A DNA stretch of 64,000 bases from Dehalococcoidia bacterium. Its GTDB lineage: Bacteria; Chloroflexota; Dehalococcoidia; Lucifugimonadales; Australimonadaceae. The notes beneath the pieces were generated by a model. That model saw only the letters and a program-made list of their open reading frames with translations. It had not been told where the DNA came from and made no database searches. Positions 1-64,000 of the stretch are shown piece by piece. Position 1 is the first letter of the stretch, and each line of letters opens with the position of its first letter. Where the stretch lies: positions 2,368,520 through 2,432,519 of the forward strand of contig OY764542.1 in the NCBI GenBank assembly GCA_963668465.1, written 5' to 3'. The position numbers and the translations under genes were made by a program.

Positions 1-135
1 GAGGACGACGCGCCCGAGTCCGATGAGAACGTTGCCTACGACGACGACGAAGATGACCAGTCCCCCGACGACGACTATGACGAAGACGAAGATGAGCCCG
101 GGGACGGCATAACCGGAGACGAAGAGGAGCCGTAG
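1..135 (+). CDS. 3' end of an upstream gene with an extremely acidic C-terminal tail; product not identifiable
   Basis: Open frame from the window edge to TAG at 133-135. Translation is EDDAPESDENVAYDDDEDDQSPDDDYDEDEDEPGDGITGDEEEP*. Confidence 0.4.
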   Translation, partial: EDDAPESDENVAYDDDEDDQSPDDDYDEDEDEPGDGITGDEEEP

Positions 136-147
136 GAACGAGGCAGG

Positions 148-1508
148 ATGTATGCGGAGAAGCTTCCACCACATGACGCAGAAGCGGAAGAAGCGGTAAT
201 AGGGTCCCTCCTCATCGATGGGGAGGTGATCAACCGTATCGCGCCGCTGGTCACGGTCAACGACTTCTACCGTGAACGCAACCGGTGGTGCTACGAAGCC
301 TGCCAGTCCCTCTACCATCGCGGCGAGCCTATAGACCAGATCAGCGTTGCCCGTGAGCTCTCGCTCAAGGAGCGCCTGGAGGAGGTCGGCGGTCCCGGCT
401 ACCTCAGCCACGTCATCGCCGCCGTCCCCACGTCCGTGCACGCTGAGCACTTCGCCCGCATCGTCAACCGCACTGCCACCATGCGCAGGCTCATCCAGGC
501 CGCGGGCGACATCGCATCCATCGGCTACGAGGACTCACCCGATACCGAGCAGGCCCTCGAACGCGCGGAAGACATCCTCTTCCGCGTCCGCAACACCCAC
601 GTCGTCCGCGACTTCGTAACGATCCGCGAGGTGCTGGACCAGTACCTCGAAGAATCGTCCGACCTCCCGCTCGACCACGGCGTCGCCCCATCCCCACCGG
701 ATTCGTCGACGTGGACAACGCGCTCGGACGCTTGCAACGGGGAGACCTCTTCATCCTTGCGGCGCGCCCCGCCTTGGGCAAGTCGACCCTCGCCATGAAC
801 ATCGCCCGGAACGCCGCGGGGCAGGGCGCCGTCGTCGCCGTTGTCAGCCTTGAGATGAGCCGCGAGCAACTCGCTCTCCGTCTCCTCTCTGCCGAGGCTG
901 AGGTCGACAGCCACCTCCTGCGCATCGGCCTGCTCGGCGACACCGCGCAGGCCCGCGTCATACACGGCATCGGCGCGCTTTCTGACCTCTCCATCTACAT
1001 GGACGACTCGCCGGCGCAGACCGTCCTGGAGATGCGCTCCAAGCTCCGGCGTCTGCACACCACCAGGAGCGTGGACCTCGTCATCGTCGACTACCTCCAA
1101 CTCATATCCGGGCGCGAGGACCGTGGCGAGAACCGGGTGCAGGAGTTGAGCGACATCACCCGGCAGTTGAAGGCCATCGCCCGTGACCTCAACGTACCGG
1201 TCATCGCCATCTCCCAGCTCTCCCGCGCCATCGAGCAGCGCCCCGACCACCATCCCCAGCTCTCCGACCTCCGGGAGTCCGGAAGCATCGAGCAGGACGC
1301 CGACGTCGTCGCGTTCATCCATCGTGCCGACAGGTACATGACTCCGGAGCAGTGGGAGCAGCGGCACCCCACCGACCCGTACCCGGAGAACCTTGCGCAA
1401 CTGATTATCGCGAAGAACCGTCACGGCCCCACGCGCAACATCCACCTCTATTTCGACGGCAAGTTCTCGCGCTTCCTGAACCTGCAGACCGAACCGGCGG
1501 CCCTATGA
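148..1508 (+). CDS. dnaB: Replicative DNA helicase DnaB; reading frame interrupted, needing one extra base in the C run at 686-689
   Basis: The N-terminal DnaB domain (AEAEEAVIGSLLIDGEVI...) lies in frame 1 up to about 687. The RecA-like C-terminal domain lies in frame 3 from about 690, with IPTGFVDVDNALGRLQRGDL, Walker A ARPALGKST, LVIVDYLQL, ISQLSR and RESGSIEQDAD. Restored length would be about 453 aa, typical for DnaB. Confidence 0.9.
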
Positions 1509-2158
1509 CCGCGTCCACGTTCCCCGGGTTCGGCGCTGCGGTGAAGCGCTTGCCCGTGCCTGCGCCGCTGCTCGCATCTCTCCTCGCCGACATCACCGAC
1601 TGTGCAGAGTTGAGATGCACGCTGCGCTTCCTCTGGTACGAGGCCCAGCAGAGCGGCGCGCCGAAGCGCGTACCCCTCTCCGCCCTGCGGACGGATGGCG
1701 TCCTGCTGGAAGCCCTCGGCTCCGTGGACGAGATTGAGCGTGGCATCGCCCTCGCCCTTGAGCGCGGCACGCTCATCGAGGCAGAGGACTGGCTCCTGCT
1801 GCGCACGGCGCAGAACGAGCGCGCCGCCGAGCGGTTCGGCCCCGCTCCTGCGCAGGCGGTGGCCGCCCACCCGTCCGAACGCCCCAACATCTTTCAGTTG
1901 TACGAAGAGAACGTTGGTATGCTGACGCCGTTGGTCGCCGACGAACTGCGCTCTGCGGAGGAGGAATACCCCGCCGGGTGGGTGGAGGCAGCCATACGCG
2001 AGGCGGCTGCAGGCAACGTCCGCAGTTGGCGCTACATCGAAGCGATACTGGAACGCTGGAAACGCGAAGGAAGAGGAACGAGGTCAAGTGGAAAGCCTGG
2101 GAGACATTCTGAGGCGCTTACAGCAGCGGAACTTCTCGAACGTCGCCGACGTCCCTGA
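1505..2158 (+). CDS. DnaD-like replication initiation / primosome protein (DnaD C-terminal, DnaB_2-type domain)
   Basis: The C-terminal stretch NIFQLYEENVGMLTPLVADELRSAEEEYPAGWVEAAIREAAAGNVRSWRYIEAILERWKREG fits the DnaD/DnaB_2 domain pattern. ATG at 1505 overlaps the dnaB stop (ATGA). The longer ORF from 1352 lies inside dnaB and was rejected. Confidence 0.7.
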   Translation: MTASTFPGFGAAVKRLPVPAPLLASLLADITDCAELRCTLRFLWYEAQQSGAPKRVPLSALRTDGVLLEALGSVDEIERGIALALERGTLIEAEDWLLLRTAQNERAAERFGPAPAQAVAAHPSERPNIFQLYEENVGMLTPLVADELRSAEEEYPAGWVEAAIREAAAGNVRSWRYIEAILERWKREGRGTRSSGKPGRHSEALTAAELLERRRRP

Positions 2159-3482
2159 GTGGGTGCAACAGCTCGACGCCGAGTCCCCTGTCGCTGACGC
2201 CTGCCCGACCTGCGGAGGTCACGGCTGGGTGCGCCGCGACCTGCCCGTCGGACACCCGGACTTCGGCCGCGCCTTTCCCTGCCTCTGCCAGATGCAGCGC
2301 AACGAGACGGGCCGCCTCGCCCGGCTGCAGCGCTACAGCAACCTCGGCGTGCTGCACAATGTCACGTTCGAGACGCTGGCCCCGAGCGGCCCCGGCGTCG
2401 GCCCTGAAGCCAACGCTCGCTATGACGCCGCGCTCCGCGCCGCCCGGTCTTTCGCCGAGGAGCCGGTAGGCTCGCTGCTCCTCACCGGCGGCCACGGCAC
2501 CGGCAAGACCTGTCTTGGCGCTGCTGCCGCCAACCGCCTGATGGGGCAGGGACGCCCCGTCCTCTTCACCTTTGTCCCTGACCTGCTGGACCAGCTCCGG
2601 GGCGGCTACGCGGACGACGCCGAAATCTCCCACGACGAGGTGTTCGACCAGGTCAAGAATGTCCCCATCCTTGTTCTGGACGACATCGGCGCGCACAACG
2701 GCACGCCATGGGCTGAGGAGAAGCTCTTTCAGGTCGTGAACCACCGCTACCTCAACGGCCTCCCCACCGTCCTCACGTCAGCCGTTCCCCTGGAGCGGCT
2801 GGACGGACGGCTCCAGAGCAAACTCACCGACCCGAGGAATGCGCTCGTCATAGACATGGGCGGCGCAACCGGTGCGAAGACCATGAGCCTCGGCGGCATA
2901 CCCCACGCCATGCTCCGCGACATGACCTTTGACTCATTCGAACCGCTGGGCCGTGCCCGGACGAGGGAGGACAGGGAAACGCTTGCTGCCGCTCTTCATG
3001 CCTCCCGGGCGTTTGCTGGGGAACCGGACGGCTGGCTCGTCCTCGTGGGCGGCCCCGGCTGTGGCAAGACCCACCTCGCCGTTGCCGTTGCCAACCAGCA
3101 ACTCGCGCAGGGCGGCGACGTATTCTTCGCCTTCGTGCCCGACCTGCTCGACCACCTCCGCTACACCTTCAGCCCGGACAGCCGGGTCACCTACGACGAG
3201 CTGTTCGACCGCATCAAGCAGGCGCCCCTGCTCATCATGGACGACCTCGGCGCCGAGAGCTCCACGTCCTGGGCGGACGAGAAGCTCTACCAGATCATCG
3301 TCCACCGGCATAACGCCCGCCTTCCCACCGTTATCACCATGCGCACCCTTCCATCCGGCCCCGCTGACCCCGTCGCTTCGCGCCTCAACGACGCGCGCAT
3401 GGTGACGGAGGTCCCTATCACCGCGCCGGACTACCGCCAGACGGGACGCGTCCGGCAGGAGCGCCGCCGCGATGTCTCATAG
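2088..3482 (+). CDS. DnaC/DnaI-like helicase loader with an N-terminal zinc ribbon and two tandem AAA+ modules
   Basis: Zinc ribbon: CPTCGGHGWV...FPCLC. Module 1: LLLTGGHGTGKT, FVPDLLDQLR, LVLDDIGAH, WAEEKLFQVVNHRY, LPTVLTS. Module 2: LVLVGGPGCGKT, FVPDLLDHLR, LIMDDLGAE, WADEKLYQIIVHRH, LPTVIT. The GTG start at 2088 overlaps the upstream gene by 71 nt; an alternative GTG lies at 2163, just after that gene's stop. Confidence 0.8.
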   Translation: MESLGDILRRLQQRNFSNVADVPEWVQQLDAESPVADACPTCGGHGWVRRDLPVGHPDFGRAFPCLCQMQRNETGRLARLQRYSNLGVLHNVTFETLAPSGPGVGPEANARYDAALRAARSFAEEPVGSLLLTGGHGTGKTCLGAAAANRLMGQGRPVLFTFVPDLLDQLRGGYADDAEISHDEVFDQVKNVPILVLDDIGAHNGTPWAEEKLFQVVNHRYLNGLPTVLTSAVPLERLDGRLQSKLTDPRNALVIDMGGATGAKTMSLGGIPHAMLRDMTFDSFEPLGRARTREDRETLAAALHASRAFAGEPDGWLVLVGGPGCGKTHLAVAVANQQLAQGGDVFFAFVPDLLDHLRYTFSPDSRVTYDELFDRIKQAPLLIMDDLGAESSTSWADEKLYQIIVHRHNARLPTVITMRTLPSGPADPVASRLNDARMVTEVPITAPDYRQTGRVRQERRRDVS

Positions 3483-3909
3483 CCCCCGATCGGGCGGCCC
3501 GGACGAGTGCGCGTTCTGCGGCATCGCATCCGGCGCGCTCCCGCGGGAGATCCGCTACCAGGACGATGAGCTCATTGCCTTCCACAACGCGTTGGACTGG
3601 GCACCGCTCATGTACCTCGTCGCGCCGGTCGTTCACATGAGCCAGCAGGACTTCTGGCAGTCGCCCCTCTTCTCCCGCGCCGCCCGGCTCGCCGTCGAGC
3701 TCGGCGAGACCGATGCCCCCGGCGGCTTTCGCATCGTCTCCAACTTCGGCGCCGACGCCATGCAGTCCCAGCCGCACGGCCACCTCCACGTCCTCGGCGG
3801 CGCGCACCTCGGCCTCTACATGGACTTCCCCGGCAAGAGCGACTTCTGGCTCCGCTTCTACGGCAGCGAACAACACGACCCCCTCACCTTCCGGAAGCGC
3901 CACCCGTGA
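3472..3909 (+). CDS. HIT (histidine triad) family protein
   Basis: Histidine triad HGHLHVLGG and N-terminal CAFCGI motif. The start overlaps the loader gene's stop by 11 nt. Confidence 0.85.
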   Translation: MSHSPRSGGPDECAFCGIASGALPREIRYQDDELIAFHNALDWAPLMYLVAPVVHMSQQDFWQSPLFSRAARLAVELGETDAPGGFRIVSNFGADAMQSQPHGHLHVLGGAHLGLYMDFPGKSDFWLRFYGSEQHDPLTFRKRHP

Positions 3910-3913
3910 GTAA

Positions 3914-3975
3914 CTTGTCATTTCGAGCGGAGTGCAGCGGAGCCGAGAAATCCCTCAGGAGACGCCCCGCCCATG
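3914..3975. repeat. 62-nt perfect direct repeat, copy 1 (GTCATTTCGAGCGGAGTGCAGCGGAGCCGAGAAATCCC... family)
   Basis: cttgtcatttcgagcggagtgcagcggagccgagaaatccctcaggagacgccccgcccatg is identical at 3914-3975 and 4097-4158. Confidence 0.9.
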
Positions 3976-3985
3976 GTGCCCCACT

Positions 3986-4013
3986 CCCGTCATTCCCGCG
4001 AAGGCGGGAATCC
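3986..4013. repeat. GC-rich palindromic element (GTCATTCCCGC-GAAG-GCGGGAATCC type)
   Basis: Perfect 8-bp stem ATTCCCGC/GCGGGAAT with a GAAG loop. A variant copy, attccagc-cttc-gctggaat, lies at 24884-24912. Confidence 0.8.
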
Positions 4014-4096
4014 AGGTGCCCAACAGGGCACACGTGCGCGCCAGCGCACACAGCGCCACGCAGAGAACCGCCTGCGTGGTCCAGCGCAACAGCCGC

Positions 4097-4158
4097 CTTG
4101 TCATTTCGAGCGGAGTGCAGCGGAGCCGAGAAATCCCTCAGGAGACGCCCCGCCCATG
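4097..4158. repeat. 62-nt perfect direct repeat, copy 2
   Basis: Identical to 3914-3975. Confidence 0.9.
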
Positions 4159-4172
4159 TTGCGCCCAGAAGC

Positions 4173-4199
4173 CCGCTCATGGTGAGCCTGTCGAACCAC
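4173..4199. repeat. Dispersed repeat family CCGCTCAT(GG/CC)TGAGCCTGTCGAA(CC/GG)AC, copy 1
   Basis: ccgctcatggtgagcctgtcgaaccac. Inverted copy with 1 mismatch at 23153-23179; variant at 36885-36911. Confidence 0.8.
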
Positions 4200-4213
4200 G
4201 GAGACCCTGACCC

Positions 4214-4591
4214 ATGACTGACGTCCTCCTCGTCGGCATGGGCGGCTTCATCGGCGCGGCGTCGCGATACGGCGTGATCCTCGGCGTATCCCGCCTGCTC
4301 GGCCAGCCCTCCTTCCCGTGGGGAGTGCTTGCCGTCAACGTCCTCGGCTCCCTCCTCATCGGCGTGCTTGCCGGACTAGCGGAGACGCGCCAGCTCTTCG
4401 GCCCGGGCGCGCGCCTCTTCCTCTTCGTCGGCGTACTCGGCGGTTTCACCACCTTCTCCGCCATAACCAACGACACCCTCACCCTCCTCCGCAACGCCGC
4501 CTATCTCTCCGCCGCCGCGAACGTCCTCCTCACCGTCGCCCTCGGCCTCGCCGCTGTCGCCATCGGCTACGTCGCCGCCCGCGCCCTCTGA
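4214..4591 (+). CDS. crcB: Fluoride ion channel CrcB/FluC
   Basis: 125-aa, four-TM protein with GGFIGAASRY, VNVLGSLLIG and GVLGGFTTFS motifs typical of CrcB. Confidence 0.85.
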   Translation: MTDVLLVGMGGFIGAASRYGVILGVSRLLGQPSFPWGVLAVNVLGSLLIGVLAGLAETRQLFGPGARLFLFVGVLGGFTTFSAITNDTLTLLRNAAYLSAAANVLLTVALGLAAVAIGYVAARAL

Positions 4592-5070
4592 CGAGGCGGG
4601 CGCGTCGCATACTCGGGCTGCGGTAGCCCCCATCCTGCCTCCATGTTGCTTTAGTGACACGCGCCCGTGGCACGGACGATTCCCCCTTCGTTATCATGAC
4701 TCCATGACTGCGCGACCGGCCCGGACGCTCCCCGCCCAGCCCCGTATGCAACGGAATGAGACACCCGCCGCGCCCGGGAAAGTTGTTATTCGATGGAATC
4801 TTGAAACCTTGAACGCAGGAAGCAGGCCGTGGCCTTGAAAACGCCCTATTTCAAGGTGATCAAGATACTCATTTTGGAGACCCCGTTTACTCCTGAAACC
4901 ACGTTCAAGATTCCAGGAACTGCGGCTCGGTGGAATCTTGAAGCCTGCTCCTTCTCCCGCTCCCGGTGGCGGGAGAGGGCGGGGCGCCCACCCCACGCTT
5001 GACCGTCATGCCGCAGGGGAACATACTCTGCCCGTTAGCCTAGATCAGAAGGAAACCGAGGAGGCCCGGG

Positions 5071-6183
5071 ATGGGACACGTACTCGACGCGGACACGCAC
5101 ATAGCAGAACCACCGGAGATGTGGGACTTCCTGGACCCGGACTGGCACAAGCGGCGCCCCGTCGTTGTCCAGGTGCCGGAGGACACGCTCTACGGCGGCG
5201 TGGACCACATGTGGCTCATAGACGGCCAGATATACCCGCGTCCCGCCGGACGGGGCGGCAACTTCCTCGTTACCCCCACGGTGCAGAAGAACGTGCGTGA
5301 CCGTCCTGACAGGAAGGCGCGCGAACTGCTAGACCTCCCGATGCGGTTCGAGGGCATGCAGGCCACCAACGTGGACTCGCAGGTCGTCTACCCCACGCTC
5401 TTCCTGGCGTACCTCACCCACGACGCCGCCTACGAGGTCGAGTTGTGCAAGGCCTACAACCGCTTCCTCGCGGACGTCTGGGCAAAGGCTGAAGACCGCA
5501 TCCGCTACGTCGTCATCCCCCCGCTGCGCAACATCGACGCTGCGGTCAGCGAGCTCCGCTTCGGCAAGGAGCACGGCGCGTGCGGCGTCTTCTTCCGCGG
5601 CATCGAGGGCGACAAGACCCTGGACGACCCCTACTTCTTCCCGGTCTACGAGGAGGCCCAGTCGCTCGGCCTGCCCATCTGCATCCACCAGGGCCAGGGC
5701 GCGCCCGCGCTCAACTACCTGATCGACGTGAGCCGCAGCCACACCTTCACGCACGGGCGCATCCCGCCTGTCGTCGCCTTCCGCAACCTCGTCTCGAACA
5801 AGGTCCCTGAACTCTTCCCCGACCTGCGGTGGGGCTTCATCGAGACCGGCGCTTCCTGGGTCCCGTTCGCCATGTACCAGCTCCGCGGCACGCTCCGCGC
5901 CGACGAGGACTTCTGGGGCCCGCGCCTCTTCGACAAATACAACATGTGGATCTCCTACGAGGTCGAGGAGGACCTGTCCTACCTGATGCAGTACGTCGGC
6001 GAGGACCACCTCGTCGTCGGCACCGACTACGGGCACCACACCCCCGGCACAACCGACCGCCTCTTCGCCGACCCGTCAGCACAGGTGCACTGCGTCACCC
6101 AGATGCGCACCCGTGACGACATCTCTTCCGCAACCGCGGAGAAGATACTGACGGACAACCCGGCAGCGCTCTACGGCGTGTAA
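5071..6183 (+). CDS. Amidohydrolase 2 family (ACMSD-like metal-dependent hydrolase/decarboxylase)
   Basis: N-terminal LDADTHIAEPPEMW, C-terminal VGTDYGH and ...KILTDNPAALYG. RBS GGAGG lies upstream of ATG 5071. Confidence 0.75.
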   Translation: MGHVLDADTHIAEPPEMWDFLDPDWHKRRPVVVQVPEDTLYGGVDHMWLIDGQIYPRPAGRGGNFLVTPTVQKNVRDRPDRKARELLDLPMRFEGMQATNVDSQVVYPTLFLAYLTHDAAYEVELCKAYNRFLADVWAKAEDRIRYVVIPPLRNIDAAVSELRFGKEHGACGVFFRGIEGDKTLDDPYFFPVYEEAQSLGLPICIHQGQGAPALNYLIDVSRSHTFTHGRIPPVVAFRNLVSNKVPELFPDLRWGFIETGASWVPFAMYQLRGTLRADEDFWGPRLFDKYNMWISYEVEEDLSYLMQYVGEDHLVVGTDYGHHTPGTTDRLFADPSAQVHCVTQMRTRDDISSATAEKILTDNPAALYGV

Positions 6184-6203
6184 GGCGAGGACAGTCCGTA
6201 TCC

Positions 6204-7196
6204 ATGCGGCGGGTGGAGAGGCGGCCCAGGAGGCCGAATGGGCGTTCGCGCCGCCTGCTCGTGCTCGTCGTAGCGCTCGGAGCGCTCATGCTCGTGGCCG
6301 GGCCGCTCATCGGCTTCTTCCTCGTCTACACCGCCCCGAGCCAGCAGTGGTTCGCCCGCGTCAACGGCGTCGAGATACCCCGCGCCATCCTCGTCGACGT
6401 CCTCCGCGCCAACCAGATCGACGCCCTGCTCCAGCGGCAGCGGTTCGAGCCGGGCACGCAGGCCTTCGACACCGCCGGCCTGCTCATCGATAACGAGGTG
6501 CTGCGCCAGACGGCAGACGCCCTCGGCATCGCCGTGAGCGAGGCGGACATCGACCGCGAGCTCGCAGCCCAGCTCACCCCGCAGCTGGACGCCGCGAACC
6601 TCGACGCCTCCGCCCGCGCCGAACTCGCCGAGGCGAAGCGCCAGTACGCCGACCTCCGGCACCTCGACATCACTGAGCTGGAGAGACTGGCTGAGGGAGA
6701 ATTGCTCCGCCGGAAGGCCACCGAGGCGCTCGGGCGCTCCATCGTCGACCCACAGCCACAGATACGCCTGCACTCCATCGTGGTTGCCGACGTGGAGACC
6801 GCCACGCGTATCCAGGGTGAGGCCGTGCAGGGGGCGCCATTCGAGGACCTGGCGCGCCGCTACTCGCTCGACCCCGCCTCCGGCGACCTCGGCTGGCTGC
6901 CCTACGCCGCGCTTCCGCCTGCTGCCGCGGACCTCCTGTGGAACCTCCCCCCGTCGGAGCTCTCCCCGCCGTTCCAGCGCGGCGACGGCGCGATTGTCGT
7001 CTACGCCATCAGCGCGCGTGACCCCTCCCTCGGGCTCGATCCCGTCGCAAGGCAGTTGCTGGAGGAAGCGGAGTTCGGGTCGTGGCTCGGCGAGACGCGT
7101 GCAGCGCAGGACATCGAACTACAACTGGACTCGGAGACGCTGGACTGGGTGGCCGACCAACTCGAACAGACGCGGAGCATCGCGCCACAGGGCTGA
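6204..7196 (+). CDS. Membrane-anchored PpiC/parvulin-type peptidyl-prolyl isomerase (SurA/PrsA-like)
   Basis: N-terminal basic segment plus TM helix. Parvulin-like block: IRLHSIVVADVETA...FEDLARRYSLDPASGDLGWLP...GAIVVYAI. Confidence 0.65.
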   Translation: MRRVERRPRRPNGRSRRLLVLVVALGALMLVAGPLIGFFLVYTAPSQQWFARVNGVEIPRAILVDVLRANQIDALLQRQRFEPGTQAFDTAGLLIDNEVLRQTADALGIAVSEADIDRELAAQLTPQLDAANLDASARAELAEAKRQYADLRHLDITELERLAEGELLRRKATEALGRSIVDPQPQIRLHSIVVADVETATRIQGEAVQGAPFEDLARRYSLDPASGDLGWLPYAALPPAAADLLWNLPPSELSPPFQRGDGAIVVYAISARDPSLGLDPVARQLLEEAEFGSWLGETRAAQDIELQLDSETLDWVADQLEQTRSIAPQG

Positions 7197-7212
7197 CGTG
7201 GCGTGCGGGCGC

Positions 7213-8154
7213 TTATGGCTGGCGGTGAGTCCGCCGCCCCAGCCAATCCCCCAGCAGGAGCGACGAGAAGCTCTGGCGCTCCACGGCTGGAGCATGCGCT
7301 GGCGGAGCGTCGCGCAGTCGGTCCACTCGCGCCTCGACCAGTTCGACGAGCCGCTTCGCCGCCTCTGCGTAGTCCGGCTTCGCGAGCGCGGCCTCGCGCA
7401 GGCCGCTCGTTGCTCCAGCGAGCCGGTCCAACCACGAAGCGAATGTCTCCGGCGCACACTCCAGCACGACGGCAAGCTCCTCCGGATCGAGCTCGGCAGC
7501 CGTGCGCAAGGCTTGGGAGAACGCGTCTCCCTGGAGGCGGCGCACGTCGCGCCAGACGGGGCTTGCGGAGACCGCGTCCACCGCTGCGCTCGCGGCGATG
7601 CGCGGCAGGTACTCGGTGGCGATGACGAAGCTGTCGTGCTCCGCCGCGTCGAGGAAGAACGGGCTGGCGCCGACGGCTCTGGCAAGCCCGGTCACGGCCT
7701 CGACTGCCTCACCCGAGGCGGTCGTCGACGGAACGATGGCATAGTCCGTACCGTCGAACGGCGCCTCGGTGCCTTCGCTCGTTGTATGAGGCACCGGACG
7801 CCCGCCGACGAAGTACATCCCGCTCGGCAGACATTCTTCCGCCCAGCGCAGCAGCGGCGCTTTCAGGGGGCACGTATCCGTGACGACACTCTCGGCTGGC
7901 GCGAACTGCCCGATGATGCGCAAGGCGTCTCTTGCGGACGCCAGCGGTGAGGAGAGCACGACGAGCTTCGCGCCAGCCATCGCCGCTGCGGCGCTCTTCG
8001 GCGCATCGTCGAGCGCGCCTGCCTCGACGGCACGCCTTCCCGTCGCGGAGTCAGGGTCGAACCCTGCGATCGATATGCCTTGGACACGGGACCTGATCGC
8101 GCGTCCGAGCGCGACACCCAGAGGGCTGAGGCCGATGATGGCGATGTCAGGCAT
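7213..8154 (-). CDS. tyrA: Prephenate/arogenate dehydrogenase
   Basis: N-terminal Rossmann motif IAIIGLSPLGVALGRAI. Also VVLSSPLASARDAL, VVTDTCPLKAP and YFVGGRPV. Confidence 0.8.
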   Translation of the reverse strand: MPDIAIIGLSPLGVALGRAIRSRVQGISIAGFDPDSATGRRAVEAGALDDAPKSAAAAMAGAKLVVLSSPLASARDALRIIGQFAPAESVVTDTCPLKAPLLRWAEECLPSGMYFVGGRPVPHTTSEGTEAPFDGTDYAIVPSTTASGEAVEAVTGLARAVGASPFFLDAAEHDSFVIATEYLPRIAASAAVDAVSASPVWRDVRRLQGDAFSQALRTAAELDPEELAVVLECAPETFASWLDRLAGATSGLREAALAKPDYAEAAKRLVELVEARVDRLRDAPPAHAPAVERQSFSSLLLGDWLGRRTHRQP

Positions 8155-8170
8155 GATGCCGCCGGCCGCC

Positions 8171-9103
8171 CTACGACCCGGAGCGGTAGCCGCCGCCGGT
8201 GCCCCGCATGCGGGGGTCGAGCAGGTCGCGGAGTGCGTCGCCGAGCACGTTCCAGCCGAACACGGTCAGGCTCAGGAAGACGCCCGGCCAGATGGCGAGC
8301 CACGGTGCAATCTCCATGTATGTTCGCGACTCCGAGGCGAGCATCCGTCCCCAGGATGGGAACGGCGGCGGGACGCCGTAGCCGAGGAAGCTGAGCGATG
8401 CCTCGATGAGGATCACCTGTCCCAGGCGCAGGCTCGCCAGGATGATGATAGGCACCATCACGTTCGGCAGCACGTGCCGCACAAGGATGCGCAGAGTGGT
8501 CGCGCCGTTGACGCGCGCCGCCTCCACGAACGGCTGCTCCTTGAGCGCCAGCACGGCGCCGCGCAGCACGCGGCTCTCTCGTATCGCCACGAGACCCAGT
8601 ACGAGCGTCACGTTCAGTGTGCTCGGCCCCAGGATGGACATCACGAACAGGAGGAGCAGCAGTGGCGGCACGCTCATCCAGGCGTCCACCAGCCGCTGTA
8701 CCAGCGTGTCGAACTTGCCGCCCATGTAGCCACTCGTGATGCCGATGAGACCGGCAAGTATGCTGCCGAGCGTTACCGACCCGAGCGCTACCACGATGGA
8801 AACACGCGCTCCGTGCACGAGCCTGCTGAACAGGTCCCGCCCGATGAAGTCGGTCCCCAGGAAGTAGCTGAGGCTCGACCCCTGCAACGCGTCGGAGAAG
8901 TGCGGCTCGTCGTAAGGGTAGGGCGCTATCCAGTTGGCGAACACTGCCATGAGCAGCATGATCATGACGATGACTGCGCCGACCGCCCCCAGTGGCTTCT
9001 CGGTGAATAGCCTCGTCACCAGCCCGATGAAGCCGCCGCGTGCACGGCGTGGCAGCCTCGTCGCGGCGGGCGCTCCTTGTGCTCTTGTTCCTTCGACAGC
9101 CAT
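8171..9103 (-). CDS. ABC transporter permease, peptide/nickel (DppC/OppC-like) family
   Basis: Six-TM BPD_transp_1-type protein with EAARVNGATTLRILVRHVLPN, an EAA-like loop. Confidence 0.85.
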   Translation of the reverse strand: MAVEGTRAQGAPAATRLPRRARGGFIGLVTRLFTEKPLGAVGAVIVMIMLLMAVFANWIAPYPYDEPHFSDALQGSSLSYFLGTDFIGRDLFSRLVHGARVSIVVALGSVTLGSILAGLIGITSGYMGGKFDTLVQRLVDAWMSVPPLLLLLFVMSILGPSTLNVTLVLGLVAIRESRVLRGAVLALKEQPFVEAARVNGATTLRILVRHVLPNVMVPIIILASLRLGQVILIEASLSFLGYGVPPPFPSWGRMLASESRTYMEIAPWLAIWPGVFLSLTVFGWNVLGDALRDLLDPRMRGTGGGYRSGS

Positions 9104-9106
9104 GGC

Positions 9107-10084
9107 CTAGGCGTACTTTATCCGGGGGTCGAGAACGCCGTAGAGCAGGTCCACGACGAGGTTGATGAGAACGGTGGCGCCCGCGAAGGTGAGGATGATG
9201 GTCTGCGCGGGGACGTAGTCCCGGTTCTGGAGCGACTGCAGCATGTAGATGCCCATGCCGGGCAGATTGAATATCTGCTCGATGATGACCGTGCCGCCGA
9301 GCAGGAACGGGATCTGTAGACCGATGAGCGTCAGCACGGGGATAAGCGCGTTCCGCACTGCGTGGCGGTACCAGATGGTGCGAGGCTGAAGTCCCTTCGC
9401 CCACGCGGTTCGGATGTAGTCTTGCCGCACCACTTCCAGGAGCATGGCGCGGGTCATCCGGATCGTTCCGCCCATGAGCGGTATGCCGACGATAACGCCG
9501 GGCAGCGCCATCACGCTCAGGTTCTTGATGGGGTCCTCCGTGAACGGCACGTAGCTGAGCGGTGGCGCCCAGCCGAAGAACAGCGCCGGCAGCGTTACCA
9601 CGAGGGTGCCGATCCACAGGATCGGCACCGCCACGAGGCCGATGGAGACGGAGCGCAGTGCGTAGTCGACCCACGTGTCCTGCCGGACGGCCGTGATGAT
9701 GCCGATGGGGATGGACAGCACGATGCTCACAACCAGCGCGATGATGGAGAGTTCCAGCGTGACGGGATAGCGCCGGCCGAGCTCGTGCGTGACGGTGTTG
9801 CCTGTCCAGAGTGATTGTCCAAGGTCACCCACGAACAATCCTCCGAACCATTCACCGAACTGGACGTAGAACGGCTTGTGTAGTCCCAGCTCTCGGAGGA
9901 TGGCGTCACGGTCTGCAGCGTACCCGAAGTCGGAGAGCATCAGGTCAACGATGTCGCCGGGGATCAGGCGCAGCATGAAGAACGTGAGCACGCTCACGAC
10001 GAACATCGTGAGCGCGGCGAGCATCAGGCGGCGTATGACGAAGCGGTACACGGCGGTTCGGGCTCCAAACGTGCCCCTGGGCAC
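9107..10084 (-). CDS. ABC transporter permease, peptide/nickel (DppB/OppB-like) family
   Basis: N-terminal YRFVIRRLMLAALTMFVVSVLTFFMLRLIPGD and YIRTAWAKGL motif, typical of DppB/OppB. Confidence 0.85.
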   Translation of the reverse strand: MPRGTFGARTAVYRFVIRRLMLAALTMFVVSVLTFFMLRLIPGDIVDLMLSDFGYAADRDAILRELGLHKPFYVQFGEWFGGLFVGDLGQSLWTGNTVTHELGRRYPVTLELSIIALVVSIVLSIPIGIITAVRQDTWVDYALRSVSIGLVAVPILWIGTLVVTLPALFFGWAPPLSYVPFTEDPIKNLSVMALPGVIVGIPLMGGTIRMTRAMLLEVVRQDYIRTAWAKGLQPRTIWYRHAVRNALIPVLTLIGLQIPFLLGGTVIIEQIFNLPGMGIYMLQSLQNRDYVPAQTIILTFAGATVLINLVVDLLYGVLDPRIKYA

Positions 10085-10204
10085 GCTGGCGCGAGTCTAC
10101 GGCGCAGCGTAACCGGAATCAAATCCGGTAGGCTCTACGGACGCGATTCACTATCCTCAAGGGTTGAACCGCAGCAGTGGACCTCCCATGGGAGAGCAGG
10201 TAAC

Positions 10205-11170
10205 TTGGCAGAGCGGATGATTGAGGTTGAAGGACTCACGAAGTTCTACGGCGATTTCCTAGCCGTGAGCGGTGTCTCCTTCTCTGTGAACCAGGGCGAA
10301 ACGGTCGGCCTGCTCGGCACAAACGGCTCCGGCAAGACCACTACTATGCGCGTGCTCACCGGATACATGCCCCCGACATCCGGCACGGTCCGCATCGCCG
10401 GTCACGACCTGGCCGCCGATTCGTTGGAAGCGCGGCGGCACATCGGCTACCTGCCTGAGTCCGTGCCGCTTTACAGCGACATGACCGTCGCTGCATCACT
10501 GCGGTTCTTCGGACGCGTCCACTCGATGGACACCGCGAGCCTTGCTTCCTCGATCGACCGCGTCCTCGATACGTTCGACTTGGCCGACTACCGCGATACG
10601 CTCGTCGGCAAGTTGTCCAAGGGGTACCGCCAACGTCTCGGACTGGCCTTGGCGGTGCTCCATGAACCGGAGGTGCTCGTACTCGATGAACCGACCGTGA
10701 GCATCGACCCCGTGCAGGTCGTCGAAGCCCGCGACCTCATACGGCGCCTCGGCAAAGAACACACGGTGCTTCTGAGCACGCACCAACTCGGTGAAGCCTC
10801 CAGCCTCTGCGAACGGGTCGTCATCCTGCACGACGGGGTACTCGTTGCGGAAGGTCATCCGGATGAGATAGCGGACCGCCTCCAGGGAACGCAACGCGTC
10901 AGGGTGGAGGCGCGTGGCCCCGCCGAACAAACGAGGGCTGCTCTCACTGCCGTGCCGGGCGTCCGCTCCGTCGGAGCGGCCACACTCATCGACGAGGGGG
11001 TCTACACGTTCGAGGTCACTGCTCCGTTGCGGTCGGACGTACGAGAGCCCATCGCTCAGGCGATGAGCGCTGCGGACATCGGGCTCCGCAGCCTTGCCCG
11101 CTCCACAGTGGACCTGGAGGAGGTCTTTCTGCAGCTCACGCGACGTGAACGAGAGGACACCGATGCGTAA
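10205..11170 (+). CDS. ABC transporter ATP-binding protein (ABC-2 / GldA-like)
   Basis: Walker A GTNGSGKTT, signature LSKGYRQR, Walker B LVLDEPT. TTG start at 10205; an in-frame ATG at 10217 is an alternative. Confidence 0.85.
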   Translation: MAERMIEVEGLTKFYGDFLAVSGVSFSVNQGETVGLLGTNGSGKTTTMRVLTGYMPPTSGTVRIAGHDLAADSLEARRHIGYLPESVPLYSDMTVAASLRFFGRVHSMDTASLASSIDRVLDTFDLADYRDTLVGKLSKGYRQRLGLALAVLHEPEVLVLDEPTVSIDPVQVVEARDLIRRLGKEHTVLLSTHQLGEASSLCERVVILHDGVLVAEGHPDEIADRLQGTQRVRVEARGPAEQTRAALTAVPGVRSVGAATLIDEGVYTFEVTAPLRSDVREPIAQAMSAADIGLRSLARSTVDLEEVFLQLTRREREDTDA

Positions 11171-11876
11171 CGCTGTGCTCCTCGCCTGGAAGGAGACTCG
11201 CTCCTACTACGGTTCACCGATGGCATACGTCGTAAGCGCCGCATTCCTTGCGCTCACGGGACAGTTCTTCGTGTCCGGTGTCTCCGAACTACTCCCGGAA
11301 GCTTCGCTCCGCGACGTCTTCACGCCCATGACGTTCGCGCTCATCCTCTGGGCCCCCATCGCGAGCATGCGGCTTCTGGCGGAGGAGCAGAAGCTCGGCA
11401 CGCTGGAGCTCCTGCTCACCGCTCCGCTGCGCGACTGGGAGATCGTCGTTGGGAAGTTCTGCGCGCTGGTGGCGATGCTTCTGGGCATCATCGCTCCGAC
11501 GCTCGTGTACGTAGTGCTGCTCTACTGGTACGCCTCGCCGGACGGCGGACCGATGCTCACCGGCTATCTTGGCCTGCTTCTGTACGGTTCAGCTGCTGCG
11601 GCGCTGGGACTGTTCACCTCCTCGCTCACCGGTAACCAGATCGTCGCCGGTGTAACCGCCGCAGTGGCGCTGCTCTTTCTCACACTGGCGAGCGAGGCCT
11701 CTGGCCTCGTATCAGGCTTGCCGTCGGCACTCCTTGCTGGCGTTTCCCTGCCTTCCCACTACACGGCATTCGTCGCGGGTGTCATCGAGTTGCGAAACGT
11801 CGTTTACTTCATCACCTTCATCGCGCTCTTCCTCTTCCTGACCACGCTCAGCCTGGAGTCCCGGCGATGGCGGTAA
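11163..11876 (+). CDS. ABC-2 family transporter permease (GldF-like)
   Basis: MRNAVLLAWKETRSYYGSPMAYV... polytopic membrane protein. ATG at 11163 overlaps the ATPase stop by 8 nt. Confidence 0.75.
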   Translation: MRNAVLLAWKETRSYYGSPMAYVVSAAFLALTGQFFVSGVSELLPEASLRDVFTPMTFALILWAPIASMRLLAEEQKLGTLELLLTAPLRDWEIVVGKFCALVAMLLGIIAPTLVYVVLLYWYASPDGGPMLTGYLGLLLYGSAAAALGLFTSSLTGNQIVAGVTAAVALLFLTLASEASGLVSGLPSALLAGVSLPSHYTAFVAGVIELRNVVYFITFIALFLFLTTLSLESRRWR

Positions 11877-13531
11877 ATGAACGCCCACCGTCCGGTGGTG
11901 GGATTGCGGATCGGCTGCGAGGCTTGAGCCTGCTCCTTGCGGCGCTTGGGGGCATCGGCGCACTCGGGGGGCTGCTACTCGTCGTCTGGGCTCCCGAACT
12001 CCGCCCGTTCGCCCTACCGACGCTCATCGTTTCTGGCGTGCTACTGACGCTTGCTGCGGCCGGGTCGGCGGGTTATCTCATTGGTGCAGTCACTGGCCGA
12101 AGGGGCCGCCTTTCGTGGGTGAGCCTTGGCAGCGTCGCCGCCGCGCTTGCCATCGTGATCGTGCTGAATGTCATTGCTTCGGCGACTGACGCATCCTGGG
12201 ACCTCACCGCGACGCGTCAATTCGAGATAGCGCCGCAGACAGTGCAGGCACTGGCAGCGCTTCCTGCGGATGTGGACATAACCGGGTTCGTCATAACGAC
12301 GGATGAGGATGGCCTGCACTACCAGGGCACAGCGGAAGGCTACTTGCGGCAATTCGCAAAGCACGCCGGCGATAGGCTCTCTTACAGGTTCGTCGACCCG
12401 GAACTGGAACCTGCCACCGCACGGGAGTTCGGCGTGGTCGACGCTCCGCTGTTGCTCTTCACTGCGCCCTCCACGGGCCTCCGTGCCGCTGTGGGCGCTG
12501 GCGAACTATCGGAACAGCAGTTGCTCACTGCCATCCTCACGGTCACCGGCGCTCGGCAGCACGCCGTCTACTTTCTGACCGGGCACGGTGAACGAAGCAT
12601 CTCCGACCTCCGTTCGGGCAGGTCCGGGTTGGGGCTGGCCGCCGCCGGACTCCGTGCCGACGGCTACCGTGTCGAGTCGCTCACGATGACGGAGACCGGC
12701 AGCGTGCCGGACGGCGCCTCGCTGCTCGTGATCGCTGCGCCCCGCCAGCCGATCCCAGATGTTGAAGAACAGGCAATCATCCGCTGGATGGCGAACGGAG
12801 GGCGGGCGATTTTCATGTTCGATACTTCCTCGGAGACGCGGGACGCGATGGGCGGCCTCCTCGCGGCATGGGGGCTCGAAACGGTGCCGGGCACCCTTGT
12901 TGACCACGAGCGCTCCGCTCCTGGAGACCCACGGACATTCCTCGTGCAGCGCGACCAATACCTGGGGCAGACTTCGGTTACCGAGGGAGGCGTGATCGTA
13001 GAACCGCTAGGCACGACGCTCTTCCCGGGAGCGGTCGCGTTCCGCCCGGTGGAGCAGATTGCGTCGCGCATCGAGCGAGGCGAACCTGTGCCGGTGCGGT
13101 TCGAGCCGCTGGCAACCACATCCGGTGACTCCTGGACTGTGGAAGGTATGGGAGGAGACCCAGTCGCTGGCAGGGATGTGCCCGGCCCTCATACCGCGCA
13201 TCTCATCGTGCAGGCATCCGCCCTTGCCACTGAGGCTCCGACTGAGGCGTTCGACGCCGCATCTATCCGTACGACGCTAGCCGTCCTAGGCGATGCCGAC
13301 TTCGCCAGCAACCGCCACTTCGGCGATGTGAGCAACGCGGACTTCTTCCTGAATACCGTGAATTGGCTGCTGGAGGACAGCGCCCTCATCGCCGTGCGTC
13401 CGAAGCAAGAGGTCTTCCGCCCTCTCGTCCTTACGGTGCCGGAGTACAACTTTGTGCGCTACGTCAGCTGGTTCCTGCTGCCTGCGCTGATCGCCGCCGC
13501 AGGTGTCGTCGTGTGGTGGCGGCGGCGGTAG
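11867..13531 (+). CDS. GldG-like ABC-transport auxiliary component
   Basis: N- and C-terminal TM anchors around a large extracytoplasmic domain. The start overlaps the permease stop. Gene order ATPase-permease-GldG-DUF4340 is the usual arrangement for this family. Confidence 0.65.
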   Translation: MAVNERPPSGGGIADRLRGLSLLLAALGGIGALGGLLLVVWAPELRPFALPTLIVSGVLLTLAAAGSAGYLIGAVTGRRGRLSWVSLGSVAAALAIVIVLNVIASATDASWDLTATRQFEIAPQTVQALAALPADVDITGFVITTDEDGLHYQGTAEGYLRQFAKHAGDRLSYRFVDPELEPATAREFGVVDAPLLLFTAPSTGLRAAVGAGELSEQQLLTAILTVTGARQHAVYFLTGHGERSISDLRSGRSGLGLAAAGLRADGYRVESLTMTETGSVPDGASLLVIAAPRQPIPDVEEQAIIRWMANGGRAIFMFDTSSETRDAMGGLLAAWGLETVPGTLVDHERSAPGDPRTFLVQRDQYLGQTSVTEGGVIVEPLGTTLFPGAVAFRPVEQIASRIERGEPVPVRFEPLATTSGDSWTVEGMGGDPVAGRDVPGPHTAHLIVQASALATEAPTEAFDAASIRTTLAVLGDADFASNRHFGDVSNADFFLNTVNWLLEDSALIAVRPKQEVFRPLVLTVPEYNFVRYVSWFLLPALIAAAGVVVWWRRR

Positions 13532-13548
13532 ACGAGGGCCCACCCAGA

Positions 13549-14532
13549 ATGAGAAACGCGGTTGTCAGGTTCGTACTGTTGCTGCTCCTTGTGTTTGTGG
13601 CCGTTGCGGCGTGGGTATTCGTGTCGGATGGCGACGACAAACCGGAAGCAACGCAGCCCCATGCCCGCCTCTACACGGTAGCTCAGGATGACATCGTGAA
13701 CGTCACGGTGCAGACAGAGACTGGCACGGCCTTGTTCGAGCGGCGAGAAGATGGCTGGTATTTCACCGAGCCCCCGGTGCCCGTGAACCTGGACCGGTGG
13801 GGTGGGGTCGTGTTGCTGCTCTCGGGCCCGGAAGCGGAGCGCCAGCTGGCTGCGCCGATGACCCTGTCGGAGTTCGGACTGGACGTGCCGGATGTTGTCA
13901 GCATCGGACTTGACGATGGTGGTGGCGTTGAGGTTCGGCTGGGTGCCGAAACCCCGGACGGACGTAACGTCTATGCGCAACTTGATGGCAAGTCCCAAGT
14001 GGCGCTCGTCAACGAACCCTGGGCTCGGGTGTTGCGCCGCCTTGCCGACGAGCCGCCGCTGCCGTACTGGTACTACCGCGTCGACCCATCGCTTGTGCGG
14101 ATCTTCGAGATTGAGAGCGCGGACGGGATCGTTACGTTCCTCCTTGGTCTGCCGAGCGCCGATGGCGAGTCGCCCGATCGCGTAGTGCGAGGAGATGTCG
14201 CGTCGGACCTGACCGAGGAAGAGCGCGACGCGGTGCTGGGCGTTGCAGGCGGACCTCCCGGGTTCGATATCGAAGCCTGGCCGAATGGGCTGACCCTGGG
14301 GAGCGCAGGTCTGCAGCCGCCCCGCGCCGTCGTTCGGGTCACCTATGAGTTGACGGTTCCGCTGGAGGACAAGAGCGCCGTGAGCATGGTGTATGCGGTC
14401 GGGGCGCAAACGGCGGATGGTGAGGGTTACTACGCGGCGACGCCGGATTCGCCGCTACTCTTCACGTTCGATGCAGCCTGGGTGAAAGATGTGCTGTCCC
14501 TGGTTGGACGAGCGTACGTTGGGGAAGGTTGA
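13549..14532 (+). CDS. DUF4340-like membrane-anchored protein (fourth gene of the GldAFG-like module)
   Basis: Signal anchor MRNAVVRFVLLLLLVFVAVAAWVF followed by a repetitive beta-rich ectodomain. Assignment rests on position and architecture only. Confidence 0.5.
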   Translation: MRNAVVRFVLLLLLVFVAVAAWVFVSDGDDKPEATQPHARLYTVAQDDIVNVTVQTETGTALFERREDGWYFTEPPVPVNLDRWGGVVLLLSGPEAERQLAAPMTLSEFGLDVPDVVSIGLDDGGGVEVRLGAETPDGRNVYAQLDGKSQVALVNEPWARVLRRLADEPPLPYWYYRVDPSLVRIFEIESADGIVTFLLGLPSADGESPDRVVRGDVASDLTEEERDAVLGVAGGPPGFDIEAWPNGLTLGSAGLQPPRAVVRVTYELTVPLEDKSAVSMVYAVGAQTADGEGYYAATPDSPLLFTFDAAWVKDVLSLVGRAYVGEG

Positions 14533-14568
14533 GGCGCGTCCTTGCGTGGAGAAGGACGGGAGACAACG

Positions 14569-14596
14569 ATAGGCGGGTCAGTCGTGACCCGCCTAT
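14569..14596. terminator. Bidirectional hairpin between convergent genes
   Basis: Perfect 12-bp stem ATAGGCGGGTCA-gtcg-TGACCCGCCTAT between the + gene ending at 14532 and the - gene ending at 14623. Confidence 0.6.
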
Positions 14597-14622
14597 GCTT
14601 GTTCCTCGATTGCAGCCGGGAA

Positions 14623-14859
14623 TTAGGGTTCGCTGCGGTCTTTGTTGATCTCGATGAAGCGGGTCTGGTCAGCCGGAAGCGCGTCTTCGGCGAAGATTGC
14701 GGCGACGGGACAGACCGGTTCGCACGCAGCGCAGTCAATGCACTCATCGGGGTCGATGTAGAACATGCGATCGCCCTCGTAGATGCAGTCCACGGGGCAG
14801 ACGTCAACGCAAGAGGCGTCCTTCAAGTCGACGCAGGGTTCGCTGATTATGTAGGCCAT
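14623..14859 (-). CDS. Ferredoxin (7Fe / 2x[4Fe-4S]-type)
   Basis: MAYIISEPCVDLKDASCVDVCPVDCIYEG...CIDCAACEPVCPVAAI cysteine clusters. RBS GGGAGGG. Confidence 0.9.
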   Translation of the reverse strand: MAYIISEPCVDLKDASCVDVCPVDCIYEGDRMFYIDPDECIDCAACEPVCPVAAIFAEDALPADQTRFIEINKDRSEP

Positions 14860-14962
14860 CTTGGAAGTGTCCCTCCCTTTATGCTAGGGCCGTCCGGGCC
14901 CCCTTCCTCCCAGGAAGATGGCTGCATTCTAGCAGACGCCTCGCTGGGGTGGGAACAGGTTA

Positions 14963-15424
14963 TCACCCCTCGTCCTGGGGGATGAAATCTCCTACGTTCT
15001 TCTTGATCGAGAGGTTGATGAATGTCTCAGTCTGCCGGACGCCCGCAATCTCGCCAACGCGGTTCCTGAGGAAATCAGAGAGTTCGATCGGGGAGCCGAG
15101 GCTCACACGGCAGAAGACGTCGAACGCGCCAGTCGTGACTGCCGCGTAGTGCACTTCTTCCATCTTCGCCAACTCGTCCGCCGCCGACTGCACGTGGGCG
15201 GGGTCTACCTTCAGGCCGACGAGTGCGGACATGCGCCGCCCGAGCTTGGAGGTGTCAGGAATGGCGACCACCCGAATCACCTCTTCCTGGACGAGGTTTC
15301 GGAAGCGCCGCCGGATCGTTCCTTCGCTCACGCCGGTCTTCCGCGCCAGTTCGATGTTGGAGGCGCGTCCATCGCGCTGCAGCAGCTCTATGAGCTTCGT
15401 GTCGAGCTCGTCAAGGGGAGCCAT
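14963..15424 (-). CDS. Lrp/AsnC family transcriptional regulator
   Basis: LDELDTKLIELLQRDGRASNIELARKTGVSEGTIRRRFRNL HTH followed by an AsnC-type effector domain. Start set at the internal ATG (MAPLDEL). Confidence 0.85.
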   Translation of the reverse strand: MAPLDELDTKLIELLQRDGRASNIELARKTGVSEGTIRRRFRNLVQEEVIRVVAIPDTSKLGRRMSALVGLKVDPAHVQSAADELAKMEEVHYAAVTTGAFDVFCRVSLGSPIELSDFLRNRVGEIAGVRQTETFINLSIKKNVGDFIPQDEG

Positions 15425-15533
15425 GGCTACCTCCTCGTGAAAATTCGCACAATAGAGTAATGGTACGGCCTGCACATCTGCGCTGGCAAGGTGTGGAGGC
15501 ATCTCCGCTACGAATCTGCTTCAGGTGTGCGAC

Positions 15534-15716
15534 TTATAGGAACTGGGGTGGATTGTCTGCGAATGCGGTGCGGCAGCCGGGAGCGCAGAAATAGTACGTC
15601 TCCCCTTCGTGCTCGGCGGTCCCGCCGGGAGGGTCCGCTTTCGGCACAATCATCTTGCAGACGGGGTCTATGGCCGTATCGCCTGGTTTCCCGAAGATCA
15701 CGTCAAGCCGGTTCAT
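15534..15716 (-). CDS. YHS/TRASH-domain metal-binding protein
   Basis: DPVCKMIV...GETYYFCAPGCRTAFADNP, the YHS pattern. Start set at MNRLDV so it does not overlap the copA 3' end. Confidence 0.7.
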   Translation of the reverse strand: MNRLDVIFGKPGDTAIDPVCKMIVPKADPPGGTAEHEGETYYFCAPGCRTAFADNPPQFL

Positions 15717-15766
15717 GCGCCTCTTCTCCCTCCGCACGTGCCCAAGGCTGGGCGGCTCCATCGATT

Positions 15767-18268
15767 CTACGGCATCCATCTCTTCAGGCGCAGGCTGTTA
15801 GTCACGACGGACACGGAGCTGAACGCCATCGCGAACGCGGCGAGCATGGGGTTCAGGAAACCGTGCTCGCCGAGCGCCCAGCGCCACGCTTCCGGCACGC
15901 CCCCGTTTCCGAATACGAGGTGGAGGACGCCAGCAGCCACCGGAATGAGCAGAAGGTTGTAACCGAAGGCCCATCCGAGGTTCTGCCTGATGGTGCGCAT
16001 CGTGGAACGGGAGAGGTGCACGGCAGCGCCGGTGAGCCGGACGTCTGACGTCATGAGCGCAACGTCGGCTGCTTCCAGCGCTGCGTCGGTACCGGAACCG
16101 ATGGCGATGCCCACGTCTGCCTGGGTCAGTGCTGGCGCATCATTCACGCCGTCCCCCACCATCCCCACGCGCTTGCCCTCTCTCTGCAGGCGCTCGATCT
16201 CGGCAGCCTTGGCGCCCGGGAGCACTTCGGCCATAACGCGCTGGATGCCGAGCTGGGCCGCGATGCCTTCAGCAACGGGCCGGACATCGCCGGAGAGTAT
16301 CGCCACTTCCAGGCCCATCGCTCTCAGGGCCGCGACGGCTTCAGCCGATTCGTCTCGCACGATGTCGGCGACGCCCAGGATGCCGATGACGAGATCGTTC
16401 CGCAGCACGACGAGGGGCGTTCTGCCACGCTCCGCGAGTACACGTACTGCCGACTCCGCCGTTCCGCCAAGAGCGATGTCTGCACTCCGGACCAGCCCGA
16501 GACCGCCGACGGTGATGGCGTCCACGTCCACGGTTGCGCGCACACCGAGTCCGGGCGCCGACTGGAAGTCCGATGCCCGAGGGAGATTGAGCCCTCGGTC
16601 TCTCGCTGCTCGTACGACCGCAGCTGCGATGGGATGCTCACTCTGCTGTTCCACGGCAGCAGCCAAAGAGAGCAGTTCATTCTCAGAGATGCCTCGCGGG
16701 AGCACGTCTGTGACCTGGGGCTCCCCCTTCGTCAGGGTTCCCGTCTTGTCAAAGACGACGACATCCAGCTTATGCGCCTGCTCCAGGGCCTCGGCCCCGC
16801 GTATGAGTACACCGTGCCGCGCGCCCGAGCCTGCTCCGACCATGATGGCGGTCGGTGTGGCAAGTCCGAGCGCGCAGGGGCACGCGATGATGAGCACAGC
16901 GATGGCGTTGAGCATCGCCGTGTCCAACGCGGGCTGCGGGCCGAACTGCCACCACGCCAGGAAGGTGAGTGCGGCGATGGTGAGCACACCCGGGACGAAA
17001 TAAGCCGCTACGGTGTCGGCGAGCCGCTGCACGGGCGCCCGGGATCCCTGCGCCTCCTGCACCATCCTGATTATCTGCGCAATGGCCGTCGCACTTCCGA
17101 CCTTGGTCGCCTCGATGGTGATGCCCCCGGATGTGTTCACGGAGCCTCCGAAGACGACGTCGCCTGTCTGCTTCTCGACAGGGATGCTCTCGCCGGTGAG
17201 CATGGACTCGTCGACCGCGGTCGTTCCGGCAGTTACCAGGCCGTCCACCGGGATGCGTTCTCCGGGGCGGATGGTCACGCTGTCGCCGGGGACGACGTCG
17301 CTTGCGGGGACGTCATGTTCCTCGCCGTTCCGCGTGACACGGGCGGTTTGGGGCTGCATGCCGATGAGCGTTCGGATGGCGTCCGACGCGCTGCCCTTCG
17401 CCCTTGCTTCCAGCAGTCTGCCGAACAGGACGAGGGCGATGATGGCGGTGGACGTGTCGAAGTATGTCGCGCCGTTCCCGATTGTGCTGCCCGAAAGGGT
17501 CACAGCAGCGCTGTAGAAGTAGGCCGTCGAAGAGCCGAGCGCGATGAGCGTGTTCATGTTGGAGGTGCGATGCCGAAGGGCGCTCCACGCGCTGGCGTAG
17601 ATCTGCCGTGCGGCCCTGAACTGCACTGGCGTTGCGATCACCAGTACGACGGCGTTGAGCCACGCCATCCCCAGCGTTCGCTCAATCGCCGGGATGAGCA
17701 TGAGCAGCATGATTGCCGCCGCGACGGCGATGCTGAATGCTGCGCGGTTCCTGAGGTTGCGTATCTCCACCCGGCGTGACAGCCGCTCTAACTCTGCATC
17801 CATAGCGTCTGCGCCGGTCACGTAGGCGCCGCTGAATCCTGCGGCTGCTGCGGCATCCCGCAGCATGGAGGGGGAGACCGTCCCGGGGACTATGGTGAGC
17901 GTGATCTGCTCGGCGGTGAGATTCGGCGCCGTGCGGAGCACACCGTCGATGCTCTCAAGCTGCGCTTCGAGCGTCTTGGCCGAGTCTGCGTCAGCCAGGC
18001 CGGGGACTGTGAGCACCGGGCTCTCCTCCGCCATCCCGTAACCCACGGACCGCACGGCGTCCCGCATCGCCACGATGCGCTGCTCCGCAGGGGCGAACGT
18101 CACCGCCGCCGTCTCTGATGCGAGGTTCACTACGACGCCCGATACCCCGTCGACGCGGGCGATGGCATTCGTCACCGTGCTCACGCACGCGGCGCATGTC
18201 ATACCCTCGATGGGCAGGACGACGCTTCGTTCGTGGTGCTGCTGGTGCTGCCCGGTTGCTGTGGACAT
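15767..18268 (-). CDS. copA: Copper-translocating P1B-type ATPase
   Basis: N-terminal HMA domain GMTCAACV plus a second HMA-like domain lacking CxxC. Also CPC ([11 protein letters not shown]), [17 protein letters not shown] and the SEHP motif. Confidence 0.92.
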
Positions 18269-18347
18269 GGTTGGACGGATGCCTGGGGGAGGTTAATGGC
18301 CGATGCGGAGATAGTACCACCGGTGCGCCAGCCCTATACTTGGTCGG

Positions 18348-18551
18348 ATGAATGGCATGATGGCGATTGGGATCATCGTGATAGTCGGACTGGGGGTGCT
18401 GGCGGCCTTCGTGGTGCTGCTTGCGCTCCTCACGCCCCTGCCGTGGTGGGGAGCGCTGATCCTGCTCCCCGTGCTCGATGCGGCGCTCATCCTCTGGGCG
18501 CGCCGCAGGCTGAAGCGCCCGGCGCGTGCCCCAGGTAAGGCTGAGGCCTAG
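18348..18551 (+). CDS. Small two-TM membrane protein, unknown function
   Basis: 67 aa, hydrophobic with a basic tail (RRRLKRPARAPGK), GC3-rich codons. Divergent from copA. Weak RBS. Confidence 0.4.
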   Translation: MNGMMAIGIIVIVGLGVLAAFVVLLALLTPLPWWGALILLPVLDAALILWARRRLKRPARAPGKAEA

Positions 18552-19114
18552 AGGGGCAGCCCCCAGATGGGGTACCACTCCTTGATGGCGCGGGAGGTAG
18601 GGATGTCCTTCCTGCATGCCTGCTCCATCCGCAGTTCCAGGGGATGGTCGCGGGTCTCCGGCTCGCCGCCAGTCGCCGGGGCGAACGGGGTGAACGCCTT
18701 AATGCGCGGCTGGTAGATCCAGTAGATCTCCTGCCCTTTCCAGGTGAACGCATAGACCGACGCGAGCACCCGCGGGCCGATGCCCATCGCCACGAGTGTT
18801 TCCCCGATGACGCGGGTCGAGTTCGCCAGCGCGGGCAGCCCGGAATCCCGCACGATGATCCACGGATGGGGGTGCTCGGAATCGTCCAGCACCACGTCCC
18901 ACCGAGCCTCGGAGGACTGCAAGTGCGCCAGCGCACGCTCCAGTTCTGCCTTCGCCTGGACGGCGTCCTGGTCCTCGGACGGACGGACGAGCACACCGGC
19001 CTTGCCGGTCGTAAACGTGTCGAGCACTTCCTCGAACACCTGCGCGGCGCTGGCCATCGCCTCGTTCGCCTCGCTCCATTCTGCGTTACGTGGTCGGGAG
19101 AGGAACTTGCACAT
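18548..19114 (-). CDS. Hypothetical protein translationally coupled to htpX
   Basis: 188-aa ORF starting 4 nt after the htpX stop, with good GC3 bias and no motif I recognise. Confidence 0.55.
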   Translation of the reverse strand: MCKFLSRPRNAEWSEANEAMASAAQVFEEVLDTFTTGKAGVLVRPSEDQDAVQAKAELERALAHLQSSEARWDVVLDDSEHPHPWIIVRDSGLPALANSTRVIGETLVAMGIGPRVLASVYAFTWKGQEIYWIYQPRIKAFTPFAPATGGEPETRDHPLELRMEQACRKDIPTSRAIKEWYPIWGLPL

Positions 19115-19118
19115 GGGG

Positions 19119-20027
19119 CTACCCGGTCAGCATCGTGGTGCGTTCCAGCTCGAGCAAGCGCTCGATCCGGCGCGCCATGGGAGGATGTGTGGAGAAGAGG
19201 CTGGCAAAGCCGTCGCCGATAGCGGGCATGATGAAGAAGGCGTTGAGCGATTCAGCGCGGCGCAGGTCGTTCTTGGGCAGGCCGGTGATAGAGCCGCTGA
19301 TGCGCTGAAGCGCGTTGGCGAGGTCCCGTGGGCGATTGGTAAGCATCGCAGCGCCGCGGTCGGCCGCGTACTCCCTGTAGCGCGAGAGCGCAGCGATGAG
19401 CACCTGGCTGATGACCCATACGAGGATGGTGACGATGTAGGCAATCATGATGTAACTGCCGCCACTACCCCTGCTGCGTCCGAAGCCGCCGAAGAGCCCC
19501 ATCCAGAAGAAGAAGCTCATGAGCGTCGAGGCGACGACCGAGAGGAAGCTGGCGTAGGTCATCACCTGCACGTCGCGAGAGGCGATGTGGCTTATCTCGT
19601 GAGCGAGCACGCCCTCGAGTTCACGTTCGTTGAGGACCTGCAGCAGTCCGGTGGTAACGGCGACCGCCGCGTGTTTCTGGCTGCGCCCTGTAGCGAACGC
19701 GTTGGGCACGCTCATGTCCGCGATGGCGACCTTCGGCTTGGGGATGCCCGCCTTCGTGGCGAGCCGGTCGATCGTCGCGTGCAGTTCCGGAGCCTGCTCC
19801 GGCGTTACGACCTTCGCGCGCATCGAGGTGAGCACGAGCTTGTCGGAGAGGAAGAACTGCACGAGGACGAGCACCACGGCGACTCCGAGCATCACGCCCG
19901 CGCCCGCGACGGAGATGAGGAACCAGAGGAAGAGGCCGTACACGAGGCCGAGCAGCAGCATCGTGAAGACCATGCGCGCCCGCAGCTGGTTGTCGCGACG
20001 CAGGCTGCGCGGCTGGAACATCGTCAT
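19119..20027 (-). CDS. htpX: Zinc metalloprotease HtpX (M48)
   Basis: HEISH (HExxH), four TM segments, C-terminal FSTHPPMARRI. Start at MTMFQPRS with GGGGGA RBS. The upstream 160-aa extension of the ORF is R/G/A-rich noise. Confidence 0.9.
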   Translation of the reverse strand: MTMFQPRSLRRDNQLRARMVFTMLLLGLVYGLFLWFLISVAGAGVMLGVAVVLVLVQFFLSDKLVLTSMRAKVVTPEQAPELHATIDRLATKAGIPKPKVAIADMSVPNAFATGRSQKHAAVAVTTGLLQVLNERELEGVLAHEISHIASRDVQVMTYASFLSVVASTLMSFFFWMGLFGGFGRSRGSGGSYIMIAYIVTILVWVISQVLIAALSRYREYAADRGAAMLTNRPRDLANALQRISGSITGLPKNDLRRAESLNAFFIMPAIGDGFASLFSTHPPMARRIERLLELERTTMLTG

Positions 20028-20113
20028 GCTTTCATCCCCCTGTTCATCGCAGAGACCTCGATCCCATGATAGCGCGTCCGCCGGGGTGTTGCCTCTTGCA
20101 GGTGGCAGCCTCG

Positions 20114-21307
20114 CTAGGGCGAGGCCAGCTTGTTGATGGCAGCCCTGAAGCCGGGCGCTGCGCCCTCCAGAGCGGACTGGTGGACGCAATAGGAGATGCG
20201 GAAGTATCCCGGCATGCCGAAACCGCGCCCGGGAACGACGAGCACTCCTTCGTCCTGTAGCGCCTGGATGAGCAGCATCTCGTCCTCCACGGGCGACCGA
20301 GGAAAGAGGTAGAACGCGCCCTCCGGCTTGCGGACGTCGTAGCCCGCCGACGTGAGCACGTCGCAGAGGTAGTCGCGCTTGGCCTGATAGTCGCTGACGT
20401 CCACGGTCACGTGCTGGAGGCTGCGGACGAGGTGTTGCATGATGGCGGGCGCGTTCACGAAGCCGAGCACACGGTTGCAGAAGGCGAATGCGTCCATCAG
20501 TTCGCCAGCCTCCTCGCATGCCGGGTGCACGGCGAGGTAGCCGATGCGGTCGCCGGGGAGGGCGAGGTCCTTGGCGTGCGACGTCGCGGTGATGGTGCGC
20601 TCGTACTCGTGCTGCGGGAACGGGTAACCGAGGCCGTCGTAGATGATGCGGCGGTACGGTTCGTCGCTGATGAGGTAGATGTCGACGCCCAGCTCATCGC
20701 TCTTCCGCCGCAGCAGCGCTGCGAGGTCGGCGACGAATGACTGGGAGTAGATGACGCCCGCGGGGTTGTTCGGCGAATTGAGGATGACGACCTTCGAGTG
20801 CGGAGTGAGCTTGCGCTCCAGATCGTCCAGGCCCGGGGTGAACGATTCATCGCAGCCGACGACCACGGGTACTGCGCTGTGGTTGCTGGGATAGAAGAGG
20901 TACTCGGCGAAGTAGGGGGTCAGGACGACGACCTCGTCGCCGGGGTCGCAGAGGGCGCGGATGGCGACGTTGAGGGCGGCTGCCGCGCCGCAGGTCATCA
21001 GTACGTGCTGGGCTCCGTAGGGGAGGTCCGTCTCCGAGGCCAGCATGTCGGCGACGGCCTGGCGCGTCTCCGGGTAGCCCGCGTTGGGCATGTAGCGGTG
21101 CGCGCCGGGCGTTGGAGCGTCAGCCAGGTTGCGCAGCGCGTCGAAGAACTCGGACGGCGGCTCGACGACGGGGTTGCCGAGCGAGAGGTCGAACACGTTC
21201 TCTTCGCCGCGCTCTCGTTTGAGGGCGATGCCGAGCTCGAACATGCGCCGTATCCACGAGCTGTTCTCCATGTGCTGCCGGACGTTCGACGCTATGGCCA
21301 CGCTCAT
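20114..21307 (-). CDS. Class I/II pyridoxal-phosphate aminotransferase (aspartate/alanine-type)
   Basis: 397 aa; LSLGNP, NSPNNPAG and SHAKDLALPGDRIGY (PLP lysine region). Confidence 0.85.
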   Translation of the reverse strand: MSVAIASNVRQHMENSSWIRRMFELGIALKRERGEENVFDLSLGNPVVEPPSEFFDALRNLADAPTPGAHRYMPNAGYPETRQAVADMLASETDLPYGAQHVLMTCGAAAALNVAIRALCDPGDEVVVLTPYFAEYLFYPSNHSAVPVVVGCDESFTPGLDDLERKLTPHSKVVILNSPNNPAGVIYSQSFVADLAALLRRKSDELGVDIYLISDEPYRRIIYDGLGYPFPQHEYERTITATSHAKDLALPGDRIGYLAVHPACEEAGELMDAFAFCNRVLGFVNAPAIMQHLVRSLQHVTVDVSDYQAKRDYLCDVLTSAGYDVRKPEGAFYLFPRSPVEDEMLLIQALQDEGVLVVPGRGFGMPGYFRISYCVHQSALEGAAPGFRAAINKLASP

Positions 21308-21399
21308 CTCCTTACTTTCGCGGGCTGCCGCCTGATGCGGCGCGCCTGCCCGCCTCTGCTAACATTAGTTCGGTTAACCCTACGATACCGGAGGGACGG

Positions 21400-21651
21400 A
21401 TGGCTGCGGAGACCGGCAAGCGTCTGGAGTGCGCCGACCTGGGGGCGCAGTACATGATCACGAAGGGCGGGGACGGGGAGTTGTCCTGCACGCCTGCCGC
21501 CGACGGCGAGGCCGACCAGTTGGGCAAGCGCTACCAGGACGAGGCGACGGGCATCATGGTGCTGTGCACCAAGGCGGGCACGTCCCGCATCCACTGCGAC
21601 GGGCGCCCGATGGCGATGCTGGAGGCGCGCAAGCTGCCGTCGTCCGACTAG
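21400..21651 (+). CDS. Small conserved-looking Cys-containing protein, unknown function
   Basis: 83 aa, strong GC3 bias, RBS GGAGGG. Internal duplication: GKRLECADLGAQYMITKGGDGELSC versus GKRYQDEATGIMVLCTKAGTSRIHC. Confidence 0.55.
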   Translation: MAAETGKRLECADLGAQYMITKGGDGELSCTPAADGEADQLGKRYQDEATGIMVLCTKAGTSRIHCDGRPMAMLEARKLPSSD

Positions 21652-21755
21652 GGACCTGTACTGCCTGGCAGTTGTAGTTCTTCCCTCCCACCCACCCGGT
21701 GCGTTGTGGGGGACACCCCCACGGCCCCCGGCAGAGGGGCACGCCCCTCTGCACT

Positions 21756-21809
21756 CCCTATCGGGCACCCACTCCCTATCGGGCACCCACGCCCCATCGG
21801 GCACCCACT
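21756..21809. repeat. 3 x 18-nt tandem repeat CCYATCGGGCACCCACKC
   Basis: Three contiguous copies read directly. Flanked by GC hairpins at 21706-21722, 21731-21752 and 21838-21859. Confidence 0.85.
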
Positions 21810-21896
21810 CCCCACGCCGAGTACCCTCACCCTAACCCTCTCCCCTTGTAGGGAGAGGGGATCAGGCCCCCGTTTCCAACCTCCTCGCTATGTGCG

Positions 21897-22349
21897 TCAA
21901 GGCTTCAGCCATTCGTAGAGGTGGTAGTGCTCGCGGGTCATGCCGAGCGATTCGTAGACGCGCTGGGCGGGCTCGTTGGTCTTGTCGACGTAGAGGCGGA
22001 GGCCCACGAGTTCGTCGGAGCGCTCGACCTGCTCGCGCAGGTGGGCGTAGAGCGTTGAGTAGACGCCACGGCGGCGCGCCTCAGGAACGACGTAGACCGA
22101 GTGTATCCAGAGCACGACGCCGTTCCGCCAGTCGCTCCACTCGGTGACGGTCATCAGCATGCCAACGGGAGTTTCGTCCTCCTCGGCGAGCCAGTACTCC
22201 GCGTGGACGCGGTCCTCCAGCACGGCCCGGACACCCTCGGTGAGCGTTGCGGGGTCGAGCTCCGCACCCTCGCTCTCGACGGCCATCGCCATCTGCGCGT
22301 CGACTATGAACCGCAGGTCGTCGCGGTTGGCGCGTCGTACGGCGATCAC
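21897..22349 (-). CDS. GNAT family N-acetyltransferase
   Basis: 150 aa; VVPEARRRGVYSTLYAHL acetyl-CoA binding (Q/RxxGxG/A-like) region. Confidence 0.8.
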   Translation of the reverse strand: MIAVRRANRDDLRFIVDAQMAMAVESEGAELDPATLTEGVRAVLEDRVHAEYWLAEEDETPVGMLMTVTEWSDWRNGVVLWIHSVYVVPEARRRGVYSTLYAHLREQVERSDELVGLRLYVDKTNEPAQRVYESLGMTREHYHLYEWLKP

Positions 22350-22395
22350 GGGGTTACGCCAGGGGAGGGGAGGGTGATGGAGGCGGGGCGCACGA

Positions 22396-23043
22396 CTACG
22401 CGGCGACCCTGCGCATGACGGCGACGACCTTGCCGTGCACCTGGACGTCGCTCGCGGGGACGATGATTGGGGCCATGTTCGGGTTGGCGGGCATGAGGCG
22501 CACGTTCTCGCCCTCCAAGTAGAAGTGCTTGAGGGTGGCTTCCTCCTGCATCGGGAGCCATGCCGCGACCATCTCGCCGTTGTGGGCGTCGCGCGTGTGG
22601 CGCAGCACCACGATGTCGCCGTCGGTCACGAACGCGTCGATCATCGAGTAGCCCTTCACGCGCAGGGCGTAGAGGTTGTCGGGGTCGCGGGGCGTCAATT
22701 CAGGCGGGAGTGCGAACGACTCGTGGTCACCGCCGGCGTAGGCGGCGGCCTCGGGGACGGGGATCGGCTCGCCCGCGGCGATCGCGCCGAGCACGGGGAT
22801 GCGGGCCACCTCGACGAGGTCGGCCTCAGACTCGCCGACAATCTCGATGGCGCGGGAGATGTCGGGCGAGCGGTGGATATAGCCGTCGCGCTCCAGCAGG
22901 CGGAGGTTGTAGTCGACGACAGAGGTGGAGCTGATGCCGCAGGCGAGTTGAATCTCGCGGATGGACGGCATGTAGCTGCGGTCGGTGTGGTACTCGCGCA
23001 GGAAATCGAGTATCTGCTGTTGGCGCGACGAGATGGCTGGCAT
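22396..23043 (-). CDS. lexA: SOS repressor LexA
   Basis: N-terminal wHTH (SRQQQILDFL...PSIREI...SSTSVV), cleavage region VLGAIAAGEPI, catalytic Ser (KGYSM) and Lys (ATLKHF). Confidence 0.92.
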   Translation of the reverse strand: MPAISSRQQQILDFLREYHTDRSYMPSIREIQLACGISSTSVVDYNLRLLERDGYIHRSPDISRAIEIVGESEADLVEVARIPVLGAIAAGEPIPVPEAAAYAGGDHESFALPPELTPRDPDNLYALRVKGYSMIDAFVTDGDIVVLRHTRDAHNGEMVAAWLPMQEEATLKHFYLEGENVRLMPANPNMAPIIVPASDVQVHGKVVAVMRRVAA

Positions 23044-23065
23044 GGGCGGCCTCCGGTGAGGAATC

Positions 23066-23079
23066 AGAACGGACGTTCT
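23066..23079. promoter_or_regulatory. LexA operator (Cheo-type GAAC-N4-GTTC)
   Basis: AGAACGGACGTTCT palindrome 23-36 nt upstream of the lexA start codon. Confidence 0.75.
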
Positions 23080-23164
23080 GCAGAATAGAGGGCCGCGCGC
23101 ATGACTGTCAACGGGGTCGTGTCACGTTTTGGGCGGGTTGCTGAAGCGCAGGGTGGTTCGACAA

Positions 23165-23326
23165 GCTCACCATGAGCGGTCAAGGGCTCTCACCACGAGT
23201 GGTTAAGGGCTGCCACCACGAGCGGCCAAGGGTTGTTACGATGAGTGGTCAAGGGCTGCCACTACGAGCGATTAAGGGTTATCAGCACGAGCGGTGAAGG
23301 GGTGCCACTACGAGCGGTTAAGGGCT
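23165..23326. repeat. Tandem minisatellite, about 7 copies of a 23-24-nt unit (consensus CCACCACGAGCGGTTAAGGGCTG)
   Basis: Contiguous degenerate copies with no spacers. The first unit continues the dispersed repeat at 23153-23179. Confidence 0.85.
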
Positions 23327-23334
23327 TCGAGGTT

Positions 23335-23380
23335 GCGCGCTAAAGCGCGTGCGCACTAAGGCGCGTGCGCGCTAAGCGCG
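23335..23380. repeat. 3 x ~16-nt tandem of palindromic GCGCRCTAARGCGCGT units, 3' of rpsT
   Basis: gcgcgctaaagcgcgt gcgcactaaggcgcgt gcgcgctaagcgcg, lying 27 nt downstream of the rpsT stop. Confidence 0.7.
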
Positions 23381-23406
23381 GGCCTTCGCAGGAACGGCGG
23401 GGCGCG

Positions 23407-23661
23407 TTACTCGGCGGTCGCGGCGTTGAGCCGCTTCGTGAGGCGGGACTTGCTCCGCGCGACGGCGTTGCGGTGGATGAGGCCCTTGGACGCCGCGCGG
23501 TCCAGCCTGCTCACCGCTGTCAGGACGGCGCTGCCCGCCGCCTCGTTGTTGGTGTTGAGCGCGCGGACGGCCCTCTTGACTGCCGTGCGCATGCTGGAGC
23601 GGACGCGCCGGTTGACGATGCGGCGTCGCTCCTGGACTCTTGCTGCTTTCTTCGCTGGCAT
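23407..23661 (-). CDS. rpsT: 30S ribosomal protein S20
   Basis: 84-aa basic protein: KKAARVQERRRIVNRRVRSSMRTAVKRA...IHRNAVARSKSRL. Confidence 0.9.
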   Translation of the reverse strand: MPAKKAARVQERRRIVNRRVRSSMRTAVKRAVRALNTNNEAAGSAVLTAVSRLDRAASKGLIHRNAVARSKSRLTKRLNAATAE

Positions 23662-23775
23662 TGGTGCTCCGTGAGACCTGATCTTGTCGCTGACGGCCTA
23701 TTATCGCTCACCGGGGCCGCGTTTGGCCAGAGGCAGGGCGGGCTGGTGACTGTGCGGGGCGCTCAAATGGCGGCT

Positions 23776-24060
23776 TTCGTTCTTCATCCGGTTCTTCATC
23801 CGGTCCTCACTCGTGGGCGGGGGAGCTTCCGTATCTTGCGGATCTTTATCGAGCAGGCCACGGCCTTGTTCCGGGTTCCAGATATCAAGATCCGGCCCTG
23901 GAGACGTGTGTACTGTGCTGCGCGATGCAGGGGCGCTCGTTCTTCATGACTTTCTTGATGCGGCCCCCACTCGTAAGCAGAGGGGGTAGATGACGCCTTG
24001 CCATCTATATCGAGCAGGCCACGGCCTTGTTCCGGGGGTAAGGCGTCAAGATGCGCGCTG
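23776..24060. repeat. Two degenerate direct copies of a ~162-nt unit upstream of rpsT
   Basis: Shared blocks: cgttcttcat, cactcgt and a perfect 29-mer tatcgagcaggccacggccttgttccggg at 23848-23876 and 24008-24036. Confidence 0.75.
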
Positions 24061-24199
24061 AATTGCGTGTTGTGTTGCGGAAGGGCAGGGCCTATCCCGG
24101 GTAGAGCGGCCCGGCGGGGGCCAGTTGCTGTTGCTGCGCGGGTCATCCAGCCAGCGTACGTGGGCCGGGGCGTTCAGGGAAGGGGCGGGTGTCGCATCT

Positions 24200-24778
24200 T
24201 CAGCCTTCCGCCGACACCCGCAAGGTGCCGTCGTAGCCGACGAGCAGCCAGCCCCACGGCGTTTCGATGCGCACGCTCACGTCCATCGCGCCCGGGACGC
24301 TTGCGGAACGACGCTCCGTGCCCCACGTGTGGATCGAGAGCCAGCGCGGGACGGGCCATCGCCGTCCGAGGGCGTGTAGCAGCATGCGGTCGGACCAGTG
24401 GGTGAGCGATTCGTCGTCCGAGGTGACGGTCATGGGGAAGTCCAGCGAGCCGTAGCGCTCGACCAAGAGGCCATCCTCGGCCCGCTGCTCGGTGCGGAAG
24501 GGCCACGCGCCGATGCGCCTGTCCCAGTGCTCGCGCTCGCCCTCCCGCCGCACGTGTAGTTCCACCGGCACGCGCCCCTCTGTCCGCGGCATCTGGAGCG
24601 CCCATCGCACGAGACCGGCCCCTATGAAGCGTCCGAGGGTTACGTCCATCTCGCCGCTGGCGGTTACTTGGGTGTCCGTCCCGTGCACTTGTTGGAGCAC
24701 GTCAGGGAGGGCGTGCCAGGCGTCGCCGAGGAGGTGTTGGTAGAGGTTCACAGTTTCTGTGCGGGCGTTGGCGGACAT
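24200..24778 (-). CDS. DUF4166-like protein
   Basis: Start at MSANARTE. NLYQHLLGDAWHALPDVLQQVHG resembles the DUF4166 N-terminal signature, recalled from memory. Confidence 0.5.
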   Translation of the reverse strand: MSANARTETVNLYQHLLGDAWHALPDVLQQVHGTDTQVTASGEMDVTLGRFIGAGLVRWALQMPRTEGRVPVELHVRREGEREHWDRRIGAWPFRTEQRAEDGLLVERYGSLDFPMTVTSDDESLTHWSDRMLLHALGRRWPVPRWLSIHTWGTERRSASVPGAMDVSVRIETPWGWLLVGYDGTLRVSAEG

Positions 24779-24883
24779 GGGGCTATGGTAGTGGATGGGG
24801 CGGGGCTTACCTGAGAGATGCCTCGACTGCGTTCGGCATGACGATCCGCTCGCCACCTCAACCCTCGCGTGGTCTGGCGGCCA

Positions 24884-24912
24884 CTCTGGATTCCAGCCTT
24901 CGCTGGAATGAC
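24884..24912. repeat. Palindromic element, variant of the 3986-4013 family
   Basis: ggattccagccttcgctggaatgacgggg; stem ATTCCAGC/GCTGGAAT. Confidence 0.7.
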
Positions 24913-24958
24913 GGGGGAAGGGGCTGCGAGGTTCCTGCCTGCGCAGGAACGACGGGGC

Positions 24959-25684
24959 CTACCTGACCAGCAGTGAGATCGCCGCGGCGACGATGACGAT
25001 CTCGACGATGTAGACGAACGCCTTGTCGGAGACGCGGTTGGTGATGGCACCGCCGACGTATGCGCCCACGACCATGACGAGGCCGAGCGAGAGGGCGAGG
25101 ATGAGGGCCTGCGAGTCGAGGAGGTCGAATGTCCCGTAGATGCCTATCTTGACGACGTTGATGATGGTCATGCCGGAGGCCATCGTGCCGACGAACGCGC
25201 CGCGGCGCAGTCCGTAGGCGAGGAAGAACGACGCGCCGAACGGCCCCGCGCCGCCGAAGAGCGCGGAGAGGAAGCCCTGTCCCGCGCCGACGCCGGTGAA
25301 AGCTCGCGGGCTCATCCGCATCCCGCCCTGCGCCAGCGGCGTATGCCGGAAGGCGACGATGAGCAGCAGGAAGACGGCGAACCCCTTCTGCAGCAGGTCG
25401 GCCGGAAGGTTGGCGAACGCGGTCGCGCCGACGATGGACGTCGGGAACGCGCCGATGAAGAACCACTTGACCACGCTGCGGTCGATGAGGTGGCGGTTGA
25501 CCCAGATGCGCGACCAGGTCTGCATCATCACTGCGACGGTGGCGATGGGGACGGCCTCGCGGATGCCGACGGCGAACGTGAGGGCCGGGATCATGATGAT
25601 GGCGGAGCCAAGGCCCGCCATCCCACCGATGACCGCCGAGAGGAAGGCGATGACGCCGAGCGCGACGAGAACGACCGGGTCCAT
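24959..25684 (-). CDS. TauE/SafE family sulfite/anion exporter
   Basis: 241 aa, about 8 TM, repeated G-rich helices (GGMAGLGSAIIMIPAL..., FGGAGPFGASFF). Confidence 0.75.
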   Translation of the reverse strand: MDPVVLVALGVIAFLSAVIGGMAGLGSAIIMIPALTFAVGIREAVPIATVAVMMQTWSRIWVNRHLIDRSVVKWFFIGAFPTSIVGATAFANLPADLLQKGFAVFLLLIVAFRHTPLAQGGMRMSPRAFTGVGAGQGFLSALFGGAGPFGASFFLAYGLRRGAFVGTMASGMTIINVVKIGIYGTFDLLDSQALILALSLGLVMVVGAYVGGAITNRVSDKAFVYIVEIVIVAAAISLLVR

Positions 25685-25687
25685 CCG

Positions 25688-26422
25688 CTATCCCGTCGCC
25701 AGCAGCAGCAGCCCGGAAACGATCATGAGCGCTTCCACCGCGTAGATGAACAGCCTCTCCGGCACGCGCTTGACGATGTGCGCTCCGGCGTAGGCCCCCA
25801 CCGCCATGACGAGGCCGATGCCGACGGCGATGAGGAACGTCTCCATCGTGAAGAGCGAGAAGCTTCCGTAGACCATCGTCTTGACGATGCTGACGAGGAA
25901 CGTTCCGACGGCGACGGTGCCGACGAACGCGTTCTTCGTGAGGCCGTAGGCCATGAAGAAGTGCGCGCCGAACGGCCCCGCACCACCGAAGATGGCGGAG
26001 AAGAAGCCCTGCCCGATGCCGACGGGCAGGAAGGCGCGGAGAGGCATCGCGCGGCCCGCAACGAGGGGTATGTGCCGGTAGACCACGAGCGCGAGCAGGA
26101 AGACGCCGAGCCCTCTCGCGAGCAGGTCGGTGGGGATGTTCGCGAACACGATGCCGCCAACGGCAGCGGCAGGCACCGCGCCGAGGCTGTACCAGCGGGC
26201 GACGCGCCAGTCCACGTAGTCCCAGTTCGCTATGGAGCGCGAGAGCGTGTTCAGCAGCATCGCGACGGTGACGATAGGGACGGCGAGGCGTATGCCGAAC
26301 GCGAATATCAGGATGGGGATGGCGATGATGCCGGTGCTCATCCCCGTAACGCCCCCGATGACGGCGGCGACCAGCGACGTCGCGACGACCGCCGCAGCGA
26401 CGAGCGGGCTGATCTCCGGCAT
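25688..26422 (-). CDS. TauE/SafE family sulfite/anion exporter (tandem paralog)
   Basis: 244 aa, colinear with the downstream paralog (GGVTGMSTGIIAIPIL..., FGGAGPFGAHFF). Starts 9 nt after the leuB stop. Confidence 0.75.
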   Translation of the reverse strand: MPEISPLVAAAVVATSLVAAVIGGVTGMSTGIIAIPILIFAFGIRLAVPIVTVAMLLNTLSRSIANWDYVDWRVARWYSLGAVPAAAVGGIVFANIPTDLLARGLGVFLLALVVYRHIPLVAGRAMPLRAFLPVGIGQGFFSAIFGGAGPFGAHFFMAYGLTKNAFVGTVAVGTFLVSIVKTMVYGSFSLFTMETFLIAVGIGLVMAVGAYAGAHIVKRVPERLFIYAVEALMIVSGLLLLATG

Positions 26423-26431
26423 CGGCGCGGC

Positions 26432-27532
26432 CTACAGCCGCTCGAGGATCATGTCGGTCATGTGCTGGGTGGTGGAGAACTCCGCGCCGGGAGGGGCGAG
26501 GTCGGCCGTGCGGTGGCCGTCGTTCAGCGCGCTCTCGACGGCGGCGTTGATGGCTGCGGCCTCCTCGACGAGGCCGAACGAGTACTGCAGCATGAACGCG
26601 GAGCTGAGGATGGAGCCGACGGGGTTCGCCTTGCCCTGACCTGCGATGTCGGGCGCGCTGCCGTGGCTCGGCTCGTAGAGGCCCTTCACTTTGCGGGGCT
26701 TGCCCTTCGCGTCGTTGCCGGGGAGTCCTGCGAGGCTGGCGGACGGCAGCATGCCGAGCGACGCGGAGAGTACGGCGGCCTCGTCCGAGATGATGTCGCC
26801 GAACATGTTCTCCATGACCATGACGTCGAAGCTCGTGGGGCGCGTGATTAGGACCATCGCGCAGGAGTCGACCAACTGGTGCTCGAGCTCGACGTCCGGG
26901 TAGTCCTTCGAGACCTCGATGGCGATGTCGCGCCAGAGGCGTGAGGACTGGAGGACGTTCGCCTTGTCGACGGAGGTGAGCTTCTTGCGGCGGGAGCGCG
27001 CGAGCTCGAAGCCGACGCGCAGGATGCGCTCTATCTCCTTCTCGGAGTAGAGGAGCGTGTCGACGCCCTTGCGTCCGGTCTTCGTCTCCCAGCGCTTCTT
27101 GGGCGTGGCGTAGTAGAGGCCGCCGGTGAGTTCGCGCAGGATGACCATGTCCGCGCCGCGCACACGGTCGTCCTTGAGCGGGCTCGCGCCCTCCATGCCG
27201 GGGAAGACCTTGACCGGGCGGATGTTGGCGTAGAGGCCGAGCGCCTTGCGGAGGCCGAGGATGGCCGCCTCCGGGCGCACGGGTTCGTTGTCCCACTTCG
27301 GGCCGCCGACCGCGCCGAAGAGCACCGCGTTCGCGCGGCGCGCTGTCTTCACCGTTTCGTCGCGCAGGGGCGTGCCGTAGGCGTCGATCGCGCCGCCGCC
27401 GACCACGTCGGTCTGGTAGCGGAAGTTGTGCTTCCAGCGCGCTGCGACGGCGTCCAGCACCTGCTGCGATGCGCCGGTTACCTCCGGGCCGATGCCGTCG
27501 CCCGGCAGAACCATGATGTCGAAAGTGGCCAT
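26432..27532 (-). CDS. leuB: 3-isopropylmalate dehydrogenase
   Basis: MATFDIMVLPGDGIGPEV..., NMFGDIISDEA, LYEPSHGSAPDIAG. Confidence 0.93.
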   Translation of the reverse strand: MATFDIMVLPGDGIGPEVTGASQQVLDAVAARWKHNFRYQTDVVGGGAIDAYGTPLRDETVKTARRANAVLFGAVGGPKWDNEPVRPEAAILGLRKALGLYANIRPVKVFPGMEGASPLKDDRVRGADMVILRELTGGLYYATPKKRWETKTGRKGVDTLLYSEKEIERILRVGFELARSRRKKLTSVDKANVLQSSRLWRDIAIEVSKDYPDVELEHQLVDSCAMVLITRPTSFDVMVMENMFGDIISDEAAVLSASLGMLPSASLAGLPGNDAKGKPRKVKGLYEPSHGSAPDIAGQGKANPVGSILSSAFMLQYSFGLVEEAAAINAAVESALNDGHRTADLAPPGAEFSTTQHMTDMILERL

Positions 27533-27581
27533 GTGCGTACCTCGGGATGTGCGCGGTCAACCGCGGAATGGGGTCGGGGAC

Positions 27582-28169
27582 TCAGGAGCTGGCGCTCTCG
27601 AAAGCGTCTATCGCCGCCACGTTCTGGAGGGTCAGGCCGATGTCGTCCAGCCCTTGCACGAGGTTCTCTTTGCGGAAGGAGTCGATGTCGAACGAAGCGG
27701 CGAGGCCGTGACCGTCGGTCACCTGCTGCGCCTCGAGGTCGACGCTGAGCTCGTAGCCTTGGATCTCCTGGGCGCGGGCGATGATCGTGTCCACCTCGGC
27801 GGCGTCGAGCATGACGGGGAGCAGGCCGTTCTGGTAGCAGTTGTTGCGGAAGATGTCGCCGAAACTCGGCGCGATGACCACGCGGAAGCCGTATTGCTGG
27901 ATGGCCCACGGCGCGTGCTCGCGGGACGATCCGATACCGAACTGCGGTCCGCTCACGAGGACGGTGCCGCCGGCGTACTGCGGCTGGTTCAGGATGAAGC
28001 CGGGCTTGGGGGAGCCGTCCTCCTCGTAGCGCAGCTCGTAGAAGAGCAGTTCGCCGAATCCGACGCGGTCGATCTTCTTGAGGAAGCGCGCCGGGATAAT
28101 CTGGTCGGTGTCGACGTTCGGCATGTCGTAGGGAACGACCTTGCCAGTGTGTTTTGTGAAAGCGTCCAT
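27582..28169 (-). CDS. leuD: 3-isopropylmalate dehydratase small subunit
   Basis: 195 aa; DTDQIIPARFL, GSSREHAPWA, SFGDIFRNN. Confidence 0.92.
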   Translation of the reverse strand: MDAFTKHTGKVVPYDMPNVDTDQIIPARFLKKIDRVGFGELLFYELRYEEDGSPKPGFILNQPQYAGGTVLVSGPQFGIGSSREHAPWAIQQYGFRVVIAPSFGDIFRNNCYQNGLLPVMLDAAEVDTIIARAQEIQGYELSVDLEAQQVTDGHGLAASFDIDSFRKENLVQGLDDIGLTLQNVAAIDAFESASS

Positions 28170-28208
28170 CCGTCTACTCCTGCGCCGGAACCGTGTCCGG
28201 TCTCGTTG

Positions 28209-29612
28209 TTAGTTCAGGTCGCGCACGTCGACGAAGTGCCCCGCGATGGCGGCTGCCGCGGCCATCGGCGGGCTGACAAGGTGCGTGCGTCCGCCGGGGC
28301 CCTGCCGCCCCTCGAAGTTGCGGTTGGAGGTCGAGGCGCTGCGCTCGCCGGGGGCGAGCCGGTCCGGGTTCATGGCGAGGCACATCGAGCACCCGGCGTC
28401 GCGCCACTCGAACCCGGCTTCGGTGAACACCTGGTCGAGCCCTTCCGCTTCCGCCTGCTGCTTCACCGCCCAAGAGCCGGGAACGACGAGCGCGCGGACG
28501 CTGCCGGCCTTCTGCTTGCCCTTCGCCACCTCGGCGGCGGCGCGGAGGTCCTCGATGCGGGAGTTGGTGCATGAGCCGATGAAGACCGTGTCGATGGCGA
28601 TGTCCTGGATGCGCTCTCCGCCGCTCAGGCCCATGTACGCAAGCGCCTTCTCGACGGCGCCCTGCTCCTGCGACGACTCGAAGTCGTCCGGCTTCGGGAC
28701 GCGCCCGCCGACAGGGAGCACTTGCGCGGGGTTCGTGCCCCACGTCACCTGGGGCTGGATGTCGGCGGCGTCCAGGGTGACGACCGTGTCGAAGACCGCG
28801 TCGGGGTCGGTGCGGAGGGCGGCCCAGCGTTCGACGGCGGCGTCCCAGTCCTCGCCCTTCGGGGCGTACTCGCGTCCCTTCAGGTAGGCGAACGTCTTCT
28901 CGTCGGGGGCGACCATGCCGGTGCGCGCTCCGGCCTCGATGGACATGTTGCAGACCGTCATGCGGCCTTCCATGGACATCTCGCGGAAGACGGAGCCGGT
29001 GTACTCGATGGCGTGGCCGATGCCGCCGGACGTGCCGATCTTGCCGATGATGGCGAGGATGACGTCCTTGGGCGTGACACCGAAGCCGAGCGTGCCGTCC
29101 ACGCGTATCTCCATCGTCTTCGGCTTCGCCTGCCAGATGCACTGCGTCGCCAGGACGTGCTCGACCTCGGACGTACCGATGCCGAACGCCATCGCGCCGA
29201 CCGCGCCGTGCGTCGCGGTGTGGCTGTCGCCGCAGACGATGATCATGCCGGGCTGCGTGCGCCCCTGTTCCGGACCGATGACGTGGACGATGCCCTGCTT
29301 CTCGCTGAACATGTCGTGGTACTCGAGGCCGAACTCCTCGGCGTTGCGCTGCATCGCCTCGAGCTGTGCCTTCGAGACCTCGTCCGTGAGGGGCTTGTCG
29401 CGGTCGTTGGTCGGCACGTTGTGGTCGGCGACGGCGACGGTCTTGTCGAGCCTGCGGATGCGCCGGTTGTTGAGGCGCAGGCCGTCGAACGCCTGGGGTG
29501 AGGTGACTTCGTGGACGAGGTGCAGGTCGACGTAGAGCAGGGAAGGCTTGCCTTCCTCCTCCCGCACGACGTGCGTGTCCCATATCTTCTCGAACATCGT
29601 CTTGGGGGCCAT
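28209..29612 (-). CDS. leuC: 3-isopropylmalate dehydratase large subunit
   Basis: [38 protein letters not shown]; RBS GGAGGA. Confidence 0.93.
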
Positions 29613-29630
29613 CTGATCCTCCGCTTCTAT

Positions 29631-30086
29631 TCAGACAGCGAAATCGTCCAGGACCAGGTAGGGGAGATCGCTGTTCCTGGCGAATGCGCGGTCGTTGCCG
29701 ATGATGACGTCGCAGCGGTTCGCTGCCGCAGTCGCTGCGATGATAGCATCCGGCGCTTTCAAGTTGGTGGAGGCGCGCACTTGGGCCGCTGCCTGTGCGA
29801 TGTCGCTGCTCATGGGAGTGACATACAGGTTGGGGTGGAGGGCGAAGAACCGGCGTATAGAGAACAACAGGCCCCTGTCCCGTATGCGGAGCGGGCGCAC
29901 GAGCGTCTCCATCTCCACCATGGTCGATACGAAGCCGACCGCTGCGCCGCTCGCCAGGAGTGAGAACGCCTGCGCCGCGTAGACGCCGTACGGGTAGTTG
30001 CCCTCCAGGTAGTAGATGACGGCGTTAGTGTCGAACGCTATCCGTGTCCTGCCCGCGAGGGCGTCGCTCAGGGCCGACGTCATCAA
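29631..30086 (-). CDS. vapC: PIN-domain ribonuclease toxin (VapC-like)
   Basis: IAFDTNAVIYY, EMETL, PDAIIAATA and GNDRAF supply the PIN acidic residues. The start overlaps the upstream antitoxin stop by 4 nt. Confidence 0.8.
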   Translation of the reverse strand: MMTSALSDALAGRTRIAFDTNAVIYYLEGNYPYGVYAAQAFSLLASGAAVGFVSTMVEMETLVRPLRIRDRGLLFSIRRFFALHPNLYVTPMSSDIAQAAAQVRASTNLKAPDAIIAATAAANRCDVIIGNDRAFARNSDLPYLVLDDFAV

Positions 30087-30625
30087 TCGGCCTTGAGCGA
30101 CGCTGCTACCTCGCCGTCCAGCCGGTAGCGCTCCGGCTCTTCGTCCTGCGGGGGGATGCGCCGCACCCAGCGGTTGGATGTGAGCCTGTCCAGCGTCCGA
30201 GGCAGGTCGGTGGGGTGGCCGTTCTCAGGGATTAGCCATTCCAGGTCGGGGAACGTGGCCACGTAGTGCGGGCAATCCATGAGCGTGTCAGCGACTGCCC
30301 GCACGCCGCTGTCCGTGGCGTACAGATCCTCGAACCGCTTGCACCACTCGCGCGGGTCCGTATCACTCATGTGTTCGGACAGCGGCTCGTACCAGCTCTC
30401 GCGTTCGCGCAGGACATAACGGTCGATGCTCTCTTTGGTGCCGCCGTATGCCCCTTTCATGCTCCCTTGAAAATACTGCACCCAGCTCTCCGGCTCCTTG
30501 ACGAGCACGATGTCCCCATCTATGACGGCTGCGGCGAGCGTGTCGCCGGGATTGATGCCGATCTCCCGGAGGATGGCGACGGGGATGGTTATCTGGTTCT
30601 TGCTGCTGACGGTTATCGTGCGCAT
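30083..30625 (-). CDS. AbrB/SpoVT-family antitoxin (VapB-like) with an unusual ~130-aa C-terminal extension
   Basis: N-terminus MRTITVSSKNQITIPVAILREIGINPGDTL...IVLVKEP is a swapped-hairpin AbrB/MazE fold signature. The remaining ~130 aa are unrecognised. Confidence 0.75.
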   Translation of the reverse strand: MRTITVSSKNQITIPVAILREIGINPGDTLAAAVIDGDIVLVKEPESWVQYFQGSMKGAYGGTKESIDRYVLRERESWYEPLSEHMSDTDPREWCKRFEDLYATDSGVRAVADTLMDCPHYVATFPDLEWLIPENGHPTDLPRTLDRLTSNRWVRRIPPQDEEPERYRLDGEVAASLKAD

Positions 30626-30634
30626 AGCGGGCCT

Positions 30635-30713
30635 CGGCTGCTTGGTATTCCTTACCAGTAGGACAAATAGTAAAGCCTACCAAGCAGCCGGTCAAGCCCT
30701 ATAGTCAAGCCCT
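30635..30713 (-). promoter_or_regulatory. Internal promoter plus operator for vapBC (and possibly leuCDB)
   Basis: On the minus strand, TTGACC (30695-30690), a 17-nt spacer, then TACTAT (30672-30667). A perfect 13-bp inverted repeat CGGCTGCTTGGTA/TACCAAGCAGCCG (30635-30647 and 30678-30690) brackets the -10 element. Direct repeat GTCAAGCCCT x2 at 30691-30713. Confidence 0.6.
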
Positions 30714-30737
30714 GCAACAGAAGAGGCGGAACCCCCG

Positions 30738-32288
30738 TTAGACGGCGTTTGCCGCCTCCGGCGAGCGGGTGGTGTCGCCCATCGCGATCAGGCGGTTGAG
30801 CGCGTTCATGTAGGCGCGGGCGCATGCGACGATGATGTCCGTGTCCGCGCCGCGTCCGATGTATGGCTTGCCGTCCTGCTCGATGCGGATGCTCACCTCG
30901 CCGATAGCGTCGATGCCCTCCGTGACCGAATTGACGCTGAACTCCGTCAGCTCGTTCGGTACGCCGACGATCCGGTTGATGGCCTGGTAGACAGCGTCGA
31001 CCGGGCCGGTGCCCGTCGCCGCGTCGGTGCGGACCGTCCCGTCCTCGAGGGAGAGTTGCACCGTCGCGGTCGGGATCTCGCCGGTGCCGCAGGTGACCTG
31101 CACGTGTTCCAGCGAGTACGTCTCCTCGATGGCTGTGCGCTCGTTGCCCATGAGGGCGATGAGGTCGCGGTCCGTCACCTCGCGCTTCTTGTCAGCGAGC
31201 TCCTTGAAGGACTCGTGCACCTTGTCGAGTTCCTCGTTGGTGAGCGCGTAGCCGAGCTCTTCGAGCCGCGAGCGCAGGCCGTGGCGTCCGCTCAGCTTGC
31301 CGAGCACGAGTTCGCTCCGGGGAACGCCCACGTCCAGCGGGTTCAGGATCTCGTAGGTGGTGCGCTCCTTCAGCACACCGTCCTGGTGGATGCCGGAGGC
31401 GTGCCGGAACGCGTTGCGCCCGATGACCGCCTTGTTGGGCTGCACCGGGAAGCCGCTCACCTGGCTCACGAGGCGGCTGGTGTTGTACAGCTGCTTCGTG
31501 TCGATGTCCGTGTCTACGCCGAAGTAGTCGCCGCGCGTGCGGAGCGCCATGATGACTTCTTCGACGGCGGTGTTCCCCGCGCGCTCGCCGATGCCGTTGA
31601 TGCAGCCCTCGACCTGGCGGGCCCCCGCCTTCACTGCGGAGAGGCTGTTGGCGACCGACATGCCGAGGTCGTCGTGGCAGTGCACGGAGATGCGGACGCT
31701 GTCGCCCAGTTCCGGCACCTCGGCGCGCAGGTAGGTGATGAGGCCGCCGAACTCCTCGGGGACCGCGTAGCCGACCGTGTCGGGGATGTTGATGGTCGTC
31801 GCGCCCGCATCGACGGCTGCCCGCACCATGTGCGCGAGGAACTCGCGCTCCGTGCGGCTGGAGTCCATGGGGGAGAACTCGACGTCGTCGGTGTATTGGC
31901 GCGCCCGGGAGACGGCCTTCACCGCGATCTCCACCACCTCTTCCCGGTTCTTGCGCAACTGGTGCTGGATGTGCTGGTCCGAGGAAGAGATGAAGATGTG
32001 GATGCGCGGGTGCGCCGCGTCTTTCAGCGCCTCACCGGCGCGGTCCACCGCGGCCTCGTTCGCGTGCGCGAGCGCCGCGATGATCGGCTTCCGCACCTCG
32101 CGAGCGATCTTCTGGACGGCTTCGAAGTCGCCGGGAGAGCTGACGGGGAAGCCCGCCTCGATGATGTCGACGTTCAGCCGCTCCAGCTGCCTGGCGATCT
32201 CCACCTTCTCTTCCACTGTCATCCCCGCCCCGGCGGACTGCTCTCCGTCCCGGAGCGTCGTGTCGAAGATGAGCACTCGGTCTTCCAT
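30738..32288 (-). CDS. leuA: 2-isopropylmalate synthase
   Basis: IFDTTLRDGEQ, HCHDDLGM, and a C-terminal LeuA dimerisation/regulatory domain. ATG at 32288 is preceded by GGAGGA. Confidence 0.93.
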   Translation of the reverse strand: MEDRVLIFDTTLRDGEQSAGAGMTVEEKVEIARQLERLNVDIIEAGFPVSSPGDFEAVQKIAREVRKPIIAALAHANEAAVDRAGEALKDAAHPRIHIFISSSDQHIQHQLRKNREEVVEIAVKAVSRARQYTDDVEFSPMDSSRTEREFLAHMVRAAVDAGATTINIPDTVGYAVPEEFGGLITYLRAEVPELGDSVRISVHCHDDLGMSVANSLSAVKAGARQVEGCINGIGERAGNTAVEEVIMALRTRGDYFGVDTDIDTKQLYNTSRLVSQVSGFPVQPNKAVIGRNAFRHASGIHQDGVLKERTTYEILNPLDVGVPRSELVLGKLSGRHGLRSRLEELGYALTNEELDKVHESFKELADKKREVTDRDLIALMGNERTAIEETYSLEHVQVTCGTGEIPTATVQLSLEDGTVRTDAATGTGPVDAVYQAINRIVGVPNELTEFSVNSVTEGIDAIGEVSIRIEQDGKPYIGRGADTDIIVACARAYMNALNRLIAMGDTTRSPEAANAV

Positions 32289-32336
32289 GTCATTCCTCCG
32301 CAAACAGGCCGCTCACGGCCTCCGCTGTGCCGGCGG

Positions 32337-33332
32337 TTACTTCTTCCCCAGGAACGTCATCATGCCGCGGAGCTCTGCTCCGACGGTCTCGATCTCGTGA
32401 CCGGCAGCCGCCTCCCGCATCGCCTTGAAGCGCGGCTGTCCTTCGTGGTTCTCGGCTATCCACTCGCGGGCGAACGAGCCGTCCTGGATCTCCTGCAGCA
32501 CGGTCTTCATCGCCGCGCGGGCGTGCTCGTCCACGACCCGGGAGCCGCGGCTGTAGTCGCCGTATTCCGCCGTTTCGCTCACGGAGTAGCGCATGTACTT
32601 CATGCCGCCCTCGTAGAGCAGGTCAACGATGAGCTTGAGTTCGTGCATCACCTCGAAGTAGGCGATCTCAGGCTGGTATCCCGCCTCCACGAGCACCTCG
32701 AAGGCGTTCGTGATGAGGCTGGTGACGCCGCCGCAAAGCACCGTCTGCTCGCCGAAGAGGTCGGTCTCCGTCTCTTCCTTGAACGTCGTCTCCACGATGC
32801 CGGCCCGGTCCGAGCCGATGCCCGCGCCGTAGGCCAGCGCGTTCGCCAGCGCGTTGCCCGAGGCGTCCTGGTGGATCGCCACGAGCGATGGCACTCCCTG
32901 GCCTTCGACGAACACCTCGCGCACCCGGTGGCCGGGCGCCTTGGGAGCGATCATCGTAACGTCCACGTCCGGGGGAGGGTTTATCTCTCCGAAATGGATG
33001 TTGAAGCCATGGGCGAACATCAACGTCTTGGAGCTGTCCAGGTTCGGCTCGATGGACTCCGTGTAGATGCTCCGCTGCGCGGTATCCGGCGCGAGCACCA
33101 TGATGACGTCGCTCTCCTTCGTGGCTTCTGCCGGGGTCCCGACCCGCAGCCCCTCTGCCTCTGCCTTCGCACGGCTGGAGCTTGTCTCGAGCAGGCCCAC
33201 CATCACGTCCACGCCGTTGTCGCGCAGGTTGAGCGCGTGCGCGTGCCCCTGGCTGCCGTAACCGATAACACCGACTCGCTTGCCGCTCAGCAGGCTGATG
33301 TCGGCATCTTCCTTGTAGTACACCTTCGCCAT
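32337..33332 (-). CDS. ilvC: Ketol-acid reductoisomerase (class I)
   Basis: [38 protein letters not shown]. Confidence 0.93.
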
Positions 33333-33386
33333 ATCGCAGTCTCCTCCTCGTGTTCTGGTTCACGTCCGTCCCCTTGGGGACGCGCT

Positions 33387-33956
33387 CTAGGGGACGACTT
33401 CCGTGTCCGGCGCGTTCTCCGCGGCGGGGACAGCCGTCTGTTTCGTGCCCGCGGCCACGCCGCCACGGGTCATCGCTATCCGTCCTGTACGCATCGTCTC
33501 GCGGACACCGAAGGGCTGAAGGAGTTGGATGAGCGCATCGATCTTCTCCTCGTCGCCGGTCACCTCGACGATGACCGTGTCCTTGCCCACGTCCACGATG
33601 CCTGCGCGGAAGATGTCCACTATCTGCATGATCTCCGCGCGGTTGTCCTTGTCGGACTTCACCTTCAGCAGCGCCATCTCGCGCATGACGCTGCTCTCCG
33701 TCGAGATGTTCGTCACCCGCACGACGTCTATCAGCTTGTAGAGCTGCTTCGTCACCTGCTCCACCACCCAATCCCCTCCGACGACAACGAACGTCATGCG
33801 GGAGAGTCCAGCTGTCTCGCTGCGGCTGACTGCCAGGCTGGAGATATTGAACCCGCGCCGCGAGAACAACCCCGCCACGCGCGCCAGCACGCCCGGCTTG
33901 TCGTGGACGAGCGCCGTTATCGTGTGGACGTGCCCGTTGAGGCTTACGTCAGCCAT
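33387..33956 (-). CDS. ilvN: Acetolactate synthase small (regulatory) subunit
   Basis: ACT domain HTITALVHDKPGVLARVAGLFSRRGFNISSLAV... Start at MADVSLNG, overlapping the ilvB 3' end by 13 nt. Confidence 0.9.
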   Translation of the reverse strand: MADVSLNGHVHTITALVHDKPGVLARVAGLFSRRGFNISSLAVSRSETAGLSRMTFVVVGGDWVVEQVTKQLYKLIDVVRVTNISTESSVMREMALLKVKSDKDNRAEIMQIVDIFRAGIVDVGKDTVIVEVTGDEEKIDALIQLLQPFGVRETMRTGRIAMTRGGVAAGTKQTAVPAAENAPDTEVVP

Positions 33957-35644
33957 GACAGCGCTTCCTGCCCGGCGGGCGACTCGATCATCTCGAACAC
34001 GCTCTCTCCTGCCGGAACGTGCGGGTACACGTTCTCCTCCGGCTCCACGTGGAAGTCGATGATGGCGGGCCCGTCCACTGCCGCAGCTTCTTCGAGGGCG
34101 GCCCGCACCTGCGGTTCGTCCGCCACGTGTTTCGCCCAGATGCCGTACGCCTCGGCGAGTTTCACGAAATCCGGGTTGCCGGTGTAGCCGGATGCCACAC
34201 GGGTGCCTCCGTAGAACAGGTCCTGCAACTGCCGCACGAGGCCGAGGTTGCCGTTGTTCAGGATGGCGAACTTCACGGGCACGTTGTGTTCCACGATGGT
34301 CGCCAGTTCGGACATCGTCATCTGGAAGCCGCCGTCTCCGGCGATGCTCCATACCTGCCGGTTGGGCTGCGCGAAGGCCGCCCCCATCGCCGCAGGCACC
34401 TCGAACCCCATCGTTCCCAGACCGCCGGACGTGATCCAGGAGCCCGGCTCCTTGAACACGTAGTGTTGGGCGGCCCACATCTGGTGCTGCCCTACGCCCG
34501 TTACGACGATGGCGCGTCCGTCCGTGACCTCGCACAGTTCGCGCACGACGTGCTGCGGACGAAGCCCCTTGCCCTGGCCGGGGTGCAGTGGATGCTCGGC
34601 GCGGAGCGCGTCCATCTCTGCTATCCACTCGGGGCGGGAGACCTGCTCTACCTGCTTCGCCAGCGCATGCATCACGCGCTTCGCGTCGCCGACGATGGGC
34701 ACGGTAACGCGAACGTTCTTGCCCACCTCGGCGGGGTCGATGTCGATGTGGATGACCTTGGCGTTCGGCGCAAAGGCGCTCAGCCTGCCCGTGACCCGGT
34801 CGTCGAACCGCATCCCGACCCCGATGATGAGGTCAGCGCGGTCTATCGCCCAGTTGTTGTACGCCTGGCCGTGCATCCCCGGCATGCCCATGCTCAGGAT
34901 GTGCTCGCCGGAGAAACTGCCGATGCCGAGCAGCGTCGTGATGACCGGTATCTGCGCCTTCTCAGCGACCTCCCGCACCTCTGCGAACGCGCCGGAGATG
35001 ATGGCGCCGTGTCCCACGAGCATCAGGGGCCGCTGCGAGTCCGCAATGAGTTGCGCGGCGCGCTTGATCATCCTCCCGTTCCCCTCCATGGTTGGCTTGT
35101 AGGAGGGGAGGTTCACATGCTCCGGGTAGTCGAAGTCGGCACTGTCGGTGAGCACGTCGCGCGGCAGATCGATGAGCACCGGGCCGGGGCGTCCCGTGCG
35201 TGCGATGTGGAAGGCCTCGCTGATGATGCGCGGGATGTCGGCCGTATCCATCACCAGGTAGTTGTGCTTGGTGATAGGCAGCGTGATGCCGGTGGTGTCG
35301 GTCTCCTGGAATGCGTCGCGCCCGATGGCGGCGCGCGGCACCTGCCCCGTGATCGCCACGACGGGAACGGAGTCCATCATGGCTGTTGCGAGCGGCGTGA
35401 CGAGGTTCGTCGCCCCAGGTCCTGAGGTCGCGATGGCGACGCCCACCTTGCCGGATGCTCGCGCGTAGCCATCCGCAGCGTGTCCGGCGTTCTGCTCGTG
35501 CCGCACGAGGATGTGCCGCAGTTGCGGATACTCCGGCAGCGTCTGGTAGAGCGGCAGTATCGCGCCGCCGGGAAGGCCGAACATGACGTCCGTCCCCTCC
35601 CGAACCAGGCTCTCACAAACCATCTGTGCGCCCGTCAAACGCAA
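33944..35644 (-). CDS. ilvB: Acetolactate synthase large (catalytic) subunit
   Basis: MRLTGAQMVCESLVREGTDVMFGLPGGAILP, and the ThDP motif GGLGTMGFEVPAAMGA...GDGGFQMT...LNNG. Confidence 0.93.
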   Translation of the reverse strand: MRLTGAQMVCESLVREGTDVMFGLPGGAILPLYQTLPEYPQLRHILVRHEQNAGHAADGYARASGKVGVAIATSGPGATNLVTPLATAMMDSVPVVAITGQVPRAAIGRDAFQETDTTGITLPITKHNYLVMDTADIPRIISEAFHIARTGRPGPVLIDLPRDVLTDSADFDYPEHVNLPSYKPTMEGNGRMIKRAAQLIADSQRPLMLVGHGAIISGAFAEVREVAEKAQIPVITTLLGIGSFSGEHILSMGMPGMHGQAYNNWAIDRADLIIGVGMRFDDRVTGRLSAFAPNAKVIHIDIDPAEVGKNVRVTVPIVGDAKRVMHALAKQVEQVSRPEWIAEMDALRAEHPLHPGQGKGLRPQHVVRELCEVTDGRAIVVTGVGQHQMWAAQHYVFKEPGSWITSGGLGTMGFEVPAAMGAAFAQPNRQVWSIAGDGGFQMTMSELATIVEHNVPVKFAILNNGNLGLVRQLQDLFYGGTRVASGYTGNPDFVKLAEAYGIWAKHVADEPQVRAALEEAAAVDGPAIIDFHVEPEENVYPHVPAGESVFEMIESPAGQEALSWLT

Positions 35645-35704
35645 GGTTGACTCACCTTCCCTTTCGTTCGTCCTTCGATCCGTAACCGGAGCGCTCCCTC
35701 CGAG

Positions 35705-35967
35705 GGTAAAAAAAGACCCGCCCCACGAAGGGACGGGCCGTTAACCCGCGGTACCACCCTAGTTCCCCGGCTCTTGATGGGCCGAGGCAGCTTTGCCTGC
35801 GCGGTAACGGCGCGCTCCGCTGGCCCTACTCTTGCTGTTCAGGCCAGCCGCTCGGGGACGAGTTCAGGGGGGCTTGTCCATCGCCGGTCTCGCACCAGAA
35901 CGACCGGCTCTCTGAGGTGCGCTTGCCCCGTACTACTTCCCTTCCCAGCGGAACGGATGTTAGAAGC
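35705..35967 (-). promoter_or_regulatory. T-box leader (tRNA-Leu responsive, CUC specifier) for the ilv-leu operon
   Basis: On the minus strand: conserved T-box AACUAGGGUGGUACCGCG (35764-35747); AGAGAG bulge and GGUGCGA distal-loop motifs; GAA-CUC-G specifier context (CUC at 35862-35860); UGGU bulge, implying an A discriminator. It ends in a terminator hairpin plus U7. Confidence 0.8.
35708..35737 (-). terminator. T-box terminator hairpin
   Basis: Minus strand CCCGUCCC-uucgu-GGGGCGGG followed by UCUUUUUUU, overlapping the 3' half of the T-box antiterminator. Confidence 0.75.
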
Positions 35968-35973
35968 GGCGAC

Positions 35974-36003
35974 ATGATAGTACAAAGTCTCACGCCGAGT
36001 CAA
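35974..36003 (-). promoter_or_regulatory. Sigma-70-like promoter of the ilv-leu leader
   Basis: Minus strand TTGACT (36003-35998), an 18-nt spacer, then TATCAT (35979-35974). Confidence 0.5.
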
Positions 36004-36065
36004 CTTTCAGGCGTGCACCGTGCTCATTCACGCATCGCGGTACTGAACACGATAGACTGTGCGCC

Positions 36066-36860
36066 ATGTTGGACCGTCTGGAAAGCGCCCTGTCCCGCGC
36101 GCGGGGCGAAGGACGCATCGCCGTCGCGCCCTACGTCACCATCGGGTTCCCTTCGATAGAGGACACGCTCGCGATCATCCCCGCGATCGAACAGGCGGGA
36201 GCGGATATGGTCGAACTCGGCGTGCCGTACAGCGACCCGCTCGCGGACGGTCCCACGATACAGGCCGCGAGCTACCGCGCGCTGACCGGCGGTGTGGACA
36301 CCCAGGCCTGCCTGGAGACAGCGCGACGCCTTCGGGATGCGGGGGTAAGCCTGCCGCTCATCTTCATGGGCTACTACAACCCCATCCTGCGCTACGGCAT
36401 CGCCAAATACGCCGCAGACTGTGCGGAGGCCGGAGTGGATGCGCTCATCATCCCCGACCTGCCGCCAGACGAGGCGGGCGAACTGCGCGAGGCGCTGGAA
36501 CAGCACGGCCTGGGCATCGTGAGCATGCTCGCGCCCACCAGCACCGAGGAGCGCATCATGCTCGGCTGCGAGTACGCGAGGGGGTTCGTCTACTGCGTCA
36601 GCGTCACCGGCGTGACGGGTGCACGGAGCGACCTGCCCGACGACTTCCCGGAGTTCGTTGCCCGCGTGAGGCAGCACACGCAGCTGCCCGTGGGCGTCGG
36701 CTTCGGCATCGCCGAACGGCGGCACGTGGAGCGGGTGGGGCAGGTCGCGGACATCGCGTTCGTTGGAAGCGCGCTCATCAACGTGATAGATTCCGCCCCG
36801 CCCGGCGAGGCAGCCTCCCGGGCTGGAGCGTTCATACGGGAGCTATCCGCAGCGCAGTGA
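36066..36860 (+). CDS. trpA: Tryptophan synthase alpha chain
   Basis: APYVTIGFPS, ADMVELGVPYSDPLADGPTIQAAS, FVYCVSVTGVTG, VGFGI. Confidence 0.92.
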   Translation: MLDRLESALSRARGEGRIAVAPYVTIGFPSIEDTLAIIPAIEQAGADMVELGVPYSDPLADGPTIQAASYRALTGGVDTQACLETARRLRDAGVSLPLIFMGYYNPILRYGIAKYAADCAEAGVDALIIPDLPPDEAGELREALEQHGLGIVSMLAPTSTEERIMLGCEYARGFVYCVSVTGVTGARSDLPDDFPEFVARVRQHTQLPVGVGFGIAERRHVERVGQVADIAFVGSALINVIDSAPPGEAASRAGAFIRELSAAQ

Positions 36861-36914
36861 CCCGGTGCCACCATCCAAAGGAGTCCGCTCATCCTGAGCC
36901 TGTCGAAGGACGAC

Positions 36915-37004
36915 ATGGGATTTCACGTGTACCTTCTCCATTGTGCTGACGGCTCGTACTACACGGGACACACTGACAACCTGGAAGCAAGGTTGTCAGG
37001 ATGA
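36915..37004 (+). pseudogene. Truncated GIY-YIG nuclease gene remnant (first ~29 codons only)
   Basis: MGFHVYLLHCADGSYYTGHTDNLEARLSG* carries the GIY (HVY) and YIG (YYTG) motifs, then stops. It is bracketed by a 13-bp inverted repeat CCGCTCATCCTGA at 36885-36897 and 36996-37008. Confidence 0.6.
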
Positions 37005-37035
37005 GCGGAGAATAAGGAAGACCCAGGACAACACA

Positions 37036-37401
37036 ATGCCAACCTTTGGACTGCGCGGCGCAACGACAGCCGACGCCAACACGCCCGAGGCGATCCTCGA
37101 CGCCACGGAGGAGTTGTTACGCGAGCTTACGGCAGCCAATGACCTTGCCGAGGAGGACATAGGCGCAGTATTCTTTACCGTAACTCCAGACCTCACCGCG
37201 GAGTTCCCGGCCAAAGCGGCGCGCTTACGGCTGGGTTGGGAGCAGACGGCGCTCATGGACAGTTGCCAGATTCCGGTGCCGGGTGCGCCGGAGTCCGTGA
37301 TTCGAGTGCTCCTGCTCCTGAATACGGAGAAGCGGAAAGAGGACCTGCAGTACGTCTACATGAAGGGCGCCCATGCATTGCGGTCGCCCGACAGCGAATG
37401 A
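37036..37401 (+). CDS. aroH: Chorismate mutase, AroH class
   Basis: FGLRGATTADANTPEAIL..., VFFTVTPDLTAEFPAKAARL.GWE, and IRVLLLLNT, colinear with the Bacillus AroH pattern. Confidence 0.85.
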   Translation: MPTFGLRGATTADANTPEAILDATEELLRELTAANDLAEEDIGAVFFTVTPDLTAEFPAKAARLRLGWEQTALMDSCQIPVPGAPESVIRVLLLLNTEKRKEDLQYVYMKGAHALRSPDSE

Positions 37402-37455
37402 ACCGGCGGAGGGAGATGCGCACAACGCTCGCAACCGAGCCCCGCATCCGTGGCG

Positions 37456-37493
37456 TCCGGGCCCTCGACGGGACCCGGCGGTTCTTTCTGTTT
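37456..37493 (+). terminator. Candidate intrinsic terminator after aroH
   Basis: tccgggccc-tcgac-gggacccgg followed by cggTTCTTTCTGTTT. Confidence 0.4.
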
Positions 37494-37586
37494 ACGCGGC
37501 GGGGCAGCGCCAGCTACAGCTATCGCTAGGCTCCGCTTTCGTTCTTTCGCCTTCCGCATTGCCAGACAGAGAAAGGGGATTGCGTC

Positions 37587-38648
37587 ATGGCGCGTTCCGT
37601 TACCGACCTGCACATCAAATCGATAGAACCCCTCGCTCCACCCGAGGAACTCCAGCGCAAACTGCCGCTCACGCCCGCGATGGCGCAGACCGTCGCCGAA
37701 GGGCGGGACCAGGTGGAGCGCATACTGACCGGCCAGGACCCCCGCCTGCTCGTCATCACCGGGCCGTGCTCGATCCACGACGAGAAGGCCGCGCTCGAAT
37801 ACGCCAGCAGACTGGGCGAACTTGCCTCGCAGGTGAGCGATTCGCTCCTCATCATCATGCGCGTCTACTTCGAGAAGCCGCGGACCAGCCTCGGTTGGAA
37901 GGGCCTCATCAACGACCCGAACCTCGACGGCTCGTTCGACATATCGAGCGGCCTCTACCGCGCGCGAAGGCTGCTCATGCAGCTCGCTGAGATAGGCGTG
38001 CTGTCCGGGACCGAGTTCCTGGACCCCATCACCCCGCAGTACCTCGCCGACCTCGTGTCCTGGGCCGCCATCGGGGCGCGCACGACCGAGAGCCAGACGC
38101 ACCGGGAGATGGCCAGCGGGCTGAGCATGCCCGTGGGGTTCAAGAACGGCACGGACGGCAACTCCCAGATCGCCATCGACGCGATGAAGACTGCCCGCGC
38201 GCCGCACTCTTTTCTCGGGATAGACCGGCAGGGCCGCACCTGCATCGTCAACACGAATGGCAACCTCTACGGCCACCTCATCCTGCGCGGCGGCACCGGC
38301 GGCCCCAACTACACCGAGGCCAGCGTGCGGGACGTGCAGGCGAAGCTGGAGGGGGCGGGACTGCCCCCGCGCATCATGGTCGACTGCTCCCATGCCAACT
38401 CCGAGAAGGACCACAACCGGCAGCCCATCGCCTTCCGAGACGTGGTGCGCCAGCGCCGTGCCGGCAACGACCTCATCGTCGGCCTCATGGCGGAGAGCCA
38501 CCTCTTCGGCGGACGGCAGGACCTCGGCGACGACCCGTCGCAGCTCCAGTACGGCGTCTCCATCACGGACGCCTGCATGGACTGGGAGGAGACAGCTGCC
38601 ATGCTCATGGAGGCGCACGAGGCACTCGCTGTCGAGCCCGTGGCCTGA
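37587..38648 (+). CDS. 3-deoxy-7-phosphoheptulonate (DAHP) synthase, class I
   Basis: LLVITGPCSIHD, YFEKPRTSLGWKGLINDP, GARTTESQTHREMASGLS, MVDCSHANS. Confidence 0.92.
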   Translation: MARSVTDLHIKSIEPLAPPEELQRKLPLTPAMAQTVAEGRDQVERILTGQDPRLLVITGPCSIHDEKAALEYASRLGELASQVSDSLLIIMRVYFEKPRTSLGWKGLINDPNLDGSFDISSGLYRARRLLMQLAEIGVLSGTEFLDPITPQYLADLVSWAAIGARTTESQTHREMASGLSMPVGFKNGTDGNSQIAIDAMKTARAPHSFLGIDRQGRTCIVNTNGNLYGHLILRGGTGGPNYTEASVRDVQAKLEGAGLPPRIMVDCSHANSEKDHNRQPIAFRDVVRQRRAGNDLIVGLMAESHLFGGRQDLGDDPSQLQYGVSITDACMDWEETAAMLMEAHEALAVEPVA

Positions 38649-38668
38649 CCCTCGAGTGGAGCGCCTTC

Positions 38669-39613
38669 GTGCCCGACCTCTGTGAGGAGCTGACCGCATA
38701 CCGGCCGGACCGGCCCGCGGCTGTCGCGTTCGGCGTGTTCGACGGCGTGCACCTGGGGCACCGGCACGTGCTCGCCACGCTGGTCACTGCGGCAGAGCAG
38801 CGCGGACTCGATCCCGTGGCGGTTACGCTTTCCAACCACCCGTTCTCCGTGCTTCGCCCTGACGTGCAGGTGCGGATGCTCACCCCGTTGGACGAGCGCC
38901 TCAGCCTCCTCGCGGAGTGCGGCGTCGAGGCGGTCGTGCCCATCACGTTCACGAAAGAGGTGTCGCTGCTCACGCCCCGCGAGTTCATGACCAGCCTGAG
39001 GGACTGCCTCGGCATGGTCTACTTCGCCGCCGGACCGGACGTCACGCTCGGGCACAACCGGGAGGGAACGCTCCCTGTACTCACCGCACTGGGAGAGGAA
39101 CTCGGATACACAATGGAGTGCGTCGAGCAGTTCACCCAGGACGGTGCCCCCGCCCGCAGCACTGCCGTGCGGCAGGCGCTGGACGCGGGCGACGTCGCAC
39201 TCGCCGCGCGGATGCTGGGACGGGCGTTCTCGCTCGACGGCCCCGTCGTCGAGGGCGAGCGCAGGGGCGGCGGGCTGCTCGGCTACCCCACGGCGAACGT
39301 CGGGGTGGGGTCGCAACAGGCGGTCCCCGCGGACGGCATCTACGCCGCGTGGCTGTTGCACGGCACGGACCGCCTGCCAGCCGCCGTGAGCATCGGACAC
39401 AAGCCCACCTTCCACGAGGGCGGCCCGAGCGTCGTCGAGGCGTTCGTCCTCGATTTCGACGGCAATCTCTACGGTGAGCAGGTGAGGCTGGAGTTCATCG
39501 AACGCCTGCGCGGGCAGGAGAGGTTCGACAGCGCCGACGCCCTCATCGCCGCCATGCGCGACGACGTAGCGCGCACGAGGCATATCCTTGCGCTCCCGCA
39601 GGAGGCGTCCTGA
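38669..39613 (+). CDS. ribF: Bifunctional riboflavin kinase / FMN adenylyltransferase
   Basis: AFGVFDGVHLGHRHVL, GRAFSLDGPVVEGERRGGGLLGYPTANV and PTFHEG motifs. Confidence 0.9.
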   Translation: MPDLCEELTAYRPDRPAAVAFGVFDGVHLGHRHVLATLVTAAEQRGLDPVAVTLSNHPFSVLRPDVQVRMLTPLDERLSLLAECGVEAVVPITFTKEVSLLTPREFMTSLRDCLGMVYFAAGPDVTLGHNREGTLPVLTALGEELGYTMECVEQFTQDGAPARSTAVRQALDAGDVALAARMLGRAFSLDGPVVEGERRGGGLLGYPTANVGVGSQQAVPADGIYAAWLLHGTDRLPAAVSIGHKPTFHEGGPSVVEAFVLDFDGNLYGEQVRLEFIERLRGQERFDSADALIAAMRDDVARTRHILALPQEAS

Positions 39614-39615
39614 CC

Positions 39616-40851
39616 ATGCCCGCACTCGATCAGCAGACCATCGACCGCATCACGAAGCGCGGCGTCGCGCACATAATTCCGGAGGACGAGTTCATCAAGC
39701 GCCTGCAGGAGGGCAAGCCGCTCCGTCTCAAGATGGGGTTCGACCCCAGCAGGCCGGACCTGCACCTCGGCCACTACGTCGGACTTCGCAAACTGCGCCA
39801 ACTGCAGGACCTCGGCCACGAGCTCATCCTCATCGTCGGCGACTGGACGGCGCAGATCGGCGACCCATCCGGCCAGTCCGACACGCGCACCATGCTCAGC
39901 GCCGAGGACGTGCGCGAGAACGCTGAGACCTACATGCGGCAGTTCTTCAAGGTCGTTGACCCGGACAAGACGCGCGCCGTCTACCAGAGCGAATGGTTCG
40001 GGAAGTTCACCCTGGCCGACGTCATACGACTCACCGCGCACTTCACCGTCAACCAGTTCCTGCACCGCGACGACTTCGCCACGCGCTACGCCGCGCAGCG
40101 CCCCATCGCCGTCACTGAGATGCTCTACCCGCTGCTGCAGGCGTACGACTCCGTTGCCATCGAAGCGGACGTCGAGTTCGGGGGCACCGACCAGCTCTTC
40201 AACCTGCTGGTGGGACGCGAACTGCAGGAGAAGGTGGGGCAGCGGCCCCAGCTCGTCTTCACCATGCCCATCCTCCCCGGCACCGACGGCGTCCGCAAGA
40301 TGAGCAAGTCGCTCGACAACTACATCGCCCTCGATGACACGCCGCGCGACATGTTCGGCAAGGCCATGTCGCTCCCAGACGACCTGATCCCCCTCTACTT
40401 CGAGCTGTTGACCGACGTGCCTGACGACGAACTCGACGCCATCCGCGCAGCGATGAGCGGCAAGACAGGCGCGAACCCGATGGACGTGAAGAAGCGCCTG
40501 GGTGAGGAGCTCACCACGGTCTTCCACTCGCCGGAGGCCGCCGCCGCCGCCCGCGAGGAGTTCGAGCGTGTATTCCAGCGACGCGAGACGCCGGAGGACA
40601 TCCCGGAGGTTGCCGTCGACCTGACCGGCCCCGCCGTCGCGTCCCACGACGCCGACGGCTTCGACGCCGATCTCTCGCACCTGCTGCCCGCGCTCAACCT
40701 CGCCGCGAGCCGCAGCGAGGCGCGGCGCCTGCTGCAGCAGAATGCGGTGCAGATAGACGGCGAACGACCCGACGGCGAGCGCGTCCGCATCCCCTACGGC
40801 GCGCTGATCCGCGTCGGCAGCCGACGCTTCGCCCGCGTAATCCGCGGCTAG
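39616..40851 (+). CDS. tyrS: Tyrosine--tRNA ligase
   Basis: HIGH-type motif (DLHLGH), KMSKS present (KMSKSLDNYI), C-terminal S4-like domain. Starts 3 nt after ribF. Confidence 0.9.
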   Translation: MPALDQQTIDRITKRGVAHIIPEDEFIKRLQEGKPLRLKMGFDPSRPDLHLGHYVGLRKLRQLQDLGHELILIVGDWTAQIGDPSGQSDTRTMLSAEDVRENAETYMRQFFKVVDPDKTRAVYQSEWFGKFTLADVIRLTAHFTVNQFLHRDDFATRYAAQRPIAVTEMLYPLLQAYDSVAIEADVEFGGTDQLFNLLVGRELQEKVGQRPQLVFTMPILPGTDGVRKMSKSLDNYIALDDTPRDMFGKAMSLPDDLIPLYFELLTDVPDDELDAIRAAMSGKTGANPMDVKKRLGEELTTVFHSPEAAAAAREEFERVFQRRETPEDIPEVAVDLTGPAVASHDADGFDADLSHLLPALNLAASRSEARRLLQQNAVQIDGERPDGERVRIPYGALIRVGSRRFARVIRG

Positions 40852-40867
40852 TCTGCGCCCACGCTTC

Positions 40868-43498
40868 CTACAGCGGACCGAACCGCCGAACGACCAGCTT
40901 CCCGGTGACGATCGTTGCGGCGAAGCCCACCAGCAGCCCTGCCAGCAGGATGCCCCACTGCTCCAGTCCCAGAGGCACAGTGTCGAACGCAGCGCTGCCT
41001 ATGGGCGTGTAGAGGATCACTGCCTGCATGAGCAGACTCACGGTCACGGATGCCCAGAGCCACCGGTTCGTGCAGACCGGCATCCCTTCCTGGACCCGGA
41101 TGACCAGCAACCGCAGGTACTCCTGAACGACGAAGCCGGTGAACGTCATCGTCCGGGCGGTCTCCAGGTCCCACAGCCGTAGCCCGACGAAGAACGTGGT
41201 GACGAGGATGATCGTCATGACCACACCGACACTACCGACGAGCGCGGCCATCGAGCGCCCCAGCACTGCGCCGTGACGCGGAGGCTCGCGCATCGCTCCC
41301 TGCGGCGCCGGGTCCGACGCCAGCGCGACGGCGGGGCCGGAGTCCGTGACGAGGTTGATCCACAGGATCTGCACGGCGGTCACCGGCAGGTAGCCGAATA
41401 CGGTTGCCACCAGGATGACGAGCACCTCGGCGAGGTTGCCCGTGAGCATGTAGTTCACGAACTTCTTGATGTTCCGGAATATCCGGCGGCCTTCCTCGAC
41501 GGCGGCGACGATGGTCGCGAGGTTGTCGTCGAGCAGCACCATGTCCGACGTGTCGCGGGCGACGTCCGTGCCCTTGATGCCCATCGCGACGCCCACGTCT
41601 GCGTTGTGCAGGGCAGGGGCGTCGTTCACACCGTCGCCCGTCATCAGCACGACGTCGTGCTTCTCCTTGAGCGTGCGGAGGATGAGCACCTTGTGGCGCG
41701 GCTCTGCCCGCGCGAAGATGCTCGTTTCGTCGATGACGCGCTTGAGCTCCGCCTCGTCCAGCCCATCGAGCTCCTTCGCCTCGATGGCCTCCCCGTCCAG
41801 CCCCACTTCCTTGCCGATCGCCGCCGCCGTCAGGCTGTTGTCGCCCGTGATCATCACGACGCGGATGCCGGCCCGGTGCGCCGCTTCGATGGCGTGCACG
41901 GCTTCCGGCCTCGGTGGGTCGCTCATCGCCCCCAGCGCGGCGAACGTCAGCCCCTCCTCGACTATCGGCGCGTCGGCGGGCTGCTCCTTGTACGCGAGTG
42001 CCAGCACCCGCAGCGCCTGCCCCGCCAGCCTGGTGTTCTGCTCCAGCAGCGCGGTGCGCTCCGCGTCGCTCAGCGGCGACACGCCGTCGGGTGTCTGGAT
42101 GCTCGTGCAGAGGGGGAGGACTGCTTCCAGCGCGCCCTTCGTAAGCAGCAGACCGTCGGCGGCCACGGGGTGTTGGACGGCCACCGACATCATCCGCCGC
42201 TCGGACGTGAACGGGACCTCGCCTGTGCGCTCGTACTCGCCCAGCGGCGCTCCGGCGCGCTCCGCGAACTCGAGCAGCGCCGTCTCCGTCGGGTCGCCCA
42301 CGTAGCCGTGCTCAGGGTGCCGCTGCGCGTTGTTGCACAGCCCGGCGACCAGCAGCGACACCGCCAATGGCTCCGCGTGAGCACCGGGCGTGATGTCGTG
42401 CGCGTCCAGCTCCCCGGAGAGCGTCGCCACCCGGCGCATCGTCATACGCCCTTCCGTGACGGTGCCCGTCTTGTCGGTGCAGATGACCTCTGCCGCGCCG
42501 ACGATCTCCACGACCGGCAGCGAGCGCACGAGCGCCCTTCGCTCCAGCATCCGGCGCGTGCCGAACGCGAGTGCGAGCGTGAGGACGACCGGCAGCCCTT
42601 CCGGCACAGCCGCGACGGCAAGGGCGACGGCGGTGATGAACGTTTCGAGCAGGCTCAGGTCGCCGGTCACCAGTTGCAGCACGACGACGATGCCGATGAG
42701 CACCGCGACGGCCCAGCCGATACGCCTCGCCAGACGGGCAACCTCGCGCTGGAAGACGGTCGGCTCGCTCTCCGTCGTCTGCACCTCGGCAGCGATGCCG
42801 CCGACCTCCGTCTGCATGCCGGTGCTTGCCACCAGCATCCGCCCCCGGCCGCGCATCACGACCGTGCCGCTGTACGCCATGTTGAACCGCTCAGCGAGCG
42901 ACGCGTCGGCGGAGACGGGTTGCGTGCTCTTGCGGACAGGCAGGCTCTCGCCGGTGAGCGCGGCTTCGTCGACGCTCAGGTCGATGCTGCGGATGACTCG
43001 CCCGTCGGCGGGGATGCGCGAGCCTTCCTCCAGCAGCACGACGTCGCCGGGAACGAGCACTTTGGCGTCCACCTGCTCCGCCACACCGTCGCGCAGCACC
43101 GTTGCGGAAGGGGCGGCGAGCCGGTTCAGCGACTCGATGCCCCGGCTCGCGCGGTAGTTCTGCGTGAAGCCGAGGCACGCGTTCAGCACAACGATGAGCG
43201 CGATGAGCCCGGCGTCGATGTAGTGGTCGGACTCCTCTGCGATGAGCGCAACGCCCAACAGCACCGCCGCCGCGCCGATGAGCACGAGGACGAGCGGGCT
43301 GCGGAACTCGTCCAGCAGCAGTTTGAGCGCGGACACAGGGGGAGCGCCGGTCAGTTGGTTCGGCCCATACGTGGCGAGGCGCGCTGATGCCTCCCCGGAT
43401 GACAGTCCGGAGGCTGAGGACGCGAGGCCTTCGAGGGCGTCCTCCACGGACGAACTGTGCCAGGATGCCTGGGGAGTGTCCTCGACCGGGGCCTGCAT
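40868..43498 (-). CDS. Cation-transporting P-type ATPase, type II (Ca2+/Mg2+-like)
   Basis: Cation_ATPase_N-like start (SVEDALEGL...GLSSGEASARLATYGPNQL), [29 protein letters not shown]. Start set at MQAPVED (43498). Confidence 0.88.
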   Translation of the reverse strand: MQAPVEDTPQASWHSSSVEDALEGLASSASGLSSGEASARLATYGPNQLTGAPPVSALKLLLDEFRSPLVLVLIGAAAVLLGVALIAEESDHYIDAGLIALIVVLNACLGFTQNYRASRGIESLNRLAAPSATVLRDGVAEQVDAKVLVPGDVVLLEEGSRIPADGRVIRSIDLSVDEAALTGESLPVRKSTQPVSADASLAERFNMAYSGTVVMRGRGRMLVASTGMQTEVGGIAAEVQTTESEPTVFQREVARLARRIGWAVAVLIGIVVVLQLVTGDLSLLETFITAVALAVAAVPEGLPVVLTLALAFGTRRMLERRALVRSLPVVEIVGAAEVICTDKTGTVTEGRMTMRRVATLSGELDAHDITPGAHAEPLAVSLLVAGLCNNAQRHPEHGYVGDPTETALLEFAERAGAPLGEYERTGEVPFTSERRMMSVAVQHPVAADGLLLTKGALEAVLPLCTSIQTPDGVSPLSDAERTALLEQNTRLAGQALRVLALAYKEQPADAPIVEEGLTFAALGAMSDPPRPEAVHAIEAAHRAGIRVVMITGDNSLTAAAIGKEVGLDGEAIEAKELDGLDEAELKRVIDETSIFARAEPRHKVLILRTLKEKHDVVLMTGDGVNDAPALHNADVGVAMGIKGTDVARDTSDMVLLDDNLATIVAAVEEGRRIFRNIKKFVNYMLTGNLAEVLVILVATVFGYLPVTAVQILWINLVTDSGPAVALASDPAPQGAMREPPRHGAVLGRSMAALVGSVGVVMTIILVTTFFVGLRLWDLETARTMTFTGFVVQEYLRLLVIRVQEGMPVCTNRWLWASVTVSLLMQAVILYTPIGSAAFDTVPLGLEQWGILLAGLLVGFAATIVTGKLVVRRFGPL

Positions 43499-43662
43499 GC
43501 CGGAGATTATATCCGGGCGCCATTGACGCGCCGTTGAAGGTTCGTTAAGGAGCGTTATCGAATATCGTCGGAAGAGGTGGCGCTGCGCCTCCTCCGGTTG
43601 ACCTCCCGCCCGGCGCTTGGCACACTCGCGGCTGGCCGGATGCACGGCCATGGAGGAACCCC

Positions 43663-44586
43663 TTGCGCATCGGCGTGCCCGACCTCGTCTCGAACTCGTA
43701 TTTCCCTGCAATCGCAGCCGTCGACCTCGGTGCGTTCGAGGCCGAGGGCTTCGAGGCCGACATCGAACTCGTCTTCCCCATCACACGGGCGATGGAGATG
43801 CTGCGCGACGGCGAGCTCGACTACGTGGCGGGCTCGGCGCACGCGGTCCTGACGGCGTTCCCCCGGTGGGAACGCGCATCGCTGCTTGCCGCGCTCGCCC
43901 AGCACATGTACTGGTTCCTCGTGCTCAGGAGCGACCTCGGCGCGCAACGCGGCGACATCGAGGCCGTGAAGGGCCTCCGCATCGGAGCGGCGCCCGGCCC
44001 CCGGGATGGGCTGGAGCAGATGCTCCGCGAAGCCGGCATCGACCCGGAGCGCGACGGCGTGAGCATCGGCCCCGTGCCGGGTGCGACTGGCTCCGGCGTA
44101 TCGTTCGGGGTGCAGGCGGCGAGGGCGCTGGCAGAGGGCGCGATAGACGGCTTCTGGGCGAACGGCATGGGCACGGAGGTCGCCGTTCGCTCGGGGGCGG
44201 GCAGCGTCGTGCTCGATGTGCGGCGCGGCGACGGCCCTTCCGCGGCTCGCGGCTATACATTCCCCGCGTTCGTGACCACCGACCGCAGGATCGCCGAACA
44301 GCCGGACGAGACCGCCGCCGCAGTGCGCGCCATCGTGTCCGCGCAGCGTATGCTGAAGGCCGATTCGTCACAGGCAACTGCGGTTGGCGAGAAGCGCTTC
44401 CCCGCGCAGGAGGCAGGGCTGATCGCAGAACTGATCGAGCGCGATTTGCCGTACTACGACCCGTCGATAACGGAGGGGACGGTCGAGCGGATGAACGGGT
44501 TCGCCCGGCAGATGGGACTGCTCGACGCTCCCGTGCCATACGCACAGGTCGTGGCGACTGGGTCCGCCGGGTTCTGGACGTCTTAA
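43663..44586 (+). CDS. NMT1/THI5-like (SsuA-type) substrate-binding-fold protein, no signal peptide
   Basis: TTG start 5 nt after GGAGGA. MRIGVPDLVSNSYFPAIAAV..., GLRIGAAPG, and DGFWANG resemble nitrate/sulfonate/bicarbonate-type binding proteins. Confidence 0.55.
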   Translation: MRIGVPDLVSNSYFPAIAAVDLGAFEAEGFEADIELVFPITRAMEMLRDGELDYVAGSAHAVLTAFPRWERASLLAALAQHMYWFLVLRSDLGAQRGDIEAVKGLRIGAAPGPRDGLEQMLREAGIDPERDGVSIGPVPGATGSGVSFGVQAARALAEGAIDGFWANGMGTEVAVRSGAGSVVLDVRRGDGPSAARGYTFPAFVTTDRRIAEQPDETAAAVRAIVSAQRMLKADSSQATAVGEKRFPAQEAGLIAELIERDLPYYDPSITEGTVERMNGFARQMGLLDAPVPYAQVVATGSAGFWTS

Positions 44587-44602
44587 GAGTTGTAAGAGAG
44601 GA

Positions 44603-44953
44603 GTGAACGTGGCGAAACCTGAGTTGGAGTTCTTCGACCCCTCGGACATCCCGAGCGAGCCCATCCCGCCGGTGGAGGGCCTCAGCCAGCAGATACTCTC
44701 GCGCGACGAGGTGAGCGGCGACTACACGCGCCTGCTCCGCTTTGAGCCGGGCACGGACACCTCGGCGATGGGCCCGCAAGTCCATGACTTCTGGGAGGAG
44801 GTCTGGATCATCGAGGGCAGCATCCACGACATCCCGCTGAACCAGACGTTCACTGCTGGCATGTACGCCTGCCGCCCGCCCGGCATGCCCCATGGCCCCT
44901 GGATATCGCCAGACGGCTGCCGGACATTCGAGGTGCGGCACTATGAACGCTAA
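44603..44953 (+). CDS. Cupin-domain protein
   Basis: HDFWEEVWIIEGSIHD...GMYACRPPGMPHGP cupin motifs. GTG at 44609 has better spacing to AGGAG than GTG at 44603. Confidence 0.65.
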   Translation: MNVAKPELEFFDPSDIPSEPIPPVEGLSQQILSRDEVSGDYTRLLRFEPGTDTSAMGPQVHDFWEEVWIIEGSIHDIPLNQTFTAGMYACRPPGMPHGPWISPDGCRTFEVRHYER

Positions 44954-45665
44954 CGGAACAGAAGCAACGAAGAGACCCAGCCGGATGCTCACGCTCGACC
45001 ACGCGGGGTCGCCGATGCGATTCCTCGCGCGCAGGCTGCTCGCCGGTGGCTACACGGGCCGCGACCCTGCGGCGGTCGAGGAACACATCGCCGAGCTTGC
45101 GCTTCTGGGCGTGCCGCGCCCGGCGCACGTGCCGTGGATATTCGTTGCGAACCCGCAGGTGCTGCAGGTGGACGGGACGGTCTACGCGTACGACGGCACG
45201 TCGTCCGGCGAGGCCGAGTACGTGCTGCTCATCGGCAGGGACGACATCTTCGTCTGCATCGGCAGCGACCACACCGACCGCGGCCTCGAGAGCCTCTCCA
45301 TCGAGAAGTCCAAGCAGATCTACCCCAAGATACTGAGCAGGCAGGTCTGGCGCCTCGACGACCTCCTGCCCCGCTGGGACGACCTGCGCCTCCGCAGCCG
45401 CGTCGCCGAGGGCGGCGAACCGGAGGACTACCAGGACGGAACGCTCTCCCAGCTCATGCGCCCCGAGCGGCTGCTCGATCTCGTCGGCCCTGACCCCGGC
45501 GCAGGCACCGCCGTCTTCTCCGGCACGCTGCCGGTACTCGGCGGCAACGTCCGCCCTGCCCCCCGCTTCGAAGCGGAGCTCTTCGACACGGACGGGACCC
45601 CGCTCGCATCGCTCGGCTACGACGTCGTGGCGCTGCAACAGCAGGTGCAACCCGACGAACGGTGA
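44943..45665 (+). CDS. DUF2848-like protein
   Basis: GYTGRDPAAVEEHIAELALLGVP...SGEAEYVLLIG...IGSDHTDRGLE pattern, recalled from memory. ATG overlaps the cupin stop. Confidence 0.5.
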   Translation: MNANGTEATKRPSRMLTLDHAGSPMRFLARRLLAGGYTGRDPAAVEEHIAELALLGVPRPAHVPWIFVANPQVLQVDGTVYAYDGTSSGEAEYVLLIGRDDIFVCIGSDHTDRGLESLSIEKSKQIYPKILSRQVWRLDDLLPRWDDLRLRSRVAEGGEPEDYQDGTLSQLMRPERLLDLVGPDPGAGTAVFSGTLPVLGGNVRPAPRFEAELFDTDGTPLASLGYDVVALQQQVQPDER

Positions 45666-45718
45666 GGGGCCTGCGTCCGCTTCAGGCGCTGGCCACCTGC
45701 CGTCCGCGCTGCGGCGGG

Positions 45719-45745
45719 TATTCACCGCATATTCTGCGGTGAATA
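45719..45745. repeat. Perfect 11-bp inverted repeat (hairpin or operator)
   Basis: TATTCACCGCA-tattc-TGCGGTGAATA, 54 nt downstream of the DUF2848 stop, with no U tract. Confidence 0.8.
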
Positions 45746-46123
45746 GAGCCGCTAATCTCCGCACGACGCCTGTCAGTCGCTCTGCGACATCTGCCCCTTA
45801 CGCCGAAACCCGCCCGAGAAGTACGCTGGTGGCATGCTGAGGTTAGTGCTGAGAGGCCGCCCTGCCGGATGCAACACAATGCAACAGAATCTCGGCAGAA
45901 CACCCCTCCACCACACTCCTGACGACCTCCTCTTCAGGAGTAACCGGACTGTTACATAGTGTCGGAATCCCGTTGCATTCGTGTTGCAGGGTGTCCGGGT
46001 GCCCGTTGCATGCTGTTCGCATCAGTGTTGCAGCGCGTTGCCCGAACACCTGCCGCGCTTGACGAATCGCGCGCCGCGAGCGAGAGTCCACACAGACAAG
46101 CCTGACAGGCTCGGAGGAGAACC

Positions 46124-47293
46124 ATGGCGCAGCAGACAGACGTAGCAACGATCGGGAAGGTCAGCATAGACACGGACGCTCGGGCGCCACTGCACCCCTA
46201 CGATCAGTGGGTCGAAACGCTCGATCTACCCGTCCACAAGGGCTACTACGTGGAGGACGTCCGCAACCTGGAGGTCGCCCCGTGGCCGGAGATGGGCTGC
46301 AATGCCGCGTTCATCCAGCTCGCCGGCATGGAGGGCGTCGCCGACGCCCGCATCACCGAGATTCCGCCGGGCGGCTCGACCAACCCCACGCGCTTCGCTC
46401 TGGACGAGGTCGTCTATGTTGCGGAAGGGCAGGGGCTCGCCACGGTCTGGGCTGAGGGCGTCGACCGCAGGACGTTCGAGTTCAGCCCGCGCAGCCTGTT
46501 CGTCATCCCCCGCGGCGCGGTCCGCCAGTTCGCGAACGCGCGCGGCGACCGCCCCGCACGGCTCATCACCAACACTTACCTGCCGGTTGGCATGTCGCTC
46601 GTCCCCGACCCCACCTACTTCTTCAACAGCACCTACGAGGACCCCACACTGCTGGAGACCTCCGAGGACGAGCTGTACTCGGTTGCCAAGCGCTCGCCGG
46701 GCGGGCGCGGCGCGAGCTGGTTCGGCAACTTCTTCACCGACCTCGCGGCGTGGAACGGCCTCGTCCCGCACCGCCAGCGAGGGGGCGGCGGACACGTCGT
46801 GGACATCCAGTTCCCGCACTCGGAGATGGGCGGGCACATGTCCGTCTTCCCGCCGGGCACGTACAAGAAGGCGCACCGCCACGGGCCGGGCGTCGTCATC
46901 ATCATCCCCGCGGGCGAGGGCTACTCCATCATGTGGCCGGAGGGCGAGGAGAAGGTCATCGTTCCGTGGCACGAGGCAAGCATGTTCGTGCCGCCGAACC
47001 GCTGGTTCCACCAGCACTTCAACGTCAGTGTGGAGCCTGCGCGCTACCTCGCGCTCTCCCCGATCCGCCAGATGCGCGGCCTCGCCAACCGCATGAACCC
47101 GCTGCTCGACCAGGTGGAGTACCCGAGCGAGGAGTCCTGGGTCCGTGAGATGTTCGAGGAAGAGCTCGGGAAGCGCGGTCTGGAGAGCCTGATGCCGGAA
47201 GAGGTCTACACGGACCCCCACTACAAGTGGGAGTACGACGCCTCCGAGGAACAGGGCGCAGTCCTCGACGCCTCCGCAGGCCGGGGTCTGTAA
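46124..47293 (+). CDS. Bicupin protein (gentisate-dioxygenase-like fold)
   Basis: Two cupin barrels: ...TEIPPGGSTNPTRFALDEVVYVAEGQG... and ...MSVFPPGTYKKAHRHGPGVVIIIPAGEGYS... RBS GGAGGAG. Confidence 0.55.
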   Translation: MAQQTDVATIGKVSIDTDARAPLHPYDQWVETLDLPVHKGYYVEDVRNLEVAPWPEMGCNAAFIQLAGMEGVADARITEIPPGGSTNPTRFALDEVVYVAEGQGLATVWAEGVDRRTFEFSPRSLFVIPRGAVRQFANARGDRPARLITNTYLPVGMSLVPDPTYFFNSTYEDPTLLETSEDELYSVAKRSPGGRGASWFGNFFTDLAAWNGLVPHRQRGGGGHVVDIQFPHSEMGGHMSVFPPGTYKKAHRHGPGVVIIIPAGEGYSIMWPEGEEKVIVPWHEASMFVPPNRWFHQHFNVSVEPARYLALSPIRQMRGLANRMNPLLDQVEYPSEESWVREMFEEELGKRGLESLMPEEVYTDPHYKWEYDASEEQGAVLDASAGRGL

Positions 47294-47334
47294 GGAGATA
47301 CACGTTCGGGAGGAGGGTGCTTTGCGCCCTCCTC

Positions 47335-48585
47335 CTAGGTCCGCGCAGGCTCGGCCTGCGGCAGCGCTACGTTGCGCAGCGCCGCCCCGAGCAGGGCGAT
47401 AGCCAGGGCGACAGCGACCAGGGCCACACCTGCTCCGGCTACGGCGCTCGGCGCCCCGGTGCGCTCGGCGATGCTGTTCATCATCGCGCCGCCCACCGGC
47501 AGCAGCGCCCAGTGGACGCCGTACAGCGCCATCACGCGCCCGCGCAGGCTGTCCTCCACCAGCGTCTGCAGGATCACCTGCCCCGTCGTGATCTGCATCA
47601 CGCCAACGGCACCTGCGAGGAACAACAGGACGAGCGCCGCCTCGAACCACGGCGTAAGCGCGAACGCGACCAGCGTGGCTCCGAACGATCCTGCCGAGGC
47701 CAGCAGCACGCGCCCCGCGCCCCGCTGCCTGAGATAGCGCGAGTACACGAACAGCCCCACCATAGCTCCCACACCTGCCGACGAGTACATGAATCCCAAC
47801 TCGCGCGGGCTGACGTCATACACCTCGACCTGGAACACCGGGAAGGTGAGCATGTATCCCTGCCCGAACGCCGAGCAGGCCAGCGCCAGCAGCAACAGCG
47901 GGCGGAAGACCGGGTGGCTCCATACGTAGGAGGCCCCCGCCTTCAGGTCGCCCAGCATCGTTCCGTGCCGTCCGACGGCTGCCTGCTGAGGATGGACCAT
48001 CCGCATCACCGCGGCCATCGCGGCTGCCCCGGCGGCTGCAACGAAGAGGCTCGGCCCCGCTCCCGCTGCCGCGATGACGAACCCGGCGATGGACGGCGCC
48101 ACGATGCGTGTGGACGACCACGCCACCGACGTGAGCGGCACCGCTATCGGTATGAGCGACCGGTTCGGCAACAGGCGTGGGAAGAACGACGCCCGGGCCG
48201 GTTCGTCGAACGACTGCACCAGCCCGATCATCACCGCCGCTGCTGCCAGGTGCCACACCACCGCCTGGTCGGTGATCGCGAGCACGGCGAGGGCCATCAG
48301 CACGGCGACGGCGGTCGTCTGTGCCGCAACGACGAGTGTCCGCGGGTCGAAGCGGTCGGCGAGCACGCCGCCCGCAAGGTTCACGACGAGGCGAGGGGCG
48401 GCGCTCACGAGGTTGATGAGCCCAAGAGCCAGCGCCGACTGCGTCAGGTCATAGGCCAGCCACCCGAGGGTGACGATGGTCATCTGCTGGCCGGTGACCT
48501 GCGCGACCAGCCCGAACCAGAAGAGCCGGAAGTCCCGGTAGCGCAGCGCAGTGAAGAACTCGGCGAAGCCGCCGAACAGCCTCAC
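47335..48585 (-). CDS. MFS transporter
   Basis: 12-TM protein; FRLFWFGLVAQVTGQQM..., GGVLADRFDPR. The GTG start overlaps the upstream gene's stop (GTGA). Confidence 0.8.
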   Translation of the reverse strand: MRLFGGFAEFFTALRYRDFRLFWFGLVAQVTGQQMTIVTLGWLAYDLTQSALALGLINLVSAAPRLVVNLAGGVLADRFDPRTLVVAAQTTAVAVLMALAVLAITDQAVVWHLAAAAVMIGLVQSFDEPARASFFPRLLPNRSLIPIAVPLTSVAWSSTRIVAPSIAGFVIAAAGAGPSLFVAAAGAAAMAAVMRMVHPQQAAVGRHGTMLGDLKAGASYVWSHPVFRPLLLLALACSAFGQGYMLTFPVFQVEVYDVSPRELGFMYSSAGVGAMVGLFVYSRYLRQRGAGRVLLASAGSFGATLVAFALTPWFEAALVLLFLAGAVGVMQITTGQVILQTLVEDSLRGRVMALYGVHWALLPVGGAMMNSIAERTGAPSAVAGAGVALVAVALAIALLGAALRNVALPQAEPART

Positions 48586-49340
48586 GGCGTCTCCGGAGTC
48601 TCGTCGTCTTCGGCCGCTGCTGCTGTCTCCGGCGGTGCAACACCCAGGTGGTTCCTGAAGAACGCGAACGTCCGCTCCAGCGACTCCGCCGCTCCCGCCT
48701 CCCGCCGCGCCGAGGAGTCCTGGTTCGGGTTCAGGAACGAGTGCCCCAAACCCTCGTACATGAACAGCTCGTACTGCTTCTCGTAGTAGTCGAGGGCGGC
48801 GCGGAAGGCCTCGATCTCCGCGATGGGCGTCGTGTGATCGTTCGTGCCGTAGTGGCACATCATCGGCACGCGGATGTTCTCCAGTTCCGCCGAGTCGGGG
48901 AAGAGGCTGTGGTAGTAGACCACGCCCGCCCCGAATGTGTTCGTGCGCGCCAGCGCCAGCAGAACGAGCCCACCGCCGAGGCAGAAACCCACGACGCCCA
49001 CCGGCGCGTCGTCCGGTGTCCACGGCAGCGAGCGCAGGAAGTCGGCCCCGGCGCTCAGGTTCTCAACCGTCCGTTCCACGTCCAGCGAGTTCTTGTAGTG
49101 CAACTGCGTGGCGCGACCCTCGGGCAGCGCGCCATCGAACAGGTCAGGGGAGAGCGCGACGAATCCGGCGCGGGCGAATGTTCGCGTGATCTCGCGCTGG
49201 AACCAGTTGAGCCCGCCCATGCCGGAAATGACGACAAGCCCCGGATGCGGACCCCTGTCCGCCGGTCTGCCAACGTAGCCGTCCACGAACCCGTTGGGGC
49301 CGTCGTATCCCGCGTGGATCGAGAGGATGCGATGCGCCAT
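48582..49340 (-). CDS. Dienelactone hydrolase family protein
   Basis: GLVVISGMGGLN, nucleophile elbow GFCLGG, C-terminal GLGHSF; RBS GGAGG. Confidence 0.8.
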   Translation of the reverse strand: MAHRILSIHAGYDGPNGFVDGYVGRPADRGPHPGLVVISGMGGLNWFQREITRTFARAGFVALSPDLFDGALPEGRATQLHYKNSLDVERTVENLSAGADFLRSLPWTPDDAPVGVVGFCLGGGLVLLALARTNTFGAGVVYYHSLFPDSAELENIRVPMMCHYGTNDHTTPIAEIEAFRAALDYYEKQYELFMYEGLGHSFLNPNQDSSARREAGAAESLERTFAFFRNHLGVAPPETAAAAEDDETPETP

Positions 49341-49456
49341 GCCACACCTCCTGCGGCCTGCATCATAGGGCGGGTCACCTGTGGCGACAACCGCTCCGAC
49401 CTGGAGCGGGTCTCCCTAGTCCCCACTGAGCGCGCCGTTGTAGAGGCGATGCTCGC

Positions 49457-51496
49457 TCAGCGGACGCTTGCCGACGGCGATGGCATCGCCTTGCTGAGCG
49501 ACAGCGGAGCGAGCGGGACCGCATCGTTCAACGGGTCACGGCTCTTCGCCGCTTCTACGTAGCGATCCGCGTCCTCTTCCAGCAGGAGCCCCGCAGCCTG
49601 CAACTGCCGGGCAGCCTCGGCCACCTGGCGTACGTAGTTCTCGTGGGACGCGTACCGCTCTTCGATGGAGCGGCGGGGATCGCCGCTCGCCTCCCGTTCA
49701 GCGCGCGTTCGGGCGAAGGGCACGAAGCTGCCCGCCAGCGACGCGAGGTCGCCCTCGGCGAAGCCCGCCCTGCGCAGGTTCCATCCCGTGTGCGTGCCGA
49801 CGGGGACCATGACCTCCGGCGAGCGCAGCCCGCCGAGGTCGTTCCCGTCCTCGTCCACCAGCGGCATCTGCACCGTGTACTCCTTGCCCGGCATGGGCTG
49901 CGGCGGATGCTCGGTGACCAACCCCCGGTCGAAGTCGGGCCCGTAGTCGTACAGCGGCAGGCGGCTGGGGCTCGCTGGCGTGGGGAAGCCGGGCACCCTG
50001 GGGAACGCTGCAAAGGCTTCTTCAGGCGTCACCAGTGTGCCATTGGCCCGGCGGGGCACGATGCTCGGCGGCGGAGGGGCGCCATCGGTCACCCAGCGGT
50101 GCATCATCGTAAGGACGGCCCGCATCAACGGCCCGTTGTTCATCACGTTGGAGCGCTGCTGGCAGATGTCGTCAGGGGATGGCATCACGCTCGTGTGCTG
50201 CGCGCTTGCGAGGAAGTAGACCCGCACCGCGTCCGGGAACTCGATGTCCTCGCCTGTGCGCGGGCTCGTGTGTCCGAGCGATGCGTGACGGTTCCAGTAC
50301 TCGGTATTCGTGTGCGTGTGCACGACAAGCGGGTCCGCCTCGGGTCGCTTCGTGACGCAGTCCAGCGAGTCCGAGAAGGCGTCTGGGGTGACGGAGTAGG
50401 CGAACGGGTAGCGCTCCGATGGCCACTGATGCTCCTCGTGCTGGCGTGGGTAGCGCCCCACCTGGGCGAACCGGGCGTTCGTGAACAGGCGCCCCGCGCC
50501 GGAGACGTGCGGGTAGGCAGCGGCGAAGACCTTCCGGCCCTCAGGGTCCGTGTTGTACCCGTCATAGATGAACTGGCGGATGACGCGCGCGCTCAGCGAC
50601 GCTCCATAGATGTACGCCCGTTCGTGTCCAGCGAGCGGGTTCGGCGCGCCATCTGCGTCGACGGTGTCATGGAGCAGCATCGACACGAGGTCGCGGATGC
50701 TCACGATGCCGAGCCCCATGACGCGGGAGCCCTCCGTTTCGTAGACCAGCTCGTAGATCCAGCCGGGTTTGAAACCATCCTTTATGTAGCAGGCCGTCGA
50801 CGACGGGCGCACCTGCAATGCGCCGTCGACCATCTCCGCCTCAGCGAAGGCCCAGGCGTCCGGCGGGAGAGGAACACGCGGGTCGCGCTCGTGTTCGCGC
50901 AGCGTCATCGTTGCGTGGGACGTATCGAGGTCGAGCGCGGGGTAGGAGCGGATGGTTGGCGCGCCACTCAGCGGCATCCAGAGCACGCCTTCCTGTTCGG
51001 CGATGAACTCCTGCCGCACCTTCCCCCGTACCGGCTCGCCGTTCTCCAGGGCCTCCGGCAGATCGATGGTGAGGAGGCCGTCGCCCGCCAGAAGGTCGCC
51101 CTGCCAGCCGGACCAAACGACGGTGTAGCCCTGCCGCATCAGAAAGCCGTTACCGGCAGCAGCGAGCGTGAGGGGGTCGTTGTCCGGCGGGGCGTCGTTG
51201 AATACCCGCACGACCGTCTTGTTCCCCCGGTTATTGACGCCGTACAGCAGGCATCCGTTTCCCCGCGCAGGGTCGACGGGCTTCAGGATGTCGAGGTCGG
51301 CTCTGAACTCGACGGCGCCGTTCGCGTTGCGGGGCGCCAGCGCCAGGTCGACGACGTTCGCGTTGGCAGGGTCGTCGGGGTCCAGTTCGAAGAACGCCGA
51401 TCCGGTCAGTCGCTCGTAGGGTCCCGTATCTCCGAAGGGAAATCCCTCAGCGAAACTCACCTGTCGCTCGATGCTCAGCCGCACCTTGGTGTTCAT
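49457..51496 (-). CDS. Large alpha/beta-hydrolase-like protein, unknown substrate
   Basis: 679 aa from MNTKVRLS (RBS GGAGGA). GPYERLTGSAFFELDP..., GVNNRGNK and GWQGDL blocks resemble an uncharacterised alpha/beta hydrolase family. Confidence 0.5.
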   Translation of the reverse strand: MNTKVRLSIERQVSFAEGFPFGDTGPYERLTGSAFFELDPDDPANANVVDLALAPRNANGAVEFRADLDILKPVDPARGNGCLLYGVNNRGNKTVVRVFNDAPPDNDPLTLAAAGNGFLMRQGYTVVWSGWQGDLLAGDGLLTIDLPEALENGEPVRGKVRQEFIAEQEGVLWMPLSGAPTIRSYPALDLDTSHATMTLREHERDPRVPLPPDAWAFAEAEMVDGALQVRPSSTACYIKDGFKPGWIYELVYETEGSRVMGLGIVSIRDLVSMLLHDTVDADGAPNPLAGHERAYIYGASLSARVIRQFIYDGYNTDPEGRKVFAAAYPHVSGAGRLFTNARFAQVGRYPRQHEEHQWPSERYPFAYSVTPDAFSDSLDCVTKRPEADPLVVHTHTNTEYWNRHASLGHTSPRTGEDIEFPDAVRVYFLASAQHTSVMPSPDDICQQRSNVMNNGPLMRAVLTMMHRWVTDGAPPPPSIVPRRANGTLVTPEEAFAAFPRVPGFPTPASPSRLPLYDYGPDFDRGLVTEHPPQPMPGKEYTVQMPLVDEDGNDLGGLRSPEVMVPVGTHTGWNLRRAGFAEGDLASLAGSFVPFARTRAEREASGDPRRSIEERYASHENYVRQVAEAARQLQAAGLLLEEDADRYVEAAKSRDPLNDAVPLAPLSLSKAMPSPSASVR

Positions 51497-51600
51497 GCTC
51501 TTCCTCCGCTGGGATAGCGCCAGACAGAGATTAGACGAGTCACAGGCGTTCGTCGACGGCGACCGCCAGAACGGCTGGCTGCGAGCGTACAATCCCCACC

Positions 51601-52872
51601 ATGCGGCAGAACGGTGAGGGGAACCAGAGCGAGACGCCGGCCCGCAGGGGGCTCCATCCGCAACTCCGCTTGATCCTGGGACTCCACGTTCCGGCGATCG
51701 CGCTGGGACTCGGGAACGGCATCGGACTGCCCGTGCTGCCGGAGCTGACCAAGCTCTATGGGGTCAGCATCGTCGAGGCCTCGTGGGTATTCGTCTCGTA
51801 TCTCCTCGGCACGCTGGTTGCCTCGCTCCCCACGGGTATGCTCATCGACCGTATCGGCCGCCGCTGGATCCTGCTCGCGGGGCCGCTGATCGTTGCGGTG
51901 TCTTCCCTCCTCATCGCCAAGGCCGCGTACTCAGGCTCGTTCAACGAATTGCTCGTATACCGCTTCATCGCCGGGGTCGGCACGCAGATGTGGATGCAGA
52001 GCCGCATCACGGTCATCGCAGACACCGGGACCGTACAGCAGCGCGGCAAGCAGGTCACGCAGATGTTCGGCGTGCAGCAGGTCGGCGCGCTTGCCGGTCC
52101 GCTCGTCGGCGGGTTCGCAGCGGTTACCTGGGGACTGTGGTCGCCCTTCCTCATCCACGCCGTGCTCACGCTCCTCTCCATCATCCCGACCTACTTCGTT
52201 ATCAAGGAGACGGCTACGGCGGCGAAGCGTGCGGCCGACGCGGCCATGAAAGGACCACGTTGGGCGCTGCTGCTCAAGAACCCCATTCCCACCGTCTTCT
52301 CGATCCAGTTCCTGACGAACGTCACCCGTGGGGCAGTGTTCGAGGGTGGCGTGATCCTACTGTACCCGTCCTACGCCTACGGCCTCGACCCCGCCGAGCT
52401 GGGCGTGCTGCGCAGCGCGATGGCGGTGGGGACCGTCCCCATCCTGTTCTCGACCGGATTCGTGATGGACCGGTTCGGAAGGAAGTACACCATCGTGCCG
52501 GGGCTGATACTGACGAGCCTTTCGATGGCTTCTGTGTCGGTCACTGCGTTCGCGGGGTTGTCGCTGGCCTGGTTCATCGCGAGCTTCGTGTTCGTGCACC
52601 TTGCCATCAGCATCATCTCTGGCAACATGCAGACGCTCGGCACGGACGTTGCCCCGCCGCAGGCGCGCGGACTCTTCTTCGGGATGTCGCGGCTGGTTGC
52701 ACAGGGAGGCTCGACGGCCAGCCCGACGAGCTTCGGCCTGCTATCAGGCGCATTCGGGTTCGGCGCGGCGTTCGTGCTGCTCGCGTCGACGGCGTTCGCT
52801 GCCGCCATCGTCGTGGTGTTCTTCCTGGAGGAGACCCTCAGGAAGCCGGACAAGACGGCACCCGGCGGCTGA
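51601..52872 (+). CDS. MFS transporter
   Basis: 12-TM protein; GMLIDRIGRR motif between TM2 and TM3. Confidence 0.8.
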   Translation: MRQNGEGNQSETPARRGLHPQLRLILGLHVPAIALGLGNGIGLPVLPELTKLYGVSIVEASWVFVSYLLGTLVASLPTGMLIDRIGRRWILLAGPLIVAVSSLLIAKAAYSGSFNELLVYRFIAGVGTQMWMQSRITVIADTGTVQQRGKQVTQMFGVQQVGALAGPLVGGFAAVTWGLWSPFLIHAVLTLLSIIPTYFVIKETATAAKRAADAAMKGPRWALLLKNPIPTVFSIQFLTNVTRGAVFEGGVILLYPSYAYGLDPAELGVLRSAMAVGTVPILFSTGFVMDRFGRKYTIVPGLILTSLSMASVSVTAFAGLSLAWFIASFVFVHLAISIISGNMQTLGTDVAPPQARGLFFGMSRLVAQGGSTASPTSFGLLSGAFGFGAAFVLLASTAFAAAIVVVFFLEETLRKPDKTAPGG

Positions 52873-52877
52873 TTCGC

Positions 52878-54524
52878 CTAGCGACCGTAGGCGCTGCTGC
52901 GCAGGAGCCGTCCGGGGAGGGCCCCGGTGTGCTCGCCAGCCTCTATCAGCACCTCGCCGTTGACGATGGTGCAGGCGACGCCTTCGCTCGGTCGGCGCAT
53001 CCGCACCGCGTCTCCGGGGTAGTCCGCGACCTCTTCCAGCTCGCCTGCGCCGATGGTGTCCGGGTCGAACACCGTCAGGTCTCCGGCCAACCCCGGCCTG
53101 ATGAGGCCACGGTCGTGCAGCCCGAATGCGCTCGCGCCCATGAACGTCAGCTTCCGCACGGCCTCCTCCAGGGAGAGGGCCTGCTGTCCCCGCACCCAGA
53201 ACGACAGCAGGAATGTAGAGAAATGGCTGTCGCAGCGGCGGGTGACGTGCGCCCCGCCGTCGGAGAGTCCGGGCAGCACGAATGGGTCGGCGAGCACCTC
53301 CGCCATCGCCGACGTGCTCACGTCGGAGCGGAAGTAGAAGAGCGTCTTGAGGTCCTCCTCGAGTGCGAGGTCGAGGAATGTGTCGAGTGGGTCCTTTTCG
53401 AGCTCTTGCGCGATGTCGCTCACGCTCCGCTCCACATAGGGACGGTGCTCGTCCAGGGCAACCCTGGCCACGTGCAGCAGGTCCCAGCGCACCTGGGGCG
53501 AGCCGGGGTTCCGCTTGTCCGGCGCATCGGCGTCCGCCCTGAGTCCGGCGCGCACCGCGGGGTCCTGGAAGGCCAGGCGCTTCTCCTCTGGTGAGCTGCT
53601 CATCACGGGCAGCCAGTGCGCGAAACCGTCGAAACTGCCCACGGTGAGCAGCGTCCAGCGCGCGGTGTTCTCCATGAAGGGCGACACCATCGCGTACATC
53701 CGGGCGTCGTTCCGGGTGGTGCCTGCGCGTCCCGCAAGGCTGGAGATCACGGGGCGTCCCGTTGCACGCGCCGTTCGCGAGAGCAGGCCTTCTGACATCT
53801 CGATGCGCTCCGAGTCGCCGAACTGGATGGAACCGGCTCCGACCTCTGCGAGCGCTTCTGCCACGGCGAGGAACTCGTCGGGCGGCGCGGCGTTCGCAGG
53901 CAGCAGGCGATTCTCGAGGTCCATGTGGCGCAGGTTGCGCTCCGAGGACAGGCCGAGCGCTCCCGCGCGGATGCCCTCGCGGACGATCTCCTTCATCTGT
54001 TCGATCTGCTCGGGAGTCGCGACCGCGGAGTAGGCCGCCTCGCCCATCACGTGTCGCCGCACCGCCGAGAATCCGATGAGCGAACCGACGTTCACGCCGA
54101 GCTCGCGGTCGATGGTCTCCAGGTATTGCGGCACCGACTCCCACGACCACTCGACCCCGGCCTGCAGCGACTCGACGGGGATGGCCTCGACCCGCGACAG
54201 CATAGAGATGAGGTCGGCGCGCTCCTCGGGCCGGGCCGGGGCGAGGCCCAGCGAGCAGTTGCCGTTGATGACTGTCGTGGCGCCGTGGTAGCACGCGAAC
54301 GTGCACAGCGGGTCCCAGAGCACCTGCGCGTCGTAGTGGCAGTGGTTGTCGATGAAGCCGGGAGCGATGACCTGCCCTTGGACGTCGATAACCCGCTTCG
54401 CGGATGAACCGAGCCTGCCGGTCTCCACGATGCGTCCGTCCACGACTGCCACGTCTCCCTCGTAGGAAGGCCCGCCGGAGCCGTCCACCACTCGCCCGTT
54501 CTTGAGCAACAGGTCGTAAGTCAT
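52878..54524 (-). CDS. N-acyl-D-amino-acid deacylase (D-aminoacylase) family amidohydrolase
   Basis: YDLLLKNGRVVDGSG...DVAVVDGRIVETG, VIAPGFIDNHCHYD, LSDGGAHV. Confidence 0.8.
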   Translation of the reverse strand: MTYDLLLKNGRVVDGSGGPSYEGDVAVVDGRIVETGRLGSSAKRVIDVQGQVIAPGFIDNHCHYDAQVLWDPLCTFACYHGATTVINGNCSLGLAPARPEERADLISMLSRVEAIPVESLQAGVEWSWESVPQYLETIDRELGVNVGSLIGFSAVRRHVMGEAAYSAVATPEQIEQMKEIVREGIRAGALGLSSERNLRHMDLENRLLPANAAPPDEFLAVAEALAEVGAGSIQFGDSERIEMSEGLLSRTARATGRPVISSLAGRAGTTRNDARMYAMVSPFMENTARWTLLTVGSFDGFAHWLPVMSSSPEEKRLAFQDPAVRAGLRADADAPDKRNPGSPQVRWDLLHVARVALDEHRPYVERSVSDIAQELEKDPLDTFLDLALEEDLKTLFYFRSDVSTSAMAEVLADPFVLPGLSDGGAHVTRRCDSHFSTFLLSFWVRGQQALSLEEAVRKLTFMGASAFGLHDRGLIRPGLAGDLTVFDPDTIGAGELEEVADYPGDAVRMRRPSEGVACTIVNGEVLIEAGEHTGALPGRLLRSSAYGR

Positions 54525-54536
54525 CGTCGTCCTCCC

Positions 54537-55595
54537 CTAGAGAGCTTCCGGTATCGCTATGTCGTACAGACGGCAGACGTTCGTGCTGAGGACCTTCGTG
54601 CGCGTCTCAGCGTCCAGGTGTCCGAGGTGCTCCGCGATCACTTTTCGCGAGTTCGGCCAGGTGGAGTTCGCGTGGGGGTAGTCGTTGGACCACATGCAGG
54701 CGTCCGCGCCCCAGCTGGAGAGGTATCGCGTGCCGATGGCGTCGTTGAAGAACGTCGCGTATATCTGGTCCGCGAGGTAGTCGCTGGGCATCTTGTCCGG
54801 TGCAGGGCCCGGCTCCCGGTCCCGGTGCCGGCCCAGGTAGTAGCCCCACTGCTGCAGCGCGAACGGTATCCAGCCGATCTCGTTCTCCACGATCACGATC
54901 TTGAGGTTGGGGAACCGGTCCAGCGCCTTGTAGAAGATCAGGTCGAAGAGGCTGTCCATCACTTCCGCGATCTTCAGGTTCACGCTGGAGCGGTAATGTT
55001 CCGTGCCGTGGCGGAGGTGGGCCTTCTTCATGTAGCCGTGCCCGGTGAGGATGTGGAGGCTCACCGGCATCCCGAGGTCCTGTGCCGCAGCCCAGAAGCG
55101 GTCGTAGCGGTCCGACGAGAACGGCATGTCCTCAGGCGGGTTCTGCCAGACCATGGCCCCGCGCAACCCTGCGTTGCGACAGCGCTCCAGTTCGGCCACT
55201 GCGTTGTCGATGTCGTACAGCGAGATGAGGCCGACGCCGAACAGGCGCTCAGGGCTCACTGCGCAGTACTCGATGAGCCAGTCGTTGAAGGCGCGGACGC
55301 ATGCCTCCTGCAGCGGAACATCCTCCAGGCGGAAGAGGGTCATGCCGCGCGTGGCGTAGAGCACCTCGAGGCTGACGCCGTCGACGGCCATCTCCTTCAG
55401 CCGTTCGGTCGGGTCCCAGCCGCCGGGTTTGGACTGGTCGGAAACCGCGTCTGGGAAGGTAGGCGCCTGGTCGCGCATGGCTTTGGGCACGCGCGTCGTC
55501 CAGAGGTCGCCGGGCTCCATCACGTGGGAGTCGGCGGAGATCAGCAGTTCGTCGACGGCCCCTTCTGTACATGCACTCGCGATCGTGGTGGTCAT
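54537..55595 (-). CDS. Amidohydrolase 2 family protein (paralog class of 5071-6183)
   Basis: ISADSHVMEPGDLW, MWSNDYPH. Start at MTTTIAS with GGAGG RBS. Confidence 0.75.
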   Translation of the reverse strand: MTTTIASACTEGAVDELLISADSHVMEPGDLWTTRVPKAMRDQAPTFPDAVSDQSKPGGWDPTERLKEMAVDGVSLEVLYATRGMTLFRLEDVPLQEACVRAFNDWLIEYCAVSPERLFGVGLISLYDIDNAVAELERCRNAGLRGAMVWQNPPEDMPFSSDRYDRFWAAAQDLGMPVSLHILTGHGYMKKAHLRHGTEHYRSSVNLKIAEVMDSLFDLIFYKALDRFPNLKIVIVENEIGWIPFALQQWGYYLGRHRDREPGPAPDKMPSDYLADQIYATFFNDAIGTRYLSSWGADACMWSNDYPHANSTWPNSRKVIAEHLGHLDAETRTKVLSTNVCRLYDIAIPEAL

Positions 55596-55680
55596 AGCGT
55601 CCTCCCCTCGCGCTCTACGCCCTGCAGCACTGTAACGGCACTTAACCACCGCACCAACCGCCTGTCAACGAACGGCAGGC

Positions 55681-56004
55681 TTACGTTCTCCACCGCCACG
55701 GATGGGGGTCGTCGCCCTCCGAGCGGAACCAGTGTGCGACGCGGTCCCAGTAGAGCTCGGGGTCGACCCTCAGCACGTCGCCATCATCGGACCGCGAGAT
55801 CACGAGTTGGCCCCACTCCTGAGGGTCGCGTTGGACGTCGTCGACGATGCTCCGCTTGCTGTGGGCGTCGAGGCTGGTCATGAGGTTGAGGAAATCGGAC
55901 AGCAGCGCCCTGTCGAGCTCCCAGACTTCCAGCGCGGTCGCGCCTTCCTCGTCGACGGTGAGGAGGGCGTCTTCGTCGCTACGGTATCGCCACTCGATGC
56001 GCAT
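55681..56004 (-). CDS. Hypothetical 107-aa protein in the dioxygenase operon
   Basis: ATG 8 nt after GGAGGA and 14 nt after the beta-subunit stop. Acidic, Trp-rich C-terminus. No recognised motif. Confidence 0.5.
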   Translation of the reverse strand: MRIEWRYRSDEDALLTVDEEGATALEVWELDRALLSDFLNLMTSLDAHSKRSIVDDVQRDPQEWGQLVISRSDDGDVLRVDPELYWDRVAHWFRSEGDDPHPWRWRT

Positions 56005-56017
56005 CGGCACGCTCCTC

Positions 56018-56563
56018 CTAGAAGAAGGTGTTGACCACCTTCGGGAGGAGCACGTTCTGGTCCAGGATGACATCGCGCTTGACGATCTTGAACACCGTGT
56101 CGGGGTCGCGCCTGAGCGTGTCGTACCGCCTGCCGACGAACAGGTTCACCTCGTCCTGCAGGCGGTTCTGGTAGCAGAAGAACTTACTGCTCACCCTGAC
56201 CTCATCACCTTTCAATTCAAGCAGCAGGATGTTGGAGATGATGTGCGCGAAGCGGGAGACCGGCTCTTCCGCCCAGTGCACACCTGAGTTGATCTGCCGG
56301 ACCCTGCCGGTCAGGATGTCCTTCCCCTCGTCGAAGTAGGAGATCTCCGATTCCGGATCGCTGTACTCCAGGTCCCAGTCGCCGAACTTGATGTTCCTGC
56401 GGATGGGCATCCAGTAATGGATGTCCTCTGCCAGCAGGTCGAGCCATTCGTTGAGCCTGCGCTCATCCAGGAGAAGCGCTTCCCAGTAGAGGAACTGTTC
56501 GATGTCTTTCAGCAGGACGACCCGGTCCATCTCCTCCAGAGCCGCGTTGGCGCGTTCCGTCAT
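56018..56563 (-). CDS. Aromatic ring-hydroxylating dioxygenase, beta (small) subunit
   Basis: 181 aa, SnoaL/NTF2-like. IEQFLYWEALLLDERRLNEWLDLLAEDIHYWMP and its position after the alpha subunit support the call. Confidence 0.85.
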   Translation of the reverse strand: MTERANAALEEMDRVVLLKDIEQFLYWEALLLDERRLNEWLDLLAEDIHYWMPIRRNIKFGDWDLEYSDPESEISYFDEGKDILTGRVRQINSGVHWAEEPVSRFAHIISNILLLELKGDEVRVSSKFFCYQNRLQDEVNLFVGRRYDTLRRDPDTVFKIVKRDVILDQNVLLPKVVNTFF

Positions 56564-56612
56564 CCCATGACTCCCTTCGTGCTGCCTGCCCCGGTCCGCC
56601 TGGGTTGCGCTC

Positions 56613-58013
56613 CTACCAGATCCGGTGCGACTTCGCTCTGTTTATCGGGTAGAGGTCGTCCCAGCTGGAGGCCTCCATGAAGGCGAGCCATCTGCTGAAG
56701 CGCGCGCGGTGCGCCTCCTCGGTGTGCGAACCGTTGAACACGACACCGGGGTGCTGGTCGCTCTCGATCCCACGCCCCAGCCCATTGGCGAAGAAGTAGT
56801 TGCGCTTGCGAGCCCTCGCCCCCTGGCTGGCGGCGTAGACGTAGTTCCAGTTCTCCATGTCGTCCGACTCGGTGGCCCCGGTCGGCCCGTTGTACCGCAT
56901 CACATAGTGGCGAACGGCGTCCTTCACGTGCTTGGGCGCGTTCTTGTCGACACCGAACAGGCTCCACCGCTCGACGACTCCAACGGTGTGCGGGTGCCAC
57001 CAGCGCCACCGCCAGCTGTCCATGATGAAGTTGGGGAACACGCAGAAGTGTCCGCCCTCGTGGCCGTGGGGAGGGAGTATCCGGTCGGCGTACTTCGCTG
57101 CCTTGCGGTCGCGAGTCTCGCGGAAGTAGTCGTCGACCCCGGCCTCGAACCAGGTGTCCACGTACTCAGGCACGCCGGGCTGCTGATACACGGTCCAGTT
57201 GCCGCCGTGGCCGAGGTTGTGGTCGCCGGCAGCGTACCGGTCTGCAGGGAACGGAGCGCGCCTCTTGTGGCGTTCGCCCCCGGACATGGTCCCGCGGTCG
57301 GGTCCTATGGCCGCAGCATTCACCGAGCGATGGGTCATCGCTGCGTGCGTCAGGTCGGTCGATGAGGAGAACGCAGGCACCTTCCAGTTCGTTGGCAGGC
57401 GCCACTTCTGAAATGGCCTGAAGACCTCGATGCCGGCCTCTTCTCCGTCGCTCGCCTCGCAGTCGTACCGGATCCCCTCGGCGAAAGGCCCGACGTAGTC
57501 CTCGAATGAGGGGGCCTTCGGGTCCCAGGTTGCCCAAAGTGAGCCGTAGTAGTTCTTGAACTGCGCCACCGGCGTCAGCCCCCACTGCTCTCTGTCGATG
57601 CCGCCGTCGTAAGCGTAGGGAGCGTACTGGTAGGCTGCTCCCACCAGAGCGCCGTTGCAGTCGTAGGTCCAGGCGTGGAACGGACAGGTGAACACGAGAG
57701 CGTTGCCCTGGTCGTATCGGCAGACCTTCATGCCCCGGTGAGCGCACGAGTTGAGGAAGGCGCGAATCTGGTTGTCTTTGCGGCCACGTATCACCAGCAC
57801 TTCTTCCGTGCCCATCCGTGTCACGATGAAGTCGCCCGGATTCGGTACCTGGCTCTCATGGCCCAGGAACAGCCAGCATCGACCGAAGATCTGCTCCTGC
57901 TCCTGTTCGAAGATGTCCTCGTTGACGTACAGCTCCCGGCTCACCGTGCCGCCTTCGGTATCGATGAGCGTTCGAAGAGACCGGTCCCCGCGTGCCGTGA
58001 TGAGATTCGCCAT
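56613..58013 (-). CDS. Rieske [2Fe-2S] aromatic ring-hydroxylating dioxygenase, alpha subunit
   Basis: Rieske CAHRGMKV...CPFHAW. Mononuclear-iron motif DLTHAAMTH (D-x2-H-x4-H). Confidence 0.88.
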   Translation of the reverse strand: MANLITARGDRSLRTLIDTEGGTVSRELYVNEDIFEQEQEQIFGRCWLFLGHESQVPNPGDFIVTRMGTEEVLVIRGRKDNQIRAFLNSCAHRGMKVCRYDQGNALVFTCPFHAWTYDCNGALVGAAYQYAPYAYDGGIDREQWGLTPVAQFKNYYGSLWATWDPKAPSFEDYVGPFAEGIRYDCEASDGEEAGIEVFRPFQKWRLPTNWKVPAFSSSTDLTHAAMTHRSVNAAAIGPDRGTMSGGERHKRRAPFPADRYAAGDHNLGHGGNWTVYQQPGVPEYVDTWFEAGVDDYFRETRDRKAAKYADRILPPHGHEGGHFCVFPNFIMDSWRWRWWHPHTVGVVERWSLFGVDKNAPKHVKDAVRHYVMRYNGPTGATESDDMENWNYVYAASQGARARKRNYFFANGLGRGIESDQHPGVVFNGSHTEEAHRARFSRWLAFMEASSWDDLYPINRAKSHRIW

Positions 58014-58303
58014 GGCGCTTCTTCCTCTCTCCTTATGCGTGGGCGGGAGGGGTGTCCAGAAGGGTAGCCGCAGATTTCCTGATAGGAGGCACTAAACCAC
58101 CGGGACTCCCGGCTGTCAAATGCGCGGCTGGAGGAGCGATCAGGTGCAAGCTGGGCCTGGATGGCGGGTTCCTCCACACGTTCGGGAGCTCGGAGCACTG
58201 GCCGAGGTGCACTTGTGTATACGAGGCATGCGTATATACTGCGCGGCAGGCGCACATTCGGAACGATGGCTCGTTGCATGCAGACTCACGTTGGAGGCTG
58301 ATT

Positions 58304-59584
58304 ATGCTAACCGCCGAACAGAACGAACTCCTATGCCGCATCGGCCCCGGCACTCCTATGGGCGAAGTAGTTCGACGCTATTGGGTCCCCGCCTTGCTCT
58401 CGTGGGAACTCGCACCCGATGGGGCACCAGTCCCGTTCAGACTCCTTGGTGAAGACCTGGTGGCGTTCAAGGACACCAGCGGCCGCATCGGGGTGCTTCA
58501 GTCCTTCTGCGCTCACCGCGCTACGCCCTTGTGGCTTGGCCGTAACGAGGAGAACGGGCTTCGCTGCCTTTACCACGGCTGGAAGTACGATGTTGACGGC
58601 AACTGTGTCGACCAGATGAACGAGCCGGATGAGCTGCGTTTCAAAGAGAAGATCAAGATCCGGTCTTATCCGAACGTAGAGGTAGGTGAGGTTGTCTGGG
58701 TGTACTTCGGGCCGGCCGACAGACAGCCGCCGCCACCGAACTTCGAATGGACGCAGGTTCCTCCCACCCACAGGGACGTCTCGAAGGTCGTCCAGGACTG
58801 TAACTGGGTGCAGGCGGTAGAGGGCGGGATCGATCCGTCCCATGCCCCGGTCCTCCACGGAGCGATAAGTGTGGAGGCTGGGCCTGAGGCTGGACTCCAC
58901 CCCAACTATGCGTCCATGCGTGCGAAGCCAGGGAAGTACGAGATTCGGATAACCGACTACGGGCACGAGTTCTGGGCTGTCCGCCCCCTGCCTTCCGAAG
59001 GAAAGGAGTTGGTGCTCTCGCACCACTTCGTGGCTCCGTGGACTCAGATCCGTTCTGTCCAGAAGCCGTATCGCTCTCCAGGCCACATGTACGTGCCGAT
59101 CGACGACGAACACTGCATGGTCTGGAACTGGGAGTACAGCTTTGGGGAAGAGCCTCTCTCGGACTCAGAGCGCGAGAGCGCGGACATCGGAATGGCAAAC
59201 GGCCCGAGCGCAGTAGACCAGAAGACCTTCCGGTCGAAGATAGGAGCGGAGCAGGAATGGGGGCTGGACCGAGAGTACCAGAAGACCATGTCCTATTCCG
59301 GTATCCGGGGAGTGAACCAGCAGGACCGGGCCGTTCAGGAAGCGGTGGGGCCGATTGTCGACCGCTCCGTCGAACGTCTTGGGCCGGCTGACCAGCCCAT
59401 CATTCAACTTCGGCAAGTGCTTTTCGATGCCGTGAAGACGGTCGCCGATGGAGGCGACCCACCTGGCACGGGGACTTCGTACTACGGCTTGCGCGGTATC
59501 GCGAAGCTTCTCGAAGCCGGGTCTGACTACAAGGGGCAAACGCTCGGCGAGATGCACCCGGCTGAGTTCGCCGGGTCGCGATAG
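58304..59584 (+). CDS. Rieske non-haem iron oxygenase, alpha-only (phthalate/vanillate-family-like)
   Basis: Rieske CAHRATPL...CLYHGWKY. NWVQAVEGGIDPSHAPVLH iron motif. ATG at 58304 after GGAGG. Confidence 0.85.
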   Translation: MLTAEQNELLCRIGPGTPMGEVVRRYWVPALLSWELAPDGAPVPFRLLGEDLVAFKDTSGRIGVLQSFCAHRATPLWLGRNEENGLRCLYHGWKYDVDGNCVDQMNEPDELRFKEKIKIRSYPNVEVGEVVWVYFGPADRQPPPPNFEWTQVPPTHRDVSKVVQDCNWVQAVEGGIDPSHAPVLHGAISVEAGPEAGLHPNYASMRAKPGKYEIRITDYGHEFWAVRPLPSEGKELVLSHHFVAPWTQIRSVQKPYRSPGHMYVPIDDEHCMVWNWEYSFGEEPLSDSERESADIGMANGPSAVDQKTFRSKIGAEQEWGLDREYQKTMSYSGIRGVNQQDRAVQEAVGPIVDRSVERLGPADQPIIQLRQVLFDAVKTVADGGDPPGTGTSYYGLRGIAKLLEAGSDYKGQTLGEMHPAEFAGSR

Positions 59585-59633
59585 GCCGTGGCGAACGTTC
59601 CGGCCATGCCCTTAGGCAGAGCTGTTCTCTAGT

Positions 59634-61394
59634 ATGGCTGAGGCGACGAGTCCAGGGCGCGTAGGGATAGGCCCACGCCTGTTGGACGCGGTGCGCATCG
59701 GCCCGGCGTCAATTGTCTTCACGCTCGTCCTCGGGGTCGTCGCCCTTGTTTCCGTCTATCCCATCCTGTTGCTCTTCCTGAACAGCCTGCAGGTAGGACA
59801 ATTCGGTACGGACACCACGTTCGGATTCGACAACTGGGCGGCCGTGTTCCAGGAGCGCCAGCTTCGCGACGCATTCGTGAACACGGTTACGCTCACGGGC
59901 ACTCGCCAACTGATAGCGTTCTTCATAGGCGTTGGTCTTGCCTGGGTCTTTGCCAGGACGGACTTGCCGCACAAGGGCTGGCTGGAGTTCGGCTTCTGGA
60001 CCGCCTTCTTCATTCCCTCATTGCCCGTCGTCATCGCTTGGTCGCTGATGTTGGACGGGAACCGGGGGCTCTTCAATCAGTTCCTGATGCAGCTCCCATT
60101 CATCGATGACGCGCCGTTCCAGATCTATTCGTGGTGGGGCATCACGTTCATTCACCTGATGACCACGACGGTCGCCATAAAGGTCATGCTCCTCACCCCG
60201 GCATTTCGCAACATGGACGCCTCTCTCGAGGAAGCGTCGCGCATCGTCGGCGCAGGCACGCTCAGAACGCTGTTCCGGGTGGTTGTGCCTGTGATGGCCC
60301 CAACCATCCTCGTGATATTCCTGCTCGGGACGATTAAGTCGATGGAGGCGTTCGAGGTCGAGCTCATCCTTGGGTCACCAGCCAGGATCGACGTCTATAG
60401 CACCTTGATCTACCGCCGTGTTCTGCTCAAGGAACCACCGGAGTTCGGCGAGGCCATGGCCCTCAGCATGATGGTTCTCGCACTCCTCTTGCCCTTGATC
60501 GTTCTGCAGCAATGGATAAGCAGGCGGCGAAGCAGCCAGACGATTTCCGGCAAGTACTCTGCTCGTCTGCACGAGCTTGGTCGGCTTCGCTGGCCTCTGT
60601 TCTCCGTTATCGCCTTTATGGTCCTGATGATGACGGTCTTCCCAATCATCATGGTCACACTCGGCACATTCATGAGGCTGTTTGGTTTCTTCGATATCCC
60701 CAACCCGTGGACGGTAAAGAACTGGGTCGTAAGCCTTTCAGACCCGCGGATCCTGGGAGCGCTCAAGAACACCTTCCTCATCGGCATAGGCGCTGCACTC
60801 TTTTCGATGGCTGCTTTCTCGCTTATCGCCTATATCAGCGCCAGAACGCGTTTCGCGGGCAGACACGTGCTCGACTTCCTGACCTGGCTGCCTGCAACGA
60901 TCCCTGGCATCGTGATCGGACTTGGCTTCTTGTGGCTATTCCTCCGGACTCCCGGCCTCAACCTGCTCTACGGAACGATGTTCGTCCTCGTGCTTGCAGT
61001 GAGCCTTGCGAGCATCACGTTGGGAGTACAACTGCTCAAGACCAACATGATGCAGATAGGCTCCGAGCTGGAAGAGGCTTCGTGGGTGAGCGGGGCCTCG
61101 CACCTATATACCTTCCGGCGGATATTCCTTCCGCTCATAGCCCCGGCCTTGGTACTCGTGGGGCTGCTCTCCTTCGTGCAGGCCGCGAAGGCGATCAGTG
61201 TGGTGGCCCTCCTGTCGACAAGGAGTTCTGAACCGCTTTCGATGCTGCAGCTCGACTATATGGCCGAAGGGAAATTCGAGGAAGCGTCCGTGATTGGACT
61301 ACTGATACTGCTGCTCACTCTCGGCATGGCTGCGGGAGCGCGCCTCTTGGGATTGAAGCTTCGAGGCATCTCGACAACCGACCCATCCACGTAG
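59634..61394 (+). CDS. ABC transporter permease, fused two-domain (12-TM) type
   Basis: 586 aa with two BPD_transp_1 repeats: EEASRIVGAGTLRTLFRVVVPV and EEASWVSGASHLYTFRRIFLPL. Confidence 0.85.
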   Translation: MAEATSPGRVGIGPRLLDAVRIGPASIVFTLVLGVVALVSVYPILLLFLNSLQVGQFGTDTTFGFDNWAAVFQERQLRDAFVNTVTLTGTRQLIAFFIGVGLAWVFARTDLPHKGWLEFGFWTAFFIPSLPVVIAWSLMLDGNRGLFNQFLMQLPFIDDAPFQIYSWWGITFIHLMTTTVAIKVMLLTPAFRNMDASLEEASRIVGAGTLRTLFRVVVPVMAPTILVIFLLGTIKSMEAFEVELILGSPARIDVYSTLIYRRVLLKEPPEFGEAMALSMMVLALLLPLIVLQQWISRRRSSQTISGKYSARLHELGRLRWPLFSVIAFMVLMMTVFPIIMVTLGTFMRLFGFFDIPNPWTVKNWVVSLSDPRILGALKNTFLIGIGAALFSMAAFSLIAYISARTRFAGRHVLDFLTWLPATIPGIVIGLGFLWLFLRTPGLNLLYGTMFVLVLAVSLASITLGVQLLKTNMMQIGSELEEASWVSGASHLYTFRRIFLPLIAPALVLVGLLSFVQAAKAISVVALLSTRSSEPLSMLQLDYMAEGKFEEASVIGLLILLLTLGMAAGARLLGLKLRGISTTDPST

Positions 61395-61424
61395 CCCAGA
61401 CAAGAGGCGGGCGCCCTGCGCTGA

Positions 61425-62561
61425 TCAGGCGGCGACCCCCCATGCTTGGGCCTGCAGCGCATCGAAGTGCAGGGAGATGTCCTGACCTTCTTCCCAGTCC
61501 TCGGACACAGGGAGGTAGATCTGCACATCTTGGCCCCACGGAAGACGCACCCGTGCTTCGTATCGTTCTCCGACGAAGAGGATCGCGGCAATAGAGCCCA
61601 CGAGTTGCGCGCTGTCATTTGAGCCGTCGGCGACACGAATCACATCGACGACCTCCGGCCTGACCGCAACGCTGCATCTCTCGCCGGGCCGAAGCACGCT
61701 GCCGGTCGTGACGCGGGCCCGGATGACAGGTCCTCCCGGCTCCTCGAGTTGCACTGGAATCGTTTCGGAGTTGCCGCCGCTGGCAACCGTGCCTGTGAAC
61801 ATCACAGTTCGCCCAAGGAAGTCTCGTACTGCCGGAGTCTGCGGGTTCCTGTACAAATACGTAGGGGTGCCGACCTGTTCCACGTTGCCGTGGTCCATCA
61901 CAACGATGCGGTCCGAGAGGCTGAGTGCTTCGATCTGGTCGTGGGTGACGAATAGGACAGTGATGCCCAGGCGGCGCTGGAGTTCCTTCAACTCAACCCG
62001 CATCTGCTCACGGAGCTTGGCGTCCAAGTTCGAGAAAGGCTCGTCGAGGAGGAGCAGATTGGGCTCGAACACGAGGCTACGGGCAACCGCGACTCGTTGC
62101 TGCTGGCCACCGCTGAGCATCGTCGATTGACGGTCGCCCATGCCTGTGAGCCCAACTTGATCGAGGACCTTGGCCACTCGCTCCCGAGTCTCGGACCGTC
62201 CGACTCTCCTCACGTTCAACGGGTAGGCGACGTTCTCGGCGACCGTCATGTGAGGCCAGATGGCGTAGGACTGGAACACCATGCCCATGTTCCGCTTGTT
62301 CGGCGGCACGAAGCTCCGGCTGTTGCCGCTGTCGATGACCATGCCTTCGTAGAGAATCTCCCCACTCGAAACACGTTCGAGGCCGATGGCCATGCGAAGA
62401 GTGGTCGTCTTTCCGCATCCGCTCGGCCCGAGCAGGGTAAGCACTTCCCCTTGGCGAACTTCGATGGACGCGTCCTTGACTGCTTCCACTGCCCCGAAGC
62501 GTTTCCAGACGTTGCGGAGTTCCAATAACGTTTGGCGCTCTGTGGCGGCTGAATCGGTCAT
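61425..62561 (-). CDS. ABC transporter ATP-binding protein (PotA/FbpC/MalK-like, with C-terminal TOBE-type domain)
   Basis: GPSGCGKTT, LSGGQQQRVAVARS, LLLDEPFSNLD. Confidence 0.88.
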   Translation of the reverse strand: MTDSAATERQTLLELRNVWKRFGAVEAVKDASIEVRQGEVLTLLGPSGCGKTTTLRMAIGLERVSSGEILYEGMVIDSGNSRSFVPPNKRNMGMVFQSYAIWPHMTVAENVAYPLNVRRVGRSETRERVAKVLDQVGLTGMGDRQSTMLSGGQQQRVAVARSLVFEPNLLLLDEPFSNLDAKLREQMRVELKELQRRLGITVLFVTHDQIEALSLSDRIVVMDHGNVEQVGTPTYLYRNPQTPAVRDFLGRTVMFTGTVASGGNSETIPVQLEEPGGPVIRARVTTGSVLRPGERCSVAVRPEVVDVIRVADGSNDSAQLVGSIAAILFVGERYEARVRLPWGQDVQIYLPVSEDWEEGQDISLHFDALQAQAWGVAA

Positions 62562-62709
62562 GAAGTATTGGCCTTGTCTCCTGTGGCTTAGCGGTGCAAC
62601 GGGAGCCGTTGGGAACTGCGGCGCAGCTTACGGGCGTGAATCTCGGAGGGTCAAGCTTGCCACGTGGCCGAATCCTTAACGAAACTCGTACAACGCTGCG
62701 AATCCGTCC

Positions 62710-62738
62710 TTGACACACGAGTCAGATAGCCCTATAAC
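62710..62738 (+). promoter_or_regulatory. Near-consensus sigma-70 promoter upstream of the binding-protein gene
   Basis: TTGACA (62710-62715), a 17-nt spacer, then TATAAC (62733-62738). This leaves a ~150-nt leader before ATG 62893. Confidence 0.5.
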
Positions 62739-62892
62739 GACTGGCACGCTACAACATCGATAGCGTGGCCCGCGACGATTGCAGTTGCTGTCCGACGGGA
62801 GGACTGAGGCTACGAGCGATCAAGGCAGATATTCGCCGTGGGCTTTCTCCCGAACGTCGGCATCGGTCGCTCGTCCGAGAAAGGAAGTTCCC

Positions 62893-64000
62893 ATGAGAAG
62901 GTCACTGTTGTCAGCGCTGTTGGTGGTATTTGCGGGAGCGCTGGCGTTGATGGTAGTCGTTGCGTGTGGCTCGGACCCCACGCCGACTCCCGCGCCTACG
63001 CCTACGCCAGTCGTTGTGGAAGTCGAGGTTCCGGTCGAAGTCCCGGTAGAAGTGCCGGTCGAGAAGGTAGTGACCGCGACTCCGACGCCTCCAGGCGCTC
63101 ACGTGGCAGAGTGGGCTGCAGTGCAAGAGGCGGCCAAGAGCGAGAAACTGGTCATCAACACCAAACCCGGAGATGGTGCGAACTTCCTGATAAAGGAGTT
63201 CAAGAGGACATTCCCGGACATTGAGGTGGAGCACACCACGGCCTTTCCCAGCAGGTTCGGACCGCGGATCATCGCTGAGCAACAGGCTGGCCAGTACCTC
63301 TGGGATGTCATGGCCAACTTCGCGGGGAACATGACCAACGTCATGGCGCCCGCCGGCACGTTCCAGGACCTCGAACCCTTCCTGATACTGCCCGAGGTGA
63401 CCGACGACGATAACTGGTACCTGGGCTTTGATGTGTACGGCAACGACGCCAGCGGGCTCGACCAGGTCTTCTACTTTGCCATGGACCTGCGAGGCGGCTT
63501 CTACGTCAACCGTGATCTGGAGCCGGCCGGCCTGACAGACGTTGACGAACTGCTCGACCCCAAGTGGAAAGGGAAGATACTCATCCATGACCCCGCTGCA
63601 AATGGAGGCGGCACAGCGGCGATCGGATCCCTGCTCGCCTTCAAGGGCGAGGAATTCGTCACCCAGTTGCTCAGGGACCAGGAGCCGATCATCATCGAGG
63701 ACCCGCGCACAACTGCGGAGTGGATGGTCACGGAACGCGTGCCTATCGGCATCGGGGTGTACGACAACTTCCTGGACGAGTTCAACTCTGAGGGCGTAGG
63801 CCTGTCCATCGAGCGAAGATTGGGTTGGGGGCACATCAGCCCGGACGGGTTCGCCGTGTACAAGAATGCGCCTCACCCCAATGCTACAAAGGTCTTCGTC
63901 AACTGGTTCCTCGGCGACGACGGCCAGCGCATCTGGGCCTCCACGATGGCGAACAGTCGCCGTAAGGGGATGCCGCATCACCCGTTCCAGAACCACCCGG
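62893..64000 (+). CDS. Lipoprotein ABC substrate-binding protein (family-1, iron/polyamine-like), 3' end outside the window
   Basis: Signal peptide plus lipobox MRRSLLSALLVVFAGALALMVVVAC|GS, a P/T and (VEVP)n linker, then an SBP_bac_1-like body. The frame stays open to the window edge, so it is absent from the ORF track. The antisense ORF 62911-63996 was rejected. Confidence 0.75.
   Translation, partial: MRRSLLSALLVVFAGALALMVVVACGSDPTPTPAPTPTPVVVEVEVPVEVPVEVPVEKVVTATPTPPGAHVAEWAAVQEAAKSEKLVINTKPGDGANFLIKEFKRTFPDIEVEHTTAFPSRFGPRIIAEQQAGQYLWDVMANFAGNMTNVMAPAGTFQDLEPFLILPEVTDDDNWYLGFDVYGNDASGLDQVFYFAMDLRGGFYVNRDLEPAGLTDVDELLDPKWKGKILIHDPAANGGGTAAIGSLLAFKGEEFVTQLLRDQEPIIIEDPRTTAEWMVTERVPIGIGVYDNFLDEFNSEGVGLSIERRLGWGHISPDGFAVYKNAPHPNATKVFVNWFLGDDGQRIWASTMANSRRKGMPHHPFQNHP

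What the first reader, a model, noticed from the sequence alone, without database searches (positions are those of the whole stretch)
1505..3482. Helicase-loading operon with a fused double-AAA+ DnaC-like loader
dnaB is followed, with overlapping stop/start signals, by a DnaD-like gene and a 464-aa protein. That protein has an N-terminal CxxC...CxC zinc ribbon and two complete DnaC/IstB-type AAA+ modules (about 2370-2853 and 2910-3479). The modules are colinear and clearly paralogous. Both keep Walker A (GGHGTGKT / GGPGCGKT), Walker B (LVLDDIG / LIMDDLG) and the W..EKL...HR..LPT block. Canonical DnaC/DnaI loaders have one AAA+ module per chain and act as oligomers on the DnaB hexamer. A covalent tandem would give a pseudo-dimeric building block, for example a trimer of dimers. 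I do not recall this architecture being characterised.
Basis: partly seen in the sequence, partly recalled or inferred. Interest (0 to 1): 0.7.

Follow-up and report, generated by a model that had tools for sequence, protein, structure and literature searches.

The report
Tandem double-ATPase replicative helicase loader
This marine-type Chloroflexota bacterium encodes, next to its replicative helicase gene, a helicase loader with two DnaC/DnaI-type ATPase modules in one chain instead of one; the design is conserved in hundreds of uncultured relatives, and I found no published study of it.

Summary
ORF 2088-3482 (+) encodes 464 aa: a conserved N-terminal helix, a four-cysteine zinc ribbon, and two colinear DnaC/DnaI/IstB-clade AAA+ modules (47% identical over 144 aa, E=1e-47).

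It is not an assembly fusion. The uninterrupted two-module gene occurs in 80 of 80 fetched species-level Dehalococcoidia/SAR202 genomes (42-94% identity), almost always as rplI-dnaB-dnaD-like-loader. Of 269 retrieved relatives, 213 have two Walker A motifs. None of the 80 best viral relatives is tandem.

Both modules keep Walker A/B, an arginine finger and the four residues that match DnaC's ssDNA-binding residues, and both are equally conserved. They have diverged asymmetrically:
- Module 1 keeps the DnaC-type arginine coupler but has mostly lost the sensor I Asn and sensor II.
- Module 2 keeps sensor II but has no coupler.

Best reading: this is the chromosomal DnaB loader. It probably supplies two neighbouring protomers of a DnaC-like spiral, giving three chains per hexamer and two classes of ATP site. 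The stoichiometry is inferred, not shown.

I found no description of a tandem loader in the literature. Databases call it only "ATP-binding protein" or "DnaC". Verdict: a new variant of a known kind, of moderate to good interest.

The parts
148..1508 (+). dnaB replicative helicase gene. In this window it is broken by a 1-nt deletion near 685-689: frame 1 runs to about 686 and frame 3 from about 687.
   Evidence: Pfam DnaB (4.7e-28) and DnaB_C (2.7e-90), TIGR00665. The frameshift is seen. Six close relatives are in frame at this site.
1505..2158 (+). DnaD-domain (DnaD-like) adaptor gene, 217 aa. Its ATG overlaps the dnaB stop (ATGA).
   Evidence: PF07261 4.5e-10, TIGR01446 1.6e-10. PDB DnaD 2ZC2 2.8e-5 and B. 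subtilis DnaD 8OJJ 7e-4, at the matching C-terminal position. PHROG 'DnaD-like helicase loader' 5.6e-13. Immediately upstream of the loader in 77/80 loci.
2088..3482 (+). Tandem-AAA+ helicase loader gene, 464 aa, GTG start preceded by GGAAGAGGAACGAGG.
2088..2129 (+). Conserved N-terminal helix MESLGDILRRLQQR (residues 1-14), followed by a variable linker with low model confidence (to about residue 35).
   Evidence: Sequence conserved in homologues down to 47% identity. AF2 predicts a helix at 4-13, with pLDDT below 50 for 11-35.
2202..2288 (+). Four-cysteine zinc ribbon (C39, C42, C65, C67). Presumed helicase-binding domain; the role is inferred.
   Evidence: C39/C42 are present in all 63 sequences that cover them, C65 in 75/75 and C67 in 74/75. 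AF2 predicts strands 47-49 and 62-64, then helix 66-83.
2337..2855 (+). AAA+ module 1 (residues 84-256). Walker A at 2487-2510, Walker B D198/D199, coupler R241, finger K245. No sensor I Asn (A232) and no sensor II.
2856..2891 (+). Inter-module linker (residues 257-268), flexible in the model. Its length is tightly conserved across the family.
   Evidence: pLDDT below 50 at 261-266. The segment 257-278 is 22 residues long in 127/198 tandem proteins.
2892..3446 (+). AAA+ module 2 (residues 269-453). Walker A at 3048-3071, Walker B D385/D386, finger R432, sensor II R450. The coupler position is P428 and the sensor I position is R419.
3472..3909 (+). HIT-family gene. Its start overlaps the loader's end by 11 nt. 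It is the last gene of the coupled cluster; its link to replication is unknown.
   Evidence: PF01230 3.4e-7. It follows the loader in loci at 56% loader identity or above (L001-L035) and in a few more distant ones.

Best explanation
The 464-aa ORF is the chromosomal loader for the DnaB replicative helicase in a SAR202/Dehalococcoidia (Chloroflexota) bacterium. It is a DnaI/DnaC-type AAA+ loader whose ATPase module was duplicated in tandem long ago, behind a single N-terminal helix plus zinc ribbon. It is translationally coupled to dnaB and a DnaD-type adaptor in an rplI-dnaB-dnaD-like-loader cluster.

Shown here: the architecture, its conservation, the synteny, the membership of each module in the DnaC/DnaI/IstB clade, and the asymmetric motif pattern.

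Inferred mechanism:
1. The N-terminal domain docks one chain on DnaB.
2. The two modules act as two neighbouring protomers of a DnaC-like ATP-dependent spiral that binds ssDNA. Three chains would then supply the six AAA+ positions on one DnaB hexamer, a covalent version of the DnaI trimer of dimers, but with three rather than six helicase-binding domains.
3. Interfaces alternate, so two classes of ATP site arise. The module 2 pocket (Walker A/B plus sensor II R450), completed in trans by module 1's arginine coupler R241 and finger R/K245, would be the ssDNA-regulated hydrolytic site. The module 1 pocket (Walker A/B intact, sensor I Asn and sensor II mostly lost), completed by module 2's invariant R432, would be mainly an ATP-binding, assembly or slow site.

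My confidence is about 0.9 that this is a real, conserved tandem loader gene. It is about 0.45 for the 3:6 stoichiometry and the split of site roles. The single confidence value given for this explanation (0.6) is a blend of the two.
For: Identity.
- Pfam IstB_IS21 and NCBIfam PRK08116/DnaI/DnaC/IstB profiles each match in two stretches.
- Each half separately hits DnaI (2W58, 4M4W, 5HE8) and DnaC (6QEL, 3EC2) at 1e-8 to 1e-14.
- AF2 modules are confident (pLDDT 81-85). One-module-length fold matches reach TM 0.70-0.76 to Aquifex DnaC, DnaI and IstB.

Real and conserved.
- 80/80 genome loci carry a colinear full-length match.
- Two Walker A motifs occur in 115/120 of the closest clusters and 98/149 of the 50%-identity representatives.
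- M1 groups with M1 and M2 with M2 across proteins: 182 of 210 M1 and 156 of 212 M2 have all ten best hits of their own type.
- Mean identities are M1-M1 49.5%, M2-M2 49.8% and cross M1-M2 42.7%, against 35-36% to viral loaders. This indicates one old intragenic duplication with both copies under equal constraint.

Chromosomal role.
- dnaB lies upstream in 77/80 loci and the DnaD-like gene directly upstream in 77/80.
- rplI lies upstream on the same strand in 71/80.
- There is no second DnaC-like gene in the 64-kb window.

Both modules look DNA- and ATP-competent, in 198 tandem proteins.
- Walker A Lys 198/198 in both modules.
- First Walker B Asp 198 and 194.
- Equivalents of DnaC's ssDNA residues K143/F146/S177/Y179: R171 192, Y/F174 182, T/S206 187, W208 195; and R358 190, F/Y361 183, T/S393 187, W395 194.

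Asymmetry.
- M1 coupler Arg 174/198; M1 finger R 155 and K 39.
- A sensor II-like motif follows M1 in only 33/198.
- M2 finger Arg 195/198; M2 sensor II Arg 176/198; M2 coupler position is Pro in 119/198.
- Residue roles are taken from E. coli DnaC mutagenesis (PMC8213410).

Other support.
- Linker length is fixed at 22 residues in 127/198.
- Precedent: DnaI sits on DnaB as three dimers whose two members contact the helicase differently (PMC3791466).
Against: - No experiment or complex model supports any stoichiometry.
- AF2 gives no confident inter-module packing (pTM 0.48 for the full protein, 0.53 for the two-module core). The modules may therefore not contact each other within a chain.
- With one N-terminal domain per two modules, three of the six loader-binding sites on DnaB would stay empty, unlike the 6:6 DnaB-DnaC and DnaB-DnaI complexes.
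- Relatives with 1, 3 and 4 modules exist, and these do not all tile a hexamer.
- The sensor I position of module 2 is Arg in 102/198, not Asn, so its catalytic competence is also uncertain.
- Motif mapping past the ends of the HMMER alignments to DnaC is my own ungapped or one-gap extension. It is checked only against the published residue numbers R216, R220 and R237.
Confidence: 0.6

Rival explanations
1. Six chains bind one DnaB hexamer, one N-terminal domain per site as in DnaC and DnaI. Only one module per chain, probably module 2, forms the canonical loader spiral. Module 1 would then be a largely non-hydrolytic accessory ATP- and ssDNA-binding domain: a second tier, an extended filament on ssDNA, or a platform for DnaD or DnaA.
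For: Most family members, including this one, lack the sensor I Asn and sensor II in module 1. Single-module relatives with the same N-terminus (the P0179 cluster, 27 members) resemble module 2 most. AF2 predicts no fixed M1-M2 interface. All known DnaB-DnaC and DnaB-DnaI complexes are 6:6 (PMC8213410, PMC3791466).
Against: Module 1 is as conserved as module 2 (49.5% against 49.8%). It keeps invariant Walker A/B, all four ssDNA-residue equivalents, and the trans-acting coupler and finger arginines. Those arginines only make sense if module 1 completes a neighbour's ATP site within an AAA+ oligomer. The two-module model also does not superpose on stacked type II AAA+ proteins such as p97 (TM about 0.3, rmsd about 15 A), although the model's own inter-module orientation is of low confidence.
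Confidence: 0.3
2. The cluster is a prophage or mobile-element replication module, or a tandem IS21 IstB transposition helper, rather than the host's own loader.
For: DnaC/DnaI genes are thought to have been acquired from phages (PMC5109545). PHROGs 'DnaC-like helicase loader' and 'DnaD-like helicase loader' match strongly. One copy lies on a 291,720-bp record labelled chromosome 2 (L054).
Against: rplI-dnaB-dnaD-like-loader synteny is conserved across 71-77 of 80 species-level genomes at 42-94% loader identity. No transposase or phage genes flank it: the neighbours are purL and rplI in the close relative L015, and HIT, crcB and an amidohydrolase-like gene (not profile-checked) in the window and relatives. 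None of the 80 best viral relatives has two modules (0/80). The IstB equivalog score of 123 is below its cut-off of 200.
Confidence: 0.03
3. The 464-aa ORF is an artefact: two adjacent single-module genes fused by a sequencing or assembly error.
For: The window does contain at least one indel error or mutation, the 1-nt deletion in dnaB. A few related database entries look like assembly products; P0126 and P0122 carry near-identical repeated modules.
Against: The uninterrupted ORF occurs in 80/80 independent genomes, including closed chromosomes. The linker length is conserved. The modules are 47% identical, not near-identical. Module 2 has no N-terminal helicase-binding domain of its own.
Confidence: 0.01

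Closest known systems
Bacillus/Geobacillus/Staphylococcus DnaI with its DnaD partner (PDB 2W58, 4M4W, 5HE8)
   Same: - Best sequence matches for both modules.
- Walker B is Asp-Asp, as in DnaI.
- The N-terminal domain binds zinc by inference, and a DnaD-domain gene is the partner.
- DnaI sits on DnaB as a trimer of dimers.
   Different: - Two AAA+ modules per chain behind one N-terminal domain.
- The N-terminal domain is a short CxxC...CxC ribbon with no Pfam DnaI_N match.
- The DnaI equivalog score is 133, below its cut-off of 228.
- No second co-loader (B. subtilis DnaB type) is seen in the cluster.
E. coli and Aquifex DnaC (PDB 6QEL/6QEM, 3ECC)
   Same: - AAA+ fold (TM 0.60-0.76).
- Equivalents of the ssDNA-binding residues K143/F146/S177/Y179 in both modules.
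- Arginine finger in both modules.
- DnaC-type arginine coupler, four residues before the finger, in module 1.
   Different: - DnaC has one module, a helical N-terminal domain without zinc, and a Walker B Asp-Glu.
- It forms a 6:6 complex with six equivalent ATP sites.
- Here sensor I and sensor II are split unevenly between the two modules.
IS21 IstB transposition helper (PDB 5BQ5, 8Q3W)
   Same: Same AAA+ clade; the top Pfam family is IstB_IS21. Module 2, like IstB, lacks the arginine coupler.
   Different: There is no IstA neighbour, the context is chromosomal next to dnaB, the equivalog cut-off is not reached, and the protein is tandem.
Single-module zinc-ribbon loaders of Chloroflexota (P0179 cluster; Ktedonobacterales P0243) and of phages (L081-L160)
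   Same: Same N-terminal helix, zinc ribbon and module type. They are 57-65% identical to module 2.
   Different: They have one module. They are the likely ancestral state or a secondary reduction. Viral relatives are all single-module.
Type II AAA+ proteins (p97/VCP, NSF, ClpB) and heteromeric loaders with unequal ATP sites (RFC, ORC-Cdc6). These are analogies only.
   Same: Two AAA+ modules in one chain, or a division of labour between catalytic and degenerate sites.
   Different: They belong to different AAA+ clades. The two-module superposition is poor (TM about 0.3, rmsd about 15 A). There is no evidence for stacked rings here.

Membership tests
DnaC/DnaI/IstB clade of AAA+ ATPases (Pfam PF01695, COG1484) | Profile match above the curated threshold | tested here: met
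   PF01695 scores 102 bits against a cut-off of 24, in two stretches. NCBIfam PRK08116 scores 216 against 189.
DnaC/DnaI/IstB clade of AAA+ ATPases (Pfam PF01695, COG1484) | Walker A GxxGxGK[ST] and Walker B hhhhD[DE] | tested here: met
   Present in both modules. The Walker A Lys is 198/198 in each; the first Walker B Asp is 198 and 194 of 198.
DnaC/DnaI/IstB clade of AAA+ ATPases (Pfam PF01695, COG1484) | Fold of the initiator/loader AAA+ domain | tested here: met
   Foldseek TM 0.70-0.76, rmsd 2.7-4.3 A, to 3ECC, 2W58, 5HE8 and 5BQ5 over about 165-195 columns, one module's length.
DnaC/DnaI/IstB clade of AAA+ ATPases (Pfam PF01695, COG1484) | Trans-acting arginine finger | tested here: met
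   M1 has R in 155 and K in 39 of 198 (K245 in the window). M2 has R432 in 195/198. The mapping is by alignment to DnaC R220.
DnaC/DnaI/IstB clade of AAA+ ATPases (Pfam PF01695, COG1484) | Sensor I polar residue and sensor II arginine in every ATPase module | tested here: not met
   M1 has A232 in the window (family: S 61, N 59, A 45 of 198), and a sensor II-like motif follows M1 in only 33/198. M2 has sensor II R450 in 176/198, but its sensor I position is Arg in 102/198.
Canonical DnaC/DnaI helicase loaders | One AAA+ module per chain | tested here: not met
   Two modules, 47% identical. The design is conserved in 213 of 269 retrieved relatives.
Canonical DnaC/DnaI helicase loaders | Binds and loads DnaB; ATPase stimulated by ssDNA and DnaB | not testable with these tools
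   Only context supports it: translational coupling to dnaB, and synteny in 77/80 loci.
DnaI (NCBIfam NF006505 equivalog; Pfam DnaI_N) | Equivalog score and DnaI-type N-terminal zinc domain | tested here: not met
   The score is 132.7 against a cut-off of 228, and there is no DnaI_N hit. A different four-cysteine ribbon is present instead.
DnaC (NCBIfam NF005931 equivalog) | Equivalog score | tested here: not met
   107 against a cut-off of 357.
IS21 IstB (NCBIfam NF038214 equivalog) | Equivalog score and an adjacent IstA transposase | tested here: not met
   123.4 against a cut-off of 200. The neighbours are dnaB, the dnaD-like gene and HIT.
DnaD family (PF07261 / TIGR01446), for the middle gene | C-terminal DnaD (DDBH2) domain | tested here: met
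   PF07261 scores 39.5 against 22 and TIGR01446 scores 41 against 24.95. PDB 2ZC2 and 8OJJ match.
DnaD family (PF07261 / TIGR01446), for the middle gene | N-terminal winged-helix (DDBH1) domain and DnaA binding | not tested
   No profile hit to residues 1-125. No structure was predicted for this protein.

The most novel reading that the evidence does not exclude
SAR202/Dehalococcoidia load DnaB with a loader that works as a trimer of covalent, functionally split dimers. It would have three helicase-binding domains per hexamer and alternating regulated-hydrolytic (module 2 pocket) and structural (module 1 pocket) ATP sites. That would be a bacterial counterpart of the unequal ATP sites of RFC and ORC. 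The 1-, 2-, 3- and 4-module relatives would further show that the loader spiral can be built from chains of different valency, so six equivalent loader-helicase contacts are not needed to open DnaB.
Probability: 0.35. Interest if true: 0.7.

Novelty: new variant of a known kind. Interest (0 to 1): 0.58.

Why it matters
Work on E. coli DnaC and Bacillus DnaI cannot easily ask how many loader ATP sites and how many loader-helicase contacts are needed to open and close the DnaB ring, because there all six protomers are identical. A natural covalent tandem lets each class of site be mutated separately, and it fixes which protomers are neighbours. Here nature has already split the arginine coupler and sensor II between the two copies.

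The finding also revises the picture of replication initiation in a large, ecologically important and almost wholly uncultured clade, the SAR202/Dehalococcoidia of oceans, sponges and sediments. In these genomes the gene is annotated only as "ATP-binding protein" or "DnaC".

It gives a clean example of intragenic duplication followed by subfunctionalisation within an AAA+ oligomer.

Tried and rejected
1. Assembly-fusion artefact: rejected on the basis.

2. Inter-module geometry from AlphaFold2: inconclusive. The full protein gave pLDDT 81 and pTM 0.48; the two-module core with a deeper alignment gave pLDDT 84.7 and pTM 0.53. The modules fold confidently but their mutual orientation is not predicted.

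3. Foldseek for a solved two-module analogue: only p97-type proteins came up, at TM about 0.3 and rmsd about 15 A. This gave no useful analogue.

4. Phage origin of the tandem: the 80 best viral relatives are all single-module.

5. Literature: five searches gave no description of a tandem loader. The library does not hold most subscription-journal papers, so absence is not proof.

6. Taxonomy beyond Chloroflexota: every named member of 20 sampled clusters is Chloroflexota, Dehalococcoidia, SAR202 or Ktedonobacterales. Most members are unnamed, so the breadth is not settled, and no cultured host was identified.

7. The HMMER alignment to DnaC placed K245 opposite R216. I rejected that in favour of a one-gap alignment (R241 to R216, K245 to R220), because it reproduces the conserved R-x3-R spacing described for the coupler and finger.

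8. Co-variation between module 1 site residues and module 2 trans residues: it shows that sensor I Asn and sensor II in module 1 are kept or lost together (32/59 against 1/139). It does not decide which interface is intramolecular, and the counts are not phylogenetically independent.

Full report
**1. What is in the sequence**

The window is about 65% G+C. Positions 148-3909 (+) carry four tightly packed genes.

- **dnaB, 148-1508.** It matches Pfam DnaB and DnaB_C and TIGR00665.
- **A 217-aa DnaD-domain gene, 1505-2158.** It matches PF07261 at 4.5e-10 and TIGR01446 at 1.6e-10. By sequence it matches the solved DnaD C-terminal domains 2ZC2 and B. subtilis 8OJJ, at the equivalent position in a protein of similar length.
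- **A 464-aa ORF, 2088-3482.**
- **A HIT-family gene, 3472-3909.**

The junctions are overlapping. There is an ATGA overlap at 1505-1508. The DnaD-like gene and the 464-aa ORF overlap by 71 nt. The loader and the HIT gene overlap by 11 nt.

The GTG at 2088 follows a purine-rich GGAAGAGGAACGAGG. It is the true start, because MESLGDIL(K/R)RL is conserved at the N-terminus of homologues down to 47% identity. Related loci show the same overlap with the upstream gene.

**2. The duplication is real**

- The two halves align without gaps over 144 residues at 47% identity, E=1e-47.
- Pfam IstB_IS21 and NCBIfam PRK08116, DnaI, DnaC and IstB models each match in two stretches.
- Each half on its own finds DnaI (2W58, 4M4W, 5HE8) and DnaC (6QEL, 3EC2/3ECC) among solved structures at 1e-8 to 1e-14.
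- AlphaFold2 folds both modules confidently: mean pLDDT 81 for the full protein and 84.7 for the two-module core.
- Foldseek gives one-module-length matches (about 165-195 aligned columns) to Aquifex DnaC (TM 0.76, rmsd 3.7-3.8 A), DnaI (0.70-0.76), IstB (0.70-0.71) and E. coli DnaC (0.60-0.66).
- The repeat unit is about 185 residues: 84-268 and 269-453.
- Ahead of the first unit lie a conserved helix (1-14), a variable low-confidence linker, and a CxxC...CxC ribbon (C39, C42, C65, C67; conserved) followed by helix 66-83.

**3. It is not an artefact, and it is widespread**

- A scan of one genome per species found 250 relatives. The best 80 are all Dehalococcoidia, SAR202 or Chloroflexota genomes, nearly all metagenome-assembled, including closed chromosomes. 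Each has a colinear full-length match at 42-94% identity. The window itself therefore comes from this clade.
- Two Walker A motifs are present in 115 of the 120 closest 90%-identity clusters and in 98 of 149 further 50%-identity representatives.
- In 198 clean tandem proteins, the segment between the last strand of module 1 and the start of module 2 is exactly 22 residues in 127.
- Named members of 20 sampled clusters are all Chloroflexota, annotated 'ATP-binding protein' or 'DNA replication protein DnaC'.
- Among the 80 best of 277 viral relatives, none has two modules.

**4. Genomic role**

- dnaB lies upstream in 77 of the 80 genome loci, and the DnaD-like gene lies directly upstream of the loader in 77.
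- In the close relative L015 the genes further upstream are purL and rplI.
- An L9 gene lies upstream on the same strand in 71 of 80 loci. Seven of the other nine loci have too little upstream DNA (contig edge) to tell.
- rplI-dnaB is the usual bacterial chromosomal arrangement (general knowledge).
- No other DnaC-like sequence occurs in the 64-kb window.
- Brezellec et al. 2016 (PMC5109545) reported one acquisition of a dna[CI] gene in Chloroflexi. Their main text does not mention a tandem form.

This is therefore the host's own helicase-loading cluster.

**5. History of the duplication**

- Module 1 sequences group with module 1, and module 2 with module 2, across proteins. All ten best hits are of the same type for 182 of 210 M1 and 156 of 212 M2.
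- Mean pairwise identity is 49.5% among M1, 49.8% among M2, and 42.7% between types. It is 35-36% to viral single-module loaders.
- This points to one old duplication inside the Chloroflexota loader lineage, with both copies under equal purifying selection.
- Single-module relatives with the same N-terminus exist. One is the P0179 cluster (281 aa, 27 members, Dehalococcoidia MAGs), which is closest to M2. Another is the Ktedonobacterales P0243.
- Forms with more modules also exist. P0121 (827 aa) has four diverged modules of types M1-M1-M1-M2. P0122 and P0120 have three. P0122 and P0126 contain near-identical repeats and may be assembly products.

**6. Anatomy of the two ATP sites**

I mapped residues onto E. 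coli DnaC using the HMMER alignments and the residue roles established by Puri et al. 2021 (PMC8213410). Those roles are Walker A K112, Walker B E170, sensor I N203, arginine coupler R216, arginine finger R220, sensor II R237, and ssDNA residues K143/F146/S177/Y179. Beyond DnaC residue 216 (module 1) and 200 (module 2), the mapping is my own ungapped or one-gap extension. It keeps the R-x3-R spacing of the coupler and finger.

Counts in 198 tandem proteins (the 75-sequence alignment agrees):

| Feature | Module 1 | Module 2 |
|---|---|---|
| Walker A Lys | 198/198 | 198/198 |
| First Walker B Asp | 198 | 194 |
| Second Walker B acidic residue (Asp, as in DnaI) | 183 | 181 |
| K143 equivalent | R171, 192 | R358, 190 |
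| F146 equivalent | Y/F174, 182 | F/Y361, 183 |
| S177 equivalent | T/S206, 187 | T/S393, 187 |
| Y179 equivalent | W208, 195 | W395, 194 |
| Arginine coupler | R241, 174 | Pro at the position, 119 (Arg in 41) |
| Arginine finger | R 155 / K 39 (K245 in the window) | R432, 195 |
| Sensor I position | S 61, N 59, A 45 (A232 in the window) | Arg 102 (R419 in the window) |
| Sensor II | [DNP][YF]R-like motif follows M1 in only 33 | R450, 176 |

In module 1 the sensor I Asn and the sensor II-like motif are kept or lost together: 32 of 59 against 1 of 139. About a sixth of the family therefore still has a canonical module 1 pocket, while the majority, including this window, has a reduced one.

**7. 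How it most likely works**

Shown: a conserved, chromosomal, dnaB-coupled protein with one N-terminal zinc-ribbon domain and two DnaC/DnaI-type modules. Both modules retain the residues for ATP binding, ssDNA binding and trans-activation of a neighbour.

Inferred:
- The trans-acting arginines in both modules imply that each module sits in an AAA+ oligomer next to another module.
- The fixed 22-residue linker suggests that the neighbour is the other module of the same chain.
- Three chains would then give the six-position cracked spiral seen for DnaC on DnaB, with alternating intra- and inter-chain interfaces and only three helicase-binding domains.
- The module 2 pocket (with sensor II), completed by module 1's coupler and finger, would be the ssDNA-gated hydrolytic site. 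This follows from the role of R216 in DnaC.
- The module 1 pocket, completed by module 2's invariant finger, would mainly bind ATP to hold the assembly together.
- The crystal structure of DnaB with B. subtilis DnaI shows three loader dimers whose two members contact the helicase differently (PMC3791466). A dimeric building block therefore has precedent.
- The DnaD-like protein would act upstream as the adaptor, as DnaD does in Bacillus (general knowledge).

I put about 0.9 on the identity and about 0.45 on this stoichiometry and division of labour.

**8. Rivals**

- **A 6:6 complex.** Only module 2 would form the spiral and module 1 would be an accessory domain. This fits module 1's lost sensors, the M2-like single-module relatives and the lack of a predicted M1-M2 interface. 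It does not explain why module 1 keeps its finger, its coupler and equal overall conservation. Confidence 0.3.
- **A phage, mobile-element or IstB module.** The synteny argues against it. So do the absence of tandem forms in viral contigs and the sub-threshold IstB score. Confidence 0.03.
- **An assembly fusion.** Excluded; confidence 0.01.

**9. What did not work**

- AF2 gave pTM of only 0.48 and 0.53, so no inter-module geometry can be claimed.
- Two-module Foldseek hits are p97-type proteins at TM about 0.3 and rmsd about 15 A, and are uninformative.
- Whole genomes could not be scanned for dciA or a second loader.
- No cultured host was identified.

**10. Novelty and verdict**

Five full-text searches found no paper describing a DnaC/DnaI loader with two AAA+ modules. 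The library lacks most subscription-journal papers, so this is absence of evidence only. The proteins are in public databases under generic names.

I classify it as a new variant of a known kind: a member of the DnaC/DnaI/IstB AAA+ clade that fails the 'one module per chain' feature of canonical loaders, and the equivalog thresholds for DnaI, DnaC and IstB. Interest is 0.58. A replication specialist would find a conserved, naturally asymmetric covalent loader dimer unexpected and experimentally useful, but it remains a domain-architecture variant in uncultured bacteria with no functional data.

**11. Noticed in passing**

- The window's dnaB carries a 1-nt deletion in GTCGC-CCCATC (about 685-689) that six close relatives lack.
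- A 69-nt direct repeat lies at 3914-3982 and 4097-4165.
- A T-box leader (35955-35726, minus strand) precedes ilvB and ilvC.
- One operon copy lies on a 291,720-bp 'chromosome 2' record (L054).

Noticed in passing
window 148-1508, break at about 685-689: dnaB is split into two frames by a 1-nt deletion in GTCGC-CCCATC. Six close relatives (L001, L005, L010, L014, L015, L027) have GTCGC[G/C]CCCATC and an intact 454-aa gene. Because dnaB is essential, this is probably a sequencing or assembly indel in a C run, otherwise a pseudogene. An in-frame 3-nt deletion lies about 20 nt upstream.
   Followed up: yes
window 3914-3982 and 4097-4165: A 69-nt direct repeat (97% identical, 183 nt apart) lies in the spacer between the HIT gene and crcB (4214-4591). 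Its 35-nt core occurs only at these two places in the window. No Rfam family, including the fluoride riboswitch, reached threshold there.
   Followed up: partly
window 35726-35955 (-), with 33947-35644 (-) and 32340-33332 (-): A T-box leader (Rfam RF00230, 96.9 bits, E=4.7e-20) lies upstream of an acetolactate-synthase large-subunit gene (three TPP-enzyme domains) and ketol-acid reductoisomerase (ilvC). The ilv operon therefore appears to be T-box controlled.
   Followed up: partly
proteins P0121, P0122, P0120 (relatives, not in the window): Some relatives have more than two modules. P0121 (827 aa, on contigs up to 64 kb) has four diverged modules of types M1-M1-M1-M2, each followed by a DYR-like motif. 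P0122 and P0120 have three. P0122 and P0126 contain near-identical repeats and may be assembly artefacts.
   Followed up: partly
proteins P0179/P0205 (Dehalococcoidia MAGs) and P0243 (Ktedonobacterales): These single-module loaders have the same MESLGDIL N-terminus and zinc ribbon. Their module is closest to module 2 of the tandem. P0243-type proteins carry a linker of about 200 residues before the zinc ribbon.
   Followed up: partly
L054 (OZ219749.1, 291,720 bp, labelled chromosome 2): One rplI-dnaB-dnaD-like-tandem loader cluster sits on a small second replicon record of a Dehalococcoidia MAG. I did not check whether that genome has another copy.
   Followed up: no
L071, L078, L079; L025, L030; L033, L047, L049: Synteny varies in a few loci. 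Three loci have dnaB directly abutting the loader with no DnaD-like gene detected. Two have no dnaB within 6 kb upstream. Three have about 1-2 kb inserted between dnaB and the DnaD-like gene.
   Followed up: no
loader residue 419 (window 3342-3344): The position aligned with DnaC sensor I Asn203 in module 2 is Arg in 102 of 198 tandem proteins. An arginine there is unusual for AAA+ proteins and its role is unexplained.
   Followed up: partly

Follow-up and report, generated by a model that had tools for sequence, protein, structure and literature searches.

A VapBC-type toxin-antitoxin (TA) pair lies between leuA and leuC of a T-box-controlled ilv-leu operon in the window, the whole 64-kb stretch of DNA under analysis. 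Comparison with related loci indicates that the pair is an old insertion at the leuA-leuC junction, found clade-wide and inherited vertically, because its synonymous divergence and its tree match those of the flanking genes. We regard it as probable, on balance, that the promoter and the antitoxin of this VapBC-derived type II module have been co-opted in part to regulate leuCDB from within the operon.

The operon is read on the minus strand in the order Leu T-box, ilvBNC, leuA, antitoxin, PIN, leuCDB (Table 1). All the elements that the sequence-only reading had assigned to it are present: a PIN toxin and an AbrB-type antitoxin between leuA and leuC, in the orientation of the operon, and a Leu T-box upstream of ilvB, which matches RF00230 with 96.9 bits (gathering score 93). 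The description of the operon as Bacillus-like holds in part. Resemblance to the Bacillus type lies in a Leu (CUC) T-box with its terminator ahead of ilvB-ilvN-ilvC-leuA and the other leu genes. However, the gene order in B. subtilis is leuABCD, whereas here leuA is followed by leuC, leuD and leuB. Also unlike the Bacillus type, the operon is split by a TA module with its own promoter-like site, and two TauE genes are appended to it.

Table 1. Features of the ilv-leu operon and of the inserted pair (positions are those of the window).
Feature	Position	Strand	Basis or remark
Promoter-like site of whole operon, TTGACT-18-TATCAT	35974-36003	-	promoter scan
T-box leader, Leu (CUC) specifier	35726-35955	-	RF00230 match
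T-box terminator hairpin	35739-35715	-	terminator scan
ilvB	35644-33944	-	translation; Pfam families of orthologues
ilvN	about 33956-33387	-	translation; Pfam families of orthologues
ilvC	33332-32337	-	translation; Pfam families of orthologues
leuA (2-isopropylmalate synthase)	32303-30738	-	HMGL-like, HCS_D2, LeuA_dimer domains
Direct duplicate of GGGCTTGAC (-35) motif, upstream	30696-30712	-	this window only; read from sequence
Internal promoter-like site TTGACC-17-TACTAT	30667-30695	-	-35 at 30695-30690, -10 at 30672-30667
Perfect 13-bp inverted repeat CGGCTGCTTGGTA / TACCAAGCAGCCG	30635-30690	.	brackets -10; putative operator
AbrB-type antitoxin ORF, 180 aa	30625-30083	-	PF04014, TIGR01439
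Antitoxin residues 1-47: AbrB/SpoVT swapped-hairpin DNA-binding domain	30485-30625	-	Pfam, predicted structure
Antitoxin residues 48-79: tail W.QYFQGSM.GAYGG..E..DR.V..ER.SWY	30389-30484	-	putative PIN-binding segment
Antitoxin residues 90-180: added winged-helix-like C-terminal domain	30086-30358	-	sequence restricted to clade
PIN toxin ORF (VapC-like), 150/151 aa	30086/30083-29631	-	PF01850; likely start ATG 30083
PIN-leuC spacer, 18 nt	29613-29630	-	GGAGGA ribosome-binding site only
leuC	29612-28209	-	ORF translation, Pfam
leuD	28169-27582	-	ORF translation, Pfam
leuB	27532-26432	-	ORF translation, Pfam
Two TauE-family membrane protein genes, co-oriented	24959-26422	-	3' of leuB in all related loci

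A terminator between leuA and the antitoxin gene had been named as evidence against the sequence-only reading. No intrinsic terminator was found in that interval, and T-box read-through into the antitoxin-PIN pair is thus plausible. A candidate terminator there was rejected, as no hairpin in the interval is followed by a T-run. The sole terminator-like match on the coding strand from leuA to leuC is a weak, chance-level hairpin within the PIN ORF (29883-29867). That leucine starvation would trigger activation of the toxin is pure conjecture.

The VapBC-type identity of the pair is well founded. The PIN ORF matches PF01850 (E 3e-14), its acidic residues D19, E60, D113 and D132 are invariant in 18 of 18 sequences, and its closest solved relative is a VapC (7by2, E 1e-4). 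Immediately upstream lies an overlapping gene for an antitoxin with an N-terminal, AbrB-type DNA-binding domain. The overlap itself was originally given as 4 nt, which applies only if PIN starts at TTG 30086; PIN homologues have 150 aa, a length that points to ATG 30083 as the start and leaves an overlap of 1 nt (TGATG). No defence-system model in PADLOC matches either the antitoxin or PIN. A search in a plasmid collection yielded only distant PIN matches (29-32% identity, cyanobacterial plasmids), and hence nothing points to a recent origin from a mobile element.

Outside the subfamily, the nearest relatives are pairs in which an AbrB antitoxin of 72-90 aa precedes a PIN protein of 145-153 aa (L096-L127, L007). 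They occur in varied contexts, one of them in a defence/TA island, and their antitoxins end at ...ER.SW, which corresponds to residue 79 of the long antitoxin. The pair shares with these canonical AbrB-type VapBC systems the upstream position of the antitoxin gene, with overlapping or translationally coupled genes, the AbrB N-terminal domain followed by a tail ending in ...ER.SW, a PIN toxin of some 150 aa in which four acidic residues are conserved, and an inverted repeat at the promoter. It departs from them in three respects. The winged-helix-like addition brings the antitoxin to 174-245 aa, compared with 72-90 aa. The pair, instead of being patchy or mobile, occurs in one copy, descends vertically and keeps to a single housekeeping operon. 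Finally, biosynthetic genes lie downstream that are predicted to be obligatorily co-transcribed with it.

The AbrB-fold antitoxin described in the sequence-only reading does have an AbrB domain and does precede the toxin gene, but it is not a plain VapB. PF04014 (MazE/AbrB, E 2e-8) matches only residues 5-48 of the 180-aa protein, and together with TIGR01439 the matched region is residues 3-48. Residues 48-79 share homology with the C-terminus of the short canonical VapB proteins. The antitoxin is therefore a complete canonical VapB (residues 1-79) to which a winged-helix-like domain (residues 90-180) has been added. In the AlphaFold2 model, computed from an alignment in which the L006 protein was left out, pLDDT is 80-87 over most of residues 90-180, and the topology is helix-strand-helix-helix-strand-strand, with one additional helix at its N-terminal side. 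Among local fold matches, ArsR/SmtB and MarR regulators rank best (TM 0.67-0.68, rmsd 2.4-3.0), with weak E-values of about 1e-2. Residues 90-180 match no Pfam or NCBIfam family. A search of 1.84 billion representative proteins retrieved only five real matches, all within this family, and no sequence relative outside the clade. When the antitoxin profile was searched against PDB sequences, marginal AbrB matches were obtained and none for the C-terminal domain. Membership of the ArsR/SmtB or MarR families finds no support in sequence, and the predicted resemblance is one of fold only.

To judge from these searches, a VapB joined to a winged-helix-like domain is an antitoxin architecture that has not been described before. 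SpoVT combines an AbrB domain with a C-terminal sensor domain. MqsA is an antitoxin that doubles as a transcription factor (PMC3920265). As in regulators of the MqsA and SpoVT kind, the protein has two domains, one of them of a DNA-binding type, and a regulatory role beyond neutralizing the toxin is plausible. Neither Pfam nor PDB yielded a protein that combines AbrB with a winged helix, which separates it from known AbrB-domain regulators; and other genes would be controlled through their position in the operon and not through distant operators.

The pair had been portrayed as an unusual insert, and a comparison of synteny in relatives with and without it had been proposed. An insertion is indeed supported: in the outgroup Dehalococcoidia L012 and L022, which lack the pair, leuA abuts leuC. 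A one-off event is not, as all 13 of the 13 loci with a long antitoxin carry it directly after leuA and/or directly before leuC. The long-antitoxin subfamily comprises 22 clusters among 5.8 billion proteins and does not show the typical behaviour of VapBC systems, which are mobile, patchy, multi-copy and found in variable contexts. Synonymous divergence of the pair is about that of its flanks (for example, dS of 0.31-0.51 versus 0.21-0.36, and 0.96-1.25 versus 0.81-1.15), and the antitoxin tree agrees with the leuCD tree. Recent horizontal replacement of the pair was considered and rejected, dS being about the same as in the flanks. Omega values are 0.18-0.38 for the antitoxin and PIN genes, and the dN of the pair is 2-5 times faster than that of the flanking genes. 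A scan of GTDB genomes with LeuC, which provided an outgroup set rather than a census, gave one close relative (L011) among the matches listed, the others having LeuC identities of 70% or less. The clade is made of sponge-associated Chloroflexota, and all the organisms concerned are uncultured.

The signals ahead of the antitoxin gene were also found as described. The TTGACC-17-TACTAT site, of sigma-70 type, is one of only two promoter-like matches in 10.5 kb, and the pattern TTGACN-17/19-TACNNN recurs in 11 of 11 loci examined, with conservation of TTGACN and of a TTTAC core. Around the -10 element, the arms of the perfect 13-bp repeat (30690-30678 and 30647-30635) enclose a 30-nt loop. None of 500 shuffles equalled this repeat, and the window holds just one other perfect repeat of 12 bp or longer. 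Its position is kept in relatives, and both arms retain the half-site TGCTTGGTA. L005, L009 and L006 have a weak or different inverted repeat, and in L128 the half-sites form a direct repeat. Elsewhere in the window, the half-site occurs at chance level and in no further pairs, so that no wider regulon is visible. An Rfam search of 29560-30800 and of the L011 insert at a relaxed threshold gave chance-level matches to eukaryotic families only.

Between PIN and leuC, the related loci have a gap of 18-22 nt that holds only a ribosome-binding site; the 18 nt found here leave no room for a promoter or a terminator. From this spacing, leuCDB and the two TauE genes are predicted to be necessarily co-transcribed with the pair. 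Loci in which the operon is split are informative in this regard. In one lineage, L005, L009 and L010 are without leuA and the T-box, yet the pair and leuCD have stayed together, and 7 kb of sequence there contain just one promoter-like site besides the promoter of the pair. The conserved link of the pair, as far as gene order indicates, is with the downstream leuC and not with the upstream T-box. In this respect the proposal that a toxin had been wired into a leucine-starvation sensor needs revision.

In three independent assemblies the toxin gene is lost while the antitoxin persists. In L011 and L094, no more than 47-52 aa of PIN are left; in L092, a search for a PIN match detected none. The leu genes show no visible change in any of the three. 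This pattern suggests that the toxin is dispensable. In these PIN-less lineages the antitoxin tail has an omega of 0.8-0.9 and 20% identity, against 0.23-0.29 for the AbrB and winged-helix-like domains, values that come from 25-91 codons per domain and from lineages that may share a single deletion, which gives the comparison an effective sample size of about 1-2. Tail residues 48-79 are constrained only where PIN is present. Without PIN, the tail appears to drift neutrally while the other two domains appear to be under purifying selection.

These observations fit a scheme in which a VapBC-derived module entered the leuA-leuC junction in the ancestor of the sponge-associated Chloroflexota clade and then descended vertically. 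A dimer of the antitoxin would bind the inverted repeat and repress the internal promoter, probably with PIN as co-repressor, bound through the antitoxin tail. Such repression would endow leuCDB with two inputs: read-through that arrives from the Leu T-box, and basal transcription from an autoregulated promoter within the operon. Promoter and antitoxin would have been partly recruited as an internal leuCDB regulator, and PIN would be an active but dispensable RNase toxin. One might add that the promoter is kept because leuCDB needs it; this claim is weakened by the PIN-less loci, whose -10 element, TACTTA, is a poorer match, and by a promoter scan of the PIN-less locus L011 in which no promoter was found.

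A non-exhaustive literature search revealed no earlier case of an ilv-leu operon, or of any other amino-acid operon, that harbors a TA pair. Arrangements of mazEF and sigB similar to that of S. aureus occur in Listeria, and relA-mazEF is found in E. coli. In S. aureus itself, transcription of mazEF is linked with that of the sigB operon, and full sigma-B activity requires the mazEF promoter (PMC3920265). The likeness is that a TA pair on the chromosome is joined in transcription with a housekeeping operon and that the TA promoter contributes to downstream expression, a contribution that is predicted in the present case. The differences are that the pair is PIN/VapB instead of MazF/MazE, that it occupies the middle and not the head of the operon, and that the downstream genes belong to T-box-controlled amino-acid biosynthesis instead of being regulatory (sigB). 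In addition, S. aureus mazEF is not autoregulated, unlike the module proposed here.

The persistence of the pair admits other explanations. It might be a selfish, addictive VapBC frozen at a junction that tolerates it, in a genome rich in TA systems, hard to lose and without any role for leuCDB, a view that deserves some weight even if we find it rather unlikely. TA systems, VapC included, are significantly overrepresented in sponge symbionts (PMC5649159). The leu junctions of other Chloroflexota carry unrelated small mobile cargo (Uma2, SLFN/AlbA_2, MqsA-like plus DUF4258, HicB-like, RHH-PemK and DUF2442) and therefore seem to be permissive landing sites. The fast dN of the pair and the loss of PIN, which has occurred at least once, point in the same direction. 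However, selfishness does not readily account for reading frames that remain intact over a dS of about 1, for an orphan antitoxin with omega of about 0.25 in two domains and a neutral tail, or for the departure of the pair with leuCDB when the operon split; and with such tight PIN-leuC spacing the promoter of the pair becomes the de facto leuCDB promoter whatever its origin. At the other extreme, a full take-over by the host for leucine-pathway control is unlikely. The AbrB plus winged-helix protein would then be a dedicated leuCDB regulator, its winged-helix domain would serve to sense a metabolite or to contact a further DNA or RNA site, PIN would be an RNase directed at a leucine-related RNA such as tRNA-Leu (read by the T-box) or the ilv-leu mRNA, and a feedback loop would link the sensing of leucine starvation with RNA cleavage.

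Quite unlikely, too, is the possibility that the inverted repeat works chiefly at the RNA level, as a hairpin in read-through transcripts, and not as a DNA operator. Such a hairpin, present only in transcripts begun at the T-box promoter, would hide the ribosome-binding site of the antitoxin gene and control antitoxin translation or the processing or stability of the mRNA. The leuA-antitoxin spacer can indeed pair GGGCUU with AGGCCC over the GAGG ribosome-binding site, its minimum free energy is -60.4 kcal/mol (z = -3.6; 0/200 shuffles as stable), several one-sided arm changes fit G-U pairing, and L093 harbors a two-sided change from TGCTTGG/CCAAGCA to CGCTTGG/CCAAGCG. Yet both arms are conserved in sequence, with little true covariation; the 5' arm lies within the spacer of the conserved promoter, the classic layout of a TA operator; the half-sites of L128, in direct orientation, cannot pair; and no Rfam family matches the region. 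We consider it very improbable that the pair is not a TA system at all, with PIN as a dedicated non-toxic RNase that processes the ilv-leu mRNA and the upstream protein as a transcription factor. The ilv-leu mRNA of B. subtilis is known to undergo processing, which would suit such a role, as would the fixed position of a single-copy gene and purifying selection on PIN (omega 0.18-0.37). Against it, canonical pairs of a short antitoxin and PIN, in varied contexts, are the closest relatives; conservation of the tail is limited to loci with PIN, as expected of a neutralizing contact; and PIN was deleted in three lineages whose leu genes show no visible change.

The function of chromosomal TA pairs is a long-standing matter of dispute. 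Under our preferred reading, partial recruitment of a VapBC-derived module, a single clade offers a natural series: the pair is absent in the outgroups, then present and tied to leuCDB, then retained with leuCDB when the operon splits, and finally deprived of its toxin, a stage at which the antitoxin is kept and only its putative toxin-binding tail decays. Read in this way, the series is direct evidence, from comparison, that host gene regulation can recruit the promoter and antitoxin of a TA pair, and decay of the tail after the loss of PIN maps the putative toxin-binding segment without experiment. A word of caution for annotators is also in order: leu operons of Chloroflexota are commonly interrupted by small mobile genes.

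As the sequence-only reading had proposed, the AbrB/PIN pair lies between leuA and leuC in a T-box-headed ilv-leu unit, and the open reading frames, the Pfam matches and the RF00230 match confirm this layout. The specifier codon of the T-box is CUC (Leu). The two genes had also been described as overlapping by 4 nt; this holds for a TTG start of the PIN gene, but an ATG at 30083 gives an overlap of 1 nt, and the latter start is favored because PIN homologues are 150 aa long. Two tandem TauE/SafE-family membrane protein genes (24959-26422, minus strand) lie 3' of leuB and are co-oriented with it. All related loci have two such genes after leuB in this orientation, much as though the operon included them.

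Features of the ilv-leu operon in the window, and coordinates of unrelated cargo in leu-operon junctions of other loci
Feature	Location	Strand	Remarks
Operon promoter-like site	36003-35974	minus	
T-box leader	35955-35726	minus	RF00230, 96.9 bits
T-box terminator	35739-35715	minus	
ilvB, ilvN, ilvC	between T-box and leuA	minus	
leuA	32303-30738	minus	
leuA-antitoxin gene spacer	112 nt	minus	
Antitoxin ORF, 180 aa	30625-30083	minus	Pfam PF04014 (MazE/AbrB), residues 5-48 only
PIN ORF, 150/151 aa	30083 or 30086 to 29631	minus	Pfam PF01850, E 3e-14
PIN-leuC spacer	18 nt	minus	sole content is GGAGGA ribosome-binding site
leuC	29612-28209	minus	
leuD, leuB, two TauE genes	downstream of leuC, in that order	minus	
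Cargo, L021	6114-7622, 9415-10029		
Cargo, L024	5827-7317		
Cargo, L020	9404-11309		
Cargo, L026	9450-10088		
Cargo, L015	10244-10855		
Cargo, L081	1499-1702		
Cargo, L005	11125-11672		
Cargo, L009	10558-10854		

Homologue searches covering 5.8 billion proteins yielded no more than 22 clusters for the antitoxin and 25 for PIN, and the antitoxin matches (52-96% identity to the query) were nearly all full length. Position could be read in the window and in loci L001, L002, L005, L006, L009, L010, L011, L091-L095 and L128 of other genomes or metagenomes. In every one of them the gene for the long antitoxin, the kind found in the window, immediately follows leuA and/or immediately precedes leuC. 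At synonymous sites, the pair and its flanking genes have diverged to the same extent: dS values are 0.31-0.51 and 0.21-0.36, respectively, between the window and L001, and 0.96-1.25 and 0.81-1.15 between the window and L006. The leuCD tree is mirrored by the antitoxin tree. Position, dS and phylogeny thus depict a clade-wide fixture and not a one-off insert. The synteny comparison does uphold that the pair is a true insert: leuA abuts leuC in the outgroup Dehalococcoidia L012 and L022, an arrangement that places a single insertion of the module in the clade ancestor, with vertical inheritance since. Both the antitoxin and PIN genes are under purifying selection (omega 0.18-0.38), and the leu genes are more tightly constrained (0.04-0.18). 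The closest relative, L095 (94% nucleotide identity), comes from an Aplysina aerophoba sponge metagenome (GenBank MKWU01). A study of the Aplysina aerophoba metagenome found sponge symbionts to be enriched in toxin-antitoxin (TA) systems, VapC included (PMC5649159).

The insert does carry its own promoter-like sequence and a perfect 13-bp inverted repeat. Only two promoter-like matches occur in 10.5 kb, namely the former (TTGACC-17-TACTAT, 30695-30667) and the operon promoter. The repeat (arms 30690-30678 and 30647-30635) was reached by 0 of 500 shuffles. It is one of only two perfect inverted repeats of at least 12 bp in the 64-kb window; the other, at 4904-4942, has a loop of 15. TTGACN, a 17-19-nt spacer and TACNNN were found in 11 of the 11 loci examined, in genomes of ~65% G+C, and a TTTAC core is invariant across them. 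Both arms keep the half-site TGCTTGGTA throughout the close group, also in three loci that have lost the PIN gene; in these, the arms are 10 bp and the -10 element is TACTTA, a poorer match. A two-sided variant, CGCTTGG/CCAAGCG, is present in L093; the repeats found at the equivalent position in L005, L009 and L006 differ and are weaker, and L128 harbors half-sites CGCTTGGCAT and CGCTTGGTAT in direct orientation (250-311). The window alone, unlike L001 and L002, has two copies of GGGCTTGAC separated by five bases (30690-30712, minus strand), so that the -35 motif is repeated upstream of the promoter. In L011, a non-coding insert of ~520 bp without Rfam match separates leuA from the antitoxin gene (6771-7290), and the promoter/half-site block is tandemly duplicated (TTGACC...CTTGGTGTGCTTTACTTATG twice).

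The conserved partner of the pair is leuC, not the T-box. The distance between PIN and leuC is 18-22 nt in all PIN-bearing loci, too short to hold a promoter or terminator, so that leuCDB would have to be transcribed through the pair. In L005, L009 and L010, a periplasmic binding-protein gene lies upstream, and neither leuA nor a T-box is present. The pair is still found 19 nt ahead of leuC, and a 7-kb stretch there contains two promoter-like sites, one of them the pair's own promoter, TTGACA-18-TACGAT. The window shows no intrinsic terminator in the leuA-antitoxin gene spacer, so that transcripts reading through the T-box could plausibly extend into the pair; such read-through is not, however, conserved across the family. 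A second promoter-like site of L005, TTGACA-17-TACGAT (11738-11766), is located just before leuB and right after an inserted RHH-PemK pair. It shares both hexamers with the AbrB-PIN promoter of the same genome, which suggests that each insertion brings, or is compensated by, a new promoter.

The description of the antitoxin as an AbrB-fold protein was correct for its AbrB domain but overlooked an added winged-helix-like domain (residues 90-180). Metagenome relatives with 31-52% identity are canonical two-gene modules, one of them located in a TA/defence island. Their AbrB antitoxins are 72-90 aa long and terminate in ...ER.SW(E), a point that aligns precisely with residue 79 of the long antitoxin. 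Each is followed by a PIN protein of 145-153 aa (E 1e-35 to 1e-42 against the PIN profile). Since the short relatives end there, the long antitoxin consists of a whole VapB (1-79), a spacer that varies and, as an addition, a C-terminal domain. AlphaFold2 predicts a winged helix for the latter (pLDDT 80-87 over most of the domain), with an N-terminal helix and a helix-strand-helix-helix-strand-strand unit. The top local fold matches are ArsR/SmtB and MarR regulators, among them SqrR (TM 0.68, rmsd 2.4) and CzrA (TM 0.67), with E-values of only ~1e-2. No Pfam or NCBIfam model matched the domain, and phmmer, run exhaustively against 1.84 billion representative proteins, returned only five real matches, all within the long-antitoxin family. 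In sequence, the domain is the clade's own invention.

Three loci from independent assemblies (L011, L092 and L094, one of them a 980-kb long-read contig) have lost the first ~100 PIN codons and retain an intact antitoxin ORF. A remnant of ~47-52 codons persists in L011 and L094; in L092, the PIN match is no longer detectable and only a further-decayed stretch is left. A single ancestral deletion is plausible, as the three loci share roughly the same deletion junction. Antitoxin residues 48-79, a tail that is among the best conserved parts when PIN is present (50-88% identity; omega 0.07-0.36 where measurable), show 20% identity and omega 0.8-0.9 between L011 and L092/L094. Omega for the AbrB (0.23-0.29) and winged-helix-like (0.28-0.29) domains is about the same as in PIN-bearing loci, all these values coming from short regions (25-91 codons) and possibly from only one independent deletion. 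Because the tail drifts and the two domains stay constrained without PIN, we infer that the tail is the PIN-neutralising segment and that the domains serve a PIN-independent role, most simply DNA binding and regulation. The most divergent long antitoxin (L128, 47% identity), sited after leuA, is followed by a C/G-repeat-rich stretch; PIN is undetectable in these 200 nt (843-1044), and L128 may represent a further independent toxin loss. Two oddities concern the assemblies. In L094, leuC is split into three ORFs (6691-8092) and leuB into two (8764-9862), reflecting either homopolymer sequencing errors or real pseudogenes. The short scaffold L003 (1-360) contains leuA-end sequence twice, with a PIN-remnant-like fragment and an N run in between, probably a scaffolding artefact joining PIN-bearing and PIN-less strain variants.

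The interpretation that we consider reasonably probable is that the VapBC-derived pair carries an autoregulated internal promoter of leuCDB. The antitoxin, with PIN as co-repressor, would bind the repeat and autoregulate this promoter, which would supply leuCDB with basal transcription that does not depend on the T-box; read-through under Leu starvation would add to it. Promoter and antitoxin would have been partly taken over as a leuCDB regulator, leaving PIN as an active but dispensable toxin. A selfish module without host role, attractive in TA-rich host genomes and given the varied cargo in leu junctions of other Chloroflexota, is rather unlikely: the AbrB and winged-helix domains remain constrained, with the tail drifting, after PIN loss, and the pair stayed with leuCDB when the operon split.

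The repeat might instead work as RNA, as read-through transcripts are predicted to form a strong hairpin over the antitoxin ribosome-binding site. However, conservation falls on arm sequence rather than on pairing, so that a protein operator is favored and action mainly as RNA seems improbable, though the hairpin may matter in addition. Least credible is that PIN is a housekeeping RNase, as it is deleted in three lineages and its relatives are canonical TA modules.

Both the fusion of TA pairs to housekeeping operons and the use of antitoxins as regulators are already known. In S. aureus, mazEF shares transcripts with the sigB operon, and full sigma-B activity requires the mazEF promoter (PMC3920265), a documented parallel of a TA promoter feeding downstream housekeeping genes. 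What appears new is the VapB plus winged-helix architecture, the prolonged, vertically inherited presence of a TA pair in an amino-acid operon under T-box control, and a comparative series documenting partial host take-over; a non-exhaustive literature search found no precedent. The locus, from uncultured hosts, is well supported and instructive, if not mechanistically surprising.

Unrelated small genes of mobile or TA type were also detected in leu-operon junctions of other Chloroflexota/Dehalococcoidia MAGs and of one Armatimonadales MAG. They include SLFN_AlbA_2 with HATPase_c_4, up to three Uma2 genes, an MqsA-like gene with DUF4258, a HicB-like gene, RHH with PemK, and DUF2442. The junctions leuA-leuC, leuC-leuD and leuD-leuB resemble a landing zone that is used repeatedly. 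In L024, a 109-bp unit is repeated three times in tandem between the SLFN-like gene and leuC (7419-7807), and the units appear as three identical 56-aa ORFs.

Follow-up and report, generated by a model that had tools for sequence, protein, structure and literature searches.

Does the 20-kb run of catabolic genes at positions 43663-64000 of the window (the whole analysed stretch of 64,000 nucleotides) serve one pathway, or is it an assembly of separate units? A sequence-only reading had described it as a single island, without a regulator gene, for an N-acylated or amide/ester-linked aromatic compound. The observation itself, i.e. the gene content and the lack of a regulator in the stretch, is confirmed, and the interpretation as a whole is partly supported: the run of oxygenase, hydrolase and transport genes is real, but it consists of three cassettes placed end to end and separately inherited. 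Most probably, three catabolic cassettes with independent histories of inheritance meet here, in the paralog-filled genome of a sponge-associated SAR202 group VII bacterium (Dehalococcoidia).

Gene content of the three cassettes

All gene classes named in the earlier reading were found by Pfam at or near the positions given there (Table 1), and the dense set of uptake, oxygenase and hydrolase genes is intact. The window end cuts the block, and by Pfam the catabolic genes run on to ~71.3 kb, with a second LigXa-type Rieske oxygenase, MmgE/PrpD, a luciferase-like oxidoreductase, Amidohydro_2, a LigB dioxygenase and a nucleoside hydrolase.

Table 1. Features of the locus (window positions)
Feature	Position	Strand	Content or basis
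M1 cassette	43663-49340		NMT1-like, Cupin_7, DUF2848, bicupin, MFS_3, DLH
A1, NMT1/THI5-like, cytoplasmic	43663..44586	+	Pfam NMT1_2 27.6 bits, NMT1
A2, Cupin_7, 116 aa	44603..44953	+	Pfam PF12973 1.9e-10
A3, DUF2848	44892..45665	+	Pfam DUF2848 1.3e-56
Dispersed intergenic repeat copy, TGCAAC/GTTGCA hexamer arrays	45719..46053		similar arrays elsewhere in genome
B, bicupin	46124..47293	+	Pfam Cupin_2 at residues 77-148
C1, MFS_3 (EntS-like) transporter	47335..~48570	-	codon-position GC; Pfam MFS_3 1.8e-34
C2, dienelactone hydrolase family	48582..49340	-	Pfam DLH 6.3e-37
M2 cassette	49457-58147		hydrolase, MFS, D-aminoacylase-like, amidohydrolase-2, Rieske alpha/beta
D1, Abhydrolase_10, 679 aa, cytoplasmic	49457..51496	-	Pfam PF20091 4.7e-38
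D2, MFS_1 transporter	51601..52872	+	Pfam MFS_1 1e-45
E1, D-aminoacylase-like Amidohydro_3	52878..54524	-	Pfam; PDB matches
E2, Amidohydro_2 (PF04909), resembling PtmU3/DitZ (ARO-like)	54537..55649	-	PDB matches, motif alignment
F0, ORF of 107 aa, family unknown	55681..56004	-	accompanies Rieske alpha/beta pair
F1, Rieske dioxygenase beta	56018..56563	-	Pfam Ring_hydroxyl_B 1.4e-36
F2, Rieske dioxygenase alpha, toluene/biphenyl/HcaE type	56613..58013	-	PDB matches, motifs
M3, 11,202-bp block; left 5.9 kb in window (58148..64000)	58148-69349		empty site in G003, G005
G1, alpha-only phthalate-family Rieske oxygenase	58304..59584	+	Pfam Rieske + LigXa_C
G2, fused double ABC permease	59634..61394	+	two BPD_transp_1 domains (Pfam)
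G3, PotA/PhnT2-like ABC ATPase with TOBE_2 domain	61425..62561	-	Pfam
G4, lipoprotein solute-binding protein	~62890..64098 (past window)	+	SBP_bac_8, SBP_bac_11

The fold of A1, which is encoded by a single-copy gene, starts at residue 1, therefore no signal peptide is present, in agreement with the earlier description. A P-type ATPase gene adjoins A1 in the majority of those congener loci that extend to this point. A2 is a cupin domain alone, without the ChrR anti-sigma part. The true start of A3 is probably near 44985. According to the AlphaFold model of A3 (pLDDT 84.9), DUF2848 has the fumarylacetoacetate-hydrolase (FAH) fold, with a Foldseek probability of 1.00 to Cg1458, fumarylpyruvate hydrolases, HpcE and FAHD1, and the DUF2848 alignment shows invariant E82, E84, D101, H102 and D104 (numbering of its first row). 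The C2 hydrolase has a Cys nucleophile elbow (GFCLG, motif at residue 118), and the NCBIfam matches of C1 are all under cut-off. Residues 231-302 of the bicupin match the second cupin of 3bu7 (E 6e-6), and the protein appears distantly related to gentisate 1,2-dioxygenase. The gentisate pathway likewise combines a bicupin gentisate 1,2-dioxygenase with an FAH-family fumarylpyruvate hydrolase; in M1 the bicupin is accompanied by an FAH-fold protein, and fumarylpyruvate hydrolases are among the structural neighbours of the latter. In contrast to that pathway, the bicupin match goes no further than the E-value above, maleylpyruvate isomerase is absent, and in other phyla DUF2848 and Cupin_7 accompany amidases and nitrilase-family enzymes rather than bicupins. 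The reactions encoded by M1 would be ring cleavage and hydrolysis of a beta-diketo acid or a lactone.

The intergenic repeat of M1 is present in some congeners and absent in others at the same site. The genome has seven further arrays of this kind, which adjoin unrelated genes (e.g. leuS, carbamoyltransferase and polyprenyl synthase), and a role as a locus-specific operator is thereby ruled out.

In M2, D1 and D2 are divergently transcribed. D1 carries a putative Ser elbow (GASLS, residues 297-301); every neighbour in the Atlas is an uncharacterised PF20091 protein, and no relative of solved structure was found. D2 shows weak NCBIfam matches, below cut-off, to aromatic-acid/H+ symporters. E1, with an HCH motif at residues 61-63, matches D-aminoacylase (1m7j, 2.5e-33) and N-acyl-D-glutamate deacylase (3gip, 1.1e-30). 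The E2 protein had been called ACMSD-like, which is not the best fit: ACMSD is matched at ~1e-12, versus 2.8e-46 for PtmU3 (6omp) and 2.2e-29 for DitZ (8uyr), its best solved relatives. These two diiron oxygenases belong, with SfbO and AibH2, to the amidohydrolase-related dinuclear oxygenases (AROs; PMC13154177). E2 has the PF04909 fold, and its D-S-H (N-terminal D-x-H), SLHI, Glu and DYPH motifs align with PtmU3 and DitZ, including the His, Glu and D-x-P-H ligands. Unlike in the AROs, no Rieske ferredoxin is adjacent, and the C-terminal motif is DYPHAN, ending in Asn and not in Asp/Glu (D-x-P-H-x-[DE]); eight E2 paralogs in the genome carry N, A or G at this final position.

The alpha subunit F2, in which the Rieske and D-x2-H-x4-H motifs were both found, matches HcaE (8k0a, 9.2e-81) and biphenyl dioxygenases (~1e-70). 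F1 exceeds the cut-off of the NCBIfam subfamily model PRK10069 (172 versus 145 bits), as the only gene of the stretch to pass a subfamily model. The accompanying F0 has no Pfam match and is 77-94% identical to its congener copies; two paralogous ORF-beta-alpha trios exist in the genome. In the Hca/Mhp route of E. coli, 3-phenylpropionate is attacked by the HcaEF dioxygenase, followed by extradiol cleavage by MhpB. HcaE and HcaF are the best matches of F2 and F1, and in the close relatives without M3 (G003, G005) a LigB-type gene whose best matches include models of MhpB-type 3-carboxyethylcatechol dioxygenase abuts F2 directly upstream. On the other hand, F2 misses the HcaE equivalog cut-off (289 versus 830 bits), and the HcaC ferredoxin, the HcaD reductase, the HcaB dehydrogenase, MhpC-F and an HcaR/MhpR regulator are lacking. 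M2 may thus be read as a hydroxylate, dihydroxylate and cleave sequence, in which E2, as a PtmU3/DitZ-like diiron-type enzyme, would catalyze the hydroxylation.

M3 encodes an ABC importer, two phthalate-family alpha-only Rieske oxygenases, and PrpD-like, luciferase-like and amidohydrolase-2 proteins. The best NCBIfam match of G2 is PhnU2-like, under cut-off, as are the matches of G3. G4 has a signal peptide, a lipobox-like VVAC followed by a Pro/Thr linker, and only weak matches, to Fe3+-binding proteins. Both oxygenases, G1 and its neighbour H1, carry the Rieske and mononuclear-iron motifs, are without a beta subunit, and match over their full length structures of the phthalate 4,5-dioxygenase type (E 1e-74 to 9e-85; for G1, 9ina 9e-85, 7fhr 1.1e-77 and 7fjl 2.4e-74). 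Phthalate 4,5-dioxygenase (7fjl, 7v25, 7fhr) is an alpha-only Rieske oxygenase working with a PDR-type reductase. G1 differs in its neighbourhood: an ABC importer lies beside it, whereas a reductase, a dihydrodiol dehydrogenase and a decarboxylase are missing there. Since G1 is one of ~59 paralogs, its substrate is probably not phthalate, as is likewise argued by Saw et al. (PMC6946804).

No gene of the stretch reaches an enzyme-specific (equivalog) NCBIfam cut-off, which upholds the claim that no textbook route can be assigned. The electrons for the Rieske enzymes would have to come from reductases encoded elsewhere.

Separate inheritance of the cassettes

In a DNA search of 30 relatives the 20 kb breaks at fixed points. 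In the tblastn maps of G001, G018, G012, G016, G017 and G008, the ATPase and M1 genes (A-B-C) lie at one locus and the D-E(-F) genes of M2 at a second one; in the outgroup G026, the A genes (NMT1-like/Cupin_7/DUF2848) and the D1 homologs are on separate contigs. An RCC1-repeat gene directly follows the DLH gene in G016 and L017, and is located 22 kb further on in the present genome. Cupin_7 and DUF2848 form an independent unit in other phyla, side by side in Alphaproteobacteria, Amycolatopsis and Solirubrobacterales. In the locus tree (built on one 4.8-kb locus) the split state takes the basal position and the contiguous state corresponds to one derived clade. M1 and M2 are thus at different loci in the basal species, and came to lie side by side only within one subclade. 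M1 would be the resident unit, adjoining the P-type ATPase gene, and M2 a mobile one. The E and F genes of M2 keep their adjacency through the rearrangements, so some co-inheritance is real.

Synteny had been proposed as a test of the single island, and the genes were found not to be co-inherited; that reading fails because the units sit at different loci in congeners. A functional island for import and stepwise breakdown of one N-acylated or amide/ester-linked aromatic, with its regulator encoded elsewhere, is accordingly quite improbable, despite the tight packing (short gaps) of the DLH, Abhydrolase_10 and D-aminoacylase-like hydrolases, ring oxygenases and transporters, and despite contiguity in ~10 related genomes. 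Apart from that derived contiguity, the last 5.9 kb belong to an insertion common to just one of 18 congeners searched, the genes fall into six or more transcription units running in both directions, three different transport systems are present, each enzyme has many paralogs, and neither a dihydrodiol dehydrogenase nor a ferredoxin or reductase is present within the stretch.

M1 and M2 remain contiguous in at least 10 genomes of one clade (DUF2848 protein identity 83-95%), and this retention could reflect functional cooperation. The two enzyme sets are complementary, M2 supplying oxygenases and M1 hydrolases for C-C bonds or lactones, so the junction might have been selected in this subclade, the ring-fission products of M2 feeding the FAH-fold and dienelactone hydrolases of M1 in a new composite pathway in the making. 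Such a selected junction is unlikely: G001, nested inside the contiguous clade, has M1 and M2 apart again, a shared promoter or regulator is absent, and M3 parted LigB from the Rieske alpha gene with no evident cost. Fic, NUDIX and small-cupin genes between the M1 genes are gained and lost among relatives, which suggests neutral rearrangement.

M3 lies between the upstream region of F2 and the LigB stop codon, and in the empty site of G003 and G005 window position 58147 is joined to 69350. It would have dropped in between the two genes as an 11.2-kb block. Its GC content is lower (0.613) than that of 43663-58147 (0.664) and of the genome (0.655), and the block is found at other sites in G012, G010 and G007; both features would suit a horizontally acquired mobile genomic island carrying a foreign degradation pathway. 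Yet no integrase, transposase or tRNA gene is present, the insertion junctions show no target-site duplication, the GC content of the M1-M2 part is near that of the genome, and all genes of the stretch have congeneric orthologs (77-100% identity) and many in-genome paralogs, which makes a foreign island very improbable.

Scarcity of regulators

The claimed lack of a transcription factor holds: none of the called genes of the stretch encodes a DNA-binding domain, the 13 regulator families searched for genome-wide by six-frame HMM have no member from 43.6 kb to 75 kb in window coordinates, and no riboswitch was found with Rfam. The nearest XRE match is at ~window 75.3 kb. The census of the 3.24-Mb genome, which covers these 13 Pfam families, counts no TetR, GntR, AraC or ArsR, two LysR, two MarR, at most one IclR and at most one PadR, two OmpR, three LuxR and 23 XRE-type proteins (the latter as a class only). 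Of 18 congeners, 16 are without a TetR match, and across the order the number of TetR matches is 0-1. The homologous DUF2848 cluster of Amycolatopsis does have a GntR/FCD regulator. The stretch is without a regulator because the genome is nearly devoid of ligand-sensing ones; the lack is a genome- and order-wide trait, not a property of the locus. For the same reason, expression of the cassettes is most likely constitutive or under global control. Each cassette has its own transporter, and probably its own substrate.

The locus within SAR202 group VII

The expansion of Rieske dioxygenases in SAR202 group VII has been published (Saw et al. 2020, mBio, PMC6946804), with 62 of them reported for the sponge symbiont bin MPMJ01. 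The locus of this near-identical bin has an identical gene set and order (92-100% protein identity). Its genome is 3.22 Mb in size, and its published count compares with ~63 Rieske alpha genes here. Both genomes have mainly phthalate-family (LigXa-type) alpha-only enzymes and few beta subunits. The present one also encodes 80 PF04909 (amidohydrolase-2) ORFs and 27 bicupins, the M1 protein among them. The passages of Saw et al. give gene-family counts without a description of this locus; the modular build of the locus, its 11.2-kb insert and the shortage of regulators come from the present analysis. In its gene content, the stretch is an ordinary example of the known paralog-rich SAR202 repertoire.

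Gene content and division of the 20-kb block

The genome is a single contig of 3.24 Mb with a GC content of 65.5%, in which the window occupies positions 2,368,520-2,432,519. Given the high GC content, genes were called by codon-position GC and then checked against Pfam, and all gene classes that the sequence-only reading had listed for the block were recovered at or near the positions assigned to them. A signal peptide is lacking in the NMT1-like protein, and the binding protein G4 is a lipoprotein. All three Rieske alpha proteins retain their catalytic motifs, and the dienelactone hydrolase (DLH) carries the Cys elbow GFCLG. The run of catabolic genes extends beyond the window end to near 71.3 kb. 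Just past it, genes for an M78 (ImmA/IrrE-like) peptidase and a SMODS nucleotidyltransferase adjoin each other and have an XRE-type HTH match close by; this pair is a possible CBASS-like defence locus.

Features of the block, its surroundings and related loci (L numbers denote fetched loci)
Feature	Coordinates	Strand	Remarks
Cassette M1	window 43663-49340		A1 NMT1-like, A2 Cupin_7, A3 DUF2848, B bicupin, C1 MFS_3, C2 DLH
Cassette M2	window 49457-58147		D1 Abhydrolase_10, D2 MFS_1, E1 D-aminoacylase-like, E2 PF04909, F0 107-aa ORF, F1/F2 Rieske beta/alpha
Cassette M3	window 58148-69349		G1 alpha-only Rieske, G2 permease, G3 ATPase, G4 binding protein, H1 second LigXa-type Rieske; runs past window end
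Hexamer repeat (TGCAAC/GTTGCA)	window 45719-46053		upstream of bicupin gene
Similar hexamer arrays	genome near 1428023, 1497107, 1556931, 1782688, 1813021, 1937280, 2227698		
MFS_3 (second MFS gene)	window 47335-~48570	-	codon-position GC, Pfam
E2	window 54537-55649		
Seven E2 paralogs	genome 980363, 1425422, 79529, 1483126, 1481879, 1474677, 45297		with E2, D-Y-P-H-x-[N/A/G]
107-aa ORF	window 55681-56004		
Alpha-only Rieske gene G1	window, start 58304		
Binding protein G4	window, start near 62890, end 64098		end outside window
Left flank			housekeeping: ilv/leu, trpA, DAHP synthase, ribF, tyrS, P-type ATPase
Right of window			second LigXa-type Rieske, MmgE/PrpD, luciferase-like oxidoreductase, amidohydrolase-2, LigB extradiol dioxygenase, nucleoside hydrolase
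RCC1-repeat gene, then defence-like M78-peptidase + SMODS pair	beyond ~71.3 kb		
M78/SMODS pair	L001 12105-14314 (window about 74.6-76.8 kb)		
XRE-type HTH match	genome 2443844		
Fic/DUF4172 gene of congeners	L002 7242-8354; L004 15230-16342; L005 5837-6949		370 aa
Amycolatopsis DUF2848/Cupin_7 cluster	L042 8560-14540		nitrilase-family gene, flavin reductase, GntR/FCD regulator
Solirubrobacterales DUF2848/Cupin_7 cluster	L038 5257-11586		amidase, NMT1-like gene

The block had been read as one regulator-less island for the use of an N-acylated or amide/ester-linked aromatic compound. In a DNA search against 30 relatives (18 of them congeners) it splits at fixed breakpoints, which resolve into the three units M1, M2 and M3 in tblastn maps of the fetched loci. 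M1 runs in the order ATPase, then NMT1-like, Cupin_7 and DUF2848, then bicupin, then MFS_3 and DLH, and its position is unchanged in nearly all congeners, where variable genes (Fic/DUF4172, NUDIX, a small cupin) lie between its members. The Fic/DUF4172 gene is found between DUF2848 and the bicupin in several congeners and is absent from the present genome and from the relatives G003 and G018.

M2 comprises Abhydrolase_10 with MFS_1, the pair of D-aminoacylase-like and amidohydrolase-2 genes (E), and the 107-aa ORF with the Rieske beta and alpha genes (F). In six relatives (G001, G018, G012, G016, G017 and G008) it is placed by tblastn at another locus, and at such separate loci the E pair is inverted or the order of E and F is swapped. 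In G016 and in the genome of L017, the RCC1-repeat gene comes immediately after DLH; in the present genome it lies 22 kb further on. In a FastTree tree of the 4.8-kb region from the ATPase to DUF2848, the split genomes are basal and the contiguous ones group in a single derived clade, in which the split G001 is a nested exception; in the outgroup G026 the homologs of module A (A1-A3) and Abhydrolase_10 lie on different contigs. The smaller linkages A1-A2-A3, C1-C2, D1-D2, E-F and G1-H3 hold.

In the case of M3, an empty site is seen in G003 and G005, where window position 58147 is joined to 69350; there the LigB gene is separated from the downstream Rieske alpha gene by about 140 bp and is part of a co-directional run with the nucleoside hydrolase gene. 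The present genome and G006 carry an insert of 11,202 bp at this site, with the order LigXa-type Rieske, permease, ATPase, binding protein, LigXa-type Rieske, PrpD and luciferase-like, and the same block occupies different positions in G012, G010 and G007. A mobile genomic island was considered and rejected: no recombinase (integrase or transposase) domain is present among the called genes, no tRNA gene was found at the block, no target-site duplication was seen at the M3 junctions, and the GC content deviates in M3 only (0.613 for the insert vs 0.664 for 43663-58147).

The sequence-only reading had named genes that are not co-inherited as the observation that would tell against it, and this is what is found for the whole block, because several congeners have the three units at different loci and their contiguity is derived. 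Furthermore, no ferredoxin, reductase or dihydrodiol dehydrogenase is encoded among the called genes of the block and its continuation. A single pathway island for one substrate is thus not upheld, as co-inheritance, a local regulator and a complete enzyme set are all lacking. The congener comparison shows that the 20-kb stretch is a chance junction of cassettes.

Enzymes of the three cassettes

No enzyme of the block reaches an NCBIfam equivalog cut-off, and the protein atlas returned family names only. In M1, no solved relative was found by sequence for DUF2848 or the NMT1-like protein. The structural model of DUF2848 (pLDDT 84.9) matches many FAH-superfamily structures with a Foldseek probability of 1.00 and a TM score of about 0.6, and the protein is accordingly predicted to have the FAH fold. 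Judged from the sequence alignment, its invariant residues E82, E84, D101 and D104 would be compatible with a Glu-Glu-Asp metal triad. DUF2848 and Cupin_7 form a gene pair across phyla, accompanied by C-N hydrolases, a possible sign that they act in the catabolism of amides or N-heterocycles. The bicupin shows one Cupin_2 match, while its second cupin matches gentisate dioxygenase 3bu7 weakly (E 6e-6), and it has no NCBIfam match.

In M2, the Rieske pair F2/F1 is of the HcaE/biphenyl type (8k0a, 9.2e-81); the beta subunit F1 scores above the PRK10069 subfamily cut-off and the alpha subunit F2 far under the HcaE equivalog cut-off. The acidic 107-aa ORF has no Pfam match and is kept downstream of Rieske beta in congeners and also in two other paralogous trios of the present genome, at 49% and 32% identity; it probably encodes a genuine accessory protein of this type of dioxygenase. 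E1 has the features expected of a D-aminoacylase (1m7j at 2.5e-33, HCH at residues 61-63 and the Amidohydro_3 fold) and misses the NCBIfam subfamily cut-off (113 vs 340 bits), so that its sequence identifies it as D-aminoacylase-like at the family level only. For the Abhydrolase_10 protein D1, no solved or characterised relative was found.

The amidohydrolase-2 protein E2 had been labelled ACMSD-like. The N-terminal metal motif of ACMSD, typical of hydrolases and decarboxylases, is H-x-H. E2 has D-S-H at this place (D40-S-H42), and among solved structures it is closest to the diiron oxygenases PtmU3 (2.8e-46) and DitZ (2.2e-29), far better matches than ACMSD (about 1e-12); its D-x-H, His, Glu and D-x-P-H residues line up with the ligands of PtmU3 and DitZ, and the ACMSD label is therefore dropped. 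Amidohydrolase-related dinuclear oxygenases (AROs) are defined by an N-terminal D-x-H on the first barrel strand and, after about 200 residues, a C-terminal D-x-P-H-x-[D/E] (PMC13154177). E2 has the former, and its C-terminal DYPHAN ends in Asn. Judged by these motifs E2 is ARO-like, and it is left outside ARO membership because of the Asn at the last motif position. Asn, Ala or Gly occupies this position in eight paralogs that form an E2-type, PtmU3/DitZ-like clade with the N-terminal D-x-H, and about 20 other PF04909 ORFs of the genome have the strict motif. This suggests that part of the SAR202 PF04909 expansion may be oxidative, not hydrolytic.

In M3, G1 belongs to the phthalate family (9ina, 9e-85; also 7fhr and 7fjl) and shows the features of an alpha-only Rieske enzyme: CxH...CxxH, D-x2-H-x4-H, a LigXa_C-type domain and no beta subunit. 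F2 being of the HcaE/biphenyl type, the two Rieske alphas therefore fall in different families. No PDR-type reductase for G1 is present in the block. Fer2-domain frames of the size of phthalate dioxygenase reductase number only about four in the genome, all far from the window, and the Rieske oxygenases must therefore be reduced in trans. The binding protein G4 shows weak matches to Fe3+-type binding proteins.

Regulators and other control elements

The statement that the block encodes no regulator was borne out: the called genes have no DNA-binding domain, and none of the 13 regulator families sought with HMMs in all six frames of the genome has a match within window 43.6-75 kb. Genome-wide, the counts are two each for LysR, MarR and OmpR, three for LuxR, zero for TetR, GntR, AraC and ArsR, and 23 for XRE (mostly in small frames). 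IclR-HTH gave two weak matches, one of them at a MarR locus, and PadR one weak match. No convincing sigma-54 activator was found by these searches; the matches obtained were weak, generic AAA+ ones (20-30 bits) and were discarded, as archaea, too, gave matches in the control. With XRE set aside, the density is roughly one regulator gene per 300 kb, so that 20 kb without a regulator would be the chance expectation here.

A regulator lost from the present genome and retained in relatives was likewise considered and rejected, as the additional M1 genes of congeners are the Fic/DUF4172, NUDIX and small cupin genes, none of them a regulator, and no regulator was found at the separate M1 or M2 loci of relatives, those that hold D-E in G001 and G018 included. 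In contrast, the homologous DUF2848/Cupin_7 cluster of Amycolatopsis begins with a GntR/FCD gene. TetR gave no match in 16 of the 18 congeners and 0-1 matches per genome across the order (30 relatives); for this family the low regulator number is order-wide. No mention of the regulator scarcity was found in the literature searched.

In respect to other control elements, no cis-regulatory RNA (riboswitch or leader) was matched in Rfam at E <= 0.1, and promoter and terminator scans gave counts not higher than those of shuffled controls. A role as shared operator was considered for the TGCAAC/GTTGCA array that precedes the bicupin gene, and rejected: it is a dispersed intergenic repeat (roughly 250-300 bp, 5-7 hexamers, about 10-11 bp phasing, common flanking motifs) with seven similar arrays elsewhere, its copies adjoin unrelated housekeeping and catabolic genes, and congeners differ in whether they carry it at the bicupin site. 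In appearance it is a small mobile or iteron-like element.

Paralog expansion and proposed roles of the cassettes

Loci with 83-95% identical DUF2848 are found in metagenome bins from sponges that carry the label SAR202, Dehalococcoidia or Chloroflexota, among them MPMJ01 ('SAR202 cluster bacterium bin16'), with a locus protein identity of 92-100%. According to Saw et al. 2020 (PMC6946804), MPMJ01 is a sponge symbiont that belongs to SAR202 group VII and has a 3.22-Mb genome and the highest copy number of ring-hydroxylating dioxygenases (62), mostly annotated as phthalate 4,5-dioxygenase. The present genome has about 59 LigXa-type and 4 alpha/beta-type Rieske alpha genes, in agreement with the published 62, together with 80 PF04909 ORFs, 27 bicupins and 34 PotA-like ATPases; A1, A2, A3 and the nucleoside hydrolase gene each occur once. 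Its lineage and its tens of alpha-only paralogs place it within the group VII Rieske paralog expansion, of which the stretch is an ordinary local sample. The expansion itself is already published; new here are the exact cassette boundaries, the regulator scarcity and the ARO-like reassignment of E2.

Each cassette would couple its own transporter with enzymes that oxidise and hydrolyse a substrate particular to that cassette. In M2, E2 would hydroxylate and F2/F1 dihydroxylate, LigB would cleave the ring in the ancestral arrangement, and D1 and E1 would act as hydrolases on an ester or amide side group. In M1, the bicupin may cleave a dihydroxy-aromatic ring, and DUF2848 and DLH may hydrolyse the resulting beta-diketo-acid or lactone products. 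In M3, a solute would be imported and then oxidised by the two alpha-only Rieske enzymes. A broader proposal, which we regard as possible and on balance doubtful, is that about 60 Rieske cassettes and about 80 amidohydrolase-2 genes run almost without ligand-sensing transcription factors, that the cassettes could move freely between loci because none is bound to a local regulator, that expression is always on or under an undescribed global control, and that the E2 clade (D-x-P-H-x-N/A/G) is a new dinuclear-oxygenase branch alongside the Rieske dioxygenases of sponge-associated SAR202 group VII.

The main value of the analysis is a correction, as contiguity in one genome had suggested a 20-kb pathway. 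It provides a mapped SAR202 example of how an expanded oxygenase family is laid out, in small cassettes with linked transporters that shift from one locus to another and are without local regulators. If the scarcity of regulators holds for families other than TetR, it would bear on how these abundant bacteria use oxidative enzymes on refractory organic matter.
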